Both the position numbers and the translations under genes were made by a program. Shown piece after piece: positions 1 through 64,000 of a stretch of DNA of 64,000 nt. Numbering within the stretch: position 1 is the first letter of the stretch; each line of letters begins with the position of its first letter. The notes under the pieces were generated by a model, which made no database searches, had not been told where the DNA came from, and was given only the letters and a program-made list of their open reading frames with translations. The stretch is from Microcoleus sp. (lineage in GTDB: Bacteria > Cyanobacteriota > Cyanobacteriia > Cyanobacteriales > Microcoleaceae): the NCBI GenBank assembly GCA_042408215.1, contig JAYFMW010000003.1, positions 416,001 to 480,000 of the forward strand. Reading direction: 5' to 3'.

Positions 1-163
1 TCCTGGACGCACAAACTCTATCTGTAGGGCGATGCACACCGCACAGAGCCTCTACCAATAGCGGATAGAACCATTTTTTGCGTAAGTTCTGTAGGAATGT
101 CAGGCACAATTTTGATATTATAGCACAATAGAAATGTCAAACTATTAGCAAAACTACCTAAAA

Positions 164-1456
164 ATGCCTTATTTGACAGTAGCCAACGAAATCAAAGCAC
201 TCATCGCTAAATTTTCCCAAGCTAGAATCCTGTGGATTGATACAGAAATAGCTGACTATAAATTTAACCCCAAATTGTCTCTAATTCAGGTGTTAGCTGA
301 CTCCAGAGACTTGACTGGCGATGCCACTTTTCTGCTCGATGTCTTGGATAAACCTGAATTGGCGACAGCTTTTATCAACCAAATCATGGTCAATCCAAAC
401 ATTGAAAAAGTGATGCACAATGCCAGCTATGATATCAGATTTTTGGGGAATGATGATGCCAAAAATATCACTTGCACCTTGCAAATGGCGAGAAAAATTC
501 CGGCTTATATTCTACCATTACCCAACCGACAACTGAAAACTTTAATAGAAACACTTTGTAACATTGCTTATGTAGATAAAACAGAACAAGGTGGCGATTG
601 GGCCAAGCGTCCCCTGACTGAAAAGCAGCTAGAATATGCCAAGATGGACGCGGTTTATTTAGCTAGAGTGCATGGCCACCTGCTAGAAATTATTGACAAA
701 TGTTACCCCGATCCCGCCACAGAAAACTTGACAGCATTGGGGAAACAATATCAGAAAATAGAAGCTCAGTGGAAACCGCTAGATTCAGAAATTGCTGAGG
801 TTAAAGAACGCTTTAAAGCCGCGATGCTGGCGAAAAAGCTCAAAGACAGTTCTTATTTTGAGCTATCCAGTTCGATCGCGATGAAAGTAGATTTTCTCAC
901 CCTCGCAAATCTGACGCAAACTGAGGGAATTGAGTTAAATTTTCCGGTAACGCTGACTAAAGAAATTCAAAGACAGTTAGGACAACTTATCAGTCATCCA
1001 TCTTTGCAAGTGGAGGATATTGCGAGTTGGCGGTTGACTTCCAACATACAACAGTGGCGAAAATCAACTAAAAAAATTGTGCCGGAACCGGCGAGTGAGG
1101 ATTTAGTAGCATTGGGGGAAAGGTACAAAGAAATTTTGCCTGAGTGGAAGTTGTTGGATTCAGAAATTGAGCATCTGAAAGAGCGAGTTAAAAAAGCAAT
1201 GTTGGTGCAAAATCAGGGGAATAATCCCTATTTTAAGCTCTCCAGTTCTTCTATTTTGAAAGTAGATTTTGCGAACTTGGCAAGACTTGTGCAATCTGTG
1301 GGAATTGAGTTGGATTTTATGGTGACGCTGACTCAATATATCCAAAAACGGTTAGGGGAAGCGATTAATCAAATTGATGTGCAAGTTGAGTATATTACCA
1401 GTTGGCGGATGAGGGCTAAGGCTGTGGAAGATGAAGATGAGGAAATCCCGTTTTAA
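164..1456 (+). CDS. RNase D-like DEDDy 3'-5' exonuclease with a tandemly duplicated ~125-aa C-terminal domain
   Basis: ExoI WIDTE, ExoII MHNASYD and ExoIII YAKMDA motifs, DW..RPL motif; C-terminal segment repeated twice. Confidence 0.85.
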   Translation: MPYLTVANEIKALIAKFSQARILWIDTEIADYKFNPKLSLIQVLADSRDLTGDATFLLDVLDKPELATAFINQIMVNPNIEKVMHNASYDIRFLGNDDAKNITCTLQMARKIPAYILPLPNRQLKTLIETLCNIAYVDKTEQGGDWAKRPLTEKQLEYAKMDAVYLARVHGHLLEIIDKCYPDPATENLTALGKQYQKIEAQWKPLDSEIAEVKERFKAAMLAKKLKDSSYFELSSSIAMKVDFLTLANLTQTEGIELNFPVTLTKEIQRQLGQLISHPSLQVEDIASWRLTSNIQQWRKSTKKIVPEPASEDLVALGERYKEILPEWKLLDSEIEHLKERVKKAMLVQNQGNNPYFKLSSSSILKVDFANLARLVQSVGIELDFMVTLTQYIQKRLGEAINQIDVQVEYITSWRMRAKAVEDEDEEIPF

Positions 1457-1466
1457 GTAATAAAAT

Positions 1467-1577
1467 CAGGACTTACGCATGGGGGCCCAGAAACCGGGTT
1501 TTTTTACGAAAATACTTGATTGTAGCCCGCAGATTCGGTGAAAAACCCGGTTTCTTTGTCGGAGTGTGTCCAGGACT
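1467..1577. repeat. Dispersed MITE-like repeat (AGGACTTACGCA end, internal GAAACCGGGTTT/AAACCCGGTTTC palindrome)
   Basis: Same terminal and internal motifs as the copies at 53776-53877 and 55836-55937; a related end TGCGTAAGTTCT occurs at ~79-90. Confidence 0.65.
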
Positions 1578-1713
1578 AAAAATATCACCTTTCCGCTCAT
1601 TCCTCCTATGCTCATTTATTCCGAGGATAGGATGTAAAGTTTTGCAACGCTTCAGCCTTGCTTGCATTATGCGATCGCTACAAACACGGCGATCGCCTCT
1701 CCAGATGACGAAA

Positions 1714-2217
1714 TTAACTTGATTTCTGTTCTAAATCCATAGAAATTCCGCAAACTGCGGTTTCGATGTTCTCCGCTGAAGGTGGAAGTATCTGAAATCC
1801 ATGCTTCTTGTACCATTTGACAAGGTTAGGATTATTGTTGATGTCTTCTTGAGTTAGAGAACCGTATATTCGCTTGAATCCCCGCTGACGAGCTTTCGCT
1901 ATCGCAAACTGTAACAGGTGAGTTCCCAACCCTCTTTGACGATAATCGATTGGTTTGGGCTTGACTAGGCGCCCCCAAAGACGTGCCCATAAGTGCGGTG
2001 GAGTGTGAATTATATCATTGCGAATAATGATATCGCCTATCATCAATTTACCGGGCGGATTTAAAACGCATTGAAGTCTACCAACTTCGCTGTTGCGGTA
2101 CAGGAGTTTGATAATAAAATATTTGTCTTCGTCCCCAGCTACTTTCATGCGGTACTCTCGTCCCTCGCGATCGAGAATAATAATAGGCTCGGTGCTTTCC
2201 GATAAACTTTCCAACAT
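1714..2217 (-). CDS. GNAT-family N-acetyltransferase
   Basis: Acetyl-CoA motif YRQRGLGT..L and C-terminal WYKKHGF. Confidence 0.85.
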   Translation of the reverse strand: MLESLSESTEPIIILDREGREYRMKVAGDEDKYFIIKLLYRNSEVGRLQCVLNPPGKLMIGDIIIRNDIIHTPPHLWARLWGRLVKPKPIDYRQRGLGTHLLQFAIAKARQRGFKRIYGSLTQEDINNNPNLVKWYKKHGFQILPPSAENIETAVCGISMDLEQKSS

Positions 2218-2374
2218 AATTTATTTTTAGTTCAATTAATAACAAACATTATAACAAACATTGAGAGAATTATGGCCCTCTAAATAGTTTACTCTCTCTG
2301 TTAGCATCGGCTGCGCCTTTGCAGTTCATTTCCAGCCATATTTGAGCAAGGTGGGCAAATGCCCACCCTAATTC

Positions 2375-4912
2375 CTACTTCCCTACCGTGAAATACTCAT
2401 TCTTAGCATACACACTAATAATGCAGTCTCCCACTTCAAAAAACATCCCCTCTTGCTCATCTTTAGAGAATTGCAAATTCCCATACTTCGCACCAATCTC
2501 ATCAGCAGTCGCAGCTTTAGCCTCCATTTCATCGGGGATAATTCCAGTAGAACCGATGTAGAAAACCAGCGGCGAAATTTGCTCGCCATACACCTTTTTA
2601 GCATAAGCTTCCAGTCGTTCATTCCCACTAGCTAAAGCGGCTACAAACTCCTCTCGCTTGACATCTTCTTCTTGCCATTTTGCTTGCAAAAGCCGCAGCA
2701 GACTATCTGCACCAACTTTTGATAAAATAGCGGCGATCGTCCCGTTATTCTCCAACCCCAAAAACTCATCAAAAATCAGCTTCATCAAGTCGTCAACTTT
2801 GGTAATTTTTGTGCGGGATGACAGTGTTTTGTGTGCGAAAACAACAGGCGCATCTAAGATGATGTCGAAGGTGGGTTTTTCTAATTTTTCGCCTGTATCT
2901 TTGTGGTAAACTTCGTAGAGCCGATCGAGAAATTTATTAGCTGAGTGGAATTTGCCGAAATTGAGGATGTTTTTGCTACCAATGTCGATTTTGTAGCTGA
3001 CTCGCGAATCTACTGAACCGTTGGCGATCGCACTTTTTAAATCTGTGTATTCCGTCGTCGTCGGAAAGTTGAGATAAAGGCTTTTCGACAGATAATGCTG
3101 TTTCAACTCATCCAATTGTTCAGCAGTATAAACCTCTGATTCTTCTTTCAAATGAGCTGATAGAATGCTGGCCAGAATTTTAATTTCTGCGAGTTCCTCA
3201 AACACTCCGTCAAGGCTACCGTAACGCCCGTCAAAAGGCACTAGCGGCAGATTATCTAACTTAATGTCGTACTGCGAACGAAAGTCGAATTCCTCAGCAG
3301 GCGAACCGTCTTTTTCAATTACACCGCATCTCTTGAGCAAATCAAACACTGCTTTGCTGCTGATTTTAACTCGCATCGACTTAATATTAATTTCGCCGTC
3401 GCTGACAATGGTATAATTGTTGAAAGTAGTGATTTCGTTAACCAAAATTCCGGCAACTTCCTCAATATGAGTGCCATCCTCAACTTTTACCAGCTTCACT
3501 TTCCTGGTAATCAGCATATTGATGGTAGCCGTATTTTGATTGATGGCAAATGAACCCATCTGCACGTACTCCCCACGGTCTAAAAATTCTGTTTTCAGCC
3601 CAGGTTTGATCGGGTTGCCGTTTTCGTCTCGCTTCCCTTCAATGCGTTTTAAACCTGTGCGCTGATAGTTTTCCTGCAAGTGTTTGAAATTGATAATAAT
3701 GCTGTTGTTGTGTTCCTCGAAGATCTTGATTAACTCTAGCAAGGAAATTTTGTCGCTGACTTTGACCCGATCGCCTATTTGATGATTTTTCAACACATCG
3801 GGCTCAAAAATAGCCTGTTCTAAATCTTCCGTCAAGTCAGCTATTTGGGCATTTGTGAGAGCTTTGGCGTGTTTTTCGGTCAAAGTAGCGTCGAAGGTAC
3901 TCGCTAGTGCATACTTGGCGATATTCAAATTGCCCTCAGCCAGGTTAGCCTTAGCAAAAGCAAACACTGAATCATCTGTTTGAGCAACGGGAACGTCTAG
4001 TTTTACATACTCTTCTTGGGTGACTTTTTGATATTTGTAAAACAGTCCTTCATCATCGGCTTTAAGTCCGCAGATTTTCAGCGTACTTGATGAACCGTTG
4101 ATTTTTTTAGCACTTTTGGCAACAAAAACCTGGTAATCATACTCCTTGATTAATGGTTCTTCCAGCGCAGGTGCAACGGAACCACCTAACAGTTTTGCTG
4201 TATCGTAAAGAGCATTATAAACCATTTTGACTTCGCCAGCTCGGATGCACTTACCCGATAATGTGTTGGCGATTTTGGAGAGCAATTTAAAGTCAGCACT
4301 GGCATAGGATATTGTGTTGGCAAACACATCCATGTCTTTGAGTTCGGCGCAAATTGCCTCTAGTGCTGCGGCTTCTGAATTGGGACTGGGGTCATTTGCA
4401 TAGCCGTCGCTGTGTAAATTGATCGCTGTCATTTCTCCGGCTTTAATCAGAGATTTGGCGAGTTTCATTGACTGCGATATGCAGGTACTGCCGGCGGTAT
4501 GTATTTTTTGAATTTCTTTGATGTAGGAAGAGTTAAATTTCATCACTTCTTGAATGGGGATTCGCTGGAAGTGACAAATTACGTCCCGATTTGAGGCGTA
4601 GGAAATCAGGCTGACAATTAGTTGGTAATTGTTGTATTCGTCTAATGTCAAAAGCTTGATTAGGGTTTGTTTCAGCGGCTCTAGGTCATAATACATGGAG
4701 CCGGAACGATCGATGATGATGATGCTGTGAGCAACGGATTTTTCTGGGAGATCACCGGGCTTTCTTTCTAGATTTGTGCGATCGACTAGATAGAATGCTT
4801 TTTCGTTTCCGGCAAAATTGTAGAGGGTAAATTTGGTGCGAGTATGGTCGGCTGCTTGGCTGCTGGAACTTTGAGGCTTTACCTGGGAGGGTTGTTTTGT
4901 TTGGCGTGCCAT
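2375..4912 (-). CDS. Large von Willebrand factor A (vWA) domain protein
   Basis: MIDAS motif IIDRSGSM and LHSDG; start placed at MARQ (4912), although the ORF track extends to 4972. Confidence 0.8.
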   Translation of the reverse strand: MARQTKQPSQVKPQSSSSQAADHTRTKFTLYNFAGNEKAFYLVDRTNLERKPGDLPEKSVAHSIIIIDRSGSMYYDLEPLKQTLIKLLTLDEYNNYQLIVSLISYASNRDVICHFQRIPIQEVMKFNSSYIKEIQKIHTAGSTCISQSMKLAKSLIKAGEMTAINLHSDGYANDPSPNSEAAALEAICAELKDMDVFANTISYASADFKLLSKIANTLSGKCIRAGEVKMVYNALYDTAKLLGGSVAPALEEPLIKEYDYQVFVAKSAKKINGSSSTLKICGLKADDEGLFYKYQKVTQEEYVKLDVPVAQTDDSVFAFAKANLAEGNLNIAKYALASTFDATLTEKHAKALTNAQIADLTEDLEQAIFEPDVLKNHQIGDRVKVSDKISLLELIKIFEEHNNSIIINFKHLQENYQRTGLKRIEGKRDENGNPIKPGLKTEFLDRGEYVQMGSFAINQNTATINMLITRKVKLVKVEDGTHIEEVAGILVNEITTFNNYTIVSDGEINIKSMRVKISSKAVFDLLKRCGVIEKDGSPAEEFDFRSQYDIKLDNLPLVPFDGRYGSLDGVFEELAEIKILASILSAHLKEESEVYTAEQLDELKQHYLSKSLYLNFPTTTEYTDLKSAIANGSVDSRVSYKIDIGSKNILNFGKFHSANKFLDRLYEVYHKDTGEKLEKPTFDIILDAPVVFAHKTLSSRTKITKVDDLMKLIFDEFLGLENNGTIAAILSKVGADSLLRLLQAKWQEEDVKREEFVAALASGNERLEAYAKKVYGEQISPLVFYIGSTGIIPDEMEAKAATADEIGAKYGNLQFSKDEQEGMFFEVGDCIISVYAKNEYFTVGK

Positions 4913-5074
4913 GTTTCTAGCCTGTGTTGATGTATTAATCAACACTGTGGCACAGGGTTTTGTGGATGTCAAGGCCGATCGGGAAAATCAGGAAAGCACA
5001 ACCAGTGATTTTGACACTGATACAGGGATGAATTATCGACTGTGAGTCAGATGTTGAAGTCAGAATGCTTTTCG

Positions 5075-5135
5075 GCCCAATTCCCAATGCCCCATGCCCA
5101 ATTCCCCATGCCCAATTCCCAATGCCCAATTCCCA
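5075..5135. repeat. Short tandemly repeated heptamers (CCCAATT/CCCAATG/CCCCATG, STRR)
   Basis: Direct reading of ~8 heptamer units. Confidence 0.85.
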
Positions 5136-5142
5136 AGGCCCG

Positions 5143-5370
5143 CTAAATTCTAACTTTCCTTTTTCCTTGGACACTTAACTGTTTGGAAATCCATGTATAG
5201 TAATGCAAAGCAAATACCAGGTTAATGGTAAAAAATACCAAAGTTAAAACAAAGGTCAAAAACGACGTAAACGACAGCCCAGAAATCATCGTAAATATCG
5301 CTAAAATGATTGAGCACAGCCCAAAACCTGAAGCAAAAGAACTTAGAAGCAACAACCGTACCTTAGACAT
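5143..5370 (-). CDS. Small two-helix membrane protein
   Basis: 75-aa ORF with two hydrophobic segments. Confidence 0.55.
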   Translation of the reverse strand: MSKVRLLLLSSFASGFGLCSIILAIFTMISGLSFTSFLTFVLTLVFFTINLVFALHYYTWISKQLSVQGKRKVRI

Positions 5371-5458
5371 AGTTCACTCTTAAAATTAACATCTAAAATT
5401 CTCAATAAAATTAACTATTTGCAGATCCATCTGAGTGCCAAATGATACTTATTAATAT

Positions 5459-6906
5459 TTGACACTCCCCGGTCTAAAGACGCGGGGATTCTTAAGGACA
5501 AACTTTGGGGGATAAATCCGCCCAAAGTTTAATTCTTAAAGGGTTAGTCAGCAACCCGCTACCCACACAGCGAGATTATTAAGTCTGTGGCAAATGATTG
5601 ATTTTCGGATGATATTTGCCGCACCGTTCACATCAGCATTCAGGGTTAATCCCTGAGCCGAACGATACAAACCTCGTTTAATTCTTTTACCTGATGGTTG
5701 CCAATTGTCGGGTTTTTCACCGACTTTCACTGGCAGAAAGTCTCGCTCTAAGAAACTGGATTTTGATGTGTAAGATTCATCTTGCTCTACAAATCTCCAA
5801 CCCCTTAAGTCGCACTCTTGTTGTAGTCTATCTTTGACTTTGGCTGTGGGTATCTGAACAAAGTTCTGATTGGTTTTACCTCCCATATTCACTTCTTTTT
5901 TTTGTCCTTTATTCCAGCCAAAAACTATCACATTGACTTGGTGATTTTCGCAATAGTCTATCATGGTTCTGACTGCCTTGTTAACCGCATCTCTCATCCT
6001 TCTAGCGCGATTTTCTGACAACTGTTGCAGCCTTTTTGACGAGAAACCTTTAGGTAACTTATGTTGAGCGTGAGTCGATTGGAATCGCGCTTTTTCTTTG
6101 TTAAACCACTGGTTCCAAGACTTCAGCTTTTGACCATCAATGATGAATGGCTTGCCATTACTCGAAACACAGGTTAACCAGTTGTTGATACCGTGATCTA
6201 TTCCCAAAACCCCTGTTACTTCCAGACTACAACTAGGGGCTTGCTCAGTTAGACTTTCGTGGACAAATTCAACCCAAACCTCGCCATTTCTAGGGATTAG
6301 TCGAAGTTCTTTAATTGGGCAATCTTTCAGCCGTTCCGGTAAAGTCACCCAAAGGGCATCCGTCCCAAAGTGTTCTTTTCCTTTGGTTCCTAAAGGTAGT
6401 CTTACCCGATTGCCGACTATTTTTAAGGCTTGTCCCGGATAGGAGACTTGGTACATCGCTCCCTTGGTTCTGTACTTGGGCAATCTCGGTTTTTGATTAA
6501 GTTCTCCTTTTTTGGCTAACTTCTCTAAGGCTCGGAAAGAGCTAAAGGATTCAGCGACAGATTTAAGGGATTGTTGAGCTACCTGCGAGTAGAGCCACCC
6601 GTAATTCTCATTGGTCTTGGCAATTTTGTACAAGTCTGGGTATTTAATCGCGCCTTTGTCCTTGAAGTATCGTTGCCGACTTTCATAAGTGCCGACATTA
6701 AACAGATTGTTTGACCATCTGAGGATTTGCTCAACAATAGTTTTATTGAGTCCCGTTAAATGCCAAACGTCTTTTTGCACTGCATACATCCGTTTTACCT
6801 CCTTTGATTAATTGTACTATATTTAGAAATATCTAAATGGGAGACTAAAGTCTCCCAAGCCCTTTCATCCCTGGACTAAAGTCGCAGGGTTTTCAGGGTA
6901 TTTCTT
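5459..6906 (-). mobile_element. IS200/IS605-family (IS1341-type, tnpB only) element
   Basis: TTAT target motif before the left end, subterminal hairpins, right end ...GGGGAGTGTCAA; both ends shared with the mini-element at 20700-20994. Confidence 0.85.
5548..6789 (-). CDS. tnpB: RNA-guided endonuclease TnpB
   Basis: RuvC motifs GIDHG, ESYTSK, NADVNGA. Confidence 0.92.
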   Translation of the reverse strand: MYAVQKDVWHLTGLNKTIVEQILRWSNNLFNVGTYESRQRYFKDKGAIKYPDLYKIAKTNENYGWLYSQVAQQSLKSVAESFSSFRALEKLAKKGELNQKPRLPKYRTKGAMYQVSYPGQALKIVGNRVRLPLGTKGKEHFGTDALWVTLPERLKDCPIKELRLIPRNGEVWVEFVHESLTEQAPSCSLEVTGVLGIDHGINNWLTCVSSNGKPFIIDGQKLKSWNQWFNKEKARFQSTHAQHKLPKGFSSKRLQQLSENRARRMRDAVNKAVRTMIDYCENHQVNVIVFGWNKGQKKEVNMGGKTNQNFVQIPTAKVKDRLQQECDLRGWRFVEQDESYTSKSSFLERDFLPVKVGEKPDNWQPSGKRIKRGLYRSAQGLTLNADVNGAANIIRKSIICHRLNNLAVWVAGC

Positions 6907-6945
6907 ATAACGGAATTGCCCCACCAACAGCAGAACGGCTGAGTC

Positions 6946-9093
6946 CTAAAAAGGTTTGAACTCAACAGAAAAATACAGCCCGCGTTCTTGCCAACTTCTG
7001 TTGCTAGACTTAATGTCAATTAACGGAATTCCCCAGTCCAAGCGAGCACTCCACTTGTCGGCGTACTGCCACTTTAAGCCCAATCCCGCCGACAGCAAAG
7101 TATTTGCTTCCAAAGCCACGCTTCCCCCGCTATTCCACACATTGCCAAAATCCACAAAGGGCGTCACCTGCAAAAGCCCTTTTTTGTCGCCGGTGCGCCA
7201 AATCGGATACCGCAACTCGGCGGTCGCAAACAGCCCGCTATCCGCCAGCATTGCATCTTGACGATAGCCCCGCACTGTCTCCAAGCCGCCTAAACCAAAT
7301 TGTTCGATCGGCAAAAGCTCTCCCCCCGCAAGCTGCACGTCCGATCGCAGCACCAGCAGCGTCTGTTGAGCCAACAACCGCACGTACTGCAATTGACCCC
7401 GCCACGCCAAAAATTGACTGTCAGGCTCCTTATTGCTCACCGTAGCGCCAAATGCTCCCACTCCCAGACTGAACTGCGATCGCGCAGCCAACACCTGTTT
7501 CTCTGCCCTCTGAGTAAAATCCTGAAACACCCTCAGCGCCGAAACCCGAGTTTTACCCCTAGAATCAGAGCCTGGTGACAGCGGAAAATCCTCTCCCAGC
7601 AGGGATGTATCGCTCGATCGCCGAACAGCACCGATACCGATCGCGATTTCTGTTCTCGGAGTTTGGACTACAGGCTGCCGGTAAGTCAACTCATAAGTCC
7701 GGCCCGAAGCCTCAATATCCAGAGCATCAAAAGGTGGCTCAATAATATTACTCCTAGTTCTGTTGAGGCCAAAACTCACAGTACCGTTGTGCGAATTCAC
7801 CGGTAGCGTGTAAGTAAAATCTACACCATTGCTGCCCTGACTATTTGTATAAGTCAAACTCGCACTATCTCCCAAACCCAGCAAATTAGCCTCGCTGACT
7901 TCAACCCCCCTGCGCCAACTCCCCACACTGGGAGAGCGAGAATTATCAGTAAATAAGCCAGCTTGGAAAGTTTTTGCTTCTTTGACTCTGACTAACAGCA
8001 AATTAAAACCGGGGCGAGAGCCCGCTTGCAGTTCCGCTGAGATCTTTTCAAGCAGCCCGCTCAGTTGCAGCAATTGCAAGGCTGACCACAAGCGCTGTTC
8101 ATTCAGCGGGCCCCCTGTTGCCAGGGCCAAGCGACTTCTCACATAGTGAGGATTCAGCCGCCTAGTCCCGACTACATTTATACTTTCTAGCTGGCCTTCT
8201 AGCACTAATATTCTCACAACGCCACCCGCCAGGGTTTGTGGGGGAATCAGGGCCCCTGAAGTGATGTAACCTTTGCTGATGTAGAGTTGACCCACGGCAG
8301 AACGGGCTTGCAGCAGTTCGGCGAAAGTGAGAGGGCGGCCTACAAAGTCTTTGAGTACAGCGTCTAATTCTGCTTTGCTAAAGACGGTGCTACCAACTAC
8401 TTCAAATCGATCGACCTCGATCGTACCGGGAATGTTGAGCAATTCTTCTGGCTGTGTCGGCGCGGGTGCTGCTGGTTGCAGAAGTTGTTCTGGGGGAGGT
8501 AGGGGCGCTGGTAGCGCGGGTTCTGGGAGGGGCGCGGGAGTTGGCCCAATCCGGCTGGGAATGGGAATTGCTGGTCTGTTTTCTCCTCGGTTTGGCAATT
8601 GAGCCAGAGTTGTTTCGGTTTCAGATATTGCACCATTTTCGATCGGGCTTTCAGGGCCCGCACTCCCGCCCACCCCAGCATCAACTCGATCTGTTGTGGA
8701 ACGGGCATCTTGCGCGTTCCTGAGAATGGTGCAAGATGTGAGGGATCTCTCACTTTCTGTCGCCCGATCGAACTCCGGGATGTCGGGATTTTGATCTTTA
8801 CTGTATGTATCTAGTTTGGGAACATTGTATAAATCACGGGCGGTGCGATCGTCATTTTTGGCAGTTTCTTGATTAAATTTTAATTCCGACTGTAAATTAT
8901 CATTAAAATTTGGCGATCGCCCCTCTGACTCAGTAGCAACCGACGCAGTTCCTCGGATCGACGCTATATGCTGGGTCACGGTTGCAGCAGCTAGCGGTGG
9001 GCGCCAACAGCTACAAATTATCAGGGTGCCAAAGCGTGCTAAAGCGCTCACAAACCTGATTTCACAAAAGCCTCTGGAAGGTTGCGGGGGCAT
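6946..9093 (-). CDS. ShlB/FhaC/HecB-family two-partner secretion outer-membrane transporter (TpsB)
   Basis: POTRA region (LYISKGYITSGA), VRGY motif, C-terminal beta-barrel ending in F. Confidence 0.92.
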   Translation of the reverse strand: MPPQPSRGFCEIRFVSALARFGTLIICSCWRPPLAAATVTQHIASIRGTASVATESEGRSPNFNDNLQSELKFNQETAKNDDRTARDLYNVPKLDTYSKDQNPDIPEFDRATESERSLTSCTILRNAQDARSTTDRVDAGVGGSAGPESPIENGAISETETTLAQLPNRGENRPAIPIPSRIGPTPAPLPEPALPAPLPPPEQLLQPAAPAPTQPEELLNIPGTIEVDRFEVVGSTVFSKAELDAVLKDFVGRPLTFAELLQARSAVGQLYISKGYITSGALIPPQTLAGGVVRILVLEGQLESINVVGTRRLNPHYVRSRLALATGGPLNEQRLWSALQLLQLSGLLEKISAELQAGSRPGFNLLLVRVKEAKTFQAGLFTDNSRSPSVGSWRRGVEVSEANLLGLGDSASLTYTNSQGSNGVDFTYTLPVNSHNGTVSFGLNRTRSNIIEPPFDALDIEASGRTYELTYRQPVVQTPRTEIAIGIGAVRRSSDTSLLGEDFPLSPGSDSRGKTRVSALRVFQDFTQRAEKQVLAARSQFSLGVGAFGATVSNKEPDSQFLAWRGQLQYVRLLAQQTLLVLRSDVQLAGGELLPIEQFGLGGLETVRGYRQDAMLADSGLFATAELRYPIWRTGDKKGLLQVTPFVDFGNVWNSGGSVALEANTLLSAGLGLKWQYADKWSARLDWGIPLIDIKSSNRSWQERGLYFSVEFKPF

Positions 9094-9106
9094 GACAAAT
9101 TAGTAG

Positions 9107-10529
9107 TATTGTAAAACTTCATTGAGTCTATAAGCAATTATAAACAATAATGGTATTATATTGTTGTGAGTGTTGAATAAGGAATACGCATAGCCCAAAA
9201 AACGCAAGTCTCAAATGCAACTAACAGAGAGGCACATCATTAAATCAACGGAACACCGTTTCGCCCAAATAGACGAGCTAGCTTTCAAGTCCAAAAACCT
9301 CTACAATGCCGCCAATTACGCCATTCGTCAGAGTTTTATTTATGGGTGGGGCTATGTCAATTACAACGAAATGAACCGATTGATGAAGTCTCACGAAGCA
9401 TATAAGGCGATGCCAGCTAAGGTAAGTCAGCAAATCTTGATGGTGCTAGACAAGAATTGGAAATCGTTTTTTGAGGCCGTTAAAGCTTACAAAGCTGACT
9501 CTTCAAAATTCACGGGTAGCCCAAAATTGCCAAAGTACAAAGATAAGACTAAAGGGCGAAATCTTCTCGTCTACACGATTCAAGCAATTAGCAGCAAACA
9601 GTTGAAGAAAGGAATCATTAAACTTTCCGGCACTGAACTTTCAATTAAAACCCAGGTCAATCCCAACCAGATTTGTCAGGTTAGACTGGTTCCGAAATGT
9701 GATTCCTATGTAATTGAGGTGATTTATGATGCTTGTACTGAGCGTAGTCGAAGTGAACCGGAGTCCACCCTTGGCAATGCCAGCTCTGTAGCTAGTATTG
9801 ATTTGGGACTGGATAATTTAGTGGCGTTAACTTCAAATCAGCCGGGATTTATCCCTTTGTTGATTAACGGGCGACCATTAAAATCGATTAACCAGTTCTA
9901 TAACAAACGCAAATCCCGATTACAATCCCAGTTAAAAGGGAATCGTCAAACCTCACCCAGGATTCAGCGATTAACTCGCTGTCGCAATCAGAAAGTTGAT
10001 AATTACTTGCATCATGCTAGTCGTGTGATTGTTGCGATTTTAAATACAAAACAAATTGGGACGCTAGTAATTGGCAAGAATGCACAGTGGAAAACTGAAA
10101 TTGATCTAGGGAAGCAAACCAACCAAAACTTTGTTAGTATTCCTCACTCTCGATTAATTGAAATGTTGGAGTACAAAGCTCGGTTGGTGGGAATCACAGT
10201 AATTGTGCAGGAAGAATCCTACACATCGCGGGCCAACTTCGTGGGTCTAGACCCAATCCCTGTCTACGGGAAAACAGAAAAAGAGCCAATGTTTACTGGT
10301 AAGCGTATTAAGCGAGGTTTGTACAAAACATCGACTGGTCAGTTAATTAATTCTGATATCAACGCTTCGTACAACATCCTCTCAAAAGCAATCCCAAATG
10401 CCTTCAGCGATGGGATAGGTCGTGGGCGTAGTTCAGCCGAGGCGGGTTAATCCGCTCAAAGTAAAAGTGAAGGGGGAGGGACTTGAAGCCTCCCATGCCT
10501 ATAAATGACTATACTTTTACCAGCTATTT
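9107..10529 (+). mobile_element. IS607-derived tnpB-only element, inserted at an AG dinucleotide just upstream of the tpsB start codon
   Basis: Ends (TATT..AAAACTT / GACTATACTTTTACCAGCTATTT) shared with the copy at 21036-22447; dinucleotide core on both sides. Confidence 0.7.
9215..10450 (+). CDS. tnpB: TnpB carrying an in-frame 8-aa repeat insertion
   Basis: SIDLG, EESYTS, NSDINAS; paralogue of 21057-22336. Confidence 0.9.
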   Translation: MQLTERHIIKSTEHRFAQIDELAFKSKNLYNAANYAIRQSFIYGWGYVNYNEMNRLMKSHEAYKAMPAKVSQQILMVLDKNWKSFFEAVKAYKADSSKFTGSPKLPKYKDKTKGRNLLVYTIQAISSKQLKKGIIKLSGTELSIKTQVNPNQICQVRLVPKCDSYVIEVIYDACTERSRSEPESTLGNASSVASIDLGLDNLVALTSNQPGFIPLLINGRPLKSINQFYNKRKSRLQSQLKGNRQTSPRIQRLTRCRNQKVDNYLHHASRVIVAILNTKQIGTLVIGKNAQWKTEIDLGKQTNQNFVSIPHSRLIEMLEYKARLVGITVIVQEESYTSRANFVGLDPIPVYGKTEKEPMFTGKRIKRGLYKTSTGQLINSDINASYNILSKAIPNAFSDGIGRGRSSAEAG

Positions 10530-10810
10530 AGTAGTATTTGATGGTGGTTTGCAGAGGTGCTTGGGGGCGATCGGCTCAGCGGCACGTTGCGAAAGTAGTG
10601 TATCACTTTTTTTTAACTATTTAAGTAGTTACGTAAACATCAAGACAGTTGACCAAAAAACGAGACGCAAGCCCCGGGCTAACGACGTGGGGACTCGGCA
10701 GCGGTTTCAACACATTCGACTACGCTCTGTTACCGCCGCCTTGAATATTTAACAAAGCTTAATGTAAAACCAGCACAGTATACAACTTTTTTCTGTTGTA
10801 TAACAGTAGC

Positions 10811-11205
10811 ATGGATATTAAATACAAGTCAAACAAAAATATTACGTACTCTTGCAAATACCAGATCGTGTGGTCTCCCAAGTACCGTCGCAAGGTTTTG
10901 ATTGAAGGCGCCGATATTCGCCTGAAGGAGATATTGCTAGAGATTGCAACTGAGTTTAAAAGTGAATTAATTGAAATGGAAGTAATGCCAGATCATGTCC
11001 ACCTTTTGGTCGAATGCGATCCTCAATTTGGGATCGCAAAACTCATTCGGTACATGAAAGGACGCTCATCTCGATATCTCCGCCAAGAATTCCCTTGGCT
11101 GAAAAGTCGATTGCCAACACTCTGGACTAATAGCTACTTTATTTCGACTGTTGGTGGTGCATTTCAGTGGTCAAGCAGTATATCGAGAATCAAAAAAATG
11201 TCTAG
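10811..11205 (+). pseudogene. tnpA: IS200-type Y1 transposase TnpA, frameshifted just before the catalytic Tyr helix
   Basis: HUH motif DHVHLL and LWTNSYF..TVGGA; the expected SVVKQYIENQ lies out of frame. Confidence 0.85.
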
Positions 11206-12554
11206 CTATGGTTGTCAGCAAAATTTAATCAACCCAGATCAATCTTTAGAAAACGTTTTAGAGTTGGTCTGTGAAGAATCAAATAAGCTTGCTAATTGCG
11301 GGATTTACTATTCTCGGCAGTTGTATTTTAAGACGGGCCAGATCCCAAGTAGATTCGATCTACACAGGTTGATGAAAGACAATCTTCATTTTAAAGCACT
11401 TTATTCTCACGTAGCTCAGCAAACCTTAACTGGTGTTGCAGAATCTTTTAAATCTTACATTGGGCTACTTAAGGGTATTAGCAGTGGAACAGTAACACAA
11501 CATCCTAGATTGCCTGGATATCGCAAAAACAGCCTAAAACTTGCGACTTTCCCGAAGACGGATGTCAAATTGAAAAATGGACAACTACGATTCCCTTTGG
11601 GTGGTAAGGTTAAACTATGGTTTGGAATTGGTGAGTTTTATTTACCAATGCCGTCAAATTTGGAATATAGCAAGATTAGAGAAATTCGGTTATTACCCAG
11701 AAATGGTCAATTTTATAGCGGTTCTCAAAAAAGTGAGGTATGCCCACGGAACCCTATGCCCTATGCCCCATGCCCCATGCCCTATGCCCAGTCGTACCTC
11801 ATCTTTCTGAGAAAGGCTATATGTTGAATTTGTTTATAAGGTTGAATCGGTAAAGGTTGATTTAGATGTCTGTCGAGCATTGGGAATCGATCCTGGATTA
11901 AATAATTGGTTAACTTGTGTTTCAAATGTTGGCACATCGTTGATTGTGGATGGATTACATTTAAAATCTTTGAACCAGTGGTACAACAAGCAGGTTTCAA
12001 CAATTAAAGAAAACAAGCCTCAAAGTTTTTGGTCTAATCGATTGGCGGAAATTACGGAAAAAAGAAACAGGCAAGTTAGAGATGCTGTTAACAAAACAGC
12101 TCGGTTAGTATTGAATCATTGTCTTGAAAATAAGATTGGTACAGTCGTATTTGGCTGGAATAAAGAGATGCGCCAAGGAATCAATCTTGGCGGTCAAACA
12201 AATCAAAGTTTTGTGCAAATCCCCACGGCTAGACTGAAAGATAGAATTTCTCAACTTGTTGAGCAGCATGGAGTTCGGTTTGTTGAAACTGAAGAAAGTT
12301 ATACAAGCAAGGCAAGTTTTTTAGATTCAGATGAACTACCTACGTTCGGTGAAAAAACTGAAGGGTGGAAAGAATCTGGAAAGCGTGTAAATCGCGGATT
12401 ATATCGTTCAAAAAATGGAGTCAAAATAAATGCAGATTGTAACGGGGCTGCAAATATTTTGCGAAAAGTAGCGGCAACTTTAGGGCTATGCCTAGAAGAA
12501 GTCAGTAGGGGCGCTTTGATTTCGCCTTTAAAGGTTCGTATTTGGACTCTTTAA
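11198..12554 (+). pseudogene. tnpB: TnpB interrupted by a MITE
   Basis: Removing 11716-11821 restores ...GQFY-VEFVY...GIDPG; NADCNGA present. Confidence 0.88.
11716..11819. mobile_element. 104-bp MITE with ~25-bp imperfect TIRs and a TA target duplication
   Basis: TAGCGGTTCTCAAAAAAGTGAGGTA ... TACCTCATCTTTCTGAGAAAGGCTA flanked by TA at 11714-15 and 11820-21; internal TGCCC(C/T)A heptamers. Confidence 0.88.
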
Positions 12555-12722
12555 GCATCCCCGTCCCGGAGCGGGCTGGGGAGTATCAAAAATTAGCAAT
12601 TTTGTGTATTCCAAAATCGCGGTCAATTAAAAAAATCTCCGACCTCAGCCAGCTAGCACTGTAGGTCGGAGGAGCACTCTATCACACCCGTCATCGCGGG
12701 AATAGGTGAATTTTGATAGAGA

Positions 12723-13505
12723 TTACATTTTATTCAGCTGCGATCGCAACTCTTCCAACTCAGCATCCACAACCGTACCTGACCCCGATGTAGCAGCAGC
12801 AGTTTTACCCGATGCCGGCAATTGAGGTTGAGACACAGAGCCTCCGGCCAGTTGGGCTTTCATCTGAGCCAACTCGTCATCCACATCCCCGCCACCTTCT
12901 AGCAAGCGGAACTGTTCTTCCAAATTGCTGCCGCCGGCGGCCAGTTCTGCCGAAGCCCCCGCGCGAGCTTCAATCTGCAAAACTTTTTCTTCCATGCGAT
13001 CGAAAGCCGCCATTGAACTGCCAGTATTCAGGGAGCCAATGGTGTTGTTGAGCTGTTCCTGAGCCTTAGCAGCGGATATCCTGGCTTTGAGCATATCCTT
13101 TTTCGTCTTAGCTTCAGAAATCTTGCTCTCCAAACCGATCAAGTTGCGCTTGAGACTTTCCACCTGAGTCGATTGCTGCTCCAGACTCGCTTTCAGAGTA
13201 GCAGCAGTTTCGGCGTGAGACTTTTTACGCACCAGCGCTTCCCTAGCCAAAGTCTCGTCCCCTTTTTGCAAAGCAAGCTGAGCGCGCTGTTGCCACTGGT
13301 TCGACTGAGACTCAGCTTGATTGTACTGGGTCTGGGTGCGCTTTTGAGCGGCGATCGCGCTAGCAACTGCCTGACGCAACTGCACCAGGTCTTCCTGCAT
13401 ATCCGTCACGGACTGTTCTAAAATCTTTTCTGGGTCTTCAGCTTTGTTGACCAGATCGTTAAGATTGGCTCTGACGACTCGGCTAATGCGATCGAATAAT
13501 CCCAT
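12723..13505 (-). CDS. vipp1: Vipp1/IM30 (PspA family with C-terminal extension)
   Basis: MGLFDRISRVVRANLN..EDPEKILEQ; extra C-terminal helix VDAELEELRSQL. Confidence 0.9.
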   Translation of the reverse strand: MGLFDRISRVVRANLNDLVNKAEDPEKILEQSVTDMQEDLVQLRQAVASAIAAQKRTQTQYNQAESQSNQWQQRAQLALQKGDETLAREALVRKKSHAETAATLKASLEQQSTQVESLKRNLIGLESKISEAKTKKDMLKARISAAKAQEQLNNTIGSLNTGSSMAAFDRMEEKVLQIEARAGASAELAAGGSNLEEQFRLLEGGGDVDDELAQMKAQLAGGSVSQPQLPASGKTAAATSGSGTVVDAELEELRSQLNKM

Positions 13506-13702
13506 AATCCTATTTTTCCTTGGTGAGGTGTACTCTTGTCAGCGGAAAGCAGGCTTTAGATGCTAGCCCGCCGTTGTGAAATTCAGTTGGTCAGATTTTT
13601 AGTGCGATCGGGCCTGAGGTAAATTTTGCAAACATATAAATCCAGTTTAAAACGATCGAGTTAAGTCCTGCGGGAAGCTTATTCAAGCTCTATCTATTGA
13701 GT

Positions 13703-15100
13703 GTGAACTACTCACCGCTAACCTGGAGTACCAGGTATAGCGAGAGCTTCTGTACTCACAGGCGAGTGCCTCAAGACAGACTTGCGTCCCCATGAAGGTC
13801 TTACCTCCCCTCCTACAGCAGAAACGGCTGAACCATCCGTCTTTAGCATTCTGATACCCTCTGCTCTAATATTGATAGCTGCGTTTCCATCTCTGTCGTG
13901 ACGAGTGCCACAATGGGGACAAGTCCATTCACGAACATCCAACGGCATTTCACGGATATGATGAAAACAATTAGAACAGAGTTTAGAACTAGGGAACCAT
14001 CTATCTATCTCGACTAACTTCGCGCCTTTTCGTTCTAGTTTGTAAGCTAAGAAATTAGTGAATGTTCCCCATCCACAATCAGAAATTGATGAAGCCAAAT
14101 TGTGATTACGAACCATGCCTTTGACATAAAGATTTTCTACTATGACCGCTTGGCTATCGCTGACCAACTTATGACTAAGTTTATGTAGAAAATCTTGCCG
14201 TGAATTACTAACTCGTTCGTACACTTTAGCAACAACTTTACGATCTTTATTTCTGGATTTACTCCCCTTTTGTTTACGGGCTAATTTCTTTGGCTTACGC
14301 TTGAGGTTTTTCTCATGTTTGGCCAAGTGTTTAGGATTGTCATATTGAGAGACCTTTGTGCCATCAGTAACAACTGCAAAGTGTTTGATTCCTAAGTCAA
14401 TACCAGAGATTTTACCTTCTGAAACAGTAGGGTTTTCCCCTTCAACTTCGGTCAATATAGATGCCAAATATTTCCCGGTCGGCATTTTATTGACGGTGAC
14501 AGTCTTGACTTTTCCCTCAATTTGTCGATGTATTTTGGCTTTAACTATCCCGAGCTTACCGGGAAGCTTTACACTGCCCTCTACTTTGACATTTTGAGGG
14601 TATTGAATTGACTGTTTGCCATGTTTAGATTTAAACTTAGGGAAGCCTGCACGTCGAGCAAAAAAGTTTTTGTAAGCCGTGGTTAAATTAAGTGTTGTAG
14701 CTTGTAAAACCTGACTGTAACAATTAGCCAGCCACAGCGTATCTTCGGCTTTTTTGAGCTTGGGCAATAGCGCGTTGAGTGCTACCTGTCCCAGTCCTTT
14801 CCCCGTATCTTTATAAACCTCAATGGATTTATTTAAGGCATAATTCCACCACCAACGCGAACATCCAAATGTTTGGGCTAGTAGTGCTTCTTGCCATGCA
14901 GTTGGATACAGACGGACTTGTACAGCTTGATGGAGCATCTAATATCACTTCCTTGTCCCAACATCTTACTACATACTACCAAAAACAGTAAAGACAATCT
15001 GAAAGATTTGGTCAACTCCGTACCTACCTACGTTGACGGGCCTCTCATCCTACCGCTCACCTGGGTACAGGTAGAGCGGGGGACTTCCCGGCGGTGTAAG
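13703..15100 (-). mobile_element. IS200/IS605-family tnpB-only element between pspA and vipp1
   Basis: TTAA before the left end, subterminal hairpins, right end GAGTAGTTCAC. Confidence 0.75.
13718..14938 (-). CDS. tnpB: TnpB
   Basis: GIDLG, IVENL, Zn finger CSNC..CPHC, DRDGNAA. Confidence 0.93.
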   Translation of the reverse strand: MLHQAVQVRLYPTAWQEALLAQTFGCSRWWWNYALNKSIEVYKDTGKGLGQVALNALLPKLKKAEDTLWLANCYSQVLQATTLNLTTAYKNFFARRAGFPKFKSKHGKQSIQYPQNVKVEGSVKLPGKLGIVKAKIHRQIEGKVKTVTVNKMPTGKYLASILTEVEGENPTVSEGKISGIDLGIKHFAVVTDGTKVSQYDNPKHLAKHEKNLKRKPKKLARKQKGSKSRNKDRKVVAKVYERVSNSRQDFLHKLSHKLVSDSQAVIVENLYVKGMVRNHNLASSISDCGWGTFTNFLAYKLERKGAKLVEIDRWFPSSKLCSNCFHHIREMPLDVREWTCPHCGTRHDRDGNAAINIRAEGIRMLKTDGSAVSAVGGEVRPSWGRKSVLRHSPVSTEALAIPGTPG

Positions 15101-15202
15101 TTAACTTCGATCCGGGAATTCCCCAACACCCTTCCGGTCATTTCTAGCTACCATATTCAGGAATTTTTGAACAGAAAAAACTATTGCGATCGTACCTTGA
15201 CT

Positions 15203-15907
15203 TCAGGATGCGGGCGGCTCACCCGACGGCAACTTGGGCCTATTATTACCCGGAAGCATTTGTGCTTTCATCGCCGCCAACTCCGCATCGACATCGCCAG
15301 CACCTTCGAGAGACAGAAACTGCTTTTCTAAATCGCTAGTACCGAGTTCTGCAATTGCCTCGGAGCGAGCTTCTAGCTGCATGACTTTCTCTTCCATCCG
15401 TTCAAATGCGCTCAAAGCGCTGCCGGTATTGAGATTGCCCATCATTTCCTGAAGTCTTTCTGATGCTTGTGCCGATCGAGCCCGAGCAATATACATATCC
15501 TTTTTAGACTTGGCCTCAGAAATTTTACTTTCCAGCGCCCGCATATTTTCTTTAAGTTGAGTCACAACCACATTCTGCTGTTGTAACTGGCCTTTCATCG
15601 CTGTCGCCGTTTCTTGATAAGACTTCTTGCGCGTCAAAGCTTCCCGCGCCAAATTTTCCTCACCTTTTTGTAGGGCTAGCTGTGCCCGTTGATACCATTC
15701 AGCAGCAGTAGACTCAGCTTGGGAACACTGGCGTTCGGTGCGTTTTTGAGCAGCAATCGCCCCTGCTACAGCCTGTCTGAGCTGCACTAAATCCTCCTGC
15801 ATATCCATCACAGCCTGTTCCAGAATCTTTTCTGGATCTTCTGCCGTGCCTACCAAACTGTTAATATTGGCTCGAATCATTCGCCAAATGCGATCGAATA
15901 GTCCCAT
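15203..15907 (-). CDS. pspA: Phage shock protein A (PspA/IM30 family)
   Basis: MGLFDRIWRMIRANIN..EDPEKILEQ; no Vipp1 tail; start set to the conserved MGLFD. Confidence 0.88.
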   Translation of the reverse strand: MGLFDRIWRMIRANINSLVGTAEDPEKILEQAVMDMQEDLVQLRQAVAGAIAAQKRTERQCSQAESTAAEWYQRAQLALQKGEENLAREALTRKKSYQETATAMKGQLQQQNVVVTQLKENMRALESKISEAKSKKDMYIARARSAQASERLQEMMGNLNTGSALSAFERMEEKVMQLEARSEAIAELGTSDLEKQFLSLEGAGDVDAELAAMKAQMLPGNNRPKLPSGEPPAS

Positions 15908-15925
15908 CTTACCCTTCTCCCGATT

Positions 15926-17220
15926 GTAAACTACCCCACCCATAGAATGCGCGGGCTTTCAGTAGCCCCGATCTGGTCTGCAATGCTGCCAAACAATACC
16001 GAACCTCCGAGCGGATTTACTGCCGCTCCAAGAACAGAAATATTCATCGCACCATTCAAATCTGAATCACCATGCCAGCCACAATGCCCAGATTTAAAAC
16101 TCTTGCCACTTCTGTAGGATTTACCCCTAACAGGATGGATATGGTTACATTTGTGGCACATCTGAGAAGTATCAGCAGGATTAACTTTAACCAGTTTTAC
16201 CCCAGCTTGAATTGCTTTGTATTCAAGGAAGATTCGCAACTGATAGAAAGCCCAAGAATTAGAACGTCTGCGCTCAGTCTTGTTTCTTTGCTCTTGATTA
16301 CTCCGAGATCTAATCCCTGTCAATTCCTCAATTGCAATAACTTTACCCTCAGATTTAGCCTGATTAACGGTGCGACTAATGTTGTGGTTAAGCCACGATT
16401 GATAGCGTCTCTCACGCCCCGACAGCCGTTGCCAGATTTGACGGCATCTACGCCGACCAGACGTGCCTTTCGAGGCTTTTTGTTGCAGAGATACTCTTAC
16501 CTTAGAAAAATTCTCTCTAACCTGTTGAATCCCTTTACCATCCCACTTATCGCCACTGCTAGTAACGGCAAGATCACACCCAAATCAATACCGATGATTC
16601 CATCTTCAAAAGTCGGTTCAGGGGCTTCATCCTTGATTTGAATATGGATGTAGTATCCACGATCGCGATGTTTACACAGCGTTGCAGATGTAGGTTTTCT
16701 CCCTTGGAGCTTGCCTATCTGGTAGCTCCCTAGGTTGATCTTGATATGCTCTCTGCCACCGACAAGGGTCAAACTAGCAGAAAGAGTCTTTTTCTCTAAA
16801 GGCAAATATCCGAGCATCATAATCAGCACTGATAGGACGAAAGTCTTTAACAGGCTTGTTCTTAAGTTTGGCAGTTTTGCGGTTAGAAGAAACTCTGGCA
16901 ATGGCACGGATGGTCAAGTTGGCAGACAAGTAAAACTGACTTCTAACTTGACTGTAAACCAGGGTTTGAATCCTGACATTATTCACCAGCTTAGGGTCAA
17001 TCCTAGTGTTGATCGAGTTGCAAGCCAAAGCGAAAGCACTCAATGTAGCCTCTATTTTCTGAGACTGTTCTTGAGTGGGTTGAAGCTTGCAAACTATAGT
17101 CAATACTTGTTCCATGCCTACGATTATATCACTAGAATGACTATTTATAGGCGACTAAAGTCGCAGCCACTTTCCTCCCCATGTCGTTAGCCCGGGGATC
17201 AGATCTCGTCCTTTGGTGAG
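15926..17220 (-). mobile_element. IS200/IS605-family element with a multiply frameshifted tnpB (15931-17115)
   Basis: Fragments MEQVLTIVCKL, GIDLG, WAFYQL..EYKA and DSDLNGA in different frames; left-end hairpin like that at 10654; right end GGGGTAGTTTAC. Confidence 0.8.
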
Positions 17221-17248
17221 TTGAGGATGTCACTTGCCTCTACCTAGT

Positions 17249-18493
17249 TTACGGCTGATAATATTGCGGCTTCACCCCTTTTGCTTGCAGTTCTTTCGCC
17301 AAACGTTCGGCTGATGCAGCATCGTTCAAAGCCCCCATTTGGATCTTGACACCCTTTGAGAAGTTTCGCACGTAAGCATCGGGAACTGCGATTCTGGCTT
17401 GCTGTAGAGATTTTTCGTCCGTGTAATCAACGACAACGTAATAGAAACCATCCGCAGCCCGTGCAGGCCTTCCCAGTGTTGCTGCGGGGGTTCCAGATGT
17501 GGCTGCCGGAGATACTACTGCCGGAGATACTGCTGCCGGAGATACTGCTGCCGGCGGCAAAGTCGAAGATGTTGGAGGCAGAGTCGGCAGAGTCGGCACA
17601 GGCTGTGCAGCGCTGGGGCTGGCGCCCGGAAGCAAAGCTGTGCTGAGATTGTTGAGTCCTTGTTCCCTACCTCTGGCCTTGTTACCATCTTCTGTAGGGA
17701 TGGGAACAGCCCCTGTCTCGGTGGGAATCACGGCCGGAGTTGGCGGGATTGATGCTTTTGGCGACGGGGAAGCGATGGGGCTAGCCGTCGGCTCGACATT
17801 ACTCAGGGTGCTCAAATCCAGTTCGACAAATTCCTTGGAAACCAGATTTGGAGCTTTCGGGAGTTCCTTGTTATTTCCAGTATTTGTGGTGGCCCTACTG
17901 GTGGGACTTTCGGCAACTCCGGGGGCGGAGCTCACGAACAAGCGGTTGAGGCCTGCCATTTTAACTACGCTAGATGGGTGCATCACTGCGTAGCCCAAAG
18001 CTGTGCAGGACAGCAGAAACAGCAGCATCGAACTCAGCCCCAAGGGAGTTAACAGACTGGCGGCTAAACTGCGTTCTTCAGAAAGCTCGGCTGTTGGTTG
18101 ATCCAAACTTTCGATCAGTTTTTCGCTAGATTCGAGATAGTTGTTCGGTGCTCCGGCGCTGCTAGATAATTGTGTTGCTTTGCTGATCCTGGTAGTTGCT
18201 AGTGGGGCATCGCCCGCGCTGCCGGCAAGGGAGAGGGGCAGCCGGATCGATTGCTGAGTCTCCTCTGCGACTGCTGGTAGATTTTGACCTAGCTGTTGGT
18301 CAGTTGTGCCTGTTTGCTTACCAGGGCGAATTGACGGCGATACCCACTGTTCTGCTCGTCGCCTGTGCCTTCTGTATTTCGTCAATTCTGCTTCCAGGTT
18401 TACTTCCAAACACCCCAGCGCAGCTTGCAAAACAGGCTTGATGGGGGTTGAAGACGACTGATTTGGGGATTCAATTGAAGAACGCTTACTCAT
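17249..18493 (-). CDS. Single-TM, Pro-rich protein with a C-terminal SPOR-like domain (cell division/peptidoglycan binding)
   Basis: [11 protein letters not shown]-terminal motif, TM helix, C-terminal VPDAYVR..IQMGAL; the ORF-track extension upstream is STRR read-through. Confidence 0.75.
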
Positions 18494-18596
18494 TCGCAAA
18501 ACTCCTACTGCCTCTAAGTACATTTTAATATGATTGATTTTGACATACTCCCCCATCAACCTTTCGCTATGACGGGATGCTTGAAAGCAGAATCGG

Positions 18597-18905
18597 GAAG
18601 AAGGAAGAAGGAAGAGGGAAGAAGGAAGAGGGAAGAGGGAAAAAGAAACTATTCCCAATGCCCCATTCCCAATGCCCAATGCCCCATTCCCAATTCCCAA
18701 TGCCCAATTCCCAATGCCCCATTCCCAATGCCCCATTCCCAATTCCCCATTCCCAATTCCCCATTCCCCATTCCCCATTCCCAATTCCCAATGCCCCATT
18801 CCCAATTCCCCATTCCCCATTCCCCATTCCCCATTCCCCATTCCCCATTCCCAATTCCCCATTCCCAATTCCCCATTCCCAATGCCCCATTCCCAATTCC
18901 CCAAT
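18597..18905. repeat. GAAG(A/G)GG-type repeats followed by a long CCCCATT/CCCAATT/CCCAATG heptamer array (STRR)
   Basis: Direct reading; >35 heptamer units at 18651-18905. Confidence 0.95.
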
Positions 18906-19242
18906 TCGCCCACTCAGCGATCTCACAACTATTCCCCTTCCCCATTCGGTTGCTAGGCTAGACTATCTTGCGTTTTGGCATCCGGTTCGAGCGCTAATTT
19001 ATAACATCTCATACTCGCTACGCATTTGTCTTTTGTCTTGATCCCTGTCCACTTTATTAACTTTTGACCCGTTTTTTACCTTGAAAATGAGTCGCTACCA
19101 AGCTAATTGTTTCTATATATAACGAAATTATAAATAAATTATAAAGTTCGATCTTCCTCTGGGGATCGCTACAATCCAGACACAATAAGGGCTGGGAGGC
19201 TCTAAAACCTGCTAGCTCACTACAGGAGAATTAGAGAAGAAA

Positions 19243-19566
19243 ATGATAGCCCTAAGAACTTTTATGAATACCTCTTTAACTTCTGCTTGTCGTCATTGTC
19301 GCCACTATACGCCTGAGGGAAGACGCGGCGGGAATTGCCAGCAGCTAAGTGTACCCGTTCAAAGTCACTGGAAAGCTTGTTCTTTGGCGGTTTCTCCCTT
19401 TGGGCCGTCTTGGGAAAATCTAGAAGACCTCTTTGACAGCATACCACTGCGGCAGGAACAGACTTTGACGTTTGCCGAGGCTGCCGTCACTGCTTCTGAG
19501 CGAAATGCCTGGCAGCCTACAGCCACAACCTTCACCGAAACATCCGTTCCAGCAATCTCAGTTTAG
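19243..19566 (+). CDS. Cys-rich hypothetical protein
   Basis: CRHCRHY.PEGRRGG.C motif typical of a cyanobacterial hypothetical family. Confidence 0.7.
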   Translation: MIALRTFMNTSLTSACRHCRHYTPEGRRGGNCQQLSVPVQSHWKACSLAVSPFGPSWENLEDLFDSIPLRQEQTLTFAEAAVTASERNAWQPTATTFTETSVPAISV

Positions 19567-19693
19567 TTGCACGCGCTGCGGGCAAACTAAACTGACATTA
19601 AGGGCGATCGGCTGCATTCTACTTCCTCTACCGATCGTAAATCACAAACATCTGTGACATGAAGCAATCAAAAAAACTTATTCCCTCCTCCAC

Positions 19694-20527
19694 TTAAGGT
19701 AGCCAAGGATACTGACGAAAATCTGGTTGCCGCTTTTCTAAAAACGCTTGTTTGCCTTCGGCTCCTTCCTCTGTCATATAGTAGAGCAAGGTGGCGTTTC
19801 CCGCTAGTTCTTGCAAGCCGGCTTGACCGTCGCAGTCGGCATTGAAAGCAGATTTTAAACAGCGAATCGCGATCGGACTTTTCTCTAAAATTTCCGAAGC
19901 CCACTTAATTCCTTCTAGTTCGAGTTGTTCGACGGGCACGACGCAGTTTACTAAACCCATTTCTAAGGCTTGTTGTGCGCTGTACTGGCGACACAAAAAC
20001 CAAATTTCTCGCGCTTTTTTCTGGCCGACAACCCGCGCTAGATAGCTAGCTCCGAAACCGCCGTCGAAACTCCCTACTTTCGGGCCGGTTTGTCCGAAAA
20101 TCCCATTGTCAGCAGCGATCGTCAAGTCGCAAATTAAGTGTAAAACGTGACCCCCTCCGATCGCGTAACCTGCAACTAGGGCTATTACAACTTTCGGCAT
20201 CGATCGAATCAACTTTTGTAAGTCGAGTACGTTCAAGCGGGGAATGCCGCCGTCATCCACATAGCCGGCAGAACCCCGCACGCTTTGGTCTCCACCAGCA
20301 CAAAAGGCATATTTCCCGTCCGTGTGAGGCCCTGCACCAGTAAACAGGACAACGCCGATTTTAGTGTCTTCGCGTGCGTCAGCAAAGGCATCGCACAGTT
20401 CAAAGACGGTTTTGGGACGAAAAGCGTTCCGCTTTTCAGGTCGATCGATCGTAATTTTGGCGATGCCGCCGTTTTTGTGGTAGAGAATATCTTCGTAGGT
20501 TTTGGCGGTTTGCCATTCAATTTCCAT
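19694..20527 (-). CDS. menB: 1,4-dihydroxy-2-naphthoyl-CoA synthase
   Basis: [32 protein letters not shown]. Confidence 0.97.
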
Positions 20528-20699
20528 AATCAATCGATTTGAGATTGCTGATTTGAGCTTTAACACTGTACATTAATGTACCGTCAGTCATTGAGCGTCA
20601 TATTGATTTGGTACTCACTCAGAGAAACCATTCCCCGGAATCCCCCGTCATCCCGATCGCCCGTGCCATTTATATTTTTACTCTTCGAGCGCCCTTTAT

Positions 20700-20994
20700 A
20701 AGAAATACCCTGAAAACCCTGCGACTTTAGTCCAGGGATGAAAGGGCGTTGCAGGATTTATCCTGCCTGCCCCATCTTGACAAACTGATTTTGGTTTGAT
20801 AAAGTTGTTGAAACTTAGTTGGTGAAAAACCCGACAGTTGCAAGCCGTTAGGCACCAAAGTAGCCATAGACTCAGCCACTCGCTGTGTGGGTAGTGGGTA
20901 TCTGACTTACCCTTTAAGAATTAAACTTTGGGCGGATTCATCCCCCAATGTTTGTCCTTAAGAATCCCCGCGTCTTCAGACCGGGGAGTGTCAA
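20700..20994 (+). mobile_element. Non-autonomous, ORF-less 295-bp derivative of the 5459-6906 element, retaining the omegaRNA/right end
   Basis: Left ~48 bp identical and right ~115 bp near-identical to the ends of 5459-6906; same TTAT target motif. Confidence 0.9.
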
Positions 20995-21035
20995 TTGTGC
21001 CCTAACAGAGACAGCAGATGTTTTGCTGCTTTGCC

Positions 21036-22447
21036 AAATAGCTGGTAAAAGTATAGTCATCTATTACAGTGCCGTGGGAGGCGTTGAATCCCTCCCCTTT
21101 CGCTTTCACTTCGAGCGGATTCAACCGCCTCGGCTGAACTAGGCCCACGACCTATCCCATTGCACAAGGCATTTGGGATTGCTTTTCTCAATATATTGTA
21201 AGACCCGTTAACATCAGCATTAATCAATCTACCCCTCGATGTTTTGTACAATCCTCTCTTAATTCGTTGGCCACTAAATGTGACATCCAGGGCACCAATA
21301 CTCCCGTATACAGGAATTGGATCTAAATTCAGAAAACTGGATTGAGAAGTATATGATTCTTGCTGCACCATCACTCTTATTCCGACCAATTCAGCTTTGT
21401 ATTCCAACATCTCAATTAATCGAGCATGAGGAACAGTTACGAAGTTCTGATTAGTTTTTTTTCCCAAATTAATCTCGTTTTTCCATTGTACATTTTTCCC
21501 TATTACCAGAGTCCCAATCTTTCCTGAACTTAAAAGATTGATGATAGAACGACTGGCCTGGTGTAAGTAATTATCGATTTTCTGGTTTCTACAACGAGTC
21601 AAGCGCTGAATCCTACGCGATGTTTTGCGACTCTCTTTCAATCGAGATTGTAGATGTGCTTTACGCTTATTGTAAAACTGATTAATTGATTTTAATGGTC
21701 GCCCGTTAATCAGTAAAGGGACAAATCCCGGCTGATTTGAAGTTAGCGCCACTAAATTATTCAATCCTAAATCAATACTAGCTACTAATTCTTTCTGATT
21801 TTCATCAATGGTGGACTCCGGCTCATCATAAATTACCTCGATTACATAAGAATCACATTTGGAAGTCTAACTTGACAAATTTGCTCTGGTTTTACCTGGG
21901 TCTTAATCAAGATCTTAGTCCCGGACAGATGGATAATTCCTTTCTTCAATTGCTTGCTACTAATCGCCTGAATCGTATAAACGAGAATGTTTCGCCCTTT
22001 GATTTTATCTTTGTATTTGGGTGTTTTTGGCCGTCCACTAAATTTTGTGGGTTCATTTTTGTAAGCTTTAATGGCTTCAAAAAACCCTGGCCAATTCTTG
22101 TCCAATCTCATCAATATTTGTAGACTTACTTTAGCTGGTAATGCCTTATATGCTGGATGAGATTTCATCAACTGAGCCATTTTGTTGTAATTCAGATATC
22201 CCCATCCGTATAGGAAGTTTTGGCCAATCACGTAGTTAGCAGCATTGTAAAGATTTTTAGATTGAAATGCTAATCCATCGATCGGGGCGAAACTATGTTC
22301 TGTGGATTTAATGATGTGCCTCTCTGCTAGTTGCATTCAGACTCTCCATTTTTCAACAAGCGCAATAATTCTCTCAGTTGAGCCTTCTGACTATATGATA
22401 CTACCATTGCTTACTACTGCTTACAAACTTAATAAAGTTTTATAATA
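21036..22447 (-). mobile_element. IS607-derived element with a frameshifted tnpB (21057-22336) and a tnpA 3' remnant
   Basis: GG core at both ends; paralogue of 9107-10529; frameshift at ~21860; TERIIALV-like stub before the tnpB ATG. Confidence 0.8.
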
Positions 22448-22449
22448 CC

Positions 22450-22690
22450 GGATCCCGCGACTCGAATTCGATGGTCGCGAGTAAAGCTTGAACTTCGCCA
22501 AAAACTTCGGGGTCAATCCCTCCTTCTTTCGTAAATACAGCGTCTACGATCATCACTCCGCGCAGCACCGCAATCAGAGCCGCCAGAAACACTACAACAG
22601 AGTGATATCTTGTTCGCGGAGCTTTTGCCCACTAATGCGGGGACAACAGCTCAACAACTTCCGTGCCGATCGTGGTGGTGTCCATCATCA
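22450..22690 (-). pseudogene. Degraded 5' fragment of a gene (MDTTTIGTEVVELLS..GQKLREQDIT..VFLAALIAVL.GVMIVD)
   Basis: Protein-like text across shifted frames, ending at the IS607 boundary; family uncertain. Confidence 0.3.
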
Positions 22691-22800
22691 AAAATTACTG
22701 TCGATTTGGCTGTGATACAACTTTCTTTTTCGATCTTAACTTTTTCCTGCGCGTCCTCCATTCTGCTGACCTACGTGTTATAAAACTTTATGATCTTTAA

Positions 22801-22990
22801 TGGGGAATTGGGAATTGGGCTCTAGCGTTGCTCCGGGATGGGGAATTGGGCTCTAGCGTTGCTCCGGGATGGGGAATGGGTAGCAAATAACCCATAAGCC
22901 ATAACCCATAAGCCATACAGAACTAATAACCAATAACCAATAACTAATAACTAATAACTAATAACTAATAACTAATAACTAATAACTAAT
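22801..22990. repeat. Mixed short tandem repeats (2x ~38 bp; TAACTAA/TAACCAA heptamers)
   Basis: Direct reading. Confidence 0.85.
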
Positions 22991-23477
22991 GACTAATTAT
23001 CTGATCCATAGGCAGTGGATGAATAGGGCTGTGGAACTCGCACAAGCAGCCGGGGATGCTGGTGAAGTACCCGTTGGTGCTGTGATTGTTGACGGTACCG
23101 GTAAGTTGATTGCTCAAGCGCAAAATCGGCGAGAGCGAGATTGCGATCCGACAGCCCACGCTGAAATCTTGGCTCTGCGCGCGGCTGGGCAAGTTTTGCA
23201 AGATTGGCATCTCAACCAATGCACGCTCTACGTGACCCTGGAGCCTTGCCCGATGTGTACTGGTGCTATAGTACAAGCTCGGATCGGTTTGCTGGTATAC
23301 GGAGCAGATGACCCAAAAACCGGCACGATTCGGACTGTGGCTAATATTCCAGATAGCGCCCCTTCCTGTCACCGGTTGTCTGTGCTCGGTGGCATTATGG
23401 AGTCGGTTTGCCGCCAGCAGTTGCTTTCTTGGTTTGAAGCCCGAAGGGGAGAAGGGGAGAAATCCGATCGCTGTTAG
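22989..23477 (+). CDS. tadA: tRNA-specific adenosine deaminase
   Basis: GEVPVGA, HAE, TLEPCPMC. Confidence 0.95.
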   Translation: MTNYLIHRQWMNRAVELAQAAGDAGEVPVGAVIVDGTGKLIAQAQNRRERDCDPTAHAEILALRAAGQVLQDWHLNQCTLYVTLEPCPMCTGAIVQARIGLLVYGADDPKTGTIRTVANIPDSAPSCHRLSVLGGIMESVCRQQLLSWFEARRGEGEKSDRC

Positions 23478-23539
23478 AGCCCCGAATTCTTGCAAAAGTC
23501 GGGGTTCTGGATCTTCGGTTTTTTTACCTTAAATGTGAC

Positions 23540-24943
23540 AAGAATGCTCCCGCCTGCTCGAAGAGAGGCGGTGAGATGAATTGTCGCCAATAAACAACTG
23601 CGAAGCATCTTTTGAGAATAAAATATTGCGTTGTTTTCCTGCAGGATGGTATTGTAATTTTATGATAACACTAGCCTACGAGTACAAACTAGCTCCCACA
23701 CCCGAACAGATAAAGACTTTTGACAATTGGTTAGAGGTCTGCCGCTCGGTATGGAACTTTGCGCTTAGAGAACGCAAGGATTGGGTTAACTCTAGGAAGT
23801 GCGCTCTCAAAGCTTGTAGCATTTTATCGGAATATATAATTCCAGCAGATGCTAAACGTCCTACCTATGCTGGTCAGTGCAAAGGATTAACAAGAGCCAA
23901 GCAAGAATACCCACATCTTAAAACCGTACATTCCCAAGTGTTACAGCAAGTTTTGAAACAACTTGAGACAGCATTTGTGTCAATATGGGAAAGAGGATTT
24001 GGGTTTCCTAGATTCAAGAAAAAGATGCGTTCGTTTGTGTTTCCGCAAATGAAAACAGAATATCTAGTTGGGGATGTGGTTAAACTGCCTAGCATCGGGA
24101 TGGTCCCCATCCGTTGATCTCGTCCGATACCTGTTGGATTTGTCCTGAAGCAGGCAAGGATAGTTAAACGCGCATCTCGTTATTATGTGTGCTTTCATTG
24201 CAGTGTAATGTGAATGTACCTGACGTACCTCCTCACGGAGAGCCGTTAGGAATTGACGTGGGACTGACTTATTTCGGGGCTACATCCATAGGCGAGTTGG
24301 TTGAAAGACCTCGTTTCTTTGTCGATGCTTCACGTAAGCTGAAATTGCTACAAAAACGGCTAAAACATAAGAAGAAAGGTAGTAATAACTGGCATCAGCT
24401 CAACCAAAAAATAGCGAGGCTACAGGAACACATTTCTAATTCCAGAAAAAATTGGCATTTCAAATTAAGCCATCATCTCTGTAACCAAGCAGGAATGATT
24501 TTTGCTGAACATTTGAATTTAAAAGCCATGTCTAAAGGGATGCTGTGCAAACATACCTTGGACGCTGGCTTTGGTCAGTTTCTTAAGTTCTTGAGTTGGG
24601 TGTGTTGGAAACGTGATGTATACTTGGCAAAAGTAGATTGCAGAGGTACGTCTCAAACTTGCCCTATATGTGATGCCCACACTCCCAAAGATTTAAGTGT
24701 TAGAGTACATGAATGTGCTTGTGGGTATCGAACTAATAGAGATATTGCAGCAGCTCAAGTAGTGAAAAAGCGAGGACTTTTAAACCTTAAAGCCGATGGA
24801 CAAACGGTGTTTAAAAATGTCTGTGGAGACGGTCTAACGGGGATAGAAATATCTAGTCAAGAGTCTTTGAAGCAGAAAATTCAAGCTGTGAAGTTTGGAA
24901 TCCCCCACTGTACCCGATAGGATCAGTGGTGGGAGGATGTCAA
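23540..24943 (+). mobile_element. IS200/IS605-family element with a tnpB pseudogene (23662-24920; nonsense codon at 24115 plus a frameshift at ~24189)
   Basis: TGAC before the left-end hairpin, right end GGGAGGATGTCAA; GIDVG, TSQTC, NRDIAAA. Confidence 0.85.
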
Positions 24944-25113
24944 TCGATCGCCGAAGTTTAATCGCACTTGGCTACTTAGCTGAAATAATAGATGAGTAAA
25001 TGCCCGATCGAAGGAACAGGCATTTAGTGCCTCTGATGCGCTGCTGTCGGGTTAGCTAAGGTTTTACCTGTCCGACAGGAGATCTTGCGGGGGCGATCGT
25101 TCGATTTGTATCC

Positions 25114-25375
25114 GTCAGTAACTCAGCCCGCTCCGGGACTGAGCTTGTAAGAGTAATCGCACTTCGATTTCGCGAGCGTGACCGGCTGTACTGACCAGCT
25201 ATCGTCTTAACTGACTACGTTATTTGAGTCAAGACACTGCTTGAATGCGACGCTAGTTTTGGGCTCTGTCGCTAGTGGTTAAACAGTTTTAAAGTCACGC
25301 TTTACAGTGCTGCTAGCCCAACAAGCTCTTATAACAAAGGCGCGCGCGAACATTACCCGCAAGGGATTCGGAGAC
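25114..25375 (+). ncRNA. Orphan IscB-type omegaRNA (HEARO-like) with no IscB ORF
   Basis: GTCAGTAACTCAGCC hairpin start, then ACTGACCAG, CTACGTT, GACAC..GAATGC..GCTAGT..CTCTG, GTTAAACAG..CAGTG and AACATTACCCGCAAGG in the order typical of IscB/IsrB 5' ends. Confidence 0.75.
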
Positions 25376-25604
25376 AACCCGATCTCCACTCTGGGGCAAC
25401 CATACCCCTCCACCCCCACCAGGGGGATTCACTCTTGACTGAAGTCCCCCTTAGAGTTTCCCACTCTTCGGGCTGAAGCCTCTGAGTTTCCCACTTACCG
25501 AACTTTTTTTATGACAATAGCAAAACTGTCCCGATCGACAGACTAAAGATTTGCCAAAAAGTATAACTTTAGACTCTAGACATCAATAAAGCAGCTTAAT
25601 TGCT

Positions 25605-26330
25605 ATGCGTCATACCGCCACGATCGCCATTGATTCGAGTAAATCATCTCTAGTGAAGCCAATGCCCGCCAAGGTAGCATCTAATACCTCTCTCGTTTCT
25701 CCTTGGTTAACCTCCTTACTCTATCCCCTAGGTCACTATGTTGTCCTACCGTTTTACTTTGGCCAGATAGAGATTGCCGGACAGGAGCACCTCCCGAAGG
25801 ACGGGCCTGTAATTTTAGCCCCTACGCACCGTTCCCGCTGGGATGCCCTGATGATGCCCTATTCCACAGGACAGAAGGTGACTGGACGCGATTTGCGCTT
25901 TATGGTCACTGCTGATGAGATGCAAGGACTGCAAGGTTGGTTCATCAGGCATTTGGGAGGTTTTGCTGTCGATCTCCGGCATCCCGCCATTAGCAGTCTC
26001 CGTTATGGCGTAGAATTGCTTCTTTCCAAGGAAATGTTGGTCATTTTTCCCGAAGGTGGCATTTTTCAGGATGGTGAAGTTCACCCGATTAAGCCTGGAT
26101 TGGCTCGTTTGGCAATCCAAGCGGAGTCTCTAGAACCTGGTTTGGGGGTAAAAATTGTACCGATGAGTATTCGCTACCGCCCCCGTGTTCCTCGATGGGG
26201 TTCTGATGTGAAAATTGCGATCGGTTCTCCGCTTTCGGTGGCGGATTATGCGACTGGCGGCGGGAAAAAGGAGGCGCGATTGTTGACTGCGGATTTAGAA
26301 ATTGCTCTGAAAAATCTCGATCAAAGTTAA
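25605..26330 (+). CDS. plsC: 1-acyl-sn-glycerol-3-phosphate acyltransferase
   Basis: HRSRWD (HX4D) and FPEG motifs. Confidence 0.85.
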   Translation: MRHTATIAIDSSKSSLVKPMPAKVASNTSLVSPWLTSLLYPLGHYVVLPFYFGQIEIAGQEHLPKDGPVILAPTHRSRWDALMMPYSTGQKVTGRDLRFMVTADEMQGLQGWFIRHLGGFAVDLRHPAISSLRYGVELLLSKEMLVIFPEGGIFQDGEVHPIKPGLARLAIQAESLEPGLGVKIVPMSIRYRPRVPRWGSDVKIAIGSPLSVADYATGGGKKEARLLTADLEIALKNLDQS

Positions 26331-26502
26331 TAATTGTCATCCGATTTGAGATTTGAGATTTGAGATTTGAGATTGAACCCGTCCTGAGCCAACGCAGAGC
26401 TTCGGGACTGCGAAGGAATGAATCCGGGAACCCCGGATAAAATTGCTTGATTGTCAGTTGTTAGTTGTTAGTTGTGAAGTGATATAATATTTGTGACAAC
26501 TT

Positions 26503-26913
26503 GTGAAAGTAGTGGTAAATTTTTGCTATATGATGTCAGGATTAATGGGTTTTGATTTGAACTTTAAGCCTGGTCAAATTGTCAGTTTAGAGTGTGGAGA
26601 TGCGTGTCTGCATTCCGAGGTAATTCAGGTGGTTGAGGCGCGTCAAGTTTGTTGGGTGCGCCCTTTGATGTTAGTTGTATTAGTGTCGGGGAAGGATTCA
26701 TCGGAAGAATACACTTTATCCGATTTACGAGATGGTGCTGATTTGCTTTGGCCGCTGAGTTTGTTTCGGGTGGCCTTGGATACAGAAGTAATTTCACTGT
26801 TGACTCAGTTGCAGTCTCTGGATTCTGAGAAAAAAGATGCTGTTATTGCTTCTCGGCAACTTAGGGATTTTGTCGATCGAGTTTGGGCAGCTTTTCCAAC
26901 AGCTTTTAATTAG
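26503..26913 (+). CDS. Cyanobacterial hypothetical protein
   Basis: EVIQVV..RQVCWVRPL, DLLWP..LFR.ALDTEVI; true start may be downstream. Confidence 0.7.
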   Translation: MKVVVNFCYMMSGLMGFDLNFKPGQIVSLECGDACLHSEVIQVVEARQVCWVRPLMLVVLVSGKDSSEEYTLSDLRDGADLLWPLSLFRVALDTEVISLLTQLQSLDSEKKDAVIASRQLRDFVDRVWAAFPTAFN

Positions 26914-27303
26914 TCATTAGTCATTAGTCATTAGTCATTAGTCATTAGTCATCAGTCATCAGTCATTAGTCATCAGTCATTAGTCAACAGTCATTAGTCA
27001 TCAGTCATTAGTCATTAGTCAACAGTCAACAGTCATTAGTCATCAGTCATTAGTCATCAGTCATTAGTCAACAGTCAACAGTCAACAGTCATTAGTCATC
27101 AGTCATTAGTCATCAGTCATTAGTCATCAGTCATTAGTCAACAGTCAACAGTCAACAGTCATCAGTCATTAGTCATCAGTCATTAGTCATCAGTCATTAG
27201 TCATCAGTCATTAGTCATTAGTCATCAGTCATTAGTCATCAGTCATTAGTCATCAGTCATTAGTCAACAGTCAACAGTCATCAGTCATCAGTCATCAGTC
27301 AAC
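26909..27303. repeat. ~56-unit heptamer array (TTAGTCA/TCAGTCA/ACAGTCA)
   Basis: Direct reading, between convergent genes. Confidence 0.97.
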
Positions 27304-27340
27304 AAAATAAAACAAAGCTCGCAATCACAAAAATATTAAT

Positions 27341-28105
27341 TTAAAATATCGCGTGTGAAAGTTCTTCAGGGTTGAGATTATTGTGAATAACTTGACCGTC
27401 GCGGAACCAGACAACTCGCCGAGTTTGGCGCGCTACTTCCGGTTCGTGCGTTACCATAACAACAGTCATGCCACTAGCATTGAATTCTGTAAAAATATCC
27501 ATTACTTCTTGGGTAGTTTTAGTATCTAATGCACCTGTAGGTTCGTCAGCAAGTAACAATACAGGACGGTTGACAATAGCCCGCGCGATCGCAACTCGCT
27601 GCTGCTGTCCTCCTGATAGTTGATTCGGTCTATTTTGCAGCCGACTTTCCAAGCCTACCTTCGTTAAAGCATCTACTGCCCGTTCGCGTCTTTCCGCTGC
27701 GGGAACACCGGCATAAACCATCGGCAACATCACATTTTCTAAGGCTGTCAACTGAGACAACAGGTGAAATTGCTGGAAGACAAAACCTAATTTTAAATTG
27801 CGAATTCCGGCCAATTCTGCTTCCGGCATTTGGGCGACATCTACGCCGTCTAAGTAATAGCTGCCACTCGTAGGTCGATCGAGACAACCGATAATATTCA
27901 TAGCTGTAGATTTTCCCGAACCCGATGCGCCCATAATCGCACAATATTCTCCTTGTCTTACCGTCAAGCTGACACCGTTTAAAGCGCGAACTTCCAGGTC
28001 GCCAATCCCGTAAACTTTTGTGACATCTTCGAGACCGACAATAACGGGTTTTGACAGGACTTGCTGGTCGAGGTCTTGGTAGGTATCGGTTTGTAGTTCA
28101 GGCAT
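27341..28105 (-). CDS. ABC transporter ATP-binding protein (LolD/MacB/DevA type)
   Basis: GASGSGKST, LSGGQQQR, LLADEPTGALD, VTHE. Confidence 0.93.
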   Translation of the reverse strand: MPELQTDTYQDLDQQVLSKPVIVGLEDVTKVYGIGDLEVRALNGVSLTVRQGEYCAIMGASGSGKSTAMNIIGCLDRPTSGSYYLDGVDVAQMPEAELAGIRNLKLGFVFQQFHLLSQLTALENVMLPMVYAGVPAAERRERAVDALTKVGLESRLQNRPNQLSGGQQQRVAIARAIVNRPVLLLADEPTGALDTKTTQEVMDIFTEFNASGMTVVMVTHEPEVARQTRRVVWFRDGQVIHNNLNPEELSHAIF

Positions 28106-29081
28106 TTTTTTTCTGTGCGATCGACACAACTAACTACTAACTTAACACTTCCGCACACTTTGACGGTTTGATTTAACAAAAAAGCGACCTGCAAGCGATC
28201 GCCCATCATCTCGTTACTTTAACTCATTGTACAGTTCGCGAAACACTAGATCCGCGAGCTTACGGCAACTAGCATTCCGAGCATCGGCGAGCCTGCCTCC
28301 GCGCTTTTTAGTTCCATCGCTTTCAAACGCGCGACTGACAAAATATTCGCGTAATTCCAACTGCAATACAGTGTAAGACTGTCCTTTGAGCTTCTGCGGT
28401 TCAATGCGGCAGTGCACGTAAGTCCACATCGTGCTCCTAGTGTTGGCACACCCCGTCCACTTGCTACCACCGCCACCTGCCCGGACTTGCCCGCTAGATC
28501 TCTCAACTTTGCCAAGTCCGCAAGCTTGTCGAAATCGTCGGAGCGCGCGCTTCTTCGGCAAGCACTGGAAGTCCTCGAACGGGAATATTCGAGAGAGAAT
28601 CCAGCCGCGCTCGCGGTAGCCGAATGCAAACTTTTCAAAAATTCGGTGATAAGGATCGAAGTCAGGCTCGCCAAGCAGGTCAATCAATCTGCGTTCAACT
28701 CTTGCCTCGGTATCGTGCAGGTCGCAAACCACCGCTGCGAGTTCCCGCGTCATTTCGGAGATATTTGCCCGATCGCACTTTTGCTCTTTCTCATAGTGAT
28801 TTTTGAATCGCGACAGAATGTTTTTAGACAGAAAGTTGCCGCGGTCGGCGAGCCACGCCCAAAACGCCGGCGGTTTGCCCGGTTCGAGCGAACCGTTTTG
28901 CCGCTGGCTGTTGACCGTCGCGCGCGCTGGATATTCCGCTCTATAAGACTTAGACAAAGTTAGACACCGTTAGATGTTTTTACTCTGATGCTTATTTCCT
29001 GTTTCAGCGTAGTCTCAGAATGACTTCTGAGGGTTTGTCTACTCCACAGGCAATCTCGGTAGAGCTTACCGTTTGATTCAT

Positions 29082-30209
29082 TCAATCTGAGCGAATCGGA
29101 ACGTGAATTCCTTCAAACCATCGCTCGATATTTTTAGCAGCATTCAAGTCTCTGTCTTCTGTGTGACCGCAATCAGGACACACATAAACTCGATTCTTTA
29201 ATGGCATTTTGTGGCGGTGATTTCCACAATTTGAGCAAATCTGAGAACTCGGAAAAAAGCGGTCAACTAGAATCAACTGACTAGAAAAATTTTCAGTTTT
29301 GTATTCTAGTTGTCGCTGAAATTCGTACATTCCACAATCTGCAATTGCACCCGCCAATTTGTGATTTTTCAAAAATGCTTTGACATTCAAGTCCTCAATT
29401 TTAATCACGCTGTGGTTTTTAGCGAGATAATTAGTGAGTTTGTGAATAGCATCTTTGCGGATGAATGAGATGCGAGAATGCAGCTTTGCTAACTTTCTAA
29501 CGGCTTTAGTCCGGTTCTTTGAGCCTTTAGCTTTGCGACTGACAGAACGCTGCAATCGCTTCATTTTTTTACTCATTTTGCGGTCAGCTTTAGGGTTGGC
29601 AAAAACCTTCCCGTCACTGGTAATAGCCAATTCCTTGATACCAATATCAACGCCAACAGAGGGGCGATTTAGTGGTGTTGGAGGCTGTTCAATCTCATAC
29701 TTGATAGCTATAAACCATTGCTCAGCAGTGCGACTAATTACGCAGTTATGGGTAGATGTGATAGGTAAAGGTTCGTGCAGTATAACCCAACCAATTTTAG
29801 GGAGTTTAACTCGCTTACCATCATTGCTGATACCAGGCTTGGCTTTAGTGCCTTGCTCAAGATAAAAACTGTCTTTTGACTTGCCTTTTTTCTTGAACTT
29901 AGGCTGTTTGGAGACTTTTTTGAAACATCTATCCCATGCCGTCCTTACCTCTGCTAAAGCTTGTTGTGGACTTGCTTTAGAGCTTTGATAGTACCAGGGA
30001 TTAACTGGTTTAATCTCAGCGACTAGACGTTTGTGCAAGTCAATAGCAGAGGGGATTTTGATTGCTTTGTCAGTCTCTCTAAGTTGTAAAGCTTCCTGAA
30101 TAACAGCATTGCCAAAATTGTAAGCGTGTCTGGCTACTCCACAGTGTTGACGAAATAGAGTCACCTGTTTGTTATTAGGTTTTAATTCCGTCTTAAAACT
30201 GAGTAGCAT
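29082..30209 (-). CDS. tnpB: TnpB (IS607)
   Basis: GVDIG, IEDLN, CSNC..CPDC, DRDLNAA. Confidence 0.93.
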   Translation of the reverse strand: MLLSFKTELKPNNKQVTLFRQHCGVARHAYNFGNAVIQEALQLRETDKAIKIPSAIDLHKRLVAEIKPVNPWYYQSSKASPQQALAEVRTAWDRCFKKVSKQPKFKKKGKSKDSFYLEQGTKAKPGISNDGKRVKLPKIGWVILHEPLPITSTHNCVISRTAEQWFIAIKYEIEQPPTPLNRPSVGVDIGIKELAITSDGKVFANPKADRKMSKKMKRLQRSVSRKAKGSKNRTKAVRKLAKLHSRISFIRKDAIHKLTNYLAKNHSVIKIEDLNVKAFLKNHKLAGAIADCGMYEFQRQLEYKTENFSSQLILVDRFFPSSQICSNCGNHRHKMPLKNRVYVCPDCGHTEDRDLNAAKNIERWFEGIHVPIRSD

Positions 30210-30880
30210 TATTTTACAGCCTCCACTGCTTTAGCTATACCATCAATCAGTTTTTGGTTTTTGTGGCTTCTAGCTCCGTAAAGTCTAGCGCTAAAGACTT
30301 GAATTAATTCAATCATGTCTTGAACTAATTCCTGTTCAAAACTCAACTCATCCGGTGATTTGTTGACAATTACTACCTCGCATTCAAACTCTTCACACAT
30401 CGCAAAAACCAATTCAGAACCAAATCTAAGAAGCCGATCTTTGTGAGTGATGACAAGTCTACCAACTTCACCGGACATGATTCGTTTGAGTAGTTTTGTT
30501 AGTCCCTTTTTCTTGTAATTAAGTCCAGAACCTAAGTCTTGAATTGTCTCAAATTGCCAGCCATTAGCAGCACTAAACGATTCCAAGACAGCAGCCTGAC
30601 GCTTCAAATCTTCTTTTTGGTCGTGACTAGAAACTCTGGCATAGTTGATAGTGATTCGCTCATCTGTCTGATTCAAGTCTCTGGGAATGATTCGCTTGAT
30701 ATCGGCAAGGTAGAATCGTCTTTGTCCAGTGGGAGAGCGTTCAAACCTAATCTTGTCTGCATCAGTCCAGCGTCTCAGTGTCTTTGTCGAAATACCAAGC
30801 TCTTTGGCGGCTTCTCCGATTGAAAGGGTCACTTCTGATTGAGTCTCCAAGAGTTGCTTACCTCTAATACTACAACTCAA
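30209..30880 (-). CDS. tnpA: IS607 serine transposase TnpA with a MerR-like HTH (true start probably ~30832)
   Basis: LSIGEAA..LG..TLRRW, YARVSS, DLGSG, DRLLRFG, FSARLYG. Confidence 0.93.
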   Translation of the reverse strand: MSCSIRGKQLLETQSEVTLSIGEAAKELGISTKTLRRWTDADKIRFERSPTGQRRFYLADIKRIIPRDLNQTDERITINYARVSSHDQKEDLKRQAAVLESFSAANGWQFETIQDLGSGLNYKKKGLTKLLKRIMSGEVGRLVITHKDRLLRFGSELVFAMCEEFECEVVIVNKSPDELSFEQELVQDMIELIQVFSARLYGARSHKNQKLIDGIAKAVEAVK

Positions 30881-31451
30881 TAGTTACCCAATCCGGGAAG
30901 AATGTCAATAGGTGTTTATCACAAATCTTTCAGCCCCCTACCCAAGCAAGGCGGCCTTTGATAGAATTGATGAAGCTGGTCTGCTTGCGCGTTGTGGTTT
31001 TCAAGTCCAGCAGCGCGCGGCGGATTTTCTCAATCTGGGGATTGAGCTCCTTTACCCAGAAGCGGCGATCGTACACGTCGAGGTAATGGCGGCGGTAAAG
31101 CTCGCACATCACGAGCGCATCGAACGAATCGTCCTTGTTATCAGTTCCTCCGAGGCTCCGGCGAGTAGCGCGTACCATGCCTTGATCCGCCGTCAGGACA
31201 AAAACCCCGTATCTTCGGAGATGCTTGCGCCAATAGTAAGAATAAGTCCCCGTGCCTTCTAATATTGCGACGGCGGGCGAATCTCCTACTTTTTTGAGCA
31301 AACTTTCGATTTCTGTAGTTTTGTAGACCGAGTGAACCGCGCCAAATTCAGGAGAGAGATAGAAATCTCTGAGTGCAACTGTCGGAAATTTCTCAAGCAA
31401 GACCACGTCCACGCGGTGCGCGGAAACGTCAATTCCTATTACTTTTAACAT

Positions 31452-31720
31452 CAGTCTCCAACTATTAAAACTCTTACATAACCCACGAATCACCCAAGGG
31501 TGTTAACCCATATCCGCACTGAGGCTTAGGAGTTTTTATCGCGCGGCGAGGTTGGAATTCGCCGCGCGTTTGCGATCGGTCGTTCGTTCCCAGGAAGTAT
31601 TGGGGCGATAAAATCACCCACTTCCCATCTAAAGAACTAGAACCAATGCGAGGACGCAACCCTTACCCGCTACTCCCCTTTTTTCCAGGGGAGTTTCGAC
31701 TGTTAGGGAAACAGCCATCC
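31452..31720 (-). ncRNA. Candidate bridge-RNA-like structured non-coding region upstream of the IS110 recombinase
   Basis: Four stem-loops; contains GATGGG + ATCGCCC (match the predicted target) and ATGGG + GATTC (match the predicted donor junction). Confidence 0.45.
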
Positions 31721-32029
31721 TCAGGCGGGAATCAATCCGATCGCGACTAGCGATACGTAGACATAAATTGCTTTGGTCTGTTTGGTAATTGCGCTCGGTT
31801 CTACTTCCTCGAATTTCTTAGCTCGGAGAATATCGTTGGCAATATTTACGCATTCTGCCAAGCAACAGTCAAATGATTTGTGTGAACCTAAGAAACCGCG
31901 AGATTTAGCTGACTTGATAACTGCAAAAGTTTGCTTGAATTCTTCCTCGTTGTAGCTATCTTGCCGTAAGTTTTTGGCATCGGCGAGCAAGCGAAGAACC
32001 AGGCGACTGTTTTTATTGGCAGACTCCAT
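31721..32029 (-). CDS. Hypothetical protein
   Basis: 102-aa ATG ORF co-oriented with its neighbours. Confidence 0.6.
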   Translation of the reverse strand: MESANKNSRLVLRLLADAKNLRQDSYNEEEFKQTFAVIKSAKSRGFLGSHKSFDCCLAECVNIANDILRAKKFEEVEPSAITKQTKAIYVYVSLVAIGLIPA

Positions 32030-32187
32030 AGGGTTATTGTTGGAGGTAGTTGAATTAGAAATTGTTGACTATTTATTGGCGTGTTGATGTATCATTGGGG
32101 CAAGCCGAGTTTGCTTTTTACAAGGCGACTGCTAGAAGCGATCGAGGGTTCGACGTTCGATCGCTTTTAGTTTTTGGATTTTGGATT

Positions 32188-32685
32188 TTAGACTTCGACT
32201 ATAAAGGAGCTGCTGTTAGAGTTTTCGCGCAAGGCTTCTGCCATTCGCTCGACAGATTTTTCTATATCGTCCGAGGACATTCGCCCGAATTCGGCTTGAC
32301 CTATGGCTGCGACGTGTGACGCGGCTTGCTCGAAGTCGCAGTCAAAAATACTTGCTAGCATCTTAATCGCCACGGTGGAAGTAATCCCAGTAGAGACGAT
32401 CACGCACTTCTCTTGTCTTGATAGGTCAGTTAAGCCGATCGCCCGCGGCGCATCCTCTTCATCATCGCTGTCGGGAACGATGCGAATCGACTGCAAATTC
32501 AAGTCGCAACTGTCCAAGAGGTCGGAGAGCGTCTCCCGCAATTCAGTCAACGCGCGGTAATGCCCCTGGACTTTCAGGATGAGGTTCGACACGTTGAAAT
32601 CAATCTCGACAATCTCCCCCTTCATGGCATCGTCAAGCGGCGGCAGTGCGGAATGTTTGAATGTGTAGATGTTTGGATGTTCCAT
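32188..32685 (-). CDS. Hypothetical acidic protein
   Basis: 165-aa ORF with natural composition. Confidence 0.7.
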   Translation of the reverse strand: MEHPNIYTFKHSALPPLDDAMKGEIVEIDFNVSNLILKVQGHYRALTELRETLSDLLDSCDLNLQSIRIVPDSDDEEDAPRAIGLTDLSRQEKCVIVSTGITSTVAIKMLASIFDCDFEQAASHVAAIGQAEFGRMSSDDIEKSVERMAEALRENSNSSSFIVEV

Positions 32686-32774
32686 TGTTGTTAATAGGTG
32701 GTAGGAAGCGATCGCCTAGCTCGAAGGCGATCGCGCTGGAAGCAGATGATGGAAGTCGAATTAGCGGAGGACTG

Positions 32775-33611
32775 CTACATCGCATCACCTCCGCTAGGGG
32801 GCGAGCGAGCGCTCGACTCCGCGCCTGCAAATCCAAGCAGGTAACTGTCAATCAGTCCGTCGTCACAAAACGGGATAGCAGCGAACCGGCCAGCCGATCG
32901 CCTGGATTGGACTGCTTCTAACGGCTTCTGCTGCAAGCCGACTTTGCCCAGTGTGGCAAACCAATCGATCGCGCGGTTGTGGCTGAAGGCATCCGGCGAA
33001 GGTGTCGGAACTTTTTCCGGGGGGTCTAACAAGTCCGACAAGAACCAATCACCAGGAACGAGCAGCCGCCAAATCTCGTAGAGCGTCTTGAACGTTCGCG
33101 ACCTGCTACCAAGACTCAGAACCCATCCCCCGGTGACGGATTTACATAAATCTAGGCAGGCAGCGCGCGCCAATCTGAATACCCGAATGAAGCTGCATTT
33201 TTGCACCGGGGTGATGTCCTTTGCCTCGTAAATTGTCTGTTTGTACGATCGCACTTGCTCCATTAATTCCTGATTCTCGGCGCGCAGCCGCGCGATCTCT
33301 GCCAGCACAGCATCCAGTTCGGAGGGTTCGATTTGTTCCGAAGCGCGATCGGCATCGAGGGATTTTTCGATCGGCTCCAGGGCTTGAATAATTTCGACAC
33401 CGGGGGGAGTTTCGATCGGCTGATTGTCGCAAAGTGCGATCGGCTCCTGGGCTTGAAAAATCGGGAACGGCTGACCGACAAGCGCGGCAACCCAAGTCTC
33501 GCGGCGAGTCTTGTTGCCGTCGGGCGTAATTCCTAATTCCTGCGCGATCTCTTTGAGCTCCGGCAGTAGGTGTTTGTCTAGTAGTTCGCGGGTGTAGATG
33601 TGTAGATCCAT
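32775..33611 (-). CDS. Hypothetical protein with an N-terminal Rho-N/HEH-like motif and a coiled coil
   Basis: LPELKEIAQELGI..GNK; coiled coil AEIARLRAENQEL; start placed at MDLHIY. Confidence 0.7.
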   Translation of the reverse strand: MDLHIYTRELLDKHLLPELKEIAQELGITPDGNKTRRETWVAALVGQPFPIFQAQEPIALCDNQPIETPPGVEIIQALEPIEKSLDADRASEQIEPSELDAVLAEIARLRAENQELMEQVRSYKQTIYEAKDITPVQKCSFIRVFRLARAACLDLCKSVTGGWVLSLGSRSRTFKTLYEIWRLLVPGDWFLSDLLDPPEKVPTPSPDAFSHNRAIDWFATLGKVGLQQKPLEAVQSRRSAGRFAAIPFCDDGLIDSYLLGFAGAESSARSPPSGGDAM

Positions 33612-33752
33612 GATTTTGAAGAAAGGGGCGAGTATGCAGTCCCGCCCCGTCTCGTTGGGGTATGCAGGCAATCTATGGGAGATTTAACGCAGAGGTTCTG
33701 CAAAACCAAGCATTCACGCGGCTGAGCCGAATCCCTTTGTTGTATCTACCTT

Positions 33753-33800
33753 TCCATACTTTAGTATAGACATATTTATTTGTCAACACTAAAGTATGGA
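33753..33800. promoter_or_regulatory. Overlapping divergent sigma70-type promoters within a 13-bp perfect inverted repeat (operator/switch)
   Basis: TCCATACTTTAGT...ACTAAAGTATGGA; + strand TAGACA-17-TAAAGT, - strand TTGACA-17-TAAAGT. Confidence 0.7.
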
Positions 33801-33812
33801 TTCTATAGTAAA

Positions 33813-34166
33813 ATGAATCCAGACACAGGTAACGAGAAAAAAGAGACCTTGAAAAACTTAATTGAAGCGGCGGGTACAACTCAACGCCAGTTAAGTAGGG
33901 ATACCAGTATTGCCGAAGTGACGATTAACACTTGGGCGGCTGGCCGTAAAATACCCCGACTTGACAATGCTGCTTTGGTTGCCAGCCAGTTGGGAGTTTC
34001 GTTGAAAACTTTGGCGAAATCGATGCACCTTGATGTAGTGGCTATCCCCGGCGACTATAGCCTGGTCGAACTCAAGGCAATTGCCGCCGAGTTAGGGATC
34101 GAAAGGGTGGAGGACTTGCCCGAAGACTATCAAGCTCTGAGGCGGATGCGCGATCGGCAAAACTGA
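33813..34166 (+). CDS. XRE/Cro-family HTH transcriptional regulator
   Basis: TQRQLS..TSIAEVTINTWAAGRKIPRL..A..VA..LGVSL. Confidence 0.85.
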   Translation: MNPDTGNEKKETLKNLIEAAGTTQRQLSRDTSIAEVTINTWAAGRKIPRLDNAALVASQLGVSLKTLAKSMHLDVVAIPGDYSLVELKAIAAELGIERVEDLPEDYQALRRMRDRQN

Positions 34167-34246
34167 CGCGCTCCCAAAATACCGCTACACATAAAAGCTT
34201 CTCCCATGAGAGTCGTATTTATGTGTAGCCCTACAAAGTAGAAACC

Positions 34247-34897
34247 ATGAAGCAACTCACGCTGTTTGACGCCCTACCTGTCGAAAGCAGTATCAAACCG
34301 GGGAACTGGGTGAAGCTGCGGCGCAAGAGCAATAATGCCGCCTATTGGAAGAAAGGAGAGATCGTTCGGGTCGAGTCTGTCCATCCCTCGGATGGCAGTA
34401 TTAGATTTTGGAACGAGAGAACTGAAGGCTGGGGGTATCTGTATCCCGACCAGATTGTACTGGTGCCGCTACCCGCTGATTCTGTATCAAGTGCGATCGC
34501 CTTTGATACAGAATCAACACCCGAGTCCGTTGATACAGAATCAACACCCGAGTCCGTTGATACAGAATCAAAACCAGAGCCCGCAGGAATTGATTCTGTA
34601 TCAGAGCCGATCGCCCTTGATACAGAATCAAAACCAGAGTCCGTTGAAATTGATTCTGTATCAGGGCCCGTCAGCACCTACTCCCCCAAAGGAACGGCCC
34701 GCTGCGGGGAACTGAAATACTTTCGATTCAGCTACCGCTGCGGAAAAAAAATGAAACACGTCCACATTCCCGGCGGGTGTACTCGCGTCTTGCTCGCTCA
34801 GCAAAGAGCAGCCGAAGTGATGGAACTTTCGGCCGCTGGAGTTCCGGCAGTCGAGATTTGCGATCGCATCAAGCAGTGGAGCGGCAAAGTTACCTAG
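34247..34897 (+). CDS. Hypothetical protein: SH3/KOW-like N-terminus, repeat linker, basic C-terminal domain (YFRFSYR..HVHIPGG)
   Basis: MKQLTLFD start; internal DTES repeats; basic putative DNA-binding tail. Confidence 0.7.
   Translation: MKQLTLFDALPVESSIKPGNWVKLRRKSNNAAYWKKGEIVRVESVHPSDGSIRFWNERTEGWGYLYPDQIVLVPLPADSVSSAIAFDTESTPESVDTESTPESVDTESKPEPAGIDSVSEPIALDTESKPESVEIDSVSGPVSTYSPKGTARCGELKYFRFSYRCGKKMKHVHIPGGCTRVLLAQQRAAEVMELSAAGVPAVEICDRIKQWSGKVT
34477..34663. repeat. Seven copies of TGATACAGAATCA in both orientations inside the CDS
   Basis: Forward at 34504, 34531, 34558, 34618; reverse at 34477, 34590, 34650. Confidence 0.9.
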
Positions 34898-35396
34898 AAA
34901 TCGAATGCACCCAGAACTGGCCGTCGTAGGCGCAAGTCCGGCGAACGAGCTCGTAAGAATAGTGCAGCCCCGCGCCGCTGACGCTCGTGTCGTAACCGCC
35001 TGCAAAGTATTCGCCGTAGGGGTCGTTAACAATCAGCCCGGTTTCGTCGTACCCGCGCCCGACGATGATGTGGCCCGACCGGGTGAACATCCCGTGAACG
35101 ATGACGGGGTTGTTGTTGTCGAGCGACTGTTGGATGCCCTCGATCGATCCGTACCACGTAAAGTCATCCTTGCAGCCGTAAGCGCGGACGACCTTTGCCA
35201 AGTCCTCTGCCGAATGCCGGCTCAATTTCTGGCCGCGGACGTACTCGAACAGCTCGTCTTCAAGTTGCCATGCCGAATTTTTCGACCTAATGCCGTGGTA
35301 ATCCAAACACATCGCTACCGAGGTTAAATTGCACGTTCCTTCGGGGTGGTATACATTGTCTAATTGAGAAAAGTGCCTCACGCTCAATACTTTCAT
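34890..35396 (-). CDS. C39-like cysteine peptidase (possible cell-wall hydrolase)
   Basis: SQLDN..GTCNLTSVAM, GHIIV, VNDPYG (Cys-His-Asp). Confidence 0.88.
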   Translation of the reverse strand: MKVLSVRHFSQLDNVYHPEGTCNLTSVAMCLDYHGIRSKNSAWQLEDELFEYVRGQKLSRHSAEDLAKVVRAYGCKDDFTWYGSIEGIQQSLDNNNPVIVHGMFTRSGHIIVGRGYDETGLIVNDPYGEYFAGGYDTSVSGAGLHYSYELVRRTCAYDGQFWVHSISR

Positions 35397-35581
35397 CCTT
35401 GCCTCCTAGGAGATGGAGCCAGCAAACCAATCAGCGCGCCGTTGCATCCGGTAGCCAAATAAATCAATTCTTGCGGGACTCTCTTGTCTTGTGCAGCCAA
35501 AGAAATCCCCCCCACTGTCACCGCCGAAGAAATCGCACACAGCGAACCAACAATCATCCGATACGACCAAACATCAAGCAT
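35393..35581 (-). CDS. Small two-TM membrane protein (holin-like)
   Basis: Two hydrophobic segments; stop overlaps the peptidase start (ATGA). Confidence 0.6.
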   Translation of the reverse strand: MLDVWSYRMIVGSLCAISSAVTVGGISLAAQDKRVPQELIYLATGCNGALIGLLAPSPRRQG

Positions 35582-35594
35582 CGCAACTATTCAC

Positions 35595-35876
35595 CTAAAA
35601 CCCAGTTTTTTCGTTATCGTATTCTTTCAACAAATCTTCTTCGATCTCGTTGATAGTCCCCCGCAAGTGATACCCGTGCTCCAAGTTTAAGAATTTTTGC
35701 ACGTCTCGAACTTCCGCCCGCAATCCGATAAAAAGCGCCTTCAAAACAGTCAGCTTTCGTTGAATAGTGGCAAGCAGTCCCAGCACGCCTCGGGTCACGT
35801 TCCAGAGCGCAATAGTGCTAACCAGAAAGGCGAAGACCGAAGACAAGTTAGAAATAATTTCGCTGGCATATTTCAT
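35595..35876 (-). CDS. Small membrane-anchored/coiled-coil protein
   Basis: N-terminal TM; tightly packed in the operon. Confidence 0.65.
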   Translation of the reverse strand: MKYASEIISNLSSVFAFLVSTIALWNVTRGVLGLLATIQRKLTVLKALFIGLRAEVRDVQKFLNLEHGYHLRGTINEIEEDLLKEYDNEKTGF

Positions 35877-35877
35877 C

Positions 35878-36210
35878 TCACGTATAGTTCTCTATTTGAA
35901 TTTCATATAATTCTATCCACCGCTTCGGATAGAACTTGAGAGAGTAATATTCCTCGCCCTCAAACTCGGTAAATCGAATCAGCTTGCAAGCATTGAGCGG
36001 CAAAATAACGCTGGCCCCCTCAACGTCAAATCCCGCTACTGGATCGAAAATCTGCACCAACTCCCCGGCGACGCGCCAAGGAGTCGGCGCATCCGGTGAA
36101 GATATCCGAACTCTTGCTACAGGCCAAGTCAGACTCCCCGGAATGTAAACCGGCTCGACTGGATCGCTTGCCTTCCGATGAAATTGACTCGAAAAAATCG
36201 CCGTCCACAT
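35878..36210 (-). CDS. Small beta-rich hypothetical protein
   Basis: 110 aa, alternating hydrophobic pattern; coupled to the upstream fragment by TAATG. Confidence 0.7.
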   Translation of the reverse strand: MWTAIFSSQFHRKASDPVEPVYIPGSLTWPVARVRISSPDAPTPWRVAGELVQIFDPVAGFDVEGASVILPLNACKLIRFTEFEGEEYYSLKFYPKRWIELYEIQIENYT

Positions 36211-36323
36211 TATTCAGACTTAAATAACTTAAGCGCTTTCAGTTTTTCAGGTTCTTTGAAGTTCGTATCGATATTTACTCTCGTGCCGCTCTCAAGAATG
36301 AAATAAGTAGGTTTTCGATTTTC
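36210..36323 (-). pseudogene. 3' fragment of a gene cut by the IS605
   Basis: Open frame ENRKPTYFILESGTRVNIDTNFKEPEKLKALKLFKSE*, whose stop overlaps the next ATG. Confidence 0.55.
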
Positions 36324-36359
36324 TTGACATACTCCCCGGCGTAAACGCGCGGGGATTCT

Positions 36360-37520
36360 TTACGCTTCATCGACTGATGCTACCGAAATAGTCTTACTCT
36401 GTCTCAGCGTACATTTAAGGTCGTGCCGATGCCCCATGCCGACCATTTCTATATTCCTAGCAGCGTTTTCATCTCTATCTTGCTCGGTGCCACAACTCAA
36501 ACAAAGCACTGAGCGAATAGACAAATCAATTTTCCCCCACTTAAAACCACAGTCTGAGCAGACCTGGCTAGTTGGCTCCCATCTACTAATTACTTTGAAT
36601 TCTCTGCCCAACTTTTCGGACTTAGCCTCGCACAAAGTTCGGAATTCGTACCATCCTTGCTGACTAATTGCTCTTGAAAGTTTCCGGTTCTTAACCATGC
36701 CCGATACATTGAGGTCTTCCCAAATAATCACTTGGTTTTCGTTAACTATTTTGGTCGATAATTTGTGCAGGAAGTCTTGGCGGGTATCGGCAATCTGATT
36801 GTGCAGTTTGGCAATTCTGATTCGAGTTACACTTCTTCTCCTAGAGTCATGAGGTTGACGAGCTAATTTGCGTTGCAGTTTGCGAACTTTCCGATCTAAC
36901 TTTTTATAACTAGGGCTTTCAGCTTTCTCGCCATTGCTCATCACCGCAAAGGTTTTGATTCCTAGGTCGATTCCAATGCTAGGGTTTTTAGCCTCAGCCT
37001 GAATTGGTTGAACCTCTATAACAAAACTCAAGAAATAACGATTTGCACAATCCTTGATTACCGTGACGGAGCTAGGTTCAGAGGGTAGCTCCCTCGACCA
37101 AATTGGGCTGACAATTCCAATCTTGGCTAAGTAAATACCACGATGTTTAAATGAGAATCCTCCAACTCTAAAACGTGCCGATTGACTGCCAGTTCTTTTT
37201 TTGAACTTAGGATATCCGACTTTACGTCCTTTTCTCTTTCCCTTGCAGGAGTTAAAAAAGTTTTTGAAAGCAACATCTAAGTCGGCAACAGACTGTTGTA
37301 ATGGGACGCACGACACCTCTCCTAGCCAAGCCCTTTCTTCAGTATTCTTAGCCTGAGTAATGACGATTTTTTGCAAATCTGCCGAACTTGGCTTTTTATC
37401 TGACTGCTTGCAGAGTGCAAGCGCATCGTTCCAGACCACTCGGACGCAGCCAAACAACCGAGCTAGGCTCTGCTGTTGTTGGCTGGTTGGGTAAAATCTG
37501 TAGCGATATCTTGCTTTCAT
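36360..37520 (-). CDS. tnpB: TnpB
   Basis: GIDLG, WEDLN, CSDC..CLSC, DRDENAA. Confidence 0.93.
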   Translation of the reverse strand: MKARYRYRFYPTSQQQQSLARLFGCVRVVWNDALALCKQSDKKPSSADLQKIVITQAKNTEERAWLGEVSCVPLQQSVADLDVAFKNFFNSCKGKRKGRKVGYPKFKKRTGSQSARFRVGGFSFKHRGIYLAKIGIVSPIWSRELPSEPSSVTVIKDCANRYFLSFVIEVQPIQAEAKNPSIGIDLGIKTFAVMSNGEKAESPSYKKLDRKVRKLQRKLARQPHDSRRRSVTRIRIAKLHNQIADTRQDFLHKLSTKIVNENQVIIWEDLNVSGMVKNRKLSRAISQQGWYEFRTLCEAKSEKLGREFKVISRWEPTSQVCSDCGFKWGKIDLSIRSVLCLSCGTEQDRDENAARNIEMVGMGHRHDLKCTLRQSKTISVASVDEA

Positions 37521-37569
37521 GGTTGTGCTAAGATTGGTCTGCCACTAAATTATATCTTGGTTTCCAGAA

Positions 37570-37967
37570 ATGACAACTTTTATCGCCGATAACGCCATTC
37601 TGTTACAGAACTTAAAATACACTTGGTCTGTGTAACAAAGTACCGTCGGTCTGTATTTACGGGTGAAAGCCTTGATTTGATTGAAAAATCGTTTCGAGAG
37701 GTTGCTGAAAAAATGAATTTTCAGGTTCTAGAGTTTAATGGTGAAGGTAATCACGTTCATGGGCTGATTGAGTATCCGCCTAAACTTTCTATTTCTCAAA
37801 TAGTGAATGCTTTGAAAGGAGTTTCTAGCCGTCGGTACGGACAGGCTGTACACAAAAAACCCCACAAAGAAGCTTTATGGAGTCCTAGCTATTTTGCGGT
37901 TTCTGTAGGCGGTGCACCTTTGGAAGTATTGAAGGAATATATTAGAAATCAAGAAAAGCCGTCCTAA
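37570..37967 (+). pseudogene. tnpA: IS200-type Y1 transposase with a damaged 5' end
   Basis: HLVCVTKYRR, NHVH, LWSPSYF..GGAP..KEYI; ATG at 37570 is out of frame, with an in-frame TAA nearby. Confidence 0.8.
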
Positions 37968-37996
37968 AAGGACGGGGCTTGTATCCCATTTTCTTG

Positions 37997-38374
37997 GTCA
38001 AAATCACCACCGGTATTAAATGGGTTGCGGGTACGTGGTACGCGATACCCGGGCTTGTTATTCCTTTTGCGTTGGGAGAGGTACGATCGTACTACCTGGC
38101 TGTAAATTATCAATACAGCGAAGTGACGAATACTTACAACCACTGGCAAATGGGCGGTCATTGCTTCTTGCCAGGCGGTATAGGCTGGAAAGCTGCCGGA
38201 ACGCCGGCCGAAGTTGTCATGACGCTCCAGCATCACCACGGTAGCGATAGCAGCGCTCTTACTTTTAGATCGCCGGCTGGGAGTGGAGATAGAGGTCTAG
38301 AAGTTAAGCCTAATTTTGACATAACAATCAGCGGCTTAGGGTTTATAGAATTTGCTCTCAAGCGTTTTGGATGA
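37997..38374 (+). pseudogene. 3' fragment of a beta-rich protein lacking its own start
   Basis: Natural-looking aromatic/Gly-rich text starts exactly at the IS boundary; the ORF-track start lies inside the IS end. Confidence 0.55.
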
Positions 38375-38424
38375 CTTGCTCAAAATCGTTCAAAGAGTAG
38401 AGGCAAAGAGATAGATAATAGAAC

Positions 38425-40086
38425 ATGAGTAAGATTTCATTCGACACAGAAAACCAGGAAATTCAAGTAACCCGAAGCATCGGGAAAAATGGGGATGGAA
38501 AAATTACCATCAACAGAGAAGGAGGTGCAATTGAGATTAATTTAGGGATTGCATCAATTGGAGCGACAGCCGAGTACGGCGGCGCTATATCTCTCGGCAT
38601 TGCGGGGCAAGAGGTCACTTGGGGGAGAGAGGGAGGCACTATCCATATCGGAATTGGCGGCTTTGCTGTGGACGTAGAGGCAAAAGATTGCATTATCACG
38701 GAAACAAAATCTATTTTCGGGCAAATCGTCGCGCAGCGAAGTTACCCCGACCCGGGGTGTAAATTACCCGATCCGCCAACTCCAACACCAACTCCAACCC
38801 CAACACCAACACCCGCGCTTAATGCAGTAGAAGTTCCCGATACTGAGACCGAAGGTTGGGTATTTGTTCATGTGAGATATTACGGAGGACGACTCTCGGT
38901 CGGGTCTCCATATCCGGCGCCGGAGAGATTTGAGGATCGTTATATCGTAAGTCCTGTTGATGAATTTAGGTCTGCGTGGGTCAAGGCAGCTCCTTTTGAT
39001 ATCGACATTATGACTCTATATCCACCGCCGAAACGGACGCTAATAAAAAAAGGCACAACACTGTGGATGCACTATATCGAGGTTAAAGATGCTAGCTGGA
39101 AAGGAGGCGGAGGCTATTCCCAAGTACCTACGCTTGCCATGCAAAATGCGGTTAGTGTTTACTTCACCTCAGACACTAGCCCGTTGTTTTTCTGGGGGCG
39201 CTTTAGCGATATCCGTAAATTTTTAAGGATTAAAAACGAGCAAAATGCTATCAAAGGAGCGCAGCTAGACAAGTACGGTATTCCCCCCGCCCTCCATGAA
39301 TGGATACCATACGCTTGTATCCCCTTTAGAGGGCCATTAGACAATCCCAAACCTAAACCTCTCTTACCCACAGGAAACAAACCACCCGTGAACGATTGCT
39401 GTGAAGAAATTTTGGACATATTAGAAGATATCAAGGAAGCCTACGCGGTAGACCGCATTTTAAAAGACAAATTTCCGGTATCGAATACATTTATGGCCCC
39501 GGAATGCGATCCGGCGGCTACCACGGAGGCGACAAATTTTTATGAAATTTTGCAGTGTCTGTTTCGGATGCTCTCGCACGGTTTGATTTTTGAACCGCGC
39601 GTGTCAATCAAAGACGCTGACGCTGCCAAAGCCGGCGACCAAGAATGTAAGACGCGGTACCTCAACGCGACGGGCTGGGCATCGGCAGTATCGGAAGCGT
39701 TAATGGAAGTAAAAGACGACGGTAACGTGTCTACAAATATGGACATTAGAAGCGGTTTTGCAGCTACTCAAACAATGGTTGGCGTAGCAGATGCGCTCAC
39801 CAAATTAGATGCAATTCTCGACTGCATGGGTTTAACCCTAATGCCTAAAGTGGAGTCGATTCAAACGCCTTACAACTGCTTTATTAAGATAGGTAAAGGA
39901 TTTGGCGAAGGCAACGAGCGGCAAATTGACTTAAACCAAGATGAGGCGACAGAGAAATTATTGCCCGACTTCTTGCAGACTAAAATCAACAAAATTAAAA
40001 CAGTTGCAATTCACCCCAGGATCGAAACTATTTTAGACATTTTGCAAAGGATAGAATCAAACTTACCGCCGCAAAGCAATGGTTAA
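38425..40086 (+). CDS. Large hypothetical protein (Gly-rich beta N-terminus, PT linker, helical C-terminus); possible virion/attachment protein
   Basis: 553-aa ORF, first of four closely coupled genes. Confidence 0.75.
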   Translation: MSKISFDTENQEIQVTRSIGKNGDGKITINREGGAIEINLGIASIGATAEYGGAISLGIAGQEVTWGREGGTIHIGIGGFAVDVEAKDCIITETKSIFGQIVAQRSYPDPGCKLPDPPTPTPTPTPTPTPALNAVEVPDTETEGWVFVHVRYYGGRLSVGSPYPAPERFEDRYIVSPVDEFRSAWVKAAPFDIDIMTLYPPPKRTLIKKGTTLWMHYIEVKDASWKGGGGYSQVPTLAMQNAVSVYFTSDTSPLFFWGRFSDIRKFLRIKNEQNAIKGAQLDKYGIPPALHEWIPYACIPFRGPLDNPKPKPLLPTGNKPPVNDCCEEILDILEDIKEAYAVDRILKDKFPVSNTFMAPECDPAATTEATNFYEILQCLFRMLSHGLIFEPRVSIKDADAAKAGDQECKTRYLNATGWASAVSEALMEVKDDGNVSTNMDIRSGFAATQTMVGVADALTKLDAILDCMGLTLMPKVESIQTPYNCFIKIGKGFGEGNERQIDLNQDEATEKLLPDFLQTKINKIKTVAIHPRIETILDILQRIESNLPPQSNG

Positions 40087-40342
40087 ACAATCGGCAGTTA
40101 CTCAGGCTGATATTAAGGTATTTATCGCGCGCCAAGTGAAAGACGATGTAAGGCAACTCCGGCGCGAGCGCGCGCTAGAGCGGATTAACGTTTTAAAAGC
40201 CGTCGGCGTCGGCCACATGGACAATTATATAGACGAGTGGGAACAAGACTTTGCCAACTCCACCACCTCGCCCAAGTCGCCGGAACCCAAAAATAAGAAG
40301 CTCAAGAAAATCACTAGCGTAAGACGGGATGTAAGACGATGA
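40079..40342 (+). CDS. Hypothetical protein
   Basis: Overlaps both neighbours. Confidence 0.65.
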   Translation: MVKQSAVTQADIKVFIARQVKDDVRQLRRERALERINVLKAVGVGHMDNYIDEWEQDFANSTTSPKSPEPKNKKLKKITSVRRDVRR

Positions 40343-41280
40343 ACCCACAGGCCGGCGTTACAGTTGAAAATTCTAGCCTCGCAATCACTCTCGGCGTCAA
40401 GCTGGGGAGTTGGTTTCAGGGCATAGGCAGCCAAATCGGCAACATACTTTCAAGGGGCCTTTTAAATGTAAAAAGCCTTTTGAGTAACATGGTCAACGGC
40501 ACGAAAGAGCTGTTCGGCGCGATCGCCCGAGGCGACTGGAACATCTTTAAAAACTGGCTCAAAGAAGATCCTGTTGCGGTCACTGCCGGCGCTGTCGCCG
40601 TGCTACTAATCGGTGGCATCGTCGTCGGCGCTGTCGCCGGAGGAGTGGCTGCAATTGCCACTGCTGTCGCTGGTGCTGGAACAGTTGGCGGCATAACACT
40701 GGCCGGCATTATGCCCTCGCTGGTACAGGGAGCTGTCTCTGTCGGCGAGACAATCTATAACTTTGATTTCAACAAATCAGACGATCAATTATTGAAAGAG
40801 CTCAATCAAGGTTTTATCAACTTTGTGGGCGTAGCGGGCGAGTCGCTCGGGCGATCGCTTGCCAATTTCATCATTGGGGGCGACAAACTGCCGAAACTGC
40901 GGATAGACCGAAACGCGATGCGGACTATGTTTCTGGTACTTGAAGACGAATCGGAGACGGGCGAGGAAATTTTGCAGGAACTCAGCACGATCGGCTGGGC
41001 GATATTCAAGTTGGCGAGGCAAGCTTTGTTTGCTGCGGGATTTATCAATTTTAGGAAATGGGCTAAGCAGAACGTCAAGAGCGGCATCCCGTGGATTGAC
41101 AAAGCTATTGCCTCCTGGGGAACCGGCAAACCGCTAATTTTGAGCGAAGAAATTAACGAATTCGTGCAAACAGTCGAGGAAGGTAACGTCGCATTGGGCA
41201 ACTTCTTAGAAAATATTCTCGAAGGCTTCGGCGGCGGCACTAAGGAAGCCGTGATTCGGCGGTTTGTAGTTTATAGCTAA
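40339..41280 (+). CDS. Hypothetical membrane protein with a long Gly/Ala hydrophobic segment
   Basis: VAVTAGAVAVLLIGGIVVGAVAGGVAAIATAVAGAG; ATGA overlap. Confidence 0.75.
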   Translation: MNPQAGVTVENSSLAITLGVKLGSWFQGIGSQIGNILSRGLLNVKSLLSNMVNGTKELFGAIARGDWNIFKNWLKEDPVAVTAGAVAVLLIGGIVVGAVAGGVAAIATAVAGAGTVGGITLAGIMPSLVQGAVSVGETIYNFDFNKSDDQLLKELNQGFINFVGVAGESLGRSLANFIIGGDKLPKLRIDRNAMRTMFLVLEDESETGEEILQELSTIGWAIFKLARQALFAAGFINFRKWAKQNVKSGIPWIDKAIASWGTGKPLILSEEINEFVQTVEEGNVALGNFLENILEGFGGGTKEAVIRRFVVYS

Positions 41281-41297
41281 ATGCTGCGAAACCAGAA

Positions 41298-42143
41298 ATG
41301 AGCACCGAGAGAACAGAGGCAAGAATTGCTCGCATTCTTGCGAAGAGCGACATTACATTTACTCGCATCGCCGGACAACCTGACAAGAAGCCGTCCGAGC
41401 AAAGCCACTTCGACGTTTATGAGCTCACGCTCGACAAGGATGACGAACCAGTCAAAATATTGATTTCCGGCAGCCAGCCGTTTATCGCCTTGCAGGCTAG
41501 TCTGCTGCCAGCAATTCAGCAGCTAATTAGGGCTGAAATTGAGCGCGCTGATTTGGCTCAACTTGTCGGTTATCCGTACGGCGATTACGTCGAACAGCAC
41601 GTCGCCCCCGCGAGCGTGCAAATTCACTGGCGGTTGTCCGGCACTCGCCCCTACGAACCGGCAAAGCTAATTCGCAAACTCGGAGGAAAAAAGCCGCCGA
41701 CACCGTACCTGACTATCCCAAACATCCACCGCAGCAAATGCACTTGGGAAAATATTTTAGCAGCGGCGGGTGGCGAGAACGGTTACACGTACGGCGGACA
41801 CTATGCCGTCGCTTTGATGGGAGACAAAACAACCGACGCAAAAATCGGCAAAGGCGGCCAGATGAAAGCCTATGCCAACTCGAAAGGGGCGGCGACTGAG
41901 TTAGTAGAACGCGCTGCCGAATTGAGCAAGTCCCGCGTTTTGCGGCTGGTGCACGGGGAAGAAGTGCGATCGACTAAATTAAAAATGCGAGTATTTCCCG
42001 CGTGGTTTTTAATCTTCAACTCTCGGCTCGCACAGGAAAACCGCGAGCTAAACATCAGGACAGACACCGGGCAGAAAATCCAACTCGGTTACAAACCGGC
42101 AGATGTTCGCGAGGTTATCCGCAAGTGTTTAGAGAAGGGTTAG
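41298..42143 (+). CDS. Hypothetical protein
   Basis: 281-aa ORF in the same operon. Confidence 0.75.
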   Translation: MSTERTEARIARILAKSDITFTRIAGQPDKKPSEQSHFDVYELTLDKDDEPVKILISGSQPFIALQASLLPAIQQLIRAEIERADLAQLVGYPYGDYVEQHVAPASVQIHWRLSGTRPYEPAKLIRKLGGKKPPTPYLTIPNIHRSKCTWENILAAAGGENGYTYGGHYAVALMGDKTTDAKIGKGGQMKAYANSKGAATELVERAAELSKSRVLRLVHGEEVRSTKLKMRVFPAWFLIFNSRLAQENRELNIRTDTGQKIQLGYKPADVREVIRKCLEKG

Positions 42144-42186
42144 CGGCAGTCAGTCTAAATAGAACTTGTGCGATTCCCAATATTCC

Positions 42187-42828
42187 TTATTTTTTGTTTC
42201 CAATGACTGTGCTACCCGGCTCTATGCGATAATCTGGTGTCGGCTCGCCCCAACACTCAAAATCTTCAAACAGCTCAGGGCGCCGCTCTAGATACCAATG
42301 CCAAGCACCCTCCCACCATTTCCAAGCCTGCCAAAAAACGTGAGGAATGATTGAGCGATCGACATGATATCCTTGAGCGTCTCGATGCCATTGGAGCGAG
42401 CAAGCGTTAGCGTATCCATATTTTGCGTAGGTAAAAGCGTATTGGTGAGGAACACAAACCTCGCAGCCGTTACTTAGAGGCAGCGGTACGGACTCAATAA
42501 ATCCATCTCTGGTTACTAATACTTTTAGATATCCTTGACACGTCAAAGGGATATCGACGGGCATCGCTTCGGCCTGCACTTGATTATCCCGATACCAACC
42601 AAATACTGAATCTCCCTCCCTATATAAAGAGCCGGGAGTGAATCGATTCTTAATCCAGTCGGGCAAATGGTCAAATTCTGCTAGGACTTCTTTAATTAGT
42701 TCAAGTGTATTCGATTCTGTCGAAGTGTTAACGGTTCTTGTTATTACTCCTTTGGCACGACTTGCCTCGATTGGGAATGTGGTAGCTATGTATTTTTCGA
42801 TTGCTTTTCTAAACTTGACTTTAAACAT
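42187..42828 (-). CDS. Hypothetical Trp-rich protein
   Basis: 213-aa ATG ORF, more AT-rich than its neighbours. Confidence 0.6.
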   Translation of the reverse strand: MFKVKFRKAIEKYIATTFPIEASRAKGVITRTVNTSTESNTLELIKEVLAEFDHLPDWIKNRFTPGSLYREGDSVFGWYRDNQVQAEAMPVDIPLTCQGYLKVLVTRDGFIESVPLPLSNGCEVCVPHQYAFTYAKYGYANACSLQWHRDAQGYHVDRSIIPHVFWQAWKWWEGAWHWYLERRPELFEDFECWGEPTPDYRIEPGSTVIGNKK

Positions 42829-43229
42829 TTTTCATTGTATTTTTTCCATCGTTCCATTATATTCCACCGACGACAATGACTAAACTTTAAATCAATACTC
42901 ATTTTTTTTGCCAAATCTAGTGCAATTAGTGGGGTAAATCCTCCTCATATTTGACACCCGCGCCGAGGGTTTATTTCATCAACTGTCGCGATGTATTTAG
43001 AATCCTCGCCCGGTGTCTTCATGTCGCGGTAGTAGTATGTGTGAAGTGAGTAATATTCGCCGCAAATTACCTTTCCTATTTATTCAGATTTCCAAATCTT
43101 GATCGAGTGACATTTGTATAGCATTGCTTGTCTAGTATGGTGCTAGCGGTGCGCTAGTATGCCGGCGGCGAGCGACGGAAATTAGTTACAAAGAATTACT
43201 GGGTAAGTGATTTTATAACTGCCGCCGTG

Positions 43230-43820
43230 CTATTTTTCCCACAACGTCCTAAATCGCGCTGGATCGAGCGCGGTATATCGGACAGTGTGTTCGATCGACC
43301 TATGACCCAAATACTCTTGAATCAGTCGCGTGTCGTTGCCTTGTGCGGTCAGGGCATAGCCGCAACTGTGCCGCAACATATGGTGATGAAAAGGTATTTC
43401 GAGTTTTGCGATCGCACAAACCGCCGCAAGTGCTTTCGTCACACCGTCGCGAGTCAGCACTAGACCCGTCCGACTCGTAAACATCCAAGGGCTTTTGGTC
43501 GGTTGGCGCGATCGCAACTTGGTACAAAGTCGGCACTCATCCGCCATCATTGGATGCACTCCAGAATTACTTCCCTTGAGTCGGTGAATGTGGATGCGGG
43601 CCTCTTCCAGTTCTATTTGCTCCCACTTCAATCCGATTAGCTCACTGATTCTCAGGCCGTGGCGGTAACTTAGCAGTATAATTAAGTAGTTGCGAGTAGC
43701 TAAGAAAGTATCTTTATTTGCCTTTGTCGCCGTCAACAGGCGTGTTATCTCGGATTCTAGCAGGTATTCTCTATCCCTCCGAGAAGCGTTGGTCGGTCTC
43801 CCTGCTCTGCAATTAACCAT
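43230..43820 (-). CDS. Small tyrosine recombinase (FimB/FimE-like, catalytic domain only)
   Basis: HGLRISE, RLKGS, HMLRHSCG, LGHRSI..TVRY (R-K-H-R-H-Y intact). Confidence 0.93.
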   Translation of the reverse strand: MVNCRAGRPTNASRRDREYLLESEITRLLTATKANKDTFLATRNYLIILLSYRHGLRISELIGLKWEQIELEEARIHIHRLKGSNSGVHPMMADECRLCTKLRSRQPTKSPWMFTSRTGLVLTRDGVTKALAAVCAIAKLEIPFHHHMLRHSCGYALTAQGNDTRLIQEYLGHRSIEHTVRYTALDPARFRTLWEK

Positions 43821-44046
43821 AAAATCTTAGTCAATTCCTACATTTGAAAGGCTTGTATCTGCGTTGTTTTGCGAGATTGCGCTCTGCATAACACACATTT
43901 TGTATAGTTTAACCCGTGAGAGTGTAGGAAGTGCTGGAACTATCGGTATGTCAAGGATTTGAGACGCGCAGCGCTTGCAGTTTGGGGGATTTTTAGGGCA
44001 ACGCCAGGAGCCGATCGGGCGATAGCCATTAAGCGGACTCTACTGA

Positions 44047-44295
44047 TTAAGTTTTACCGCCAATCAATTTTAATTCATCCGCCGTGTAAACTGTCCGCTG
44101 GTAATCGCACCTCGACTCAACGCACTGCTCTATCCCGTCAACCGAAAGCATCCCTAGCAACGTTTTGCCACACTTAGGGCACCTTCTCAAAAAACATTTT
44201 GTTACCCAGACACCGCCGATATTGATTTGTCGTAAGTATGCACCGTGCCGCGCGTACTTTTTAGCGAGATTGTGTTCGATTGTTGCTGCTGACAT
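44047..44295 (-). CDS. Small Zn-ribbon protein
   Basis: CPKC...C....C; ATG 14 nt from the element boundary. Confidence 0.6.
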   Translation of the reverse strand: MSAATIEHNLAKKYARHGAYLRQINIGGVWVTKCFLRRCPKCGKTLLGMLSVDGIEQCVESRCDYQRTVYTADELKLIGGKT

Positions 44296-44478
44296 AAGAA
44301 CAGGGGATTCCCATCAGTTTGCGCGGCAGGAGTGATATCAAATCCGTTGGTATCGTCCTGTATTCATCTCTCTCTTCTCTTCCTCTGCGGTCTCTGCGGT
44401 CTCTGCGGTTTAATCATTCCGAAACAACCGTAAACGAGAGGACCAATGTTTCGACACTAATGAACAGAACCTCTATAT

Positions 44479-44652
44479 TAGACATCTCCAAGAATTATAG
44501 CAGTTTTCAATCGGATGAAATACAGCAGACGGCTGTAGGGACACGACTGCCTGGTCACCTACCGGACATCTGTACTTCACTCAACTGAGAAATGCTATAT
44601 TGTGGAACAGGCCGGACAGCCTGTTCAAGACAGGCTGTTCTGGAGATGTCTA
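44479..44652. mobile_element. Nested MITEs: outer TAGACATCTCCA TIR element containing an inner TA-flanked element (44498-44597)
   Basis: TAGACATCTCCA...TGGAGATGTCTA; inner TAGCAGTTTTCA...TGAGAAATGCTA with TA on both sides, similar to 11716-11819. Confidence 0.8.
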
Positions 44653-44718
44653 TTCAAGTCAGTCGGCGTTGCCGATCATCCGCCAGACGCCGACTCCGGG
44701 AATCAATGCACAAAGGAC

Positions 44719-46642
44719 TTACATACAAAATCTCACTTTTTGCGATCCTTCAATCATGCTTAGGGCAAATTCAGCAGAAGTGAACTCTTTTTCATTTGTA
44801 TTATTTAACTTGGCTAGATTACCTGCTAACGCCTGAATATCAATCACTCCCCCAACTTGGCCTTTACAAGAAACATTGATCTTTTCATCTCCCTGTTCGC
44901 CACTAAGTTTTCGCAATCCTTTTGTAATCTTAACTGTTTCAGATGCTGCTATTTGGTCAATGGGATCTACGCCACAATTCACTGATTGTGACTTGAGAGA
45001 AAGGTCAACCGTCTTCACCTCTCCCTTAAACAAGCAGAGTAATATATTATCTGACAGCCGCTCCCTTCGGAGGATGGTCAGTTTATGCTTAGGGTTAGCA
45101 ACACTTTTATCTTTGATGAGAGTGCTATAACCTTCTATTTCTAAACCTGGCCAGCCTGATACTACCTCTGAATGTAACAACAAGCCAGTAATTAATTCAT
45201 CTGCTTTAATTTCTGAAGTGCCAGAGCGAGTTGTAGTATCTGTTTTTAAGTCGGATGAAGTCACTCGCCCCATGCTAAAAGCTCCATCTTGCAAGCAGTC
45301 AACCCAATAAGAATCTACCCAAAAGAAACGGAGAGCTTCTGGCGGGAGTAAGCGTTCGGCGGGGACGAGATAGTTAAAAGGAATGCCTTTGAGAAGTTCT
45401 AAATCGGCGAACCAATTGGCGATCGCCTCCGGTAGGTTAACGTTACTATCATTGGCTTCCCCTTGGAAAGGCAGGTGCAGTACCTGTAACTGCAACTGGT
45501 TGAGATTTTGAGCATTAGCTCGCTTCCAATTAAACAACTCAACAGCAAGGCGTTGGTTTTGGAGAGTTAGCATTCGCCCTAATTCCCAAGCAGCAGCGTA
45601 GGAAACATCAAACAGACCGCTATGAGAATCGTAACGCACTAGCGCATCAGCCATTGGAACTGGCTCAGACAGCTTATCTGAGCTTTTACCTGGACTGAGG
45701 GGACTATGATACCAGGAAATAGTTTTATCTCCCTGTCGGAGAGCGTGTGGGAGAGGCACATAGCCCTGCTTTAGGTAGTTGTTAGCCTCACGATTTTGTG
45801 GTTCGGGAAGTTCGGGAAGTCTGAGGGTATCCGGGTTGCGATCGAGATTTTTTACCAATGCCGTAAAATTGTGCTGATTATTGACACAGGTAAAGCTCCA
45901 ACTGGTTAAGCTGACTAAGCGGATTAACTCGTTATCTTTCGCTCCTTGGTAGTCAAACTCTCCTTCTTGTCCTTTTGCTCCTTTATAGCGGTTTTCCAGA
46001 GCCACTAAATGAACTGTACTGGCTTCGCCTGGTTGAGGCAGTCGGTTGCCTAACACGGTTGCTAAAGCTTCACTCAGAGGCTTGCCGTCAGCATCAGTAA
46101 GTTCGTTAATGTGAGCGAGGAGAGCTACCTCTTTTTGGGTAGGGAGAATCTGGGCTAAAAGTTTTTTAGGTACGTCAATAACGGTGAGTTCATCCCCATC
46201 AGTTTGTCCAGATTCTTTAGTGAAACCGGGGAATTTAGCCGCAATGCCTGTGAGGTCTTTTAATTTGATGGTTTGTGGCGTGGGTTTTTCTGATTCTCGA
46301 AATAGTAGGAGGGCTACCCAAGGAAGATCGGAATCATTTGTATTAACCGATCGATCGCTCCCAAGGTAAGGTGCTACGCTTGAGAGTAATGTGCGGCAGC
46401 GCATTGGAATGTTCGCCCAAGTTTCCCGATGGGGGAAAGACTGCGTAAATATCATTCTGAGTTAGCGGGGCAAAACGATGTCCGCTAACAACAAAATCAA
46501 GAATTTGCGAAAATTTCTCCTCGGCTATTTTTCCCGATGTCTTGGTTTTAATTGTTTGCTCAACCGTAACTTTATAGTCGCCGCTGTCTAGGGGTGGTTG
46601 GTTATACTCGATGAATTTAACTTTAAGATTGGACGCAGACAT
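44719..46642 (-). pseudogene. ~640-aa conserved hypothetical protein, frameshifted by a 4-bp duplication
   Basis: TLPWER-SVNT..PWVALL restored by deleting one ATCG at ~46350; SYAAAWELGRML and LRFFWVD motifs. Confidence 0.8.
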
Positions 46643-46711
46643 TGGATTAATCCTCTTGCTAAAAAAAGCGATGGAGTGCTAGGAATTGGTAGTTTTGAGT
46701 GAGCATTTGTT

Positions 46712-48384
46712 TCACTTAACTTGCGGAGCAATTACAAAAGCGTCAGCTACGGAGTTAGTCAGTTGAACGTCTTGGTTGGGTGTGAAGCCGAGAGATTTTG
46801 ACACTCCCCAGCTATCAAGGCGAGGGGATTCTTTGTTCATAGACCCAACTTGCTCAGACAGGATTTCTCCAGCCAAAGTAGAGGTCGAATCTCCCAAAGC
46901 GTTCGGGTCTAGGACCCAAGTTCCGGTATGCCCTACCGTACTCAAGGCTGATTTCAGAATATTAATCGCTGCGTTCCAATCTCTGTCCATAACAAATCCA
47001 CATTCACAAGCGTGGGTTCTTACGGATAGGGATTTTTTTACGATTGCACCGCAGTTAGAACATTTCTGTGACGTGTAGGCAGGATTGACAGCAACTGTTA
47101 CCCGACCAAACTTCACGCCAAAATATTCCAACCACTTTCTGAATTGATACCAACCTGCATCATTAATTGACTTAGCGAGACAGTGATTCTTCACTAGGTT
47201 CTTGATCCTCAAATCGACCTAGGCGACCAAATCGTTAGATTGGATTACGCAACGCGCCAGTCTAGAGGCGTGTTCTTCACGTTGCCTACTTATTTTGAGG
47301 TGTACTCGCCCTAATCGATTAATTGCTTTCTTTCGGTTGGCAGAGCCTTTCTTTTTGCGAGAAACACGGCGTTGTCGAAACTTCAACCGTTTCTCACTTG
47401 TTCGATAAAACTTGGGATTCGGTTCAGTATGACCATCGGAGTCTGTATAAAACTCTTTCAACCCCACGTCCAATCCAACTGTTTTGCCTACGGGCGCTGT
47501 ATCTACATTATTGTCAGCACTGATTGCAAACTGAACATAGTAGCCGTCGGCGCGACGTATTAAGCGAACGCGCTTAATCTGATCGATTTGGTAGAAGTTA
47601 AGATCCCACGTCCCTTTTAGTTTAAGCTTGCCAATTCCCTTTTTGTCGGTGAATGTGATTTGCTTCCGAGTTTCTGAAAGCTTCCAACCACTGACTTTAT
47701 ACTCAACTGAGCGACTGTTTTTCAGGAAAGTCGGATAACCCTTCTTTCCGGGCACAGCTTTCTTGCAGTTGTCGTAGAACCGAGCAATCGCAGAATAAGC
47801 CCTTTCCACAGAGGCTTGGCAAGCACTAGAATTCAAATCTTTGACAAAAGCAAACTCTTCTCTGAGCGCAGTGCTGTGTCGGTACAAGTCTTTTTGCCCT
47901 ATTCCTCGGTTGTCTATCCAAAAGCGGACGCACTTATTCCGAACGAATTGAGCAGTTCTGATTGCCTCGTCTATTGCTGCGTACTGATTTGGTTTGCCTT
48001 TAGCCTTGAATTCTCAAACGAACATTTTACGTGAGAACTCGCTACGCTAAAAGTCTAGCACAAAGCCGTCCTTTTAGGACGGGGCTTTAAACCCAAGTTT
48101 TTGGTAAAAGTTGGTTGCGTAGATTGTTACTGGTACTGGCGATGCTGTTCTTGATAGTAGTTCTGCGGCTTGCATCCGTGGCTGATTTTGCGCTAAAAGC
48201 GGGAATATTTTTCCAAGCGTAGGGATTCTCTGTTGGTTCTATGTCCTATTGCAACTTAGTTACTTCGATGCTTTGAGTGTTGCCAGGTGCAGGCGGTTTG
48301 CCGGGAACAATGCGGAAGCCAGAAAGGGTATTATCTAAAAACTGTTGCTCGTTCGTTTCTGGTGGCAGAAGACGCTCCCCAAAT
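46712..48384 (-). pseudogene. 3' remnant of a large protein gene (DUF6603-like C-terminus), interrupted by an IS
   Basis: Removing 46798-48103 gives ...LSGFRIVPGKPP...RNQLL-QSLGFTPN...APQVK* with one internal TAG; family from memory. Confidence 0.55.
46798..48103 (-). mobile_element. IS200/IS605-family element with a tnpB pseudogene
   Basis: TTAC before a left end similar to the one at 37996; right end GGGGAGTGTCAA; GLDVG and DRDWNAA with stops/frameshifts. Confidence 0.85.
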
Positions 48385-50370
48385 GGGAGTGTGAGCAGTG
48401 AACCCAAAAAATGCACAGATTTCTATTATCTAAGAATATCATGTCAACCGCAAGAAGTCAAGCGATGACCTCGAAAAAAAAAGGCGAATTTTTTGAATTC
48501 TTATTAAGAAAAATTAAGTAAACTTGGTAAGTTCGAGATTGTTGGTATAGATAATTAGGACATAGCACTACGACTTGTTGGTGAACAGAACCTCTATACC
48601 TATCTGCGTACATCAGCGTGGCTCTGCGGTGAAAACCGAGCATTTTGCGATCGCCCACCATCTATCTCTTCGGCCGCGGCCCTAAAAAAGTAACATTTCG
48701 ATATGTTTTTCGGCGCTGACTAGATGTATAATTTAATAATGGGAGTGTGAGCAGTAAAGCCCAAAAATGCACAGATTTCTATTATCTAAGAATATCATGT
48801 CAACCGCAAGAAGTCAAGCGATGACCTCGAAAAAAAAAGGCGAATTTTTTGAATTCTTATTAAGAAAAATTAAGTAAACTTGGTAAGTTCGAGATTGTTG
48901 GTATAGATAATTAGGACATAGCACTACGACTTGTTGGTGAACAGAACCTCTATACCTATCTGCATAGCTCAGCGTGGCTCAGCGGTGAAAACCGAGCATT
49001 TTGCGATCGCCCACCATCTATCTCTTCGGCCGCGGCCCTAAAAAAGTAACATTTCGATATGTTTTTCGGCGCTGACTAGATGTATAATTTAATAATGGGA
49101 GTGTGAGCAGTGAAGCCCAAAAATGCACAGATTTCTATTATCTAAGAATATCATGTCAACCGCAAGAAGTCAAGCGATGACCTCGAAAAAAAAAGGCGAA
49201 TTTTTTGAATTCTTATTAAGAAAAATTAAGTAAACTTGGTAAGTTCGAGATTGTTGGTATAGATAATTAGGACATAGCACTACGACTTGTTGGTGAACAG
49301 AAGCTCTAGATTAAGAAAGATCTGCGTACATCAGCGTGGCTCAGCGGTGAAAACCGAGCATTTTGCGATCGCCCACCATCTATCTCTTCGGCCGCGGCCC
49401 TAAAAAAGTAACATTTCGATATGTTTTTCGGCGCTGACTAGATGTATAATTTAATAATGGGAGTGCGATCGGTAAAGCCCAAAAATGCACAGATTTCTAT
49501 TATCTAAGAATATCATGTCAACCGCAAGAAGTCAAGCGATGACCTCGAAAAAAAAAGGCGAATTTTTTGAATTCTTATTAAGAAAAATTAAGTAAACTTG
49601 GTAAGTTCGAGATTGTTGGTATAGATAATTAGGACATAGCACTACGACTTGTTGGTGAACAGAACCTCTATACCTATCTGCGTAGCTCAGCGTGGCTCAG
49701 CGGTGAAAACCGAGCATTTTGCGATCGCCCACCATCTATCTCTTCGGCCGCGGCCCTAAAAAAGTAACATTTCGATATGTTTTTCGGCGCTGACTAGATG
49801 TATAATTTAATAATGGGAGTGCGATCGGTAAAGCCCAAAAATGCACAGATTTCTATTATCTAAGAATATCATGTCAACCGCAAGAAGTCAAGCGATGACC
49901 TCGAAAAAAAAAGGCGAATTTTTTGAATTCTTATTAAGAAAAATTAAGTAAACTTGGTAAGTTCGAGATTGTTGGTATAGATAATTAGGACATAGCACTA
50001 CGACTTGTTGGTGAACAGAACCTCTATACCTATCTGCATAGCTCAGCGTGGCTCAGCGGTGAAAACCGAGCATTTTGCGATCGCCCACCATCTATCTCTT
50101 CGGCCGCGGCCCTAAAAAAGTAACATTTCGATATGTTTTTCGGCGCTGACTAGATGTATAATTTAATAATGGGAGTGCGATCGGTAAAGCCCAAAAATGC
50201 ACAGATTTCTATTATCTAAGAATATCATGTCAACCGCAAGAAGTCAAGCGATTACCTCGAAAAAAAAAGGCGAATTTTTGAGATATTATTAAGAAAAATT
50301 AAGTAAACTTGGTAAGTTCGAGATTGTTGGTATAGATAATTATGACATACGACTACGACTTGTTTGTGAT
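48382..50370. repeat. Tandem array of ~5.5 copies of a 356-bp unit containing the gor upstream region and a degenerate gor 5' end
   Basis: GGGAGTG anchors at 48385, 48741, 49097, 49459, 49815, 50171 (356,356,362,356,356 bp). Confidence 0.97.
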
Positions 50371-51685
50371 AGGTGCGGGTTCCGGCGGATTAGCGAGTTC
50401 CAAGCGGGCTGCATCCTACGGAGCAAAAGTGGCGATCGCCGAAAACGACTTAGTAGGCGGAACCTGCGTAATTCGCGGCTGCGTGCCCAAAAAACTGATG
50501 GTTTACGCCTCAACATTTTCGCACCTTTATGAAGATGCGATCGGCTACGGTTGGAGCCCAGTAGAAAGCAGCTTCGACTGGGAAAAACTCGTCACCACCG
50601 TAGACACAGAAGTGCGACGACTCAGCAAACTACACATCAGCTTTCTCGAAAAAGCCGGAGTCGAATTAATTTCAGGATACGCCAAATTTATCGATCCTCA
50701 CACCGTCGAAGTTGGTGACAAACAAATCACCGCCGCCAAAATCTTAATCGCTGTCGGCGGTGAAGCCCATCGCATTGACATTCCTGGTATCGAACACGCA
50801 ATTACTTCCCGCGAAATCTTCCTGCTAAAAGAGCAACCAAAACGGTTGGCAATTTGGGGAGGTGGCTACATCGGCGTTGAATTTGCTTGCATCATGAATG
50901 GGTTGGGAAGTCAAGTAACTCAAATCATCCGCCGCGACTTAATTTTGAACGAATTTGATGCAGAAATTCGCACCAACGTCCAAGAAGGAATGGTTAAGCA
51001 CGGAGTTGAATTTTTGACAGGAAGCTCGATCGCACAAATTGAGAAAACCCCAGAAGGCCTAAAATTAACTTTGTCAGGAAAATCCGAAGAAACCTTGACA
51101 GTAGATGCGCTGTTGTGCGCTACCGGGCGTTTACCTAATTTAGAAAAATTGGGTTTAGAAAATGCGGGAGTAGAAACAGATAAAGGTGCGATCTCTGTCA
51201 CCAAAGACAGCCGCACCAGTCAGCCACACATTTTTGCAGTGGGAGACTGTACTAACCGGATTAATTTAACACCAATTGCGATCGCCGAAGGTCGCGCTTT
51301 TGCAGATACTGAATTTGGTAATAACCCCAGATCAATCAGTCATGAAAATGTGGCATCAGCGGTATTTTCCCAGCCGGAAGCTGCTACAGTTGGCTTAACG
51401 GAAGAGTCAGCAAGAGCCAAGTTTCCCGAATCAATCAAGTGTTATACAGCCAAGTTTCGGCCGATGTTTCATGCTTTGACTGGTGCAGATGAGAAGACTT
51501 TTGTCAAGTTAGTTGTTGAAACTAATACTGACAGAGTTTTGGGCGTGCACATGGTGGGGAAAGATGCGGGCGAGATTATTCAAGGCATGGCGATCGCTGT
51601 TAATATGGGAGCTACGAAGAAAGACTTCGATGCAACTATTGGCATTCATCCATCAACTGCTGAGGAGTTTGTGACTCTGCGGTAA
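50342..51685 (+). CDS. gor: Glutathione-disulfide reductase
   Basis: GAGSGG, GGTCVIRGCVPKK, GGGYIGVE, IHPSTAEE. Confidence 0.97.
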   Translation: MTYDYDLFVIGAGSGGLASSKRAASYGAKVAIAENDLVGGTCVIRGCVPKKLMVYASTFSHLYEDAIGYGWSPVESSFDWEKLVTTVDTEVRRLSKLHISFLEKAGVELISGYAKFIDPHTVEVGDKQITAAKILIAVGGEAHRIDIPGIEHAITSREIFLLKEQPKRLAIWGGGYIGVEFACIMNGLGSQVTQIIRRDLILNEFDAEIRTNVQEGMVKHGVEFLTGSSIAQIEKTPEGLKLTLSGKSEETLTVDALLCATGRLPNLEKLGLENAGVETDKGAISVTKDSRTSQPHIFAVGDCTNRINLTPIAIAEGRAFADTEFGNNPRSISHENVASAVFSQPEAATVGLTEESARAKFPESIKCYTAKFRPMFHALTGADEKTFVKLVVETNTDRVLGVHMVGKDAGEIIQGMAIAVNMGATKKDFDATIGIHPSTAEEFVTLR

Positions 51686-51860
51686 ATAGGGCGAAGTCGT
51701 TAGCAGCAGCAGCCAGGGACTTAAGTCCCTGGCTAATAGCTAAAGTCGGTTAAAACCGACTGAAGATTACCATTTTTAATCAGCTTTTCAGGGCGGGCTA
51801 GAAGCCCACCCCACAATAAAATTCAATTTTTGTGGAACAGGCTCTTGCTTGTGATTCTTT

Positions 51861-52604
51861 GTGGAACAGGCTCTTGCTTGCGATCGATATTGGTGCAGTT
51901 TTACACCCCAAGCGGATTCATGCTCAAAATATTATTTTAAATTATTTGAACCTTTTTTGAACTTGTCCTGTCTAAACCCCTCAGATAACGAACTGGTGAG
52001 GGAGACTTCACAGGTGTTAGGTGTGTCAGCCAATGTTTTAATCGATGACTGTTCCGACTCGGACTTAGTTGCTCAATGTTTAAAGGGCGATCGCACTTGC
52101 TTTCGCTACCTTTACCAACGCTACCAACACAAAGTCAGGTCAACCCTTTACCAACTCTGCGGGCCCTCACTTCTTGACGACTTAACGCAAGAAGTATTCC
52201 TGCGAGTCTGGAAAGGATTACCCAAACTCAAGCACCAAGACAACTTTTCTACTTGGCTTTATCGAATCACTTGGAATGTGGCTTCTAACCAAAGACAAGC
52301 ATTTGCTAAACAGCATTCTTTTGATTCCAAACTCAAAAATCAAGAAGAAATGGATCGGGTTATTGTCAAAGATAATACCTCGGACTTGATGCAGTTGCAC
52401 TATCAAGATTTAGTGCAGCGGGGATTGGAGCAATTGAGCTTTGAACACCGCAGCGTTTTGGTGCTGCACGACTTAGAAGACATCCCGCAAAAAGAAGTAG
52501 CCAAAATTTTGGGACTGCCGGCGGGAACTGTCAAATCTCGCGTGTTTTATGCCCGAAATGCTGTGCGAAAATTTTTGCAAAAAGAAGGTGTCCGCGAGCT
52601 ATGA
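51861..52604 (+). CDS. ECF (group 4) RNA polymerase sigma factor, SigH-like; true start probably ~51996-52023
   Basis: DDLTQEVFLRVW, FSTWLYRI, EVAKILGLPAGTVKSRVFYAR. Confidence 0.9.
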   Translation: MEQALACDRYWCSFTPQADSCSKYYFKLFEPFLNLSCLNPSDNELVRETSQVLGVSANVLIDDCSDSDLVAQCLKGDRTCFRYLYQRYQHKVRSTLYQLCGPSLLDDLTQEVFLRVWKGLPKLKHQDNFSTWLYRITWNVASNQRQAFAKQHSFDSKLKNQEEMDRVIVKDNTSDLMQLHYQDLVQRGLEQLSFEHRSVLVLHDLEDIPQKEVAKILGLPAGTVKSRVFYARNAVRKFLQKEGVREL

Positions 52605-53038
52605 ATAACCAAAGCAGCGACCAAGAGTTAGTTAATTTCTTGAAGCAATATCGCCCAAATCTTCCTGAAGCTGCGCCAGATTTAGAGCAAAAAATTTTAG
52701 CAACAATAGAAAGGAATGAGGAAGTAGAGAAAAAGCAAAATTACCTGGAAAAAGTGCGTTATATCGCATCTAACAACAGGTCAATTATTCCCGGTTTTCC
52801 CCAGTGGGCTTTCCCTCCTGCGATTGCAGCGACGCTGATAGTTTGCTGGTCTGGCTATCGCCTGCTAGTCCCCGCACAATTTAACCCGGATGAGGGGGCG
52901 CACCTAGAAGCATTTATAGTAAATAATTGGGAAGATGTATTGCAGGATTCTCACGGCGAAAATATGAGCGATCGCGCGCAAACAGACTGGTTTAATTTCG
53001 CTGTTACCGCTGACAGCGAACCGCCAACAACTCACTAA
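52601..53038 (+). CDS. Putative single-TM anti-sigma factor (copy 1)
   Basis: ATGA overlap with the sigma gene; LVNFLKQYRP..P..APDLEQKI; TM segment. Confidence 0.75.
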   Translation: MNNQSSDQELVNFLKQYRPNLPEAAPDLEQKILATIERNEEVEKKQNYLEKVRYIASNNRSIIPGFPQWAFPPAIAATLIVCWSGYRLLVPAQFNPDEGAHLEAFIVNNWEDVLQDSHGENMSDRAQTDWFNFAVTADSEPPTTH

Positions 53039-53057
53039 TTTCAAAGAGGTAATTTTC

Positions 53058-53543
53058 ATGTCAATTCGTCGCATTTCTGCCCTAGCCGTTTTAATGCTGA
53101 CTCTCGGCAGCACAACCGCAGCAATCGCAGTTCCCAATCCCATAGAACCGCAAACTGTTGCACAAAATCAGCGACCAAATCGACCTGGTGGTAAGGAAGG
53201 TGGGATGTTCGACAAACTTAATTTAAGCGCAGACCAAAAACAGAAAATGCAGGCAGTTCGCGATCAATATAAAGACCAAATTTCCCAGCGAATGCAAGCA
53301 GTGCGTCAAGCCAGACAAGAATTAAAAACTATGATGGCCGGCACGGCAAATGCCAGCCAAATGCGCGATAAACACCGTCAAATCATGGGATTGAGACAAC
53401 AGTTGGAAGATGTGCAATTTGAAAGTACACTGGCAATGCGAGAGCTACTCACGTCTGAACAGCGCAGCCAATTGGCTCAACTGATGCAGCAGCGGCAGCA
53501 AGCTGCCAAAAACCGGACGCCAAACGGCCCAAAACCACAGTAA
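53058..53543 (+). CDS. Spy/CpxP-family periplasmic chaperone (copy 1)
   Basis: Signal peptide; LNLSADQ and LTSEQR (LTXXQ) motifs. Confidence 0.88.
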   Translation: MSIRRISALAVLMLTLGSTTAAIAVPNPIEPQTVAQNQRPNRPGGKEGGMFDKLNLSADQKQKMQAVRDQYKDQISQRMQAVRQARQELKTMMAGTANASQMRDKHRQIMGLRQQLEDVQFESTLAMRELLTSEQRSQLAQLMQQRQQAAKNRTPNGPKPQ

Positions 53544-53775
53544 TTTAATGGGGAATTGGTAATGGGGAATTGGTAATCGGCGTGTTTTCTTTCCCCGGAG
53601 ATCCCCTAGCCCCCTTAATAAGGGGGGACAAGAGCGATCTTTCGTCACCCCCTACTCACACCCTACTCCCAAGGGTGCGGGGGATGCGAGGGGGTTCGAG
53701 ACTCGACTACAAGCGACATTTATTATGGGTCTTAAATCCTTTGTTAAGTAAGTCCTATTTAAGTTAAAATAATTA

Positions 53776-53877
53776 TAGGACTTACGCAAAAAAACCGGTT
53801 TCTGAGAAAATTCAGGCATCTCTGTGACAGATATTGACGTAGAAACCGGGTTTTTGGCCCCCAGTGCGTAAGTCCTA
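53776..53877. repeat. MITE-like repeat with TAGGACTTACGCA TIRs (duplicated at 55836-55937)
   Basis: Perfect 13-bp terminal inverted repeat. Confidence 0.8.
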
Positions 53878-53908
53878 AATTAGTTGTAGATTTAATCAAA
53901 AACGCTTA

Positions 53909-54664
53909 ATGAATTTACCCAAAAATTCGAGTTACATTTATTTACACGGATTTGCTTCCAGTCCCGATTCCCTTAAGGGAAAATATTTCCGCGATCGCTT
54001 TTCTTCCCTAGCAATCGATCTGAAAATTCCCGATCTCAATCAAAATGATTTTTCTCGCCTCACCCTCACCCGCCAATTACACCAAATAGAAACAGCATTT
54101 TTGCAACCCCAAACCCTTCAAAATGTCAAAAAATCTGGTGAAGTCACAATAATTGGGTCGAGTTTTGGGGGGCTGACAGCGGCTTGGTTAGCCCAGCGAC
54201 AATTATCAGTAAAACAAATAGTTTTGCTAGCACCAGCTTTTCAATTCCTGTCTCACTGGCTGCCGCTGTTGGGACAGCAACAGTTAGAAAAGTGGCGGTC
54301 TGAGAAATATTTACCCGTTTACCACTCCCGCGAACAGCGCGATCTGCCGCTGAATTATCAGTTTGTGGTCGATCTGGATCAATACCCTGAACAAAAATTA
54401 ATGCGAGCGGTGCCTACGTTAATTATCAAAGATAATACCTCGGACTTGATGCAGTTGCACTATCAAGATTTAGTGCAGCGGGGCTTGGAGCAATTGAGCT
54501 TTGAACACCGCAGCGTTTTGGTGCTGCACGACTTAGAAGACATCCCGCAAAAAGAAGTAGCCAAAATTTTGGGACTGCCGGCGGGAACTGTCAAATCTCG
54601 CGTGTTTTATGCCCGAAATGCTGTGCGAAAATTTTTGCAAAAAGAAGGTGTCCGCGAGCTATGA
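53909..54664 (+). CDS. Chimeric ORF: YqiA-like esterase N-terminus fused in frame to ECF sigma region 4
   Basis: First ~173 aa as 55969-56646; last ~78 aa as the sigma C-terminus; spans the duplication junction. Confidence 0.85.
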   Translation: MNLPKNSSYIYLHGFASSPDSLKGKYFRDRFSSLAIDLKIPDLNQNDFSRLTLTRQLHQIETAFLQPQTLQNVKKSGEVTIIGSSFGGLTAAWLAQRQLSVKQIVLLAPAFQFLSHWLPLLGQQQLEKWRSEKYLPVYHSREQRDLPLNYQFVVDLDQYPEQKLMRAVPTLIIKDNTSDLMQLHYQDLVQRGLEQLSFEHRSVLVLHDLEDIPQKEVAKILGLPAGTVKSRVFYARNAVRKFLQKEGVREL

Positions 54665-55098
54665 ATAACCAAAGCAGCGACCAAGAGTTAGTTAATTTCT
54701 TGAAGCAATATCGCCCAAATCTTCCTGAAGCTGCGCCAGATTTAGAGCAAAAAATTTTAGCAACAATAGAAAGGAATGAGGAAGTAGAGAAAAAGCAAAA
54801 TTACCTGGAAAAAGTGCGTTATATCGCATCTAACAACAGGTCAATTATTCCCGGTTTTCCCCAGTGGGCTTTCCCTCCTGCGATTGCAGCGACGCTGATA
54901 GTTTGCTGGTCTGGCTATCGCCTGCTAGTCCCCGCACAATTTAACCCGGATGAGGGGGCGCACCTAGAAGCATTTATAGTAAATAATTGGGAAGATGTAT
55001 TGCAGGATTCTCACGGCGAAAATATGAGCGATCGCGCGCAAACAGACTGGTTTAATTTCGCTGTTACCGCTGACAGCGAACCGCCAACAACTCACTAA
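54661..55098 (+). CDS. Putative anti-sigma factor (copy 2)
   Basis: Identical protein to 52601-53038. Confidence 0.75.
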   Translation: MNNQSSDQELVNFLKQYRPNLPEAAPDLEQKILATIERNEEVEKKQNYLEKVRYIASNNRSIIPGFPQWAFPPAIAATLIVCWSGYRLLVPAQFNPDEGAHLEAFIVNNWEDVLQDSHGENMSDRAQTDWFNFAVTADSEPPTTH

Positions 55099-55117
55099 TT
55101 TCAAAGAGGTAATTTTC

Positions 55118-55603
55118 ATGTCAATTCGTCGCATTTCTGCCCTAGCCGTTTTAATGCTGACTCTCGGCAGCACAACCGCAGCAATCGCAGTTCCCAATCC
55201 CATAGAACCGCAAACTGTTGCACAAAATCAGCGACCAAATCGACCTGGTGGTAAGGAAGGTGGGATGTTCGACAAACTTAATTTAAGCGCAGACCAAAAA
55301 CAGAAAATGCAGGCAGTTCGCGATCAATATAAAGACCAAATTTCCCAGCGAATGCAAGCAGTGCGTCAAGCCAGACAAGAATTAAAAACTATGATGGCCG
55401 GCACGGCAAATGCCAGCCAAATGCGCGATAAACACCGTCAAATCATGGGATTGAGACAACAGTTGGAAGATGTGCAATTTGAAAGTACACTGGCAATGCG
55501 AGAGCTACTCACGTCTGAACAGCGCAGCCAATTGGCTCAACTGATGCAGCAGCGGCAGCAAGCTGCCAAAAACCGGACGCCAAACGGCCCAAAACCACAG
55601 TAA
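55118..55603 (+). CDS. Spy/CpxP-family chaperone (copy 2)
   Basis: Identical protein to 53058-53543. Confidence 0.88.
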   Translation: MSIRRISALAVLMLTLGSTTAAIAVPNPIEPQTVAQNQRPNRPGGKEGGMFDKLNLSADQKQKMQAVRDQYKDQISQRMQAVRQARQELKTMMAGTANASQMRDKHRQIMGLRQQLEDVQFESTLAMRELLTSEQRSQLAQLMQQRQQAAKNRTPNGPKPQ

Positions 55604-55968
55604 TTTAATGGGGAATTGGTAATGGGGAATTGGTAATCGGCGTGTTTTCTTTCCCCGGAGATCCCCTAGCCCCCTTAATAAGGGGGGACAAGAGCGATCT
55701 TTCGTCACCCCCTACTCACACCCTACTCCCAAGGGTGCGGGGGATGCGAGGGGGTTCGAGACTCGACTACAAGCGACATTTATTATGGGTCTTAAATCCT
55801 TTGTTAAGTAAGTCCTATTTAAGTTAAAATAATTATAGGACTTACGCAAAAAAACCGGTTTCTGAGAAAATTCAGGCATCTCTGTGACAGATATTGACGT
55901 AGAAACCGGGTTTTTGGCCCCCAGTGCGTAAGTCCTAAATTAGTTGTAGATTTAATCAAAAACGCTTA

Positions 55969-56646
55969 ATGAATTTACCCAAAAATTCGAGTTACATTTA
56001 TTTACACGGATTTGCTTCCAGTCCCGATTCCCTTAAGGGAAAATATTTCCGCGATCGCTTTTCTTCCCTAGCAATCGATCTGAAAATTCCCGATCTCAAT
56101 CAAAATGATTTTTCTCGCCTCACCCTCACCCGCCAATTACACCAAATAGAAACAGCATTTTTGCAACCCCAAACCCTTCAAAATGTCAAAAAATCTGGTG
56201 AAGTCACAATAATTGGGTCGAGTTTTGGGGGGCTGACAGCGGCTTGGTTAGCCCAGCGACAATTATCAGTAAAACAAATAGTTTTGCTAGCACCAGCTTT
56301 TCAATTCCTGTCTCACTGGCTGCCGCTGTTGGGACAGCAACAGTTAGAAAAGTGGCGGTCTGAGAAATATTTACCCGTTTACCACTCCCGCGAACAGCGC
56401 GATCTGCCGCTGAATTATCAGTTTGTGGTCGATCTGGATCAATACCCTGAACAAAAATTAATGCGAGCGGTGCCTACGTTAATTATGCACGGCCTGCATG
56501 ATACAATAATACCGATTCAAGCTAGCAGAAATTTTGCCGCTAACCGTCCCTGGGTGCAATTAATCGAACTAGAAGATGACCATTCTTTGGGAAATTTCCT
56601 AGCAGAAATTTGGGAAGCGATTCAAAAGTTTTGCCAATTCAACTAA
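55969..56646 (+). CDS. YqiA/YcfP-family alpha/beta hydrolase (esterase)
   Basis: YLHGFASSP, GSSFGG, HGLHD, DDHSL. Confidence 0.9.
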   Translation: MNLPKNSSYIYLHGFASSPDSLKGKYFRDRFSSLAIDLKIPDLNQNDFSRLTLTRQLHQIETAFLQPQTLQNVKKSGEVTIIGSSFGGLTAAWLAQRQLSVKQIVLLAPAFQFLSHWLPLLGQQQLEKWRSEKYLPVYHSREQRDLPLNYQFVVDLDQYPEQKLMRAVPTLIMHGLHDTIIPIQASRNFAANRPWVQLIELEDDHSLGNFLAEIWEAIQKFCQFN

Positions 56647-56678
56647 AATTTGATTAACTTGCAAGTCTCAACACTCAA

Positions 56679-57437
56679 ATGACTCAAAAAGATCGATCGA
56701 CTCGCACCTTAGCCGTTGACATTGGCGGAAGCGGCATCAAAGTTATGGTTTTGGACGCCCAAGGCCAACCCCAAACGGAACGCAGCCGTTTAGAAACACC
56801 TCAACCGCCCAAGCCCGAACCCGTACTGGAAGCCATAGCCTCCTTAGCCGGGGGACAAGGGGACTTCGACAGAGTATCCGTCGGTTTCCCCGGAGTCGTG
56901 CGTCGCGGCGTCACCAAAACCGCAGTCAATTTAGATCCGTCTTGGATCGATTTTGACCTAGCAACTACCCTCAAAGATCGCTTAGGAAAACCTGTGCGAG
57001 TGGCCAATGATGCCGATATTCAAGGATTGGGATCAATTGCTGGTAACGGAGTAGAATTAGTAATTACTCTTGGTACAGGTTGCGGTTCTTCTTTATTTGT
57101 CGATGGCATCTTAGTGCCTAATCTGGAACTCGGACATCACCCGTTTCGAAAAGGGGAAACTTACGAACAGCAATTAGGGCGTTTGGCCTTTGATACCGTC
57201 GGCTCCAAAAGATGGAATCGCCGTCTGCAAAAGGCGATATTCTGTCTGCAAAATCTGTTTAGTTTGGATTATTTATACCTCGGCGGTGGTAATACTAAAA
57301 AAATTGTTTTTGAATTACCAGCCCAGGTAAAAATAGTGCCGAATGTGAGCGGTTTGTTAGGCGGAATTGCTTTGTGGCGCGATGAAAATAGTCATAAGTC
57401 ATTAGTTCAATTACTGCATTTGCCTTCTTCCTTCTGA
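56679..57437 (+). CDS. ppgK: ROK-family polyphosphate glucokinase
   Basis: [27 protein letters not shown]. Confidence 0.8.
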
Positions 57438-57502
57438 CTGACATCCGTTACATCCGTTACATCCGTTACAAAATCCGTTGCCGAACTTCCTTCTTATATA
57501 CC

Positions 57503-58741
57503 ATGCTTCCCTTTATCCGAAAAGACTTAGCCCAACTTACCGCATACACTCCCCATCCGGGTGCAGCGTCAGGAGAATCAGCGCCGTCGGAAAGTGCGAT
57601 CGATCGCCTGGATACCAACGAATGTCCCTACGACTTACCAGGGGAATTAAAACAAAAGTTAGCTTGGAGTTACCAGCAGCTAATTGAGACAAATCGCTAT
57701 CCAGACGGTGGCCACGCAGCACTGAAAGAGGCGATCGCCCAATACGTCAATGAATCGATCGCAGAATCGATCGCTGTACCTCCCCTTGACAAGGGAGGTT
57801 TAGGGGGAGTTACACCGCTAAAAACAGGCATTACAGCCGACAATATTTCTGTCGGTAACGGTTCCGACGAACTAATTCGATCGCTCTTAATTGCGACGTG
57901 CTTGGGCTCAGTTGGCTCCATTTTCGTTGCGAATCCCACCTTTTCGATGTATGGAATTATCGCCCAAACCCTGGGAATTCCCGTTGTCAGTGCTGGGCGA
58001 AAACCAGAGACTTTTGAAATCGATATCGAGGTGGCTAAAAGGGCGATCCTCTCCGAGGGCTGCGCTAACGCCCAAACGGAAAATCCACCCGTGCGCGTCG
58101 TCTTTGTCGTTCATCCCAATTCCCCCACCGCCAATGCTTTGACAACCGATGAAATAGAATGGTTGTCAACTTTACCCGAAGATATTTTAGTAGTAATTGA
58201 CGAAGCCTATTTTGAATTCAGCCAAAATACCTTAGCTGGAAAATTACACCAACATCCGAATTGGATAATTTTGCGAACATTTTCCAAAGCATTTCGACTA
58301 GCATCAATGAGAGTCGGATATGCGATCGCCCATCCCTCACTCACAGCCGCCTTAGAAAAAATCCGCCTTCCTTACAATCTCCCCGCTTTCTCCCAATTAG
58401 CAGCAGAATTTGCCCTAGCCCAGCGACAATTATTGCTAGCAACAATCCCTGAGACTATATCAGAAAGAGCCAAATTAATTGCAGCGCTAACTCAGCATCG
58501 AAAATTGCAAGTTTGGCCGAGTGCGGCTAACTTCATTTACCTGCGGGTGAAAGCCGACGATTCCCTACGGGATAGCTCCGCTTCACGTAATTTAGAAGAA
58601 CAAGAACACAAACAAATCATGGAGCAACTAAAAGCTCAAGGAACATTAATTCGCCATACTGGGGGAGGTTTGCGAATTACGGTTGGTAGCCCGGAGGAAA
58701 ATCAGCGAACAGTCGATCGCATTTCTGGGATTTTGACTTGA
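57503..58741 (+). CDS. hisC: Histidinol-phosphate aminotransferase with repeat-derived insertions
   Basis: [33 protein letters not shown]. Confidence 0.92.
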
Positions 58742-58791
58742 CAAAAAACATAAAAAATGGTATGAATTCAGCCAAATTAATCATACCATTT

Positions 58792-59361
58792 TTAGCGATC
58801 GACCTGTCGCGCCCTCCGAATTGTTTGGGGAAATACGCCGATTAAAAGCGCCAAAGCTCGATCGGGAATTTGTACCACTGTTGGCGCATCAAAATATTGT
58901 TCAAACTGAGTTAAAAGCATTTGCGATCGTTCCAAAGCAGCCGGCTTAGCCGTTAACTGTTCCGTTAAGCGCACCCAGTGTCGCCGAATTCCAAAAGCTT
59001 TCTGTCTTTCTTCGGGAGATTGAAGGTAAACCAAGCAAAAGTCACCCACGGGAATTGCTTCCTGAGAGTCAAGATCAAAAGCACCCCCGACGGCGGCCCC
59101 AGGCCCAGCAAACTCCGCGTGGAAGCGTTTAATCAAAATTAAACCGTTCCGGCGATGGCTATCTACCATCAACAGTTGGCCGCTGTTGAGTTCTGCGATC
59201 GTGTCCGATGGGTGGGGGTTGTGAATCAAATCTGTGTCGGGGTTTCGATGTCGAGCTTCCGTGCCAACACGGCTAGCGCGGACAATACAATGAGATCTAA
59301 AATCAGAGCTGGATGAAGTATCAACTTTGCGATACTCCCGCTGTTGATCGAGGTGATCCAT
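58792..59361 (-). CDS. Conserved cyanobacterial hypothetical protein (possibly Crp-like); start uncertain
   Basis: HAEFAGPGAAVGG motif; C-terminal HTH-like ALALLIGVFPQTI. Confidence 0.7.
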   Translation of the reverse strand: MDHLDQQREYRKVDTSSSSDFRSHCIVRASRVGTEARHRNPDTDLIHNPHPSDTIAELNSGQLLMVDSHRRNGLILIKRFHAEFAGPGAAVGGAFDLDSQEAIPVGDFCLVYLQSPEERQKAFGIRRHWVRLTEQLTAKPAALERSQMLLTQFEQYFDAPTVVQIPDRALALLIGVFPQTIRRARQVDR

Positions 59362-59418
59362 TTAAACTTACACACAATATTGTCACAAGGTGGTAACTTG
59401 AGCGCGATCGAATATCAA

Positions 59419-59841
59419 ATGCACGTAGAACAAGCAGTAGACACACTCAAAGCGGATCTCCCGACGCTTTTTGAGCAAGACATCAGCTACGACATCTACA
59501 CAAAAGATGTCTATTTTCAAGACCCTGTTAACAAATTTAAAGGAAAAATCAACTACCGGATTATCTTTTGGACTCTGCGATTTCACGGTCAACTATTTTT
59601 CACCGAGATTTTCTTCGACCTCCACGACGTAACTCAGACAGCCCCTGATACTATTCTGGCAAATTGGACTGTTCGCGGGGTATTGCGCGTTCCCTGGAAA
59701 GCTCGGATATTCTTCAACGGCTATTCTACTTACAAGCTGGATGAAGACGGCTTAATTTACCAACATATCGACACCTGGGACAGAGAACCAGGAGAGATTT
59801 TAAACCAGTTTTTCCGCAAGGGAGAAGCAATCAATAAGTAG
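59419..59841 (+). CDS. DUF2358 / NTF2-like protein
   Basis: YDIY..DVYFQDP.NKFKG, HIDTWD. Confidence 0.8.
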   Translation: MHVEQAVDTLKADLPTLFEQDISYDIYTKDVYFQDPVNKFKGKINYRIIFWTLRFHGQLFFTEIFFDLHDVTQTAPDTILANWTVRGVLRVPWKARIFFNGYSTYKLDEDGLIYQHIDTWDREPGEILNQFFRKGEAINK

Positions 59842-59893
59842 AAGGAAGAAGGAAGAAGGAAGAAGGAAGAAGGAAGAAGGAAGAAGGAAGAAG
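59840..59893. repeat. AGAAGGA heptamer array
   Basis: Direct reading. Confidence 0.9.
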
Positions 59894-60015
59894 ACTTATG
59901 CAGAAAGCTTTTTAGTCATCCGTATTTTACGTTAAATTACGTGGATTTGCTGAACTAAAAATTAACCTATATTTATTGGTAAAGTTCATTATTAAACGTA
60001 AAATGTTTTTCTGTT

Positions 60016-60048
60016 AGCTCCCAGACTTCTTAAAGAAGTCTGGGAGCT
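60016..60048. terminator. Strong hairpin between convergent genes
   Basis: AGCTCCCAGACTTCTT-A-AAGAAGTCTGGGAGCT, with a T-run shortly downstream. Confidence 0.6.
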
Positions 60049-60079
60049 GGGTATTCTTTTTTTTTAACCCGTCGATCGC

Positions 60080-61564
60080 TTAATTAGCCGAACCTAAAAT
60101 CAAGCCCGATCGCGCCGGCAGCATCAATTCTAAATGCCGAGTTTCCCCTTCACCTTTCCAAACAAACTCACCTTGACCAAACAGCAATTTATCGTGAGGA
60201 GATTTCACACTTCGGCCGCGCTCAGTGACCGGCGCCTCAAAGCTAATATTTGCAGATTCCGTCGCAACATTGACAGCAATAACTATTTCCTCATCCCCCA
60301 AAATTCTAGCAAAAACATAAACCGTTCCCTCAGCCAACAAAATTTGGTACGATCCAGTGCGGAGAGCGCAGTATTTGTGCCGCAAAGCGATCAACTGCTT
60401 GTGGTAATCTAAAACATCAAGTTCCCAATCAGATTCTAAGGGAAAACCGCGACGGGAATCTGGATCGAGAGCACCGGGTAAACCAACTTCATCACCGTAG
60501 TAAATGCTGGGAGCTCCGGGAAAAGTTAACAGCAGCAAAGTAGCGAGTTCAACGCTCTTTTTGTCACCTCCAGCAATTGTGATTAACCTCGCGGTATCGT
60601 GACTCGCTAACAAATTTAGTTGAGTTAGCTGTATTTCCCAAGGATACAATTCTAAAACATCCTGAATTTTGTCGCCGTACTCCTTAGCAAAAAGCGGCGG
60701 ATAGGGACGGTAAGAACGACCTTCAATTTGAGCTAAATCCACTCGATCGCCCGCAGCAAAAGCAATAGTCGGCCCAGCAAAAAGATAATTCATCACCCCG
60801 TCAAATTGAGTACCGTCGAGCCATTCCCTCCCATCCTCCCAGACTTCGCCCACAATGTAAGCTTCGGGATTAATTGCTTTAACTCGTTCTCGAAATTCCT
60901 GCCAAAATCCTGGTGTTTTAATTTCAAAAGGAACATCTAGCCGCCAGCCGTCGATACCGAATTTAATCCAGTATTCGGCTATTTCCATGATATATTCTCG
61001 CACTTCTGGATTGTCGTGATTGAATTCAGGAAGTGCTCGATTTCCGTCCCAACCGACATAATTAGCTGGCAAATTGCCATCGTAAGCAGATAGCGGCCAG
61101 CCTTCTATTTTAAACCAATCCAACCAGGGAGAATGGGGGCCGTTTTCGAGGATGTCGTGGAAGAAGAAAAAGCCCCGGCTGGCGTGGTTAAATACGCCGT
61201 CGAGGACGATTTTGATGTTGCGAGCGTGGGCGGCATCTAGAAGCTCTTTAAAAGCCGGATTGCCGCCCAACATCGGATCGACTTGATAGTAGTCGTGGGT
61301 GTGGTAGCGGTGATTGCTGGCGGATTGAAAAATCGGGGTAAAGTAAATGGCGTTAATGCCTAAATCTTGCAAGTAGTCTAGCTGTTCCATCACGCCCCAC
61401 AAGTCGCCGCCTTTGTAGCCTTGCAGGGTGGGGATTTCGTGCCATTCTTCCCACATGAAGTTTTGCAGCAGGCGTTTGCGGGGCTGTTTGCTTTTGGCGA
61501 AGCGATCGGGGAATATTTGGTAGAATACCGCGTGTTTAACCCAGTCCGGTGTTTGAATTTGCAT
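60080..61564 (-). CDS. GH13 neopullulanase/cyclomaltodextrinase-like alpha-amylase
   Basis: FYQIFPDRF, DGVFNH, GWRLDV, GEVW, ASHD. Confidence 0.93.
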   Translation of the reverse strand: MQIQTPDWVKHAVFYQIFPDRFAKSKQPRKRLLQNFMWEEWHEIPTLQGYKGGDLWGVMEQLDYLQDLGINAIYFTPIFQSASNHRYHTHDYYQVDPMLGGNPAFKELLDAAHARNIKIVLDGVFNHASRGFFFFHDILENGPHSPWLDWFKIEGWPLSAYDGNLPANYVGWDGNRALPEFNHDNPEVREYIMEIAEYWIKFGIDGWRLDVPFEIKTPGFWQEFRERVKAINPEAYIVGEVWEDGREWLDGTQFDGVMNYLFAGPTIAFAAGDRVDLAQIEGRSYRPYPPLFAKEYGDKIQDVLELYPWEIQLTQLNLLASHDTARLITIAGGDKKSVELATLLLLTFPGAPSIYYGDEVGLPGALDPDSRRGFPLESDWELDVLDYHKQLIALRHKYCALRTGSYQILLAEGTVYVFARILGDEEIVIAVNVATESANISFEAPVTERGRSVKSPHDKLLFGQGEFVWKGEGETRHLELMLPARSGLILGSAN

Positions 61565-61636
61565 AGAATCCTCGTAGCTTGCTATGGCTTAGGCTACTGT
61601 AGCTCATGTTGCTCCTGGATCTAGCTTGTGGTAGAA

Positions 61637-61945
61637 AGCCATTGGGTATTTCAACTCCACTTCGACTTCGCTCTGTTACCGTCTTTTTGGCTTCACTCTG
61701 TTACCGCGTTTTTTTAAATCGCCATAATTTATTGATGAGTATTTCAACTCCACTTTGACTACCCTTCGGCTACGCTCAGGGGGGTCTGCTGTCGTGACCG
61801 TCTTTTGCTCTGTTACCGTCTTTTTTTTAGTTTTTTTTAGGTGCCATAATTTATGGCTGGGTATTTTAACTCACACTTCGGCTTCGCGAGCGTGACCGGT
61901 TCGGTTTCGCTCTGTTACCAAACTTCCTCCTGTTACCAAACTTCC
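61637..61945. repeat. Three degenerate ~100-bp tandem units with TTCG(A/G)CT(T/A)CGCTC / CTGTTACC dispersed-repeat motifs
   Basis: GCCAT..GTATTTCAACTCCAC recurs at ~61640, ~61721 and ~61843. Confidence 0.65.
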
Positions 61946-62023
61946 TCCTTTCCCCCCTTGTCAAGAAGTCCTCACCATCAGACACTGGACTTGGAGAGTT
62001 CATCGGCCCCTGGAGGAAGTACC

Positions 62024-63313
62024 TTGAAAAGAGTCTTAGCCATCATTCTCGGTGGCGGTGTAGGCACCCGCCTCTACCCCCTAACCAAACTGCGAGCCAA
62101 ACCCGCAGTTCCCCTCGCTGGTAAATATCGCCTCATCGATATTCCCGTCAGCAACTGTATCAACTCAGAAATACTCAAAATTTACGTCCTCACCCAGTTC
62201 AACTCGGCATCCCTGAACCGCCACATTGCTCGTACCTACCAATTTTCCGGCTTCACAGAAGGATTTGCTGAGGTACTGGCGGCCCAGCAAACTCAGGAAA
62301 ACCCTGACTGGTTTCAAGGGACAGCCGATGCAGTTCGTCAGTATCTCTGGATGCTAGAAGACTGGGACGTCGATGAATACTTGATTCTTTCAGGCGATCA
62401 TCTCTACCGCATGGACTACCGGAAGTTTGTAGAGAGACACCGCGAAACTAACGCCGACATCACCCTCTCTGTTTTACCAATGGACGAGAAGCGGGCCTCG
62501 GATTTTGGTTTGATGAAAATTGACGATAATGGTCGCATTGTTTCTTTTAGCGAAAAGCCAAAAGGCGATGCGCTCAAACAAATGCAGGTCGATACTACTA
62601 AATTGGGATTGACACCGGAACAAGCCAAGGAAAGTCCTTACATTGCTTCGATGGGGATTTATGTCTTCAAAAAAGAGGTTCTGATTAAACTGCTTAAAGA
62701 ATCCCCTAACCAAACTGATTTTGGCAAAGAGATTATTCCGGCATCTTCAAAAGACCACAACGTTCAAGCTTATTTATTTGACGATTATTGGGAAGATATC
62801 GGAACGATTGAGGCTTTTTACGATGCTAATTTGGCGCTGACAAAACAGCCTCAGCCGCCTTTTAGTTTCTACGATGAAAATGCTCCAATTTACACTCGCC
62901 CACGTTTCTTGCCACCGACTAAGCTGTTAGATGCTAGCGTGACGGAATCGATTATTGCTGAAGGTTGTATTCTTAAACAGTGCCGGATCGACCATTCTGT
63001 GTTGGGAGTTCGATCGCGCATTGAAGCCGGATGTACAATTCAAGACTCTCTGCTGATGGGTTGTGACTTTTACGAAGCCGACGCCGAACGACATTCTAGT
63101 TTAGAAAACAGTGGCGTCCCTCTCGGCATCGGTGCAGATACTACAATTCGTCGCGCGATTGTGGATAAAAATGCTCGCATCGGCCGCAATGTTCAAATAA
63201 TTAATAAAGACCGAGTGGAAGAAGCCAATCGCGAAAGCGAAGGTTTTTACATCCGCAGTGGCATTGTTGTAGTGCTGAAAAACGCCACGATTCCCGATGG
63301 AACTATCATTTAG
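62024..63313 (+). CDS. glgC: Glucose-1-phosphate adenylyltransferase (ADP-glucose pyrophosphorylase)
   Basis: [37 protein letters not shown] start after GGAGG. Confidence 0.97.
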
Positions 63314-63400
63314 TTATTAGTCATTAGTCATTAGTCATTAGTCATTAGTCATTAGTCATTAGTCATTAGTCATTAGTCATTAGTCATTAGTCATTAGTCA
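63310..63400. repeat. TTAGTCA heptamer array
   Basis: ~13 units. Confidence 0.95.
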
Positions 63401-63608
63401 GAATCAAAAATTCGGCGTGCATAAGTGCCTTTATTGAATCTTGCCTTCTGCATAAGTGCCTTCTCCCGAAAGCAAGCTTTCTGCGTTAGGTAGTCCTTAG
63501 TTCTTGAATTTTAAATCTGTTGGCTGCTGACCGGTGACTGATGATAAATGATTTTTAGTTAATGAATAATCAGCAATGAAAAATCACCAATGACCAATGA
63601 CCAATGAC

Positions 63609-63839
63609 TTAGTAAGGGGCGGTCTGTGTTACAGTCGGCTGTGATACGGACAGCTTCGAGCTCTTGCGTCTGGCGAATAGCTTCTGAGTCTTGTATTTGC
63701 GATCGTAGCACTGCTGACAAATGCGCTGCCCGCTTCTAAGCACAACACAACTCTCGGAATTGTGTTTCCAATCGTCGCAGCAGCCGCAAGGCCAACTTAG
63801 CAAATAATTCATGATAGTAGCACCACAGTAGCGTTGCAA
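63609..63839 (-). CDS. Small Cys-rich hypothetical protein
   Basis: CGCC..C..CQQC pattern; start uncertain. Confidence 0.35.
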   Translation of the reverse strand: MQRYCGATIMNYLLSWPCGCCDDWKHNSESCVVLRSGQRICQQCYDRKYKTQKLFARRKSSKLSVSQPTVTQTAPY

Positions 63840-64000
63840 AGTTCTTAAGATACTATCTATCCTATCTTAATTACACTGAGGGTGTGTGTGTTCTAGTTAA
63901 CAGACAACTGAAAGATTATGTTATATGATGTTGACCGCTATCTCGACCGAGGCTGAAAAAAAGTGAAAGCGCAGCCGCTTTCCTCACCTTTTTTTGGCTT

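Follow-up and report, generated by a model that had tools for sequence, protein, structure and literature searches.

A 16-kb Microcoleus element probably integrated by an IS110-family recombinase with a bridge-RNA-like guide

Background

A block of about 16 kb in the Microcoleus sp. window (the whole 64,000-nucleotide stretch of DNA analysed here) carries an IS110-family recombinase gene at one end and a small tyrosine recombinase gene near the other. Which of the two enzymes, if either, integrated this block as one unit? The original prediction favoured the IS110-type enzyme, acting under RNA guidance, over the tyrosine recombinase, and the empty site, a bridge-RNA-like RNA and guide covariation uphold that choice. 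From sequence comparison we put at about 0.9 the probability that positions 28152-44308 are one mobile unit, with the IS110-family recombinase as its integrase, guided by the bridge RNA upstream of it. Bridge-RNA-type RNA-guided enzymes would thus act in nature as integrases of large elements.

Results and discussion

Element boundaries and empty sites

The search of related genomes for an empty site, which had been suggested as a check, was successful in two of them. The closest relative, G005 (L006), reads AACACT-TC-CCATCAG, that is AACACTTCC|CATCAGTTTGCGCGGCTGG, and G017 retains the uninterrupted AACACTTCCCATCAG; a diverged form of the site is kept at 13 further loci. The whole interval 28152-44310 is absent at once in the relatives with an empty site. 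Homology to the left flank was followed in 22 same-genus genomes and ends at window positions 28150-28152 in all but G018 (28053), which together with the empty sites places the true left junction at 28151/28152. The true right junction is at 44310/44311. It follows from the G005 site that the inserted DNA is 16,159 bp including one core copy (about 12.55 kb without the two nested insertion sequences), with one copy of a TC core at each junction. The element body (28152..44308, minus strand) is defined by the empty site and by full syntenic copies in G010, G011 and G087. The left core copy, TC or GA on the recombinase strand, is at 28150..28151, as given by the single TC in the G005 and G017 sites, and the right copy is at 44309..44310, as given by the window sequence and the empty-site comparison. 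Only TC is duplicated, the identity of TTCC at both junctions being a chance extension.

A CCCATCA direct repeat at 28202-28208 and 44310-44316 had been proposed as the element boundary. Both copies are present at these positions, and the ORF coordinates agree with the distances given for them: the left copy lies 5 nt from the end of the IS110-type ORF (28214) and the right copy 14 nt from the start of the Zn-ribbon ORF (44295). The repeat is nevertheless at chance level, as CCCATCA occurs five times in the window and a direct 7-mer in common was found for 55% of 5,000 random pairs of 120-nt zones lying 16.1 kb apart in this window. The claimed left boundary is displaced, since the true junction lies 50 bp to the left of the left copy, which is inside the element; the right junction falls within the right-hand copy. 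Accordingly, the right half of the reconstructed empty site (CATCAGTTTGCGCGGCAGG) is found in G005 and G017 and the left half is not, and the circle junction GGGGATTCCCATCATCTCG has to be replaced by GGGGAT-TC-CGCACACTTTG, which is predicted by the element ends.

The short right end of 62 nt (28152..28213, minus strand), which includes the left CCCATCA, was defined by aligning 12 copy ends. It has a terminator-like hairpin past the stop codon followed by the left-donor terminus ...GTGTGCG, and all 12 ends have TGTGC(G/A) and then GA. Copy comparison gives the right-donor terminus at 44303..44308 (minus strand), where the 5' end of the element is ATCCCC on the recombinase strand; a start of GA(A/G)TCCCC is common to G000, G010, G011, G087, G004 and both G093 copies. 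Outside the cores, the host DNA holds the right target (RT) at 28141..28149 (minus strand), AGTGTTAAG on the recombinase strand, in a flank kept in relatives to 28150-28152, and the left target (LT) at 44311..44317 (minus strand), CTGATGG on the recombinase strand, identified by its identity in RNA and empty site. The window's own genome has another empty site at C20:~576624, which corresponds to the G079 copy; only one base, at the core, separates the two flanks of that copy there.

The IS110-family recombinase

The recombinase gene is split by a nested IS607-type insertion sequence (28936..30943, minus strand; Pfam OrfB_IS605, Cas12f1-like_TNB, Resolvase and MerR), which encodes TnpB (29082-30209, minus strand) and a serine-recombinase TnpA (30209-30880, minus strand). 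Three further copies with 98.4-99.2% identity are present in the same genome, and the insertion is missing from the element copies of G010 and G011, in which the uninterrupted homologues of 410-412 aa bear out the 410-aa protein that had been rejoined across it. The N-terminal part (30944..31451, minus strand) has 82% identity to residues 1-174 of the G010 protein, and the C-terminal part (28214..28935, minus strand; residues about 170-410) has 84% identity to its residues 169-409. The likely start is the ATG at 31451 (MLKVIGID...). Because its recombinase gene is split, the window copy would be immobile unless recombinase were supplied in trans.

The N-terminal part matches Pfam DEDD_Tnp_IS110 with 31.3 bits (cut-off 29), and the intact G010 protein matches NCBIfam NF051857 'IS110 family transposase' over its full length with 235.6 bits (cut-off 180). 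Pfam Transposase_20 scores 13.7 bits, under its cut-off of 21.3, and no solved structure was found for the recombinase by phmmer.

Guide RNA and covariation

Directly upstream of the recombinase gene we located a bridge-RNA-like non-coding RNA (31471-31728, minus strand) on the basis of an eight-copy alignment, RNAalifold and guide matches. Its two loops are arranged as in a bridge RNA, with the guides LTG (31622-31630) and RTG (31594-31602) in the target loop and LDG (31512-31519) and RDG (31487-31495) in the donor loop, all placed by guide matches on the minus strand. Mean column identity in the alignment (A1) is 77%; the consensus structure has 59 pairs with compensatory changes in 21, and the variable stretches are the guide positions. 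No Rfam match was found for the RNA. Matches to the two host flanks, 16 kb from each other, lie in the first loop, and matches to the two ends of the element in the second. An 11-nt string of the RNA, GATGGGAAGTG, equals the empty site across the core, and this 11-mer occurs five times in the 7.36-Mb genome.

The four variable bases of LTG equal the left flank in every copy with a known left junction. They are ATGG in G000, TATC in G087 and TAAG in G010 and G011, where the junctions were predicted from the RNA and then found (G010:C6:885 and G011:C202:670). In G079 the bases are TATC; here the junction falls on a different contig, and the empty site confirms it. In the two G093 copies, which belong to a divergent lineage, LTG is AGGGT and matches the left flank. 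Far junctions were in this way forecast from one guide in three other genomes and then located.

In seven of the eight copies, 7 to 9 of the 9 RTG positions pair with the right flank of the copy itself. In the window the pairing is of 8 contiguous positions from the core, i.e. 2 core and 6 target bases, one G-U included. The exception, G001:C48, pairs at only 5 of 9 positions with its own flank but at all 9 with the allele that G079 has at this locus. Off-diagonal scores reach 8 of 9, so RTG alone is a poor discriminator because the target sites resemble one another. On the donor side, the G/A position of LDG agrees with the terminal base of GTGC(G/A) in all eight copies. Several copies have a mismatch at the base after the GA core. 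At the level of sequence, the guides covary with their targets across the eight copies.

These matches bear on a reading in which a compact IS110 of about 1.6 kb (28152 to about 31730) landed beside an unrelated island inserted by other means. The conserved RNA does start at 31728, the expected place of a classical IS110 left end, and IS110-family homologues with about 30-35% identity are numerous in the genus. However, LTG matches the flank at 44311-44317 and not sequence near 31730, RDG matches the terminus at 44303-44308, and the relatives lack the entire interval at once. Synteny runs from the recombinase across the whole block in three other genomes, and among the 79 genus genomes no stand-alone short copy of this recombinase lineage was found. 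We consider this reading extremely improbable. Homologues occurring only as stand-alone insertion sequences of about 1.5 kb had been named as an outcome that would refute the original prediction; the close homologues are instead found bordering syntenic gene blocks, so that the prediction was not refuted.

Proposed integration

We propose an integrative element of about 12.5 kb that encodes its guiding bridge RNA directly upstream of the recombinase gene, and that measures 16.2 kb here because IS607 and IS605 were inserted later. The host target on the recombinase strand is CTGATGG-GA-AGTGTTAAG, and the joined element ends would read ...GTGTGCG-GA-ATCCCC.... In the first internal loop the 5' side, GAUGGGAA, has the same sense as the left target and core, and pairing with the bottom strand would therefore be expected; the 3' side, AAUACUUC, pairs with the core and right target. 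In the second loop, GUGCGGA on the 5' side matches the left donor and core, and GGGUGAUUC on the 3' side pairs discontiguously with the core and right donor. If the predicted circular form recombined with the target at the GA core, exactly the two observed junctions would result, with duplication of the core only. Neither a circle junction nor a product of excision was seen in the assembled contigs, which, given the broken recombinase of this copy, would hardly be expected to reveal them. A sigma-70-like promoter across the computed end-to-end junction was found in none of six elements, unlike in classical IS110s.

The alternative integrase is the small tyrosine recombinase (43230..43820, minus strand; 196 aa), for which the IS110-type gene would be a passenger or a later arrival at the edge. 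The gene lies near the opposite end of the element, is conserved in the full copies of G010, G011 and G087, has a counterpart in the G093 elements, and its protein matches Pfam Phage_integrase (6.4e-37). Its best families are FimB/FimE-type DNA invertases, the protein being no longer than their profiles of 198-200 positions; the match to the NCBIfam tyrosine-type DNA invertase (155.9 bits) is under the cut-off of 221. The junctions have only TC in common (TTCC by chance) and lack an att-type repeat. A tyrosine integrase would also leave unexplained why an RNA encoded beside the other recombinase gene spells both flanks and both ends, and changes with them. This alternative is strongly disfavoured. 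With the IS110-family recombinase as integrase, the tyrosine recombinase may have another task, e.g. inversion or multimer resolution, and the repressor described below may control excision.

Distribution and relation to known systems

Full syntenic elements measure 15,038 bp in G010, 14,911 bp in G011 and 15,164 bp in G087. Their recombinases are 64-90% identical to that of G010, compared with 82-84% for the two halves in the window. G004:C33 is a remnant with both ends kept, and G093 has 19-kb elements of the same design with a recombinase lineage only 33% identical. The close copies have right flanks of at least six different kinds, and the G093 elements add two.

The likeness to IS621 and other bridge-RNA insertion sequences of the IS110 group, as described by Durrant et al. 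2024 (PMC11208160), extends to an IS110-family recombinase with the guide RNA in the left end, directly upstream of the coding sequence, a target loop that precedes the donor loop, 5' guides of top-strand sense that pair with the bottom strand and 3' guides that pair with the top strand, the core dinucleotide in all four pairings, discontiguous RDG pairing, and a short right end with scarless insertion leaving only the core at both junctions. IS621 has a CT core, in contrast to GA here, and IS110-group insertion sequences are 1.2-1.6 kb, in contrast to 12.5-19 kb for this family. A further departure from classical IS110s is that the guide RNA is separated from the left-end terminus by about 12.8 kb of genes. 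Together with the recombinase it forms the end of a leftward operon, which begins at a cI-type switch, and no Rfam model matches it.

Cargo-bearing IS110 elements have been described by Hu, Xie, Yang and Rubin (bioRxiv Aug 2026, 10.64898/2026.08.14.744561). In the main text of this preprint, as here, multi-gene loci far above 1.5 kb are bounded by an IS110 recombinase and guide-to-flank complementarity and are defined by empty versus occupied sites. The word stem 'cyanobacteri' is absent from that text; the supplements may list such elements. Its loci are described as mostly plasmid-derived and enriched in resistance genes, whereas the present cargo looks like that of a temperate element and not like plasmid or AMR DNA. 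They are described as growing by accretion, as a rule with a half match at one of the donor arms, as reaching up to about 100 kb, and as losing whole-unit mobility with size, with none detected above about 20 kb and a circle of 9,177 bp recovered.

Such stepwise accretion, leaving a block that no longer moves whole, could be proposed here too, as distal cargo differs by lineage: the 281-aa gene is found in only 4 of 79 genus genomes, inside the element each time, and G079 and G093 carry other genes. Against it, the RNA has matches to both donor arms and not just to one, complete elements with similar content are found at different loci and have guides to match (G000, G010/G011, G087), and the design persists across the divergent recombinase lineages. 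We judge accretion very unlikely. Unlike in the preprint loci, the recombinase is accompanied by a coherent set of syntenic genes at several loci and across deep divergence.

Gene content

The first gene of the element encodes an 82-aa CxxC...C protein (44047..44295, minus strand) with homologues in G087 and G004:C33. Three genes co-oriented with the recombinase (102, 165 and 298 aa; 31721..33671, minus strand) lie between the switch and the guide RNA and are syntenic in G010, G011, G087, G001:C182 and G001:C90. The switch region (33753..33809) has a palindrome with 23-nt arms (inverted repeat I5) between divergent sigma-70-like promoters, 33786->33758 on the minus and 33780->33809 on the plus strand, each matching at 10 of 12 positions. 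The adjoining gene (33780..34166, plus strand) encodes a 128-aa cI/Cro-type HTH repressor-like protein (Pfam HTH_3 1.9e-8, Phage_CI_repr 1.3e-5; PHROG transcriptional repressors). It is followed by a 216-aa protein with acidic 9-residue repeats from a 27-nt tandem repeat (34247..34897, plus strand), which has a homologue in the G093 elements.

A lysis-like cassette (34890..36210, minus strand) encodes proteins of 110, 93 and 62 aa and a 168-aa C39-like cysteine peptidase (Pfam Peptidase_C39_2 1.1e-20; PHROG 10051 'endolysin' 5.8e-16). Hydrophobic segments in the 93-aa and 62-aa proteins suggest a membrane and lysis role, and the cassette resembles holin/endolysin modules. An operon at 38425..42143 (plus strand) encodes proteins of 553, 87, 313 and 281 aa, which, like the 102-, 165- and 298-aa proteins, have no family match in Pfam, PHROG, NCBIfam or PADLOC. 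The 553-aa protein belongs to a family of 174 representative clusters; its AF2 model has a mean pLDDT of 74 and gave no Foldseek match at E<=0.001. A 213-aa protein (42187..42828, minus strand) is syntenic in G010 and G011.

Like temperate phages and phage satellites, elements of this family are insertions of 12-19 kb at a specific site; the cI-type repressor, the divergent promoters and the palindrome, which resembles an operator, are also in common with them, as is the fibre-chaperone domain Peptidase_S74 in the G093 relative. Such phages and satellites differ in using a tyrosine or serine integrase instead of an RNA-guided DEDD-type recombinase, and in that no capsid, portal, terminase, packaging or replication gene was recognised here by Pfam, PHROG or NCBIfam, so that "virus" is unproven. 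No IMG/VR relatives were found for the two element proteins searched, nor relatives of the 553-aa protein in the phage collection. The cargo may make a lysis-capable, possibly virus-like or satellite particle.

Between cassette and operon lies a nested IS200/IS605 element (36349..37950, ends approximate; Pfam Y1_Tnp and OrfB_IS605) with TnpB (36360-37520, minus strand) and TnpA (37623-37967, plus strand). Positions 36349-37950 are missing from a single contig of run X16, which has just 25 letters on its short side, and a copy with 85% identity on C20 covers 36324-38000.

Boundaries of the element and unoccupied sites

The flank carrying the ABC-transporter gene was aligned in 22 genomes of the same genus, and the homology ends at window position 28150-28152 in all of these with one exception, G018, where it ends at 28053. 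In the closest relative (G005), whose flank is 95% identical, the sequence reads uninterrupted as AACACTTCC CATCAGTTTGCGCGGCTGG and continues into DNA found further right in the window. The empty site is also retained in a second relative, G017, as AACACTTCCCATCAG, and a diverged form, CTTCTTATCGGTTTTGGCGGC, is present with its variants at 13 more loci. The junctions in the window are AACACT-TC-CGCACAC on the left and GGGGAT-TC-CCATCAG on the right, where hyphens mark the borders of the core dinucleotide (TC in the window, GA on the recombinase strand). The junctions and the empty site thus give an insertion of 16,159 bp, whose body is 28152-44308 with one TC on each side. Bounded by this comparison of empty and occupied sites, the locus is longer than 2 kb, carries an IS110 gene, and has left and right target guides (LTG and RTG) complementary to its flanks, features that also define the cargo-bearing IS110 loci of a 2026 preprint (10.64898/2026.08.14.744561).

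The original prediction was of an element of about 16 kb, bracketed by the direct repeat CCCATCA (28202-28208 and 44310-44316) and inserted by an IS110-family bridge recombinase. An unoccupied site was expected in relatives, and this is what G005 and G017 carry. Both copies of the repeat are present, at distances of 5 nt and 14 nt from the adjacent genes as described. As evidence for a boundary the repeat has no weight alone; 55% of random zone pairs at the same spacing share a direct 7-mer. The right end was placed correctly and the left end 50 bp off, the left CCCATCA lying inside the element. At the place of this left copy, an alignment of the ends has CCTATCA in G010 and G063 and a wholly different sequence in G011, and the left CCCATCA is therefore not a conserved feature. 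For the copy in G010, an empty site was sought at contig C6 of the window's own genome (G000:C6), and no clean one was found because that interval holds other DNA.

Recombinases

The intact homologue of the recombinase in G010 obtained 235.6 bits against NCBIfam NF051857 (cut-off 180) over residues 3-406. In Pfam, the recombinase scored 33.3 bits for PF01548 (cut-off 29) and only 13.7 bits for PF02371, under the cut-off of 21.3. Among PDB sequences, phmmer found no match to it at E<=1. Judged by its profile scores, the recombinase of the element is a member of the IS110 family.

The second recombinase of the element (43230-43820, 196 aa) is a FimB/E-like tyrosine recombinase scoring under the NCBIfam cut-offs. 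An integrative element moved by this enzyme was considered and rejected: att sites with an identical overlap are absent, and the junctions share TC (TTCC) only. Inverted repeats bounding a segment that the tyrosine recombinase could invert were also sought, and none was convincing. The FimB/E-like protein probably serves a task other than integration.

Guide RNA and its matches to DNA

The 270 nt from the 102-aa gene to the start of the recombinase are kept in 8/8 copies, with a mean column identity of 77% (alignment A1). The consensus fold of the bridge-RNA-like RNA (31471-31728, minus strand in the window) has 59 pairs over the eight copies, with compensatory changes in 21 of these. The variable stretches form two pairs of short segments, with a small hairpin between the members of each pair. 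The predicted closing stem of the first loop is GUUCUU/GGGAAC, and invariant columns leave that of the second loop ambiguous. No Rfam family was found at E<=1 in window 27500-45000.

On the recombinase strand the target in the window reads CTGATGG-GA-AGTGTTAAG. The first variable segment, AGAUGGGAAGUG, is identical to the empty site over 11 nt across the core, and this 11-mer has only 5 occurrences in 7.36 Mb. Its partner, AAUACUUC, pairs with GAAGTGTT, one G-U included. The second pair of segments, GUGCGGA and GGGUGAUUC, fits the 3' terminus of the element, GTGTGCG-GA, and the 5' terminus, GA-ATCCCC. The right donor guide (RDG), GGGUGAUUC, is paired with GA-ATCCCC at 8/9 positions with one internal mismatch, and the left donor guide (LDG), GUGC(G/A)GA, agrees with the terminus GTGC(G/A)-GA at the G/A position in 8/8 copies. 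The predicted guides of the target loop and the donor loop match the flanks and both termini, core included.

Covariation of guides and targets

The variable bases of the LTG are those of the left flank in 7/7 copies whose left junction is known. These bases are ATGG in G000, where the left flank is CTGATGG-GA, and TAAG in G010 and G011, where it is ...CTGTAAG-GA-GTCCCC. They are TATC in G087 and G001:C182, with the left flank TTGTATC-GA in G087, and likewise TATC in G079, with the left flank GTATCGAGTCCCC on contig C6; the copies G001:C48 and G001:C90 have TAAA. Two left junctions, G010:C6:885 and G011:C202:670, were predicted from the RNA and then located.

In G079 the predicted junction and the recombinase are on different contigs (C6 and C28, respectively). 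At about position 576624 of G000:C20, next to psbB, the G079 C6 flank and C28 flank are found one base apart, at the core. This is therefore a second empty site, for a G079-type element, with the core TA in place of GA. A search with the left-junction pattern gave 24 matches against 11 in a reversed control, so that the pattern alone is not specific; 12 of the loci were examined for homology to the window cargo, and none had any, one matching the nested IS605 only. The site on G079:C6 was accepted only once the empty site on G000:C20 had linked its flank with that of G079:C28.

Pairing of the RTG with the right flank of the same copy covers 8, 8, 8, 8, 8, 7 and 9 of 9 positions in seven copies. 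The RTG of G001:C48 reaches 5/9, because the flank has a 2-nt indel relative to the G079 allele, with which this guide would pair 9/9. The right flanks are of at least six different kinds among the close copies. As the targets resemble one another, mismatched pairings of RTG and flank also reach 8/9, and the RTG alone is therefore weak evidence. The argument rests on the LTG and the junction predictions.

Gene content and state of the window copy

Features were assigned from an ORF listing and family scans. The left host flank carries the ABC-transporter ATPase gene (27341-28129, minus strand). The IS110-type gene is in two pieces on the minus strand (28214-28935 and 30944-31451), split by an IS607-type element (28936-30943) with TnpB (29082-30209) and the serine recombinase TnpA (30209-30880). 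Three uncharacterised genes follow, and across a palindrome with divergent promoter-like sites they are faced by a cI-type HTH gene (33780-34166). Next come a 216-aa repeat protein and, on the minus strand at 34890-36210, a 110-aa protein, two small hydrophobic proteins and a C39-like peptidase. A nested IS200/IS605 element with Y1 TnpA and TnpB (36324-38000) lies between this lysis-like cassette and a plus-strand operon of 553-, 87-, 313- and 281-aa proteins, which is followed by a 213-aa gene, the tyrosine recombinase and an 82-aa CxxC protein (44047-44295). Besides the recombinase and the RNA, the element holds about 16 genes. Palindromes of GCGATCGC, a motif typical of cyanobacteria, are present in the host DNA.

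Three other copies of the IS607 element are found in G000 at 98.4-99.2% identity (C3:174527-176536, C5:26739-28746 and C17:510394-512401), and because of these near-identical copies it appears recently active, which points to a recent insertion into the recombinase gene. A single 85% copy of the nested IS605 lies on C20; other parts of G000 have many relatives with TnpB only, at 65-84%. No second copy of this recombinase lineage was found in G000. Since the recombinase is split and no second copy of the lineage is present, the window copy is probably fixed in place unless the enzyme is supplied in trans.

A near-identical element is present at the same site in public sequencing runs from other studies. 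Contigs of four such runs were compared with window 27700-44900; the left junction is bridged in runs X5, X15 and X16 and the right junction in X5 and X15. The assembled contigs of the four runs contained no joint of the two ends (circle) and none skipping the whole element, and this is uninformative either way because such contigs drop rare forms. In X16, the IS607 element is skipped by one contig, with a short side of 30 letters, and the IS605 element by one with a short side of 25; these are hints only that an uninterrupted allele exists in this run.

Two sequence differences were also seen among these runs. At window 28225, within the last recombinase codons, the contigs of X5, X15 and X16 are without 2 nt present in the window, and read as in the window, the recombinase is as long as its G010 homologue. 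In the 553-aa protein, the Pro-Thr linker (38774-38813) differs in length among the same three runs, with joints going back 35-37 letters and with extra letters; this is a repeat-length polymorphism.

The element in other genomes

Microcoleus sp. and Tychonema sp. have close relatives of the recombinase. The block as a whole, from this gene to that of the tyrosine recombinase, has collinear homologues in G010:C6 (15,038 bp), G011:C202 (14,911 bp) and G087:C15 (15,164 bp), and in G087 the collinearity extends to the first gene of the element. Their recombinase genes are unsplit and encode 410-416 aa. The copy on G004:C33 is a remnant which has kept both ends and has an internal deletion. Eight copies retain the upstream RNA, and 4/8 have the full block; G001:C182 and G001:C90 have the neighbouring uncharacterised genes up to the contig end, and for G001:C48 and G079:C28 the contig is too short to judge the cargo. 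The 281-aa gene is present in 4/79 genomes of the genus, each time within the element. The 5' segment in G079 carries other genes, including ones for a small hydrophobic protein and a protein of 64 aa and, beside the terminus, for a weak Tlde1-like protein.

A stand-alone insertion sequence is the alternative to a cargo-bearing element, and would leave short lone copies of the recombinase. No such copy of this lineage was found in 79 genomes of the genus. From this absence and the synteny of the full block, the original proposal of a large element therefore stands on this point.

The complete genome G093 has two elements of 19.0 kb and 18.8 kb on contig C1 (loci L128, at about 475-19494, and L129), each ended by a recombinase 33% identical to that of G010. 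Both begin GA-ATCCCCAA, the 5' end being GA-ATCCCC as in the window lineage. The RNAs of G093 share the 5' module of the RNA of the close copies, and their guides fit both G093 copies: CAGGGUGAAC matches (T)AGGGT-GA-AC, and UUUCGUUC matches GA-ACGAAA, where copy B has one mismatch. Three further recombinase homologues, of about 33% identity, are likewise preceded by the first 62 nt of the RNA. From the G093 elements and the shared 5' module, the recombinase clade and a long, cargo-bearing left end are therefore an old pairing. Cargo homologues common to the G093 elements and the window are the 216-aa gene and the genes near the switch. Further G093 cargo comprises a small tyrosine recombinase, a protein whose Peptidase_S74 domain is a fibre chaperone, a nested DDE_3 transposase and a weak Tlde1-like match under the cut-off. 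Compared in this way, the distal cargo is modular.

Mechanism and comparison with known systems

Insertion was scarless with a GA core, four matches of guide and DNA, covariation of guide and target, and an enzyme of the IS110 family. As for IS621, the element would be excised as a circle and then integrated under guidance by the RNA. The RNA and the recombinase may be transcribed from the leftward promoter of the switch; at 33786 lies the sole promoter-like site on the leftward strand of 31300-34300. With transcription from the switch promoter, excision would hence be under control of the repressor.

According to the description of IS621 (PMC11208160), the target loop precedes the donor loop, the 5' sides pair with the bottom strand and the 3' sides with the top strand, the core is part of all four pairings, and the RDG pairing is discontiguous; the RNA is in the left end upstream of the coding sequence, and the right end is short. 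The RNA layout of the element equals that described for IS621 (PMC11208160) on all these points. Classical IS110 elements are about 1.2-1.6 kb with recombinase and RNA only, whereas the present elements are 16,159 bp in the window, 14.9-15.2 kb in G010, G011 and G087, and 18.8-19.0 kb in G093. Furthermore, the classical elements rebuild a promoter across the circle junction, and here a sigma-70-like promoter across the computed end-to-end junction was found in 0/6 elements by a crude consensus scan which a cyanobacterial promoter could escape. The mechanism is IS110-group bridge recombination, with enzyme, RNA and guide logic that fit this group and a size and gene content that do not fit its classical members.

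A preprint of August 2026 (10.64898/2026.08.14.744561) describes cargo-bearing IS110 loci, mostly plasmid or AMR DNA grown by accretion, usually with one half-matched arm and with a whole-unit mobility declining as size rises. In contrast to the loci described there, both arms match in the elements studied here, whole units of 12.5-19 kb are found at several sites, and a coherent gene set accompanies recombinases whose identity ranges from 90% to 33%. A stricter subset in that preprint (10.64898/2026.08.14.744561) is described as having no alternative transposase or integrase, whereas here the tyrosine recombinase belongs to the element, into which the IS607 and IS605 with their transposases inserted later. 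Among the papers found on IS110 and bridge RNA with cargo or prophage, none describes a provirus-like or cyanobacterial element integrated in this way.

Bridge recombinases are under development for inserting large DNA at programmable sites. Natural elements of this kind were thought to be about 1.5 kb before the 2026 preprint with its larger, mostly accreted loci (10.64898/2026.08.14.744561). The present elements are natural evidence that bridge recombination handles 15-19 kb as a single unit, and that a non-minimal element recruited a recombinase guided by RNA to be its dedicated integrase. The guides, with both donor and target arms encoded in the RNA, are re-written between lineages. The elements offer a pair of recombinase and RNA with a GA core, where the RNA may not be driven from the junction, and perhaps a case of RNA-guided excision regulated through a repressor switch. 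Together they are a family of mobile elements of cyanobacteria, and for their cargo proteins Pfam, PHROGs, NCBIfam and PADLOC have no matching described family.

Cargo and the virus-like reading

The cargo is that of a temperate-looking integrative element. The cI-type HTH gene, the palindrome and the divergent promoter-like sites resemble a lysogeny switch. The C39-like peptidase has a PHROG 'endolysin' match and adjoins the two small hydrophobic proteins, with a possible role in lysis. As sequence features, the switch, the peptidase cassette and the fibre-chaperone domain of G093 are pointing toward a temperate virus or satellite. Pointing away from a virus are the lack of recognised virion genes, of relatives of two cargo proteins in IMG/VR and of one in a phage collection, and of informative fold matches. 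Among the 16-24 ORFs, searches of Pfam, PHROGs and NCBIfam identified no capsid, portal, terminase, ATPase, replication or other virion or packaging gene, novel virion proteins being possible; PADLOC likewise showed none and gave weak HTH matches only.

The family of the 553-aa protein is broad and uncharacterised, with 174 representative clusters, and among the relatives of this protein a meaningful Pfam match was found in 0/30 and a PHROG match in 0/55. Neither this protein nor the 281-aa protein has relatives in IMG/VR or anything usable in the ESM Atlas, and the phage collection gave no match to the 553-aa protein. The AF2 model of the 553-aa protein has a pLDDT of 74 and a pTM of 0.32, and a Foldseek search with it against PDB and BFVD gave no match at E<=0.001. 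VIA-align aligned residues 1-108 (a beta-meander) only, with porin and OspA-type sheets at Z 8-9.5, where by the tool's own guidance unrelated models commonly score. For the 281-aa protein, AF2 gave a poor model (pLDDT 54.7). A metagenome scan for the 281-aa gene gave contigs of at most 6.6 kb, and Logan/ENA contigs of 14-15 kb are listed as holding it. A circular plasmid of Tolypothrix sp. PCC 7601 (NZ_CP064893.1, locus L125; 20,757 bp) encodes a 523-aa protein, parts of which show distant similarity to both the 313-aa and the 281-aa protein, with 25.8% identity over 71% of the latter (E 1e-7); an HTH regulator and a small site-specific integrase are also annotated on it.

At a probability of roughly 0.3, we tentatively regard the elements as temperate virus-like elements or satellites in filamentous cyanobacteria, with lysogenic integration and excision by the bridge-RNA-guided IS110 recombinase under a cI-type switch. 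If true, a 12-19-kb replicon would here have a natural 'RNA-programmed integrase', with the attachment site written in the guide RNA and re-written when a lineage reaches new sites.

Neighbourhood of the element

Just right of the element are two short MITE-like repeats (44330-44439 and 44496-44599), which have many copies in G000 and in the genus at 83-96% identity (150 matches listed and 128 more). The first of these breaks the host sequence immediately past the target site. A second strain-specific insertion relative to G005, of about 4.1 kb (about 44478-48590), lies between the target site and a tandem array. It holds a 578-aa ORF without family match (44719-46455), a 99-aa ORF and a TnpB-type IS (46797-48026) with many copies of about 67% identity in G000. 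The tandem array (48382-50369) has 5.6 copies of a 356-bp unit at 97% identity and runs into the start of a conserved gene at about 50100, and relatives have fewer or single units. On the other side of the element, the heptanucleotide AGTCATC is repeated 55.7 times (26912-27301) just past the stop codon of the ABC-transporter gene, between this gene and an ORF ending at 26913, and a related array is present in G008.

What the first reader, a model, noticed from the sequence alone, without database searches (positions are those of the whole stretch)
31452..31720. Candidate internal bridge RNA whose motifs match both predicted junctions
Seen on the minus strand: four stem-loops upstream of the recombinase ATG. 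One domain carries GATGGG (31624-31629) and ATCGCCC (31603-31609), matching the top-strand left arm and reverse-complemented right arm of the predicted target CTGATGGGCGAT. A second domain, closed by AAAACTC/GAGTTTT, carries ATGGG (31507-31511) and GATTC (31487-31491), matching the predicted donor junction GATGGGAATC. Established: bridge RNAs have a target loop and a donor loop with such left/right guides. Caveat: the matches are only 5-7 nt, ATCGC overlaps HIP1, and ATCGCCC can also pair locally.
Basis: inference. Interest (0 to 1): 0.8.

Follow-up and report, generated by a model that had tools for sequence, protein, structure and literature searches.

The report
Ribozyme-headed bridge RNA in 16-kb element
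The flagged stretch is a real guide ("bridge") RNA for a jumping-gene enzyme, but it sits deep inside a 16-kb mobile element of a cyanobacterium and is preceded by what looks like a self-cutting hammerhead RNA, a combination not found in the papers searched.

Summary
The core idea holds. It is an internal bridge RNA with a target loop followed by a donor loop. It serves a 16,159-bp element on the minus strand (window 44310..28152) that ends in an IS110-type recombinase.

An empty site in a relative fixes both junctions and a duplicated GA core. The right junction is 52 nt off, so two of the four guide assignments are wrong: ATCGCCC and ATGGG. The true guides are:
- GAUGGGA, the left target guide
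- AAUACUUCC, the right target guide
- GUGCGGA, the left donor guide
- GGGUGAUUC, the right donor guide

These guides co-vary with the junctions in homologues at six independent sites.

Unexpectedly, the 5' domain (31729..31666) has every hammerhead-ribozyme core residue and three co-varying stems. The same motif lies upstream of 23 of 29 related recombinase genes. Rfam does not call it at its thresholds. Predicted cleavage at 31671|31670 would free the bridge RNA from a longer transcript.

In this window the recombinase is split by a 2,005-bp IS607-type insertion. No transcript evidence was obtained.

The parts
28152..44308 (-). Body of the mobile element: 16,157 bp, or 16,159 bp with one GA core. 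Left end ATCCCCTG... at 44308; right end ...GTGTGCG at 28152.
   Evidence: The empty site in G356 joins the window's left flank directly to the right flank with one dinucleotide between them. Homology to the G324, G446 and G447 elements begins and ends at these points.
44309..44315 (-). Left target half plus left core copy: GATGG (44315..44311) and GA (44310..44309).
   Evidence: Identical to the left target guide GAUGGGA, 7 of 7. Sequence read.
28141..28151 (-). Right core copy GA (28151..28150) and right target half AGTGTTAAG (28149..28141).
   Evidence: Core plus right flank GAAGTGTT pairs with the right target guide, 8 of 9 positions including one G-U; the G before the core also pairs with C31593 (read by eye), which gives GGAAGTGTT/AAUACUUCC. 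Right-flank homology to the G356 empty site starts at 28150.
31666..31729 (-). Hammerhead-like type I ribozyme domain. Stem I CCCGC (31729..31725) with GCGGG (31670..31666). Core CUGAGGA 31724..31718, extra U 31717. Stem II 31716..31698. GAA 31697..31695. Stem III 31694..31672. H17 = A at 31671. Predicted cleavage between 31671 and 31670.
   Evidence: The MFE fold gives the hammerhead three-way junction in 8 of 9 close homologues. Across 27 sequences the invariant columns include CUGA-N-GA, CGAAA and U16.1, with H17 never G. 92.5% of cells are paired, 12 of 18 pairs show compensatory change, and A15.1-U16.1 holds in 27 of 27. Rfam does not call this copy.
31467..31670 (-). Bridge RNA proper, about 204 nt: from the predicted ribozyme-made 5' end to the 3' strand of the donor-loop closing helix.
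   Evidence: Consensus structure over 9 homologues: 62 pairs, 30 with compensatory change, 92.9% paired against 39.7 to 50.2% when partners are slid.
31586..31637 (-). Target-binding loop domain. Left target guide GAUGGGA 31629..31623, with identity to the rebuilt target running on to 31619. Right target guide AAUACUUCC 31601..31593.
   Evidence: The left target guide matches left flank plus core 7 of 7 at the 3 independent sites with a known left junction. The right target guide pairs 7 to 9 of 9 in 8 of 9 loci.
31540..31568 (-). Middle hairpin between the two loops (CGCGCGGCG...CGCCGCGCG).
   Evidence: All 8 pairs of this helix show changes on both sides among homologues (helix 8).
31467..31536 (-). 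Donor-binding loop domain. Left donor guide GUGCGGA 31519..31513. Right donor guide GGGUGAUUC 31495..31487.
   Evidence: The left donor guide equals right end plus core 7 of 7 in 9 of 9 loci, across three right-end variants. GAUUC of the right donor guide pairs with core plus 3 nt of the left end, followed by one mismatch and then CC/GG.
30941..31451 (-). N-terminal part of the recombinase (MLKVIGID...GRLAW), the RuvC-like DEDD domain.
   Evidence: PF01548 at 31.7 bits against cut-off 29. The alignment shows the break after ...GRLAW.
28936..30940 (-). 2,005-bp IS607-type insertion splitting the recombinase gene: MerR-HTH serine recombinase 30209..30880 and TnpB 29082..30209.
   Evidence: Pfam Resolvase/MerR and OrfB_IS605/TNB. 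Four copies at 98.4 to 100% identity in the genome. One contig of DNA run X2 joins 28935 to 30941 without it.
28214..28935 (-). C-terminal part of the recombinase (EYPARA...NELK, stop 28216..28214), including the invariant Ser-Gly.
   Evidence: Alignments (S318, G319 invariant). NCBIfam NF051857 over the full length in the intact orthologue.
28182..28204 (-). Terminator-like hairpin with a T run, between the stop codon and the right end.
   Evidence: A hairpin plus T run is seen at the same place in all 9 homologues.
31721..43820 (.). Cargo. Small tyrosine recombinase 43230..43820(-). CI-like HTH 33780..34166(+). C39-like peptidase 34890..35396(-). A second TnpB 36360..37520(-). About 9 ORFs without a family, including the 298-, 165- and 102-aa ORFs directly upstream of the ribozyme.
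   Evidence: Cargo is collinear with the G324, G446 and G447 elements.
33758..33786 (-). Only promoter-like site found on the minus strand upstream of the 298/165/102-aa ORFs, the ribozyme and the bridge RNA.
   Evidence: TTGACA-17-TAAAGT, 10 of 12. This is a consensus match only; the number of sites in the region equals that of shuffles.

Best explanation
Window 31670..31467 (minus strand) encodes the bridge RNA of a 16.2-kb cargo-carrying element of the IS110 family.

The element's recombinase (RuvC-like DEDD domain plus a serine Tnp domain, NCBIfam family transpos_IS110_2) lies at the right end. The RNA lies directly upstream of the gene, 12.6 kb from the left end.

The RNA has two internal loops. 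The first reads the target: GAUGGGA has the sequence of the left target plus the GA core, and AAUACUUCC pairs with the core plus the right target. The second reads the circular donor junction: GUGCGGA has the sequence of the right end plus core, and GGGUGAUUC pairs with the core plus the left end. Recombination at the shared GA core inserts the whole element and duplicates GA.

Because the RNA is internal, it cannot use a promoter rebuilt across the joined ends as in IS621. It is most likely read through from the upstream cargo operon. A type I hammerhead ribozyme (31729..31666) would then cut after A31671. That would leave a bridge RNA and recombinase mRNA starting at GCGGG with a 5'-OH.

Shown here by sequence: the boundaries, the core duplication, the structure covariation, the guide-to-junction covariation, the recombinase fold and the hammerhead core and stems. 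Inferred: transcription, self-cleavage, RNA binding and recombination.

In this genome the recombinase is broken by an IS607-type insertion, so this copy is probably immobile.
For: Boundaries:
- The G356 empty site reads ...CTGATGG CA AGTGTTAGC..., which is the window's left flank plus right flank with one dinucleotide.
- Element homology to relatives ends at 28150 and starts at the left end.

Structure:
- z -4.58.
- 62 consensus pairs, 30 with compensatory change, 92.9% paired against 39.7 to 50.2% when slid, 0 of 500 shuffles reaching it.

Guides:
- Left donor guide 7 of 7 in 9 of 9 loci. It switches GUGCGGA, GUGCAGA, AGAUAGA together with the right end.
- Left target guide 7 of 7 in 4 of 4 loci with a known left junction. 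These are 3 independent sites: GATGGGA, GTAAGGA, GTATCGA.
- The G447 left junction was found as the exact predicted 13-mer, 13.9 kb upstream on the same strand. Its interior is collinear with the window element from the first bases.
- Right target guide 7 to 9 of 9 pairs in 8 of 9 loci.
- Each cognate flank is the best or joint best of 6 in every row of the cross-table.
- All four guides include the core, as defined for IS621 (PMC11208160, passages read).

Enzyme:
- PF01548.
- NF051857 at 240 bits against cut-off 180.
- D8, E65, D108, D111, S318 invariant in 14 sequences down to 27% identity.
- Model pLDDT 87.1. The ten best PDB matches are all ISCro4 or IS621 bridge recombinase chains, E 1e-10 to 2e-9, TM 0.63 to 0.66 on the target.

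Hammerhead:
- for fold, invariant core and stem covariation.
- Motif present upstream of 23 of 29 family loci.
- The best Rfam families for two canonical members are hammerheads: L031 at 35.8 bits and L013 at 22.1 bits.
- An extra nucleotide between A9 and G10.1 occurs in natural hammerheads, and U there raised activity (PMC3705267 and PMC4209133, passages read).
Against: - No transcript evidence. The one RNA run held only contigs, and none lay on the RNA.
- Rfam finds no hammerhead in the window's copy or in L104 even at E up to 10. The hits in other members stay below gathering scores (35.8 and 22.1 against 56.3).
- The most distant close relative (L109) has extra hairpins where stem II should close, and L102 has a 2-nt deletion there.
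- The right donor guide has a constant mismatch at the sixth position.
- L104's right flank fits only 5 of 9 (it lacks 2 nt that its sister L105 has).
- In six more distant family members I could find the predicted right junction by eye in only 3.
- The G356 empty site has CA where GA is expected.
- Many of the nine close loci are kin: six sites, three left junctions.
- The structure was derived from the same alignment on which it was counted.
- The profile search of PDB sequences found nothing, and PF02371 is not reached.
Confidence: 0.8

Rival explanations
1. Same RNA, but the element ends right after the stop codon (GATGGG|CGAT, about 28203). The target would be CTGATGGGCGAT, ATCGCCC the right target guide and ATGGG the left donor guide.
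For: TGATGGG occurs at both proposed junctions. ATGATGGGCGAT is present at 28198..28209.
Against: The G356 empty site resumes homology at 28150, not 28203. The stretch 28151..28213 is conserved among the elements and ends in the motif GTGTGCGGA, which the RNA copies. ATCGCCC is paired inside the apical hairpin. The proposed motifs do not co-vary in homologues, whereas the corrected ones do.
Confidence: 0.02
2. The region is only a structured leader that controls recombinase expression. The guide-like matches are chance, and target choice is made by protein.
For: No RNA or binding data exist. The individual matches are short (5 to 9 nt). The number of independent sites is small.
Against: Loop sequences change together with the flanks at six sites while the stems are kept. 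A left junction was predicted from the loops and found exactly. The enzyme has the fold of RNA-guided bridge recombinases.
Confidence: 0.05
3. The 5' three-way junction is a scaffold or protein-binding domain of the bridge RNA that merely resembles a hammerhead. It does not cut, and the RNA has its own promoter.
For: Rfam does not call it at gathering scores, and not at all in this copy. Stem I is only 4 to 5 bp. There is an extra U after A9. L109 and L006 carry large insertions. IS621 bridge RNA also begins with a 5' stem-loop (recalled).
Against: The invariant columns include exactly the hammerhead catalytic positions. The only variable core position is N7 (U, G, C and A all seen). H17 is A or C in the 27 aligned sequences and U in L109, never G. 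A15.1-U16.1 is kept in 27 of 27. No promoter-like site lies between the upstream ORF and the RNA. The upstream ORF ends within or a few nt before the motif in the loci examined.
Confidence: 0.2
4. The 16-kb island is moved by its own tyrosine recombinase (43230..43820). The IS110-type gene with its RNA is a passenger insertion sequence at one end.
For: A Phage_integrase-family gene sits 488 bp (44308 to 43820) inside the left end and is kept in G324 and G447.
Against: - The RNA's guides match the outer junctions of the whole island, not a compact unit around the gene.
- A 2-bp core duplication with no long att repeat fits IS110-type recombination.
- G056 holds three family elements, but this tyrosine recombinase was not found there with this query at E <= 1e-10.
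- The protein is closest to small FimB/FimE-type invertases and scores below their cut-offs.
Confidence: 0.04

Closest known systems
IS621 / ISCro4 bridge recombinase with bridge RNA (IS110 group; Durrant et al. 2024, PMC11208160)
   Same: RNA directly upstream of the recombinase gene. Target loop comes first, then donor loop. Left guides have the sequence of the top strand and right guides are complementary to it. [quoted passage not shown] DEDD plus Ser enzyme with the same fold.
   Different: - 16 to 17% sequence identity, and no hit by sequence profile to the PDB chains.
- Tnp domain below the Pfam PF02371 cut-off.
- Core GA (possibly GAN) rather than CT.
- RNA lies 12.6 kb from the left end, so no junction promoter is possible.
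- Extra middle hairpin.
- Hammerhead-like domain at the 5' end.
- Element of 14 to 16 kb rather than about 1.3 kb.
Large cargo-bearing IS110 loci (Hu, Xie, Yang, Rubin, bioRxiv 10.64898/2026.08.14.744561; abstract, section 5 and passages read)
   Same: IS110-type recombinase and bridge RNA whose guides match the outer flanks of a multi-gene element well above 2 kb.
   Different: - That study kept only insertions matching both of its IS110 HMM profiles. This family reaches only one of the two IS110 Pfam domains (PF01548), so it would probably have been excluded (inference).
- That study describes mostly plasmid-derived, resistance-rich cargo added stepwise. Here the cargo is a conserved, collinear gene set across species and genera.
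- No ribozyme is mentioned there, and cyanobacteria and Microcoleus do not occur in its text.
- Its supplements could not be seen.
Hammerhead ribozymes (type I topology; Rfam RF03152 RAGATH-1-hammerhead, RF00008)
   Same: Core CUGANGA, GAAA and UH. Three helices. A15.1-U16.1. Open stem I. The best Rfam families for two family members are hammerheads.
   Different: - Below Rfam gathering scores in those members, and no hit in this copy.
- Extra U between A9 and G10.1 in most Microcoleus copies.
- Short stem I.
- Placed between an ORF and a guide RNA.
Engineered ribozyme-flanked guide RNAs (ribozyme-gRNA-ribozyme cassettes; recalled, no call)
   Same: A hammerhead placed directly 5' of a guide RNA so that self-cleavage defines the guide's 5' end within a longer transcript.
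   Different: Those are synthetic and usually add a second ribozyme at the 3' end. Here the arrangement is natural, has a 5' ribozyme only, and the guide stays joined to the recombinase mRNA.
IS1111 group / seekRNA elements (recalled; mentioned in PMC11208160)
   Same: The same enzyme family with an RNA guide.
   Different: There the RNA lies downstream of the gene in the right end and long subterminal inverted repeats are present. Here it lies upstream, and no such repeats were seen.

Membership tests
IS110-family bridge recombinase system | N-terminal RuvC-like DEDD domain | tested here: met
   PF01548 at 31.7 bits (window fragment) and 32.0 bits (intact orthologue) against cut-off 29. D8, E65, D108, D111 are invariant in 14 sequences.
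IS110-family bridge recombinase system | C-terminal Tnp domain (Pfam PF02371) with a conserved serine | tested here: inconclusive
   S318-G319 is invariant and the fold aligns over the full length to IS621 and ISCro4. PF02371 is absent in the window protein and in L034. It scores 16.8 bits in L035 against cut-off 21.3, and passes only in a distant member, L006, at 25.7 bits.
IS110-family bridge recombinase system | Fold of solved bridge recombinases | tested here: met
   Model pLDDT 87.1. Ranks 1 to 10 are ISCro4 (9t56) and IS621 (8wt6, 8wt9), E 1.1e-10 to 2.3e-9, TM on the target 0.63 to 0.66.
IS110-family bridge recombinase system | Non-coding RNA with two internal loops next to the gene | tested here: met
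   Consensus structure with 30 of 62 pairs compensatory.
IS110-family bridge recombinase system | Four guides (left/right target, left/right donor) matching target and donor, each including the core | tested here: met
   with the definition taken from PMC11208160.
IS110-family bridge recombinase system | Site-specific insertion with a short core duplicated and no terminal inverted repeats | tested here: met
   GA at both junctions and one dinucleotide in the empty site. Terminal inverted repeats were not searched for formally.
IS110-family bridge recombinase system | RNA expressed from a promoter rebuilt across the joined right and left ends | tested here: not met
   The RNA starts 12.6 kb from the left end. 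No promoter-like site lies directly upstream.
IS110-family bridge recombinase system | RNA binding and RNA-dependent recombination | not testable with these tools
The RNA run gave no cover of the RNA.
NCBIfam NF051857 transpos_IS110_2 | Score above the curated cut-off over the full length | tested here: met
   240 bits against 180, residues 3-406 on profile 1-392 of 393.
NCBIfam NF033542 IS110 family RNA-guided transposase | Score above the curated cut-off | tested here: not met
   52.1 bits against 140, N-terminal half only.
Hammerhead ribozyme | Catalytic core C3 U4 G5 A6 N7 G8 A9, G12 A13 A14, and U16.1 followed by H17 (not G) | tested here: met
   These positions are among the invariant columns in 27 sequences. 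N7 varies (U, G, C, A). H17 is A or C in the 27, and U in L109.
Hammerhead ribozyme | Three helices around the core, supported by covariation | tested here: met
   92.5% paired against 32.8 to 51.6% when slid. 12 of 18 pairs are compensatory. The MFE fold gives the junction in 8 of 9.
Hammerhead ribozyme | Match to an Rfam hammerhead model at its gathering score | tested here: not met
   No hit in the window or L104. L031 scores 35.8 and L013 22.1 bits against 56.3 for RF03152.
Hammerhead ribozyme | Self-cleavage 3' of H17 | not testable with these tools
   Needs an in vitro transcript or 5'-end mapping.

The most novel reading that the evidence does not exclude
A whole family of 14 to 16-kb integrative elements of filamentous cyanobacteria uses a bridge recombinase as its integrase. 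It makes its guide RNA by hammerhead self-cleavage out of a polycistronic cargo transcript. This would be a natural ribozyme-guide RNA fusion that frees RNA-guided recombination from the need for a junction promoter, and so allows large cargo between the left end and the RNA.
Probability: 0.6. Interest if true: 0.85.

Novelty: new variant of a known kind. Interest (0 to 1): 0.78.

Why it matters
Bridge RNAs are known from compact insertion sequences in which the RNA is switched on by joining the element's ends. Here the same logic runs a conserved 14 to 16-kb element, and the RNA is far from either end.

The hammerhead-like domain offers a concrete, testable answer to how such an internal guide gets a defined 5' end. 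It also links two fields that the papers searched do not connect: self-cleaving ribozymes, whose bacterial roles are mostly unknown, and RNA-guided recombinases.

The work also assigns a guide RNA, a GA core and a target rule to NCBIfam family transpos_IS110_2. That family is not labelled RNA-guided, and screens that require both IS110 Pfam domains probably miss it.

Natural intact orthologues, for example in Tychonema sp. LEGE 06208 and Microcoleus sp. ARI1-B5, give ready material for tests.

Tried and rejected
- **Rfam.** A scan of 27500..33000 gave nothing. Narrow scans of the window's and L104's 5' domain gave no hammerhead.
- **Expression.** One metatranscriptome run (X1, contigs only) covers the IS607 insert and 31783..31945 but not the RNA, so nothing can be said about transcription.
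- **Left junctions of the three G056 elements and of G172.** Pattern searches returned about as many hits as the reversed-pattern controls. No candidate could be tied to an element. G448:C6 GTATCGAGTCCCC is a candidate for L105, but its interior shows no similarity to known cargo.
- **L103:730.** TAAGGAGTC there looked like a left junction but lies inside collinear cargo. The real junction is at G446:C6:885.
- **PDB sequence search.** A profile search with the recombinase alignment gave 0 hits.
- **Alignment A1.** The search for related loci could not use it, so it was repeated with A2.
- **Strict hammerhead descriptor.** It found 15 of 29 family loci and missed known cases with one stem mismatch or long insertions. 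A looser regular expression found 23 of 29.
- **Distant family members.** The predicted right junction was seen by eye in L010, L011 and L014, but not within 260 nt in L013, L023 and L024.
- **Earlier notes of this scan.** Nothing relevant.
- **Literature.** Searches for hammerhead with IS110, hammerhead with bridge RNA, hammerhead ribozyme with cyanobacteria and transposase, self-cleaving ribozyme with bridge recombinase, and bridge RNA with cyanobacteria found no paper linking the two.
Full report
**1. The observation.**

The 277 nt upstream of the start codon fold much better than shuffles (MFE -104.6 against -84.1 +/- 4.5 kcal/mol, z -4.58, 0 of 200).

The gene behind it begins at ATG 31451 (MLKVIGID...). 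It hits Pfam DEDD_Tnp_IS110 (31.7 bits, cut-off 29).

The gene is split. The frame ends after ...GRLAW at 30941 and resumes with EYPARA... at 28935 (alignment with intact relatives). Between the two parts lies a 2,005-bp IS607-type element: a MerR-HTH serine recombinase plus TnpB. It is present in four copies at 98.4 to 100% identity in the genome. One contig of DNA run X2 joins 28935 to 30941, so an allele without the insertion exists in public data. Run X3 has the insertion.

**2. Relatives and boundaries.**

The RNA region is single-copy in its own genome. With the C-terminal fragment as query, 37 of 401 genomes of the phylum have a match, all within the same class. The close relatives are in G324 (84%), G056 (70, 63 and 58%) and G172 (41%). 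A scan of named genomes added Microcoleus and Tychonema records (8 loci).

Nucleotide homology between the window and these elements runs from 31730 to 28150, skipping the IS607 insert. Against G324, collinear similarity continues upstream to 43980. So the unit is much larger than an insertion sequence.

The exact string GATGGGAATC occurs once in the window, at 44315..44306 on the minus strand.

Genome G356 has the empty site. Its sequence ...CACTCCTGCCACGAAACCTGATGG CA AGTGTTAGCTTAGTAGTTAG... is the window's left flank (...CTGATGG GA|ATCCCC...) joined to the window's right flank (...GTGTGCG|GA AGTGTTAAGTTAGTAGTTAG...) with a single dinucleotide between them.

The element therefore runs from 44308 to 28152 on the minus strand, and GA is duplicated at 44310..44309 and 28151..28150. 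With one core copy it is 16,159 bp.

The right junction (about 28203) is 52 nt too far in. The supposed junction lies in a terminator-like hairpin (28204..28182) that contains the HIP1 palindrome.

**3. The RNA.**

Nine homologous upstream regions align (A3). They give a consensus structure of 62 pairs, 30 of which show changes on both sides. Counted on that structure:
- 92.9% of cells pair, against 39.7 to 50.2% when the partners are slid.
- 0 of 500 shuffles reach the observed covariation.
- The structure was derived from this same alignment, which favours it.

Downstream of a 5' three-way junction, the RNA has an internal-loop domain (31637..31586), a hairpin (31568..31540) and a second internal-loop domain (31536..31467).

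**4. Guides and junctions.**

Definitions follow Durrant et al. 2024 (PMC11208160, passages read). Left guides have the sequence of the top strand, right guides are complementary to it, and the core takes part in all four pairings.

Window guides:

| Guide | Sequence | Coordinates | Match |
|---|---|---|---|
| Left target guide | GAUGGGA | 31629..31623 | equals GATGG-GA; identity continues as GAUGGGAAGUG with the rebuilt target GATGG-GA-AGTG |
| Right target guide | AAUACUUCC | 31601..31593 | pairs with GGAAGTGTT (one G-U) |
| Left donor guide | GUGCGGA | 31519..31513 | equals right end plus core, GTGCG-GA |
| Right donor guide | GGGUGAUUC | 31495..31487 | pairs with GA-ATCCCC with one mismatch |

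Across loci:
- The left donor guide equals right end plus core 7 of 7 in 9 of 9 loci. It changes with it (GTGCGGA, GTGCAGA, AGATAGA).
- The left target guide equals left flank plus core 7 of 7 in all 4 loci where I could fix the left junction. These are three independent sites: the window (GATGGGA), G324 with its sister G446 (GTAAGGA) and G447 (GTATCGA).
- The G447 junction was found as the exact predicted 13-mer on the same contig and strand, 13.9 kb upstream of the gene. The DNA behind it is collinear with the window element from its first bases.
- The right target guide pairs at 7 to 9 of 9 positions in 8 of 9 loci.
- The exception is L104 (5 of 9). Its flank lacks 2 nt (GT) that the sister locus L105 has at the same site, and L104's guide fits L105's flank 9 of 9.
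- In a 6 x 6 table of independent sites, each RNA's own flank scores best or joint best (5 to 7 of 7; others 2 to 6).
- The base after GA is the same in the left end and the right flank at all three fully defined sites (A/A, G/G, A/A). The core may therefore be GAN.

Against the reading:
- The right donor guide always has a mismatch at its sixth position.
- G356 has CA, not GA.
- The loci are kin.
- In six more distant family members I found the predicted right junction by eye in only three: L010, L011 and L014 (for example UUGUUAUUC against GAATAACAA). I did not find it in L013, L023 or L024.

**5. The enzyme.**

- The intact orthologue hits NCBIfam NF051857 transpos_IS110_2 over its full length (240 bits, cut-off 180).
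- It reaches only 52 bits on NF033542, the model named RNA-guided (cut-off 140).
- Pfam PF02371 is not reached in the close family.
- A profile search of PDB sequences finds nothing.
- D8, E65, D108, D111 and S318-G319 are invariant in 14 sequences down to 27% identity.
- An AlphaFold model (pLDDT 87.1) has as its ten best PDB matches only ISCro4 and IS621 bridge recombinase chains (E 1.1e-10 to 2.3e-9, TM on the target 0.63 to 0.66, 16 to 17% identity).

**6. The 5' domain is hammerhead-like.**

The nearly invariant CCGCCUGANGA at the start of the conserved region led me to test a hammerhead. In the window the parts are:

| Part | Sequence | Coordinates |
|---|---|---|
| Stem I | CCCGC / GCGGG | 31729..31725 / 31670..31666 |
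| Core | CUGAGGA | 31724..31718 |
| Extra base | U | 31717 |
| Stem II | GGCUGUU / AACAGUC | within 31716..31698 |
| G12 A13 A14 | GAA | 31697..31695 |
| Stem III | opens with A-U | 31694..31672 |
| H17 | A | 31671 |

Evidence for:
- Folding the domain alone gives exactly this junction in 8 of 9 close homologues. L109 has extra hairpins.
- A simple pattern for the motif is present upstream of the gene in 23 of 29 family loci. A strict helix descriptor finds 15 of 29.
- In the window's own 7.36-Mb genome the strict descriptor gives 16 hits at 14 places. This one has by far the best helices (7, 8 and 5 pairs).
- The looser pattern gives 8 hits in that genome. Two lie next to family recombinases: this one and C17:6768.
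- I aligned 27 sequences (A4), dropping L005 and L006 for long insertions. The invariant columns include the hammerhead core. N7 takes all four bases. H17 is A or C.
- On the three helices 92.5% of cells pair, against 32.8 to 51.6% when slid. 12 of 18 pairs have compensatory changes. A15.1-U16.1 is kept in 27 of 27.
- For canonical members without the extra U, the best Rfam families are hammerheads. L031 scores 35.8 bits on RF03152. L013 scores 22.1 bits on RF03152 and 16.7 on RF00008.
- An extra nucleotide between A9 and G10.1 is known in natural hammerheads, and a U there raised activity (PMC3705267 and PMC4209133, passages read).

Evidence against:
- All the Rfam scores are below the gathering scores.
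- The window and L104 copies get no hammerhead hit at all.

**7. How it most likely works.**

The upstream 298-, 165- and 102-aa ORFs lie on the same strand. The 102-aa ORF ends inside the motif. The only promoter-like site on that strand is at 33786..33758, and none lies just before the RNA (consensus matches only).

I therefore infer read-through transcription, hammerhead cleavage after A31671, and a product that starts at GCGGG and carries the bridge RNA followed by the recombinase reading frame. The enzyme and RNA would then pair the circular right end-GA-left end junction with a GATGG-GA-AGTGTT-like target.

None of these steps is shown here. The one RNA data set held only contigs, and none lay on the RNA.

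**8. The element.**

Cargo:
- a small tyrosine recombinase closest to FimB/FimE-type invertases, below their cut-offs
- a CI-like repressor
- a C39-like peptidase
- a second TnpB
- about nine ORFs without a family

The relatives are of similar size: G324 about 14.9 kb and G447 about 15 kb. In another genus, G306, the predicted left junction TGGATGA|ATCCCC lies 12.4 kb upstream of the gene. Large size is thus a trait of the family.

The tyrosine recombinase is not the likely mover. The guides match the outer junctions, and this protein was not found in G056, which has three family elements.

**9. What is known.**

Bridge RNAs are established (PMC11208160). Cargo-bearing IS110 loci up to about 100 kb were reported in a 2026 preprint (10.64898/2026.08.14.744561; abstract, section 5 and passages read). 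That preprint requires both IS110 profiles and does not mention cyanobacteria or ribozymes.

A 2026 preprint on non-coding RNA clustering treats bridge RNAs and hammerheads separately. It selects IS110 loci by PF01548 plus PF02371 (10.64898/2026.10.21.760802, passages read).

Five searches found no paper linking a hammerhead to IS110 or bridge RNAs, or describing cyanobacterial bridge RNAs. Supplementary files were not seen.

**10. Verdict.**

The finding is real and its core reading is right, with a corrected right junction and two corrected guides. It is a new variant of a known kind. The points of interest are the internal position of the RNA in a conserved 14 to 16-kb element and the hammerhead-like domain at its head.

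Noticed in passing
window 28936..30940: A 2,005-bp IS607-type element (serine recombinase plus TnpB) splits the bridge recombinase gene. There are four copies at 98.4 to 100% identity in the genome, so it is recently active. One contig of DNA run X2 lacks this insertion.
   Followed up: partly
window 36200..37900: A second TnpB gene (36360..37520, minus strand) lies inside the cargo. This stretch has no collinear counterpart in the G324 element, and related copies (76 to 85% identity) lie elsewhere in the genome. It is probably a later insertion.
   Followed up: partly
window 44328..44446 and 44499..44597: Two short repeat elements of about 100 to 120 nt lie in the left flank. They are present in 61 of 61 genomes of the genus searched, with many copies each. 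Both are absent from the otherwise orthologous empty site in G356. They look like MITEs.
   Followed up: partly
window 48382..50369: A tandem array with a period of about 356 bp and copies 95 to 98% alike. It was noticed through a recurring ATGGTGGGCGAT motif.
   Followed up: no
own genome G000:C17:6768..8223: A second, distant member of the same recombinase family (450-aa ORF, 31% identity to the C-terminal fragment) with its own hammerhead-like motif upstream.
   Followed up: partly
L043 (G356:C101), about 1440..1400: The empty site has CA where the window has the GA core. Either a substitution occurred or the site there is not a perfect target.
   Followed up: no
A4 alignment, loop of stem II: Many family hammerheads share a CUGACUCAG-like loop 2. 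It could be a tertiary contact or a protein site.
   Followed up: no
window 31783..31945: A 164-nt contig of a sediment metatranscriptome run (X1) matches the 102-aa ORF upstream of the ribozyme with no differences. The same run also covers the IS607 element. DNA carry-over cannot be excluded.
   Followed up: no
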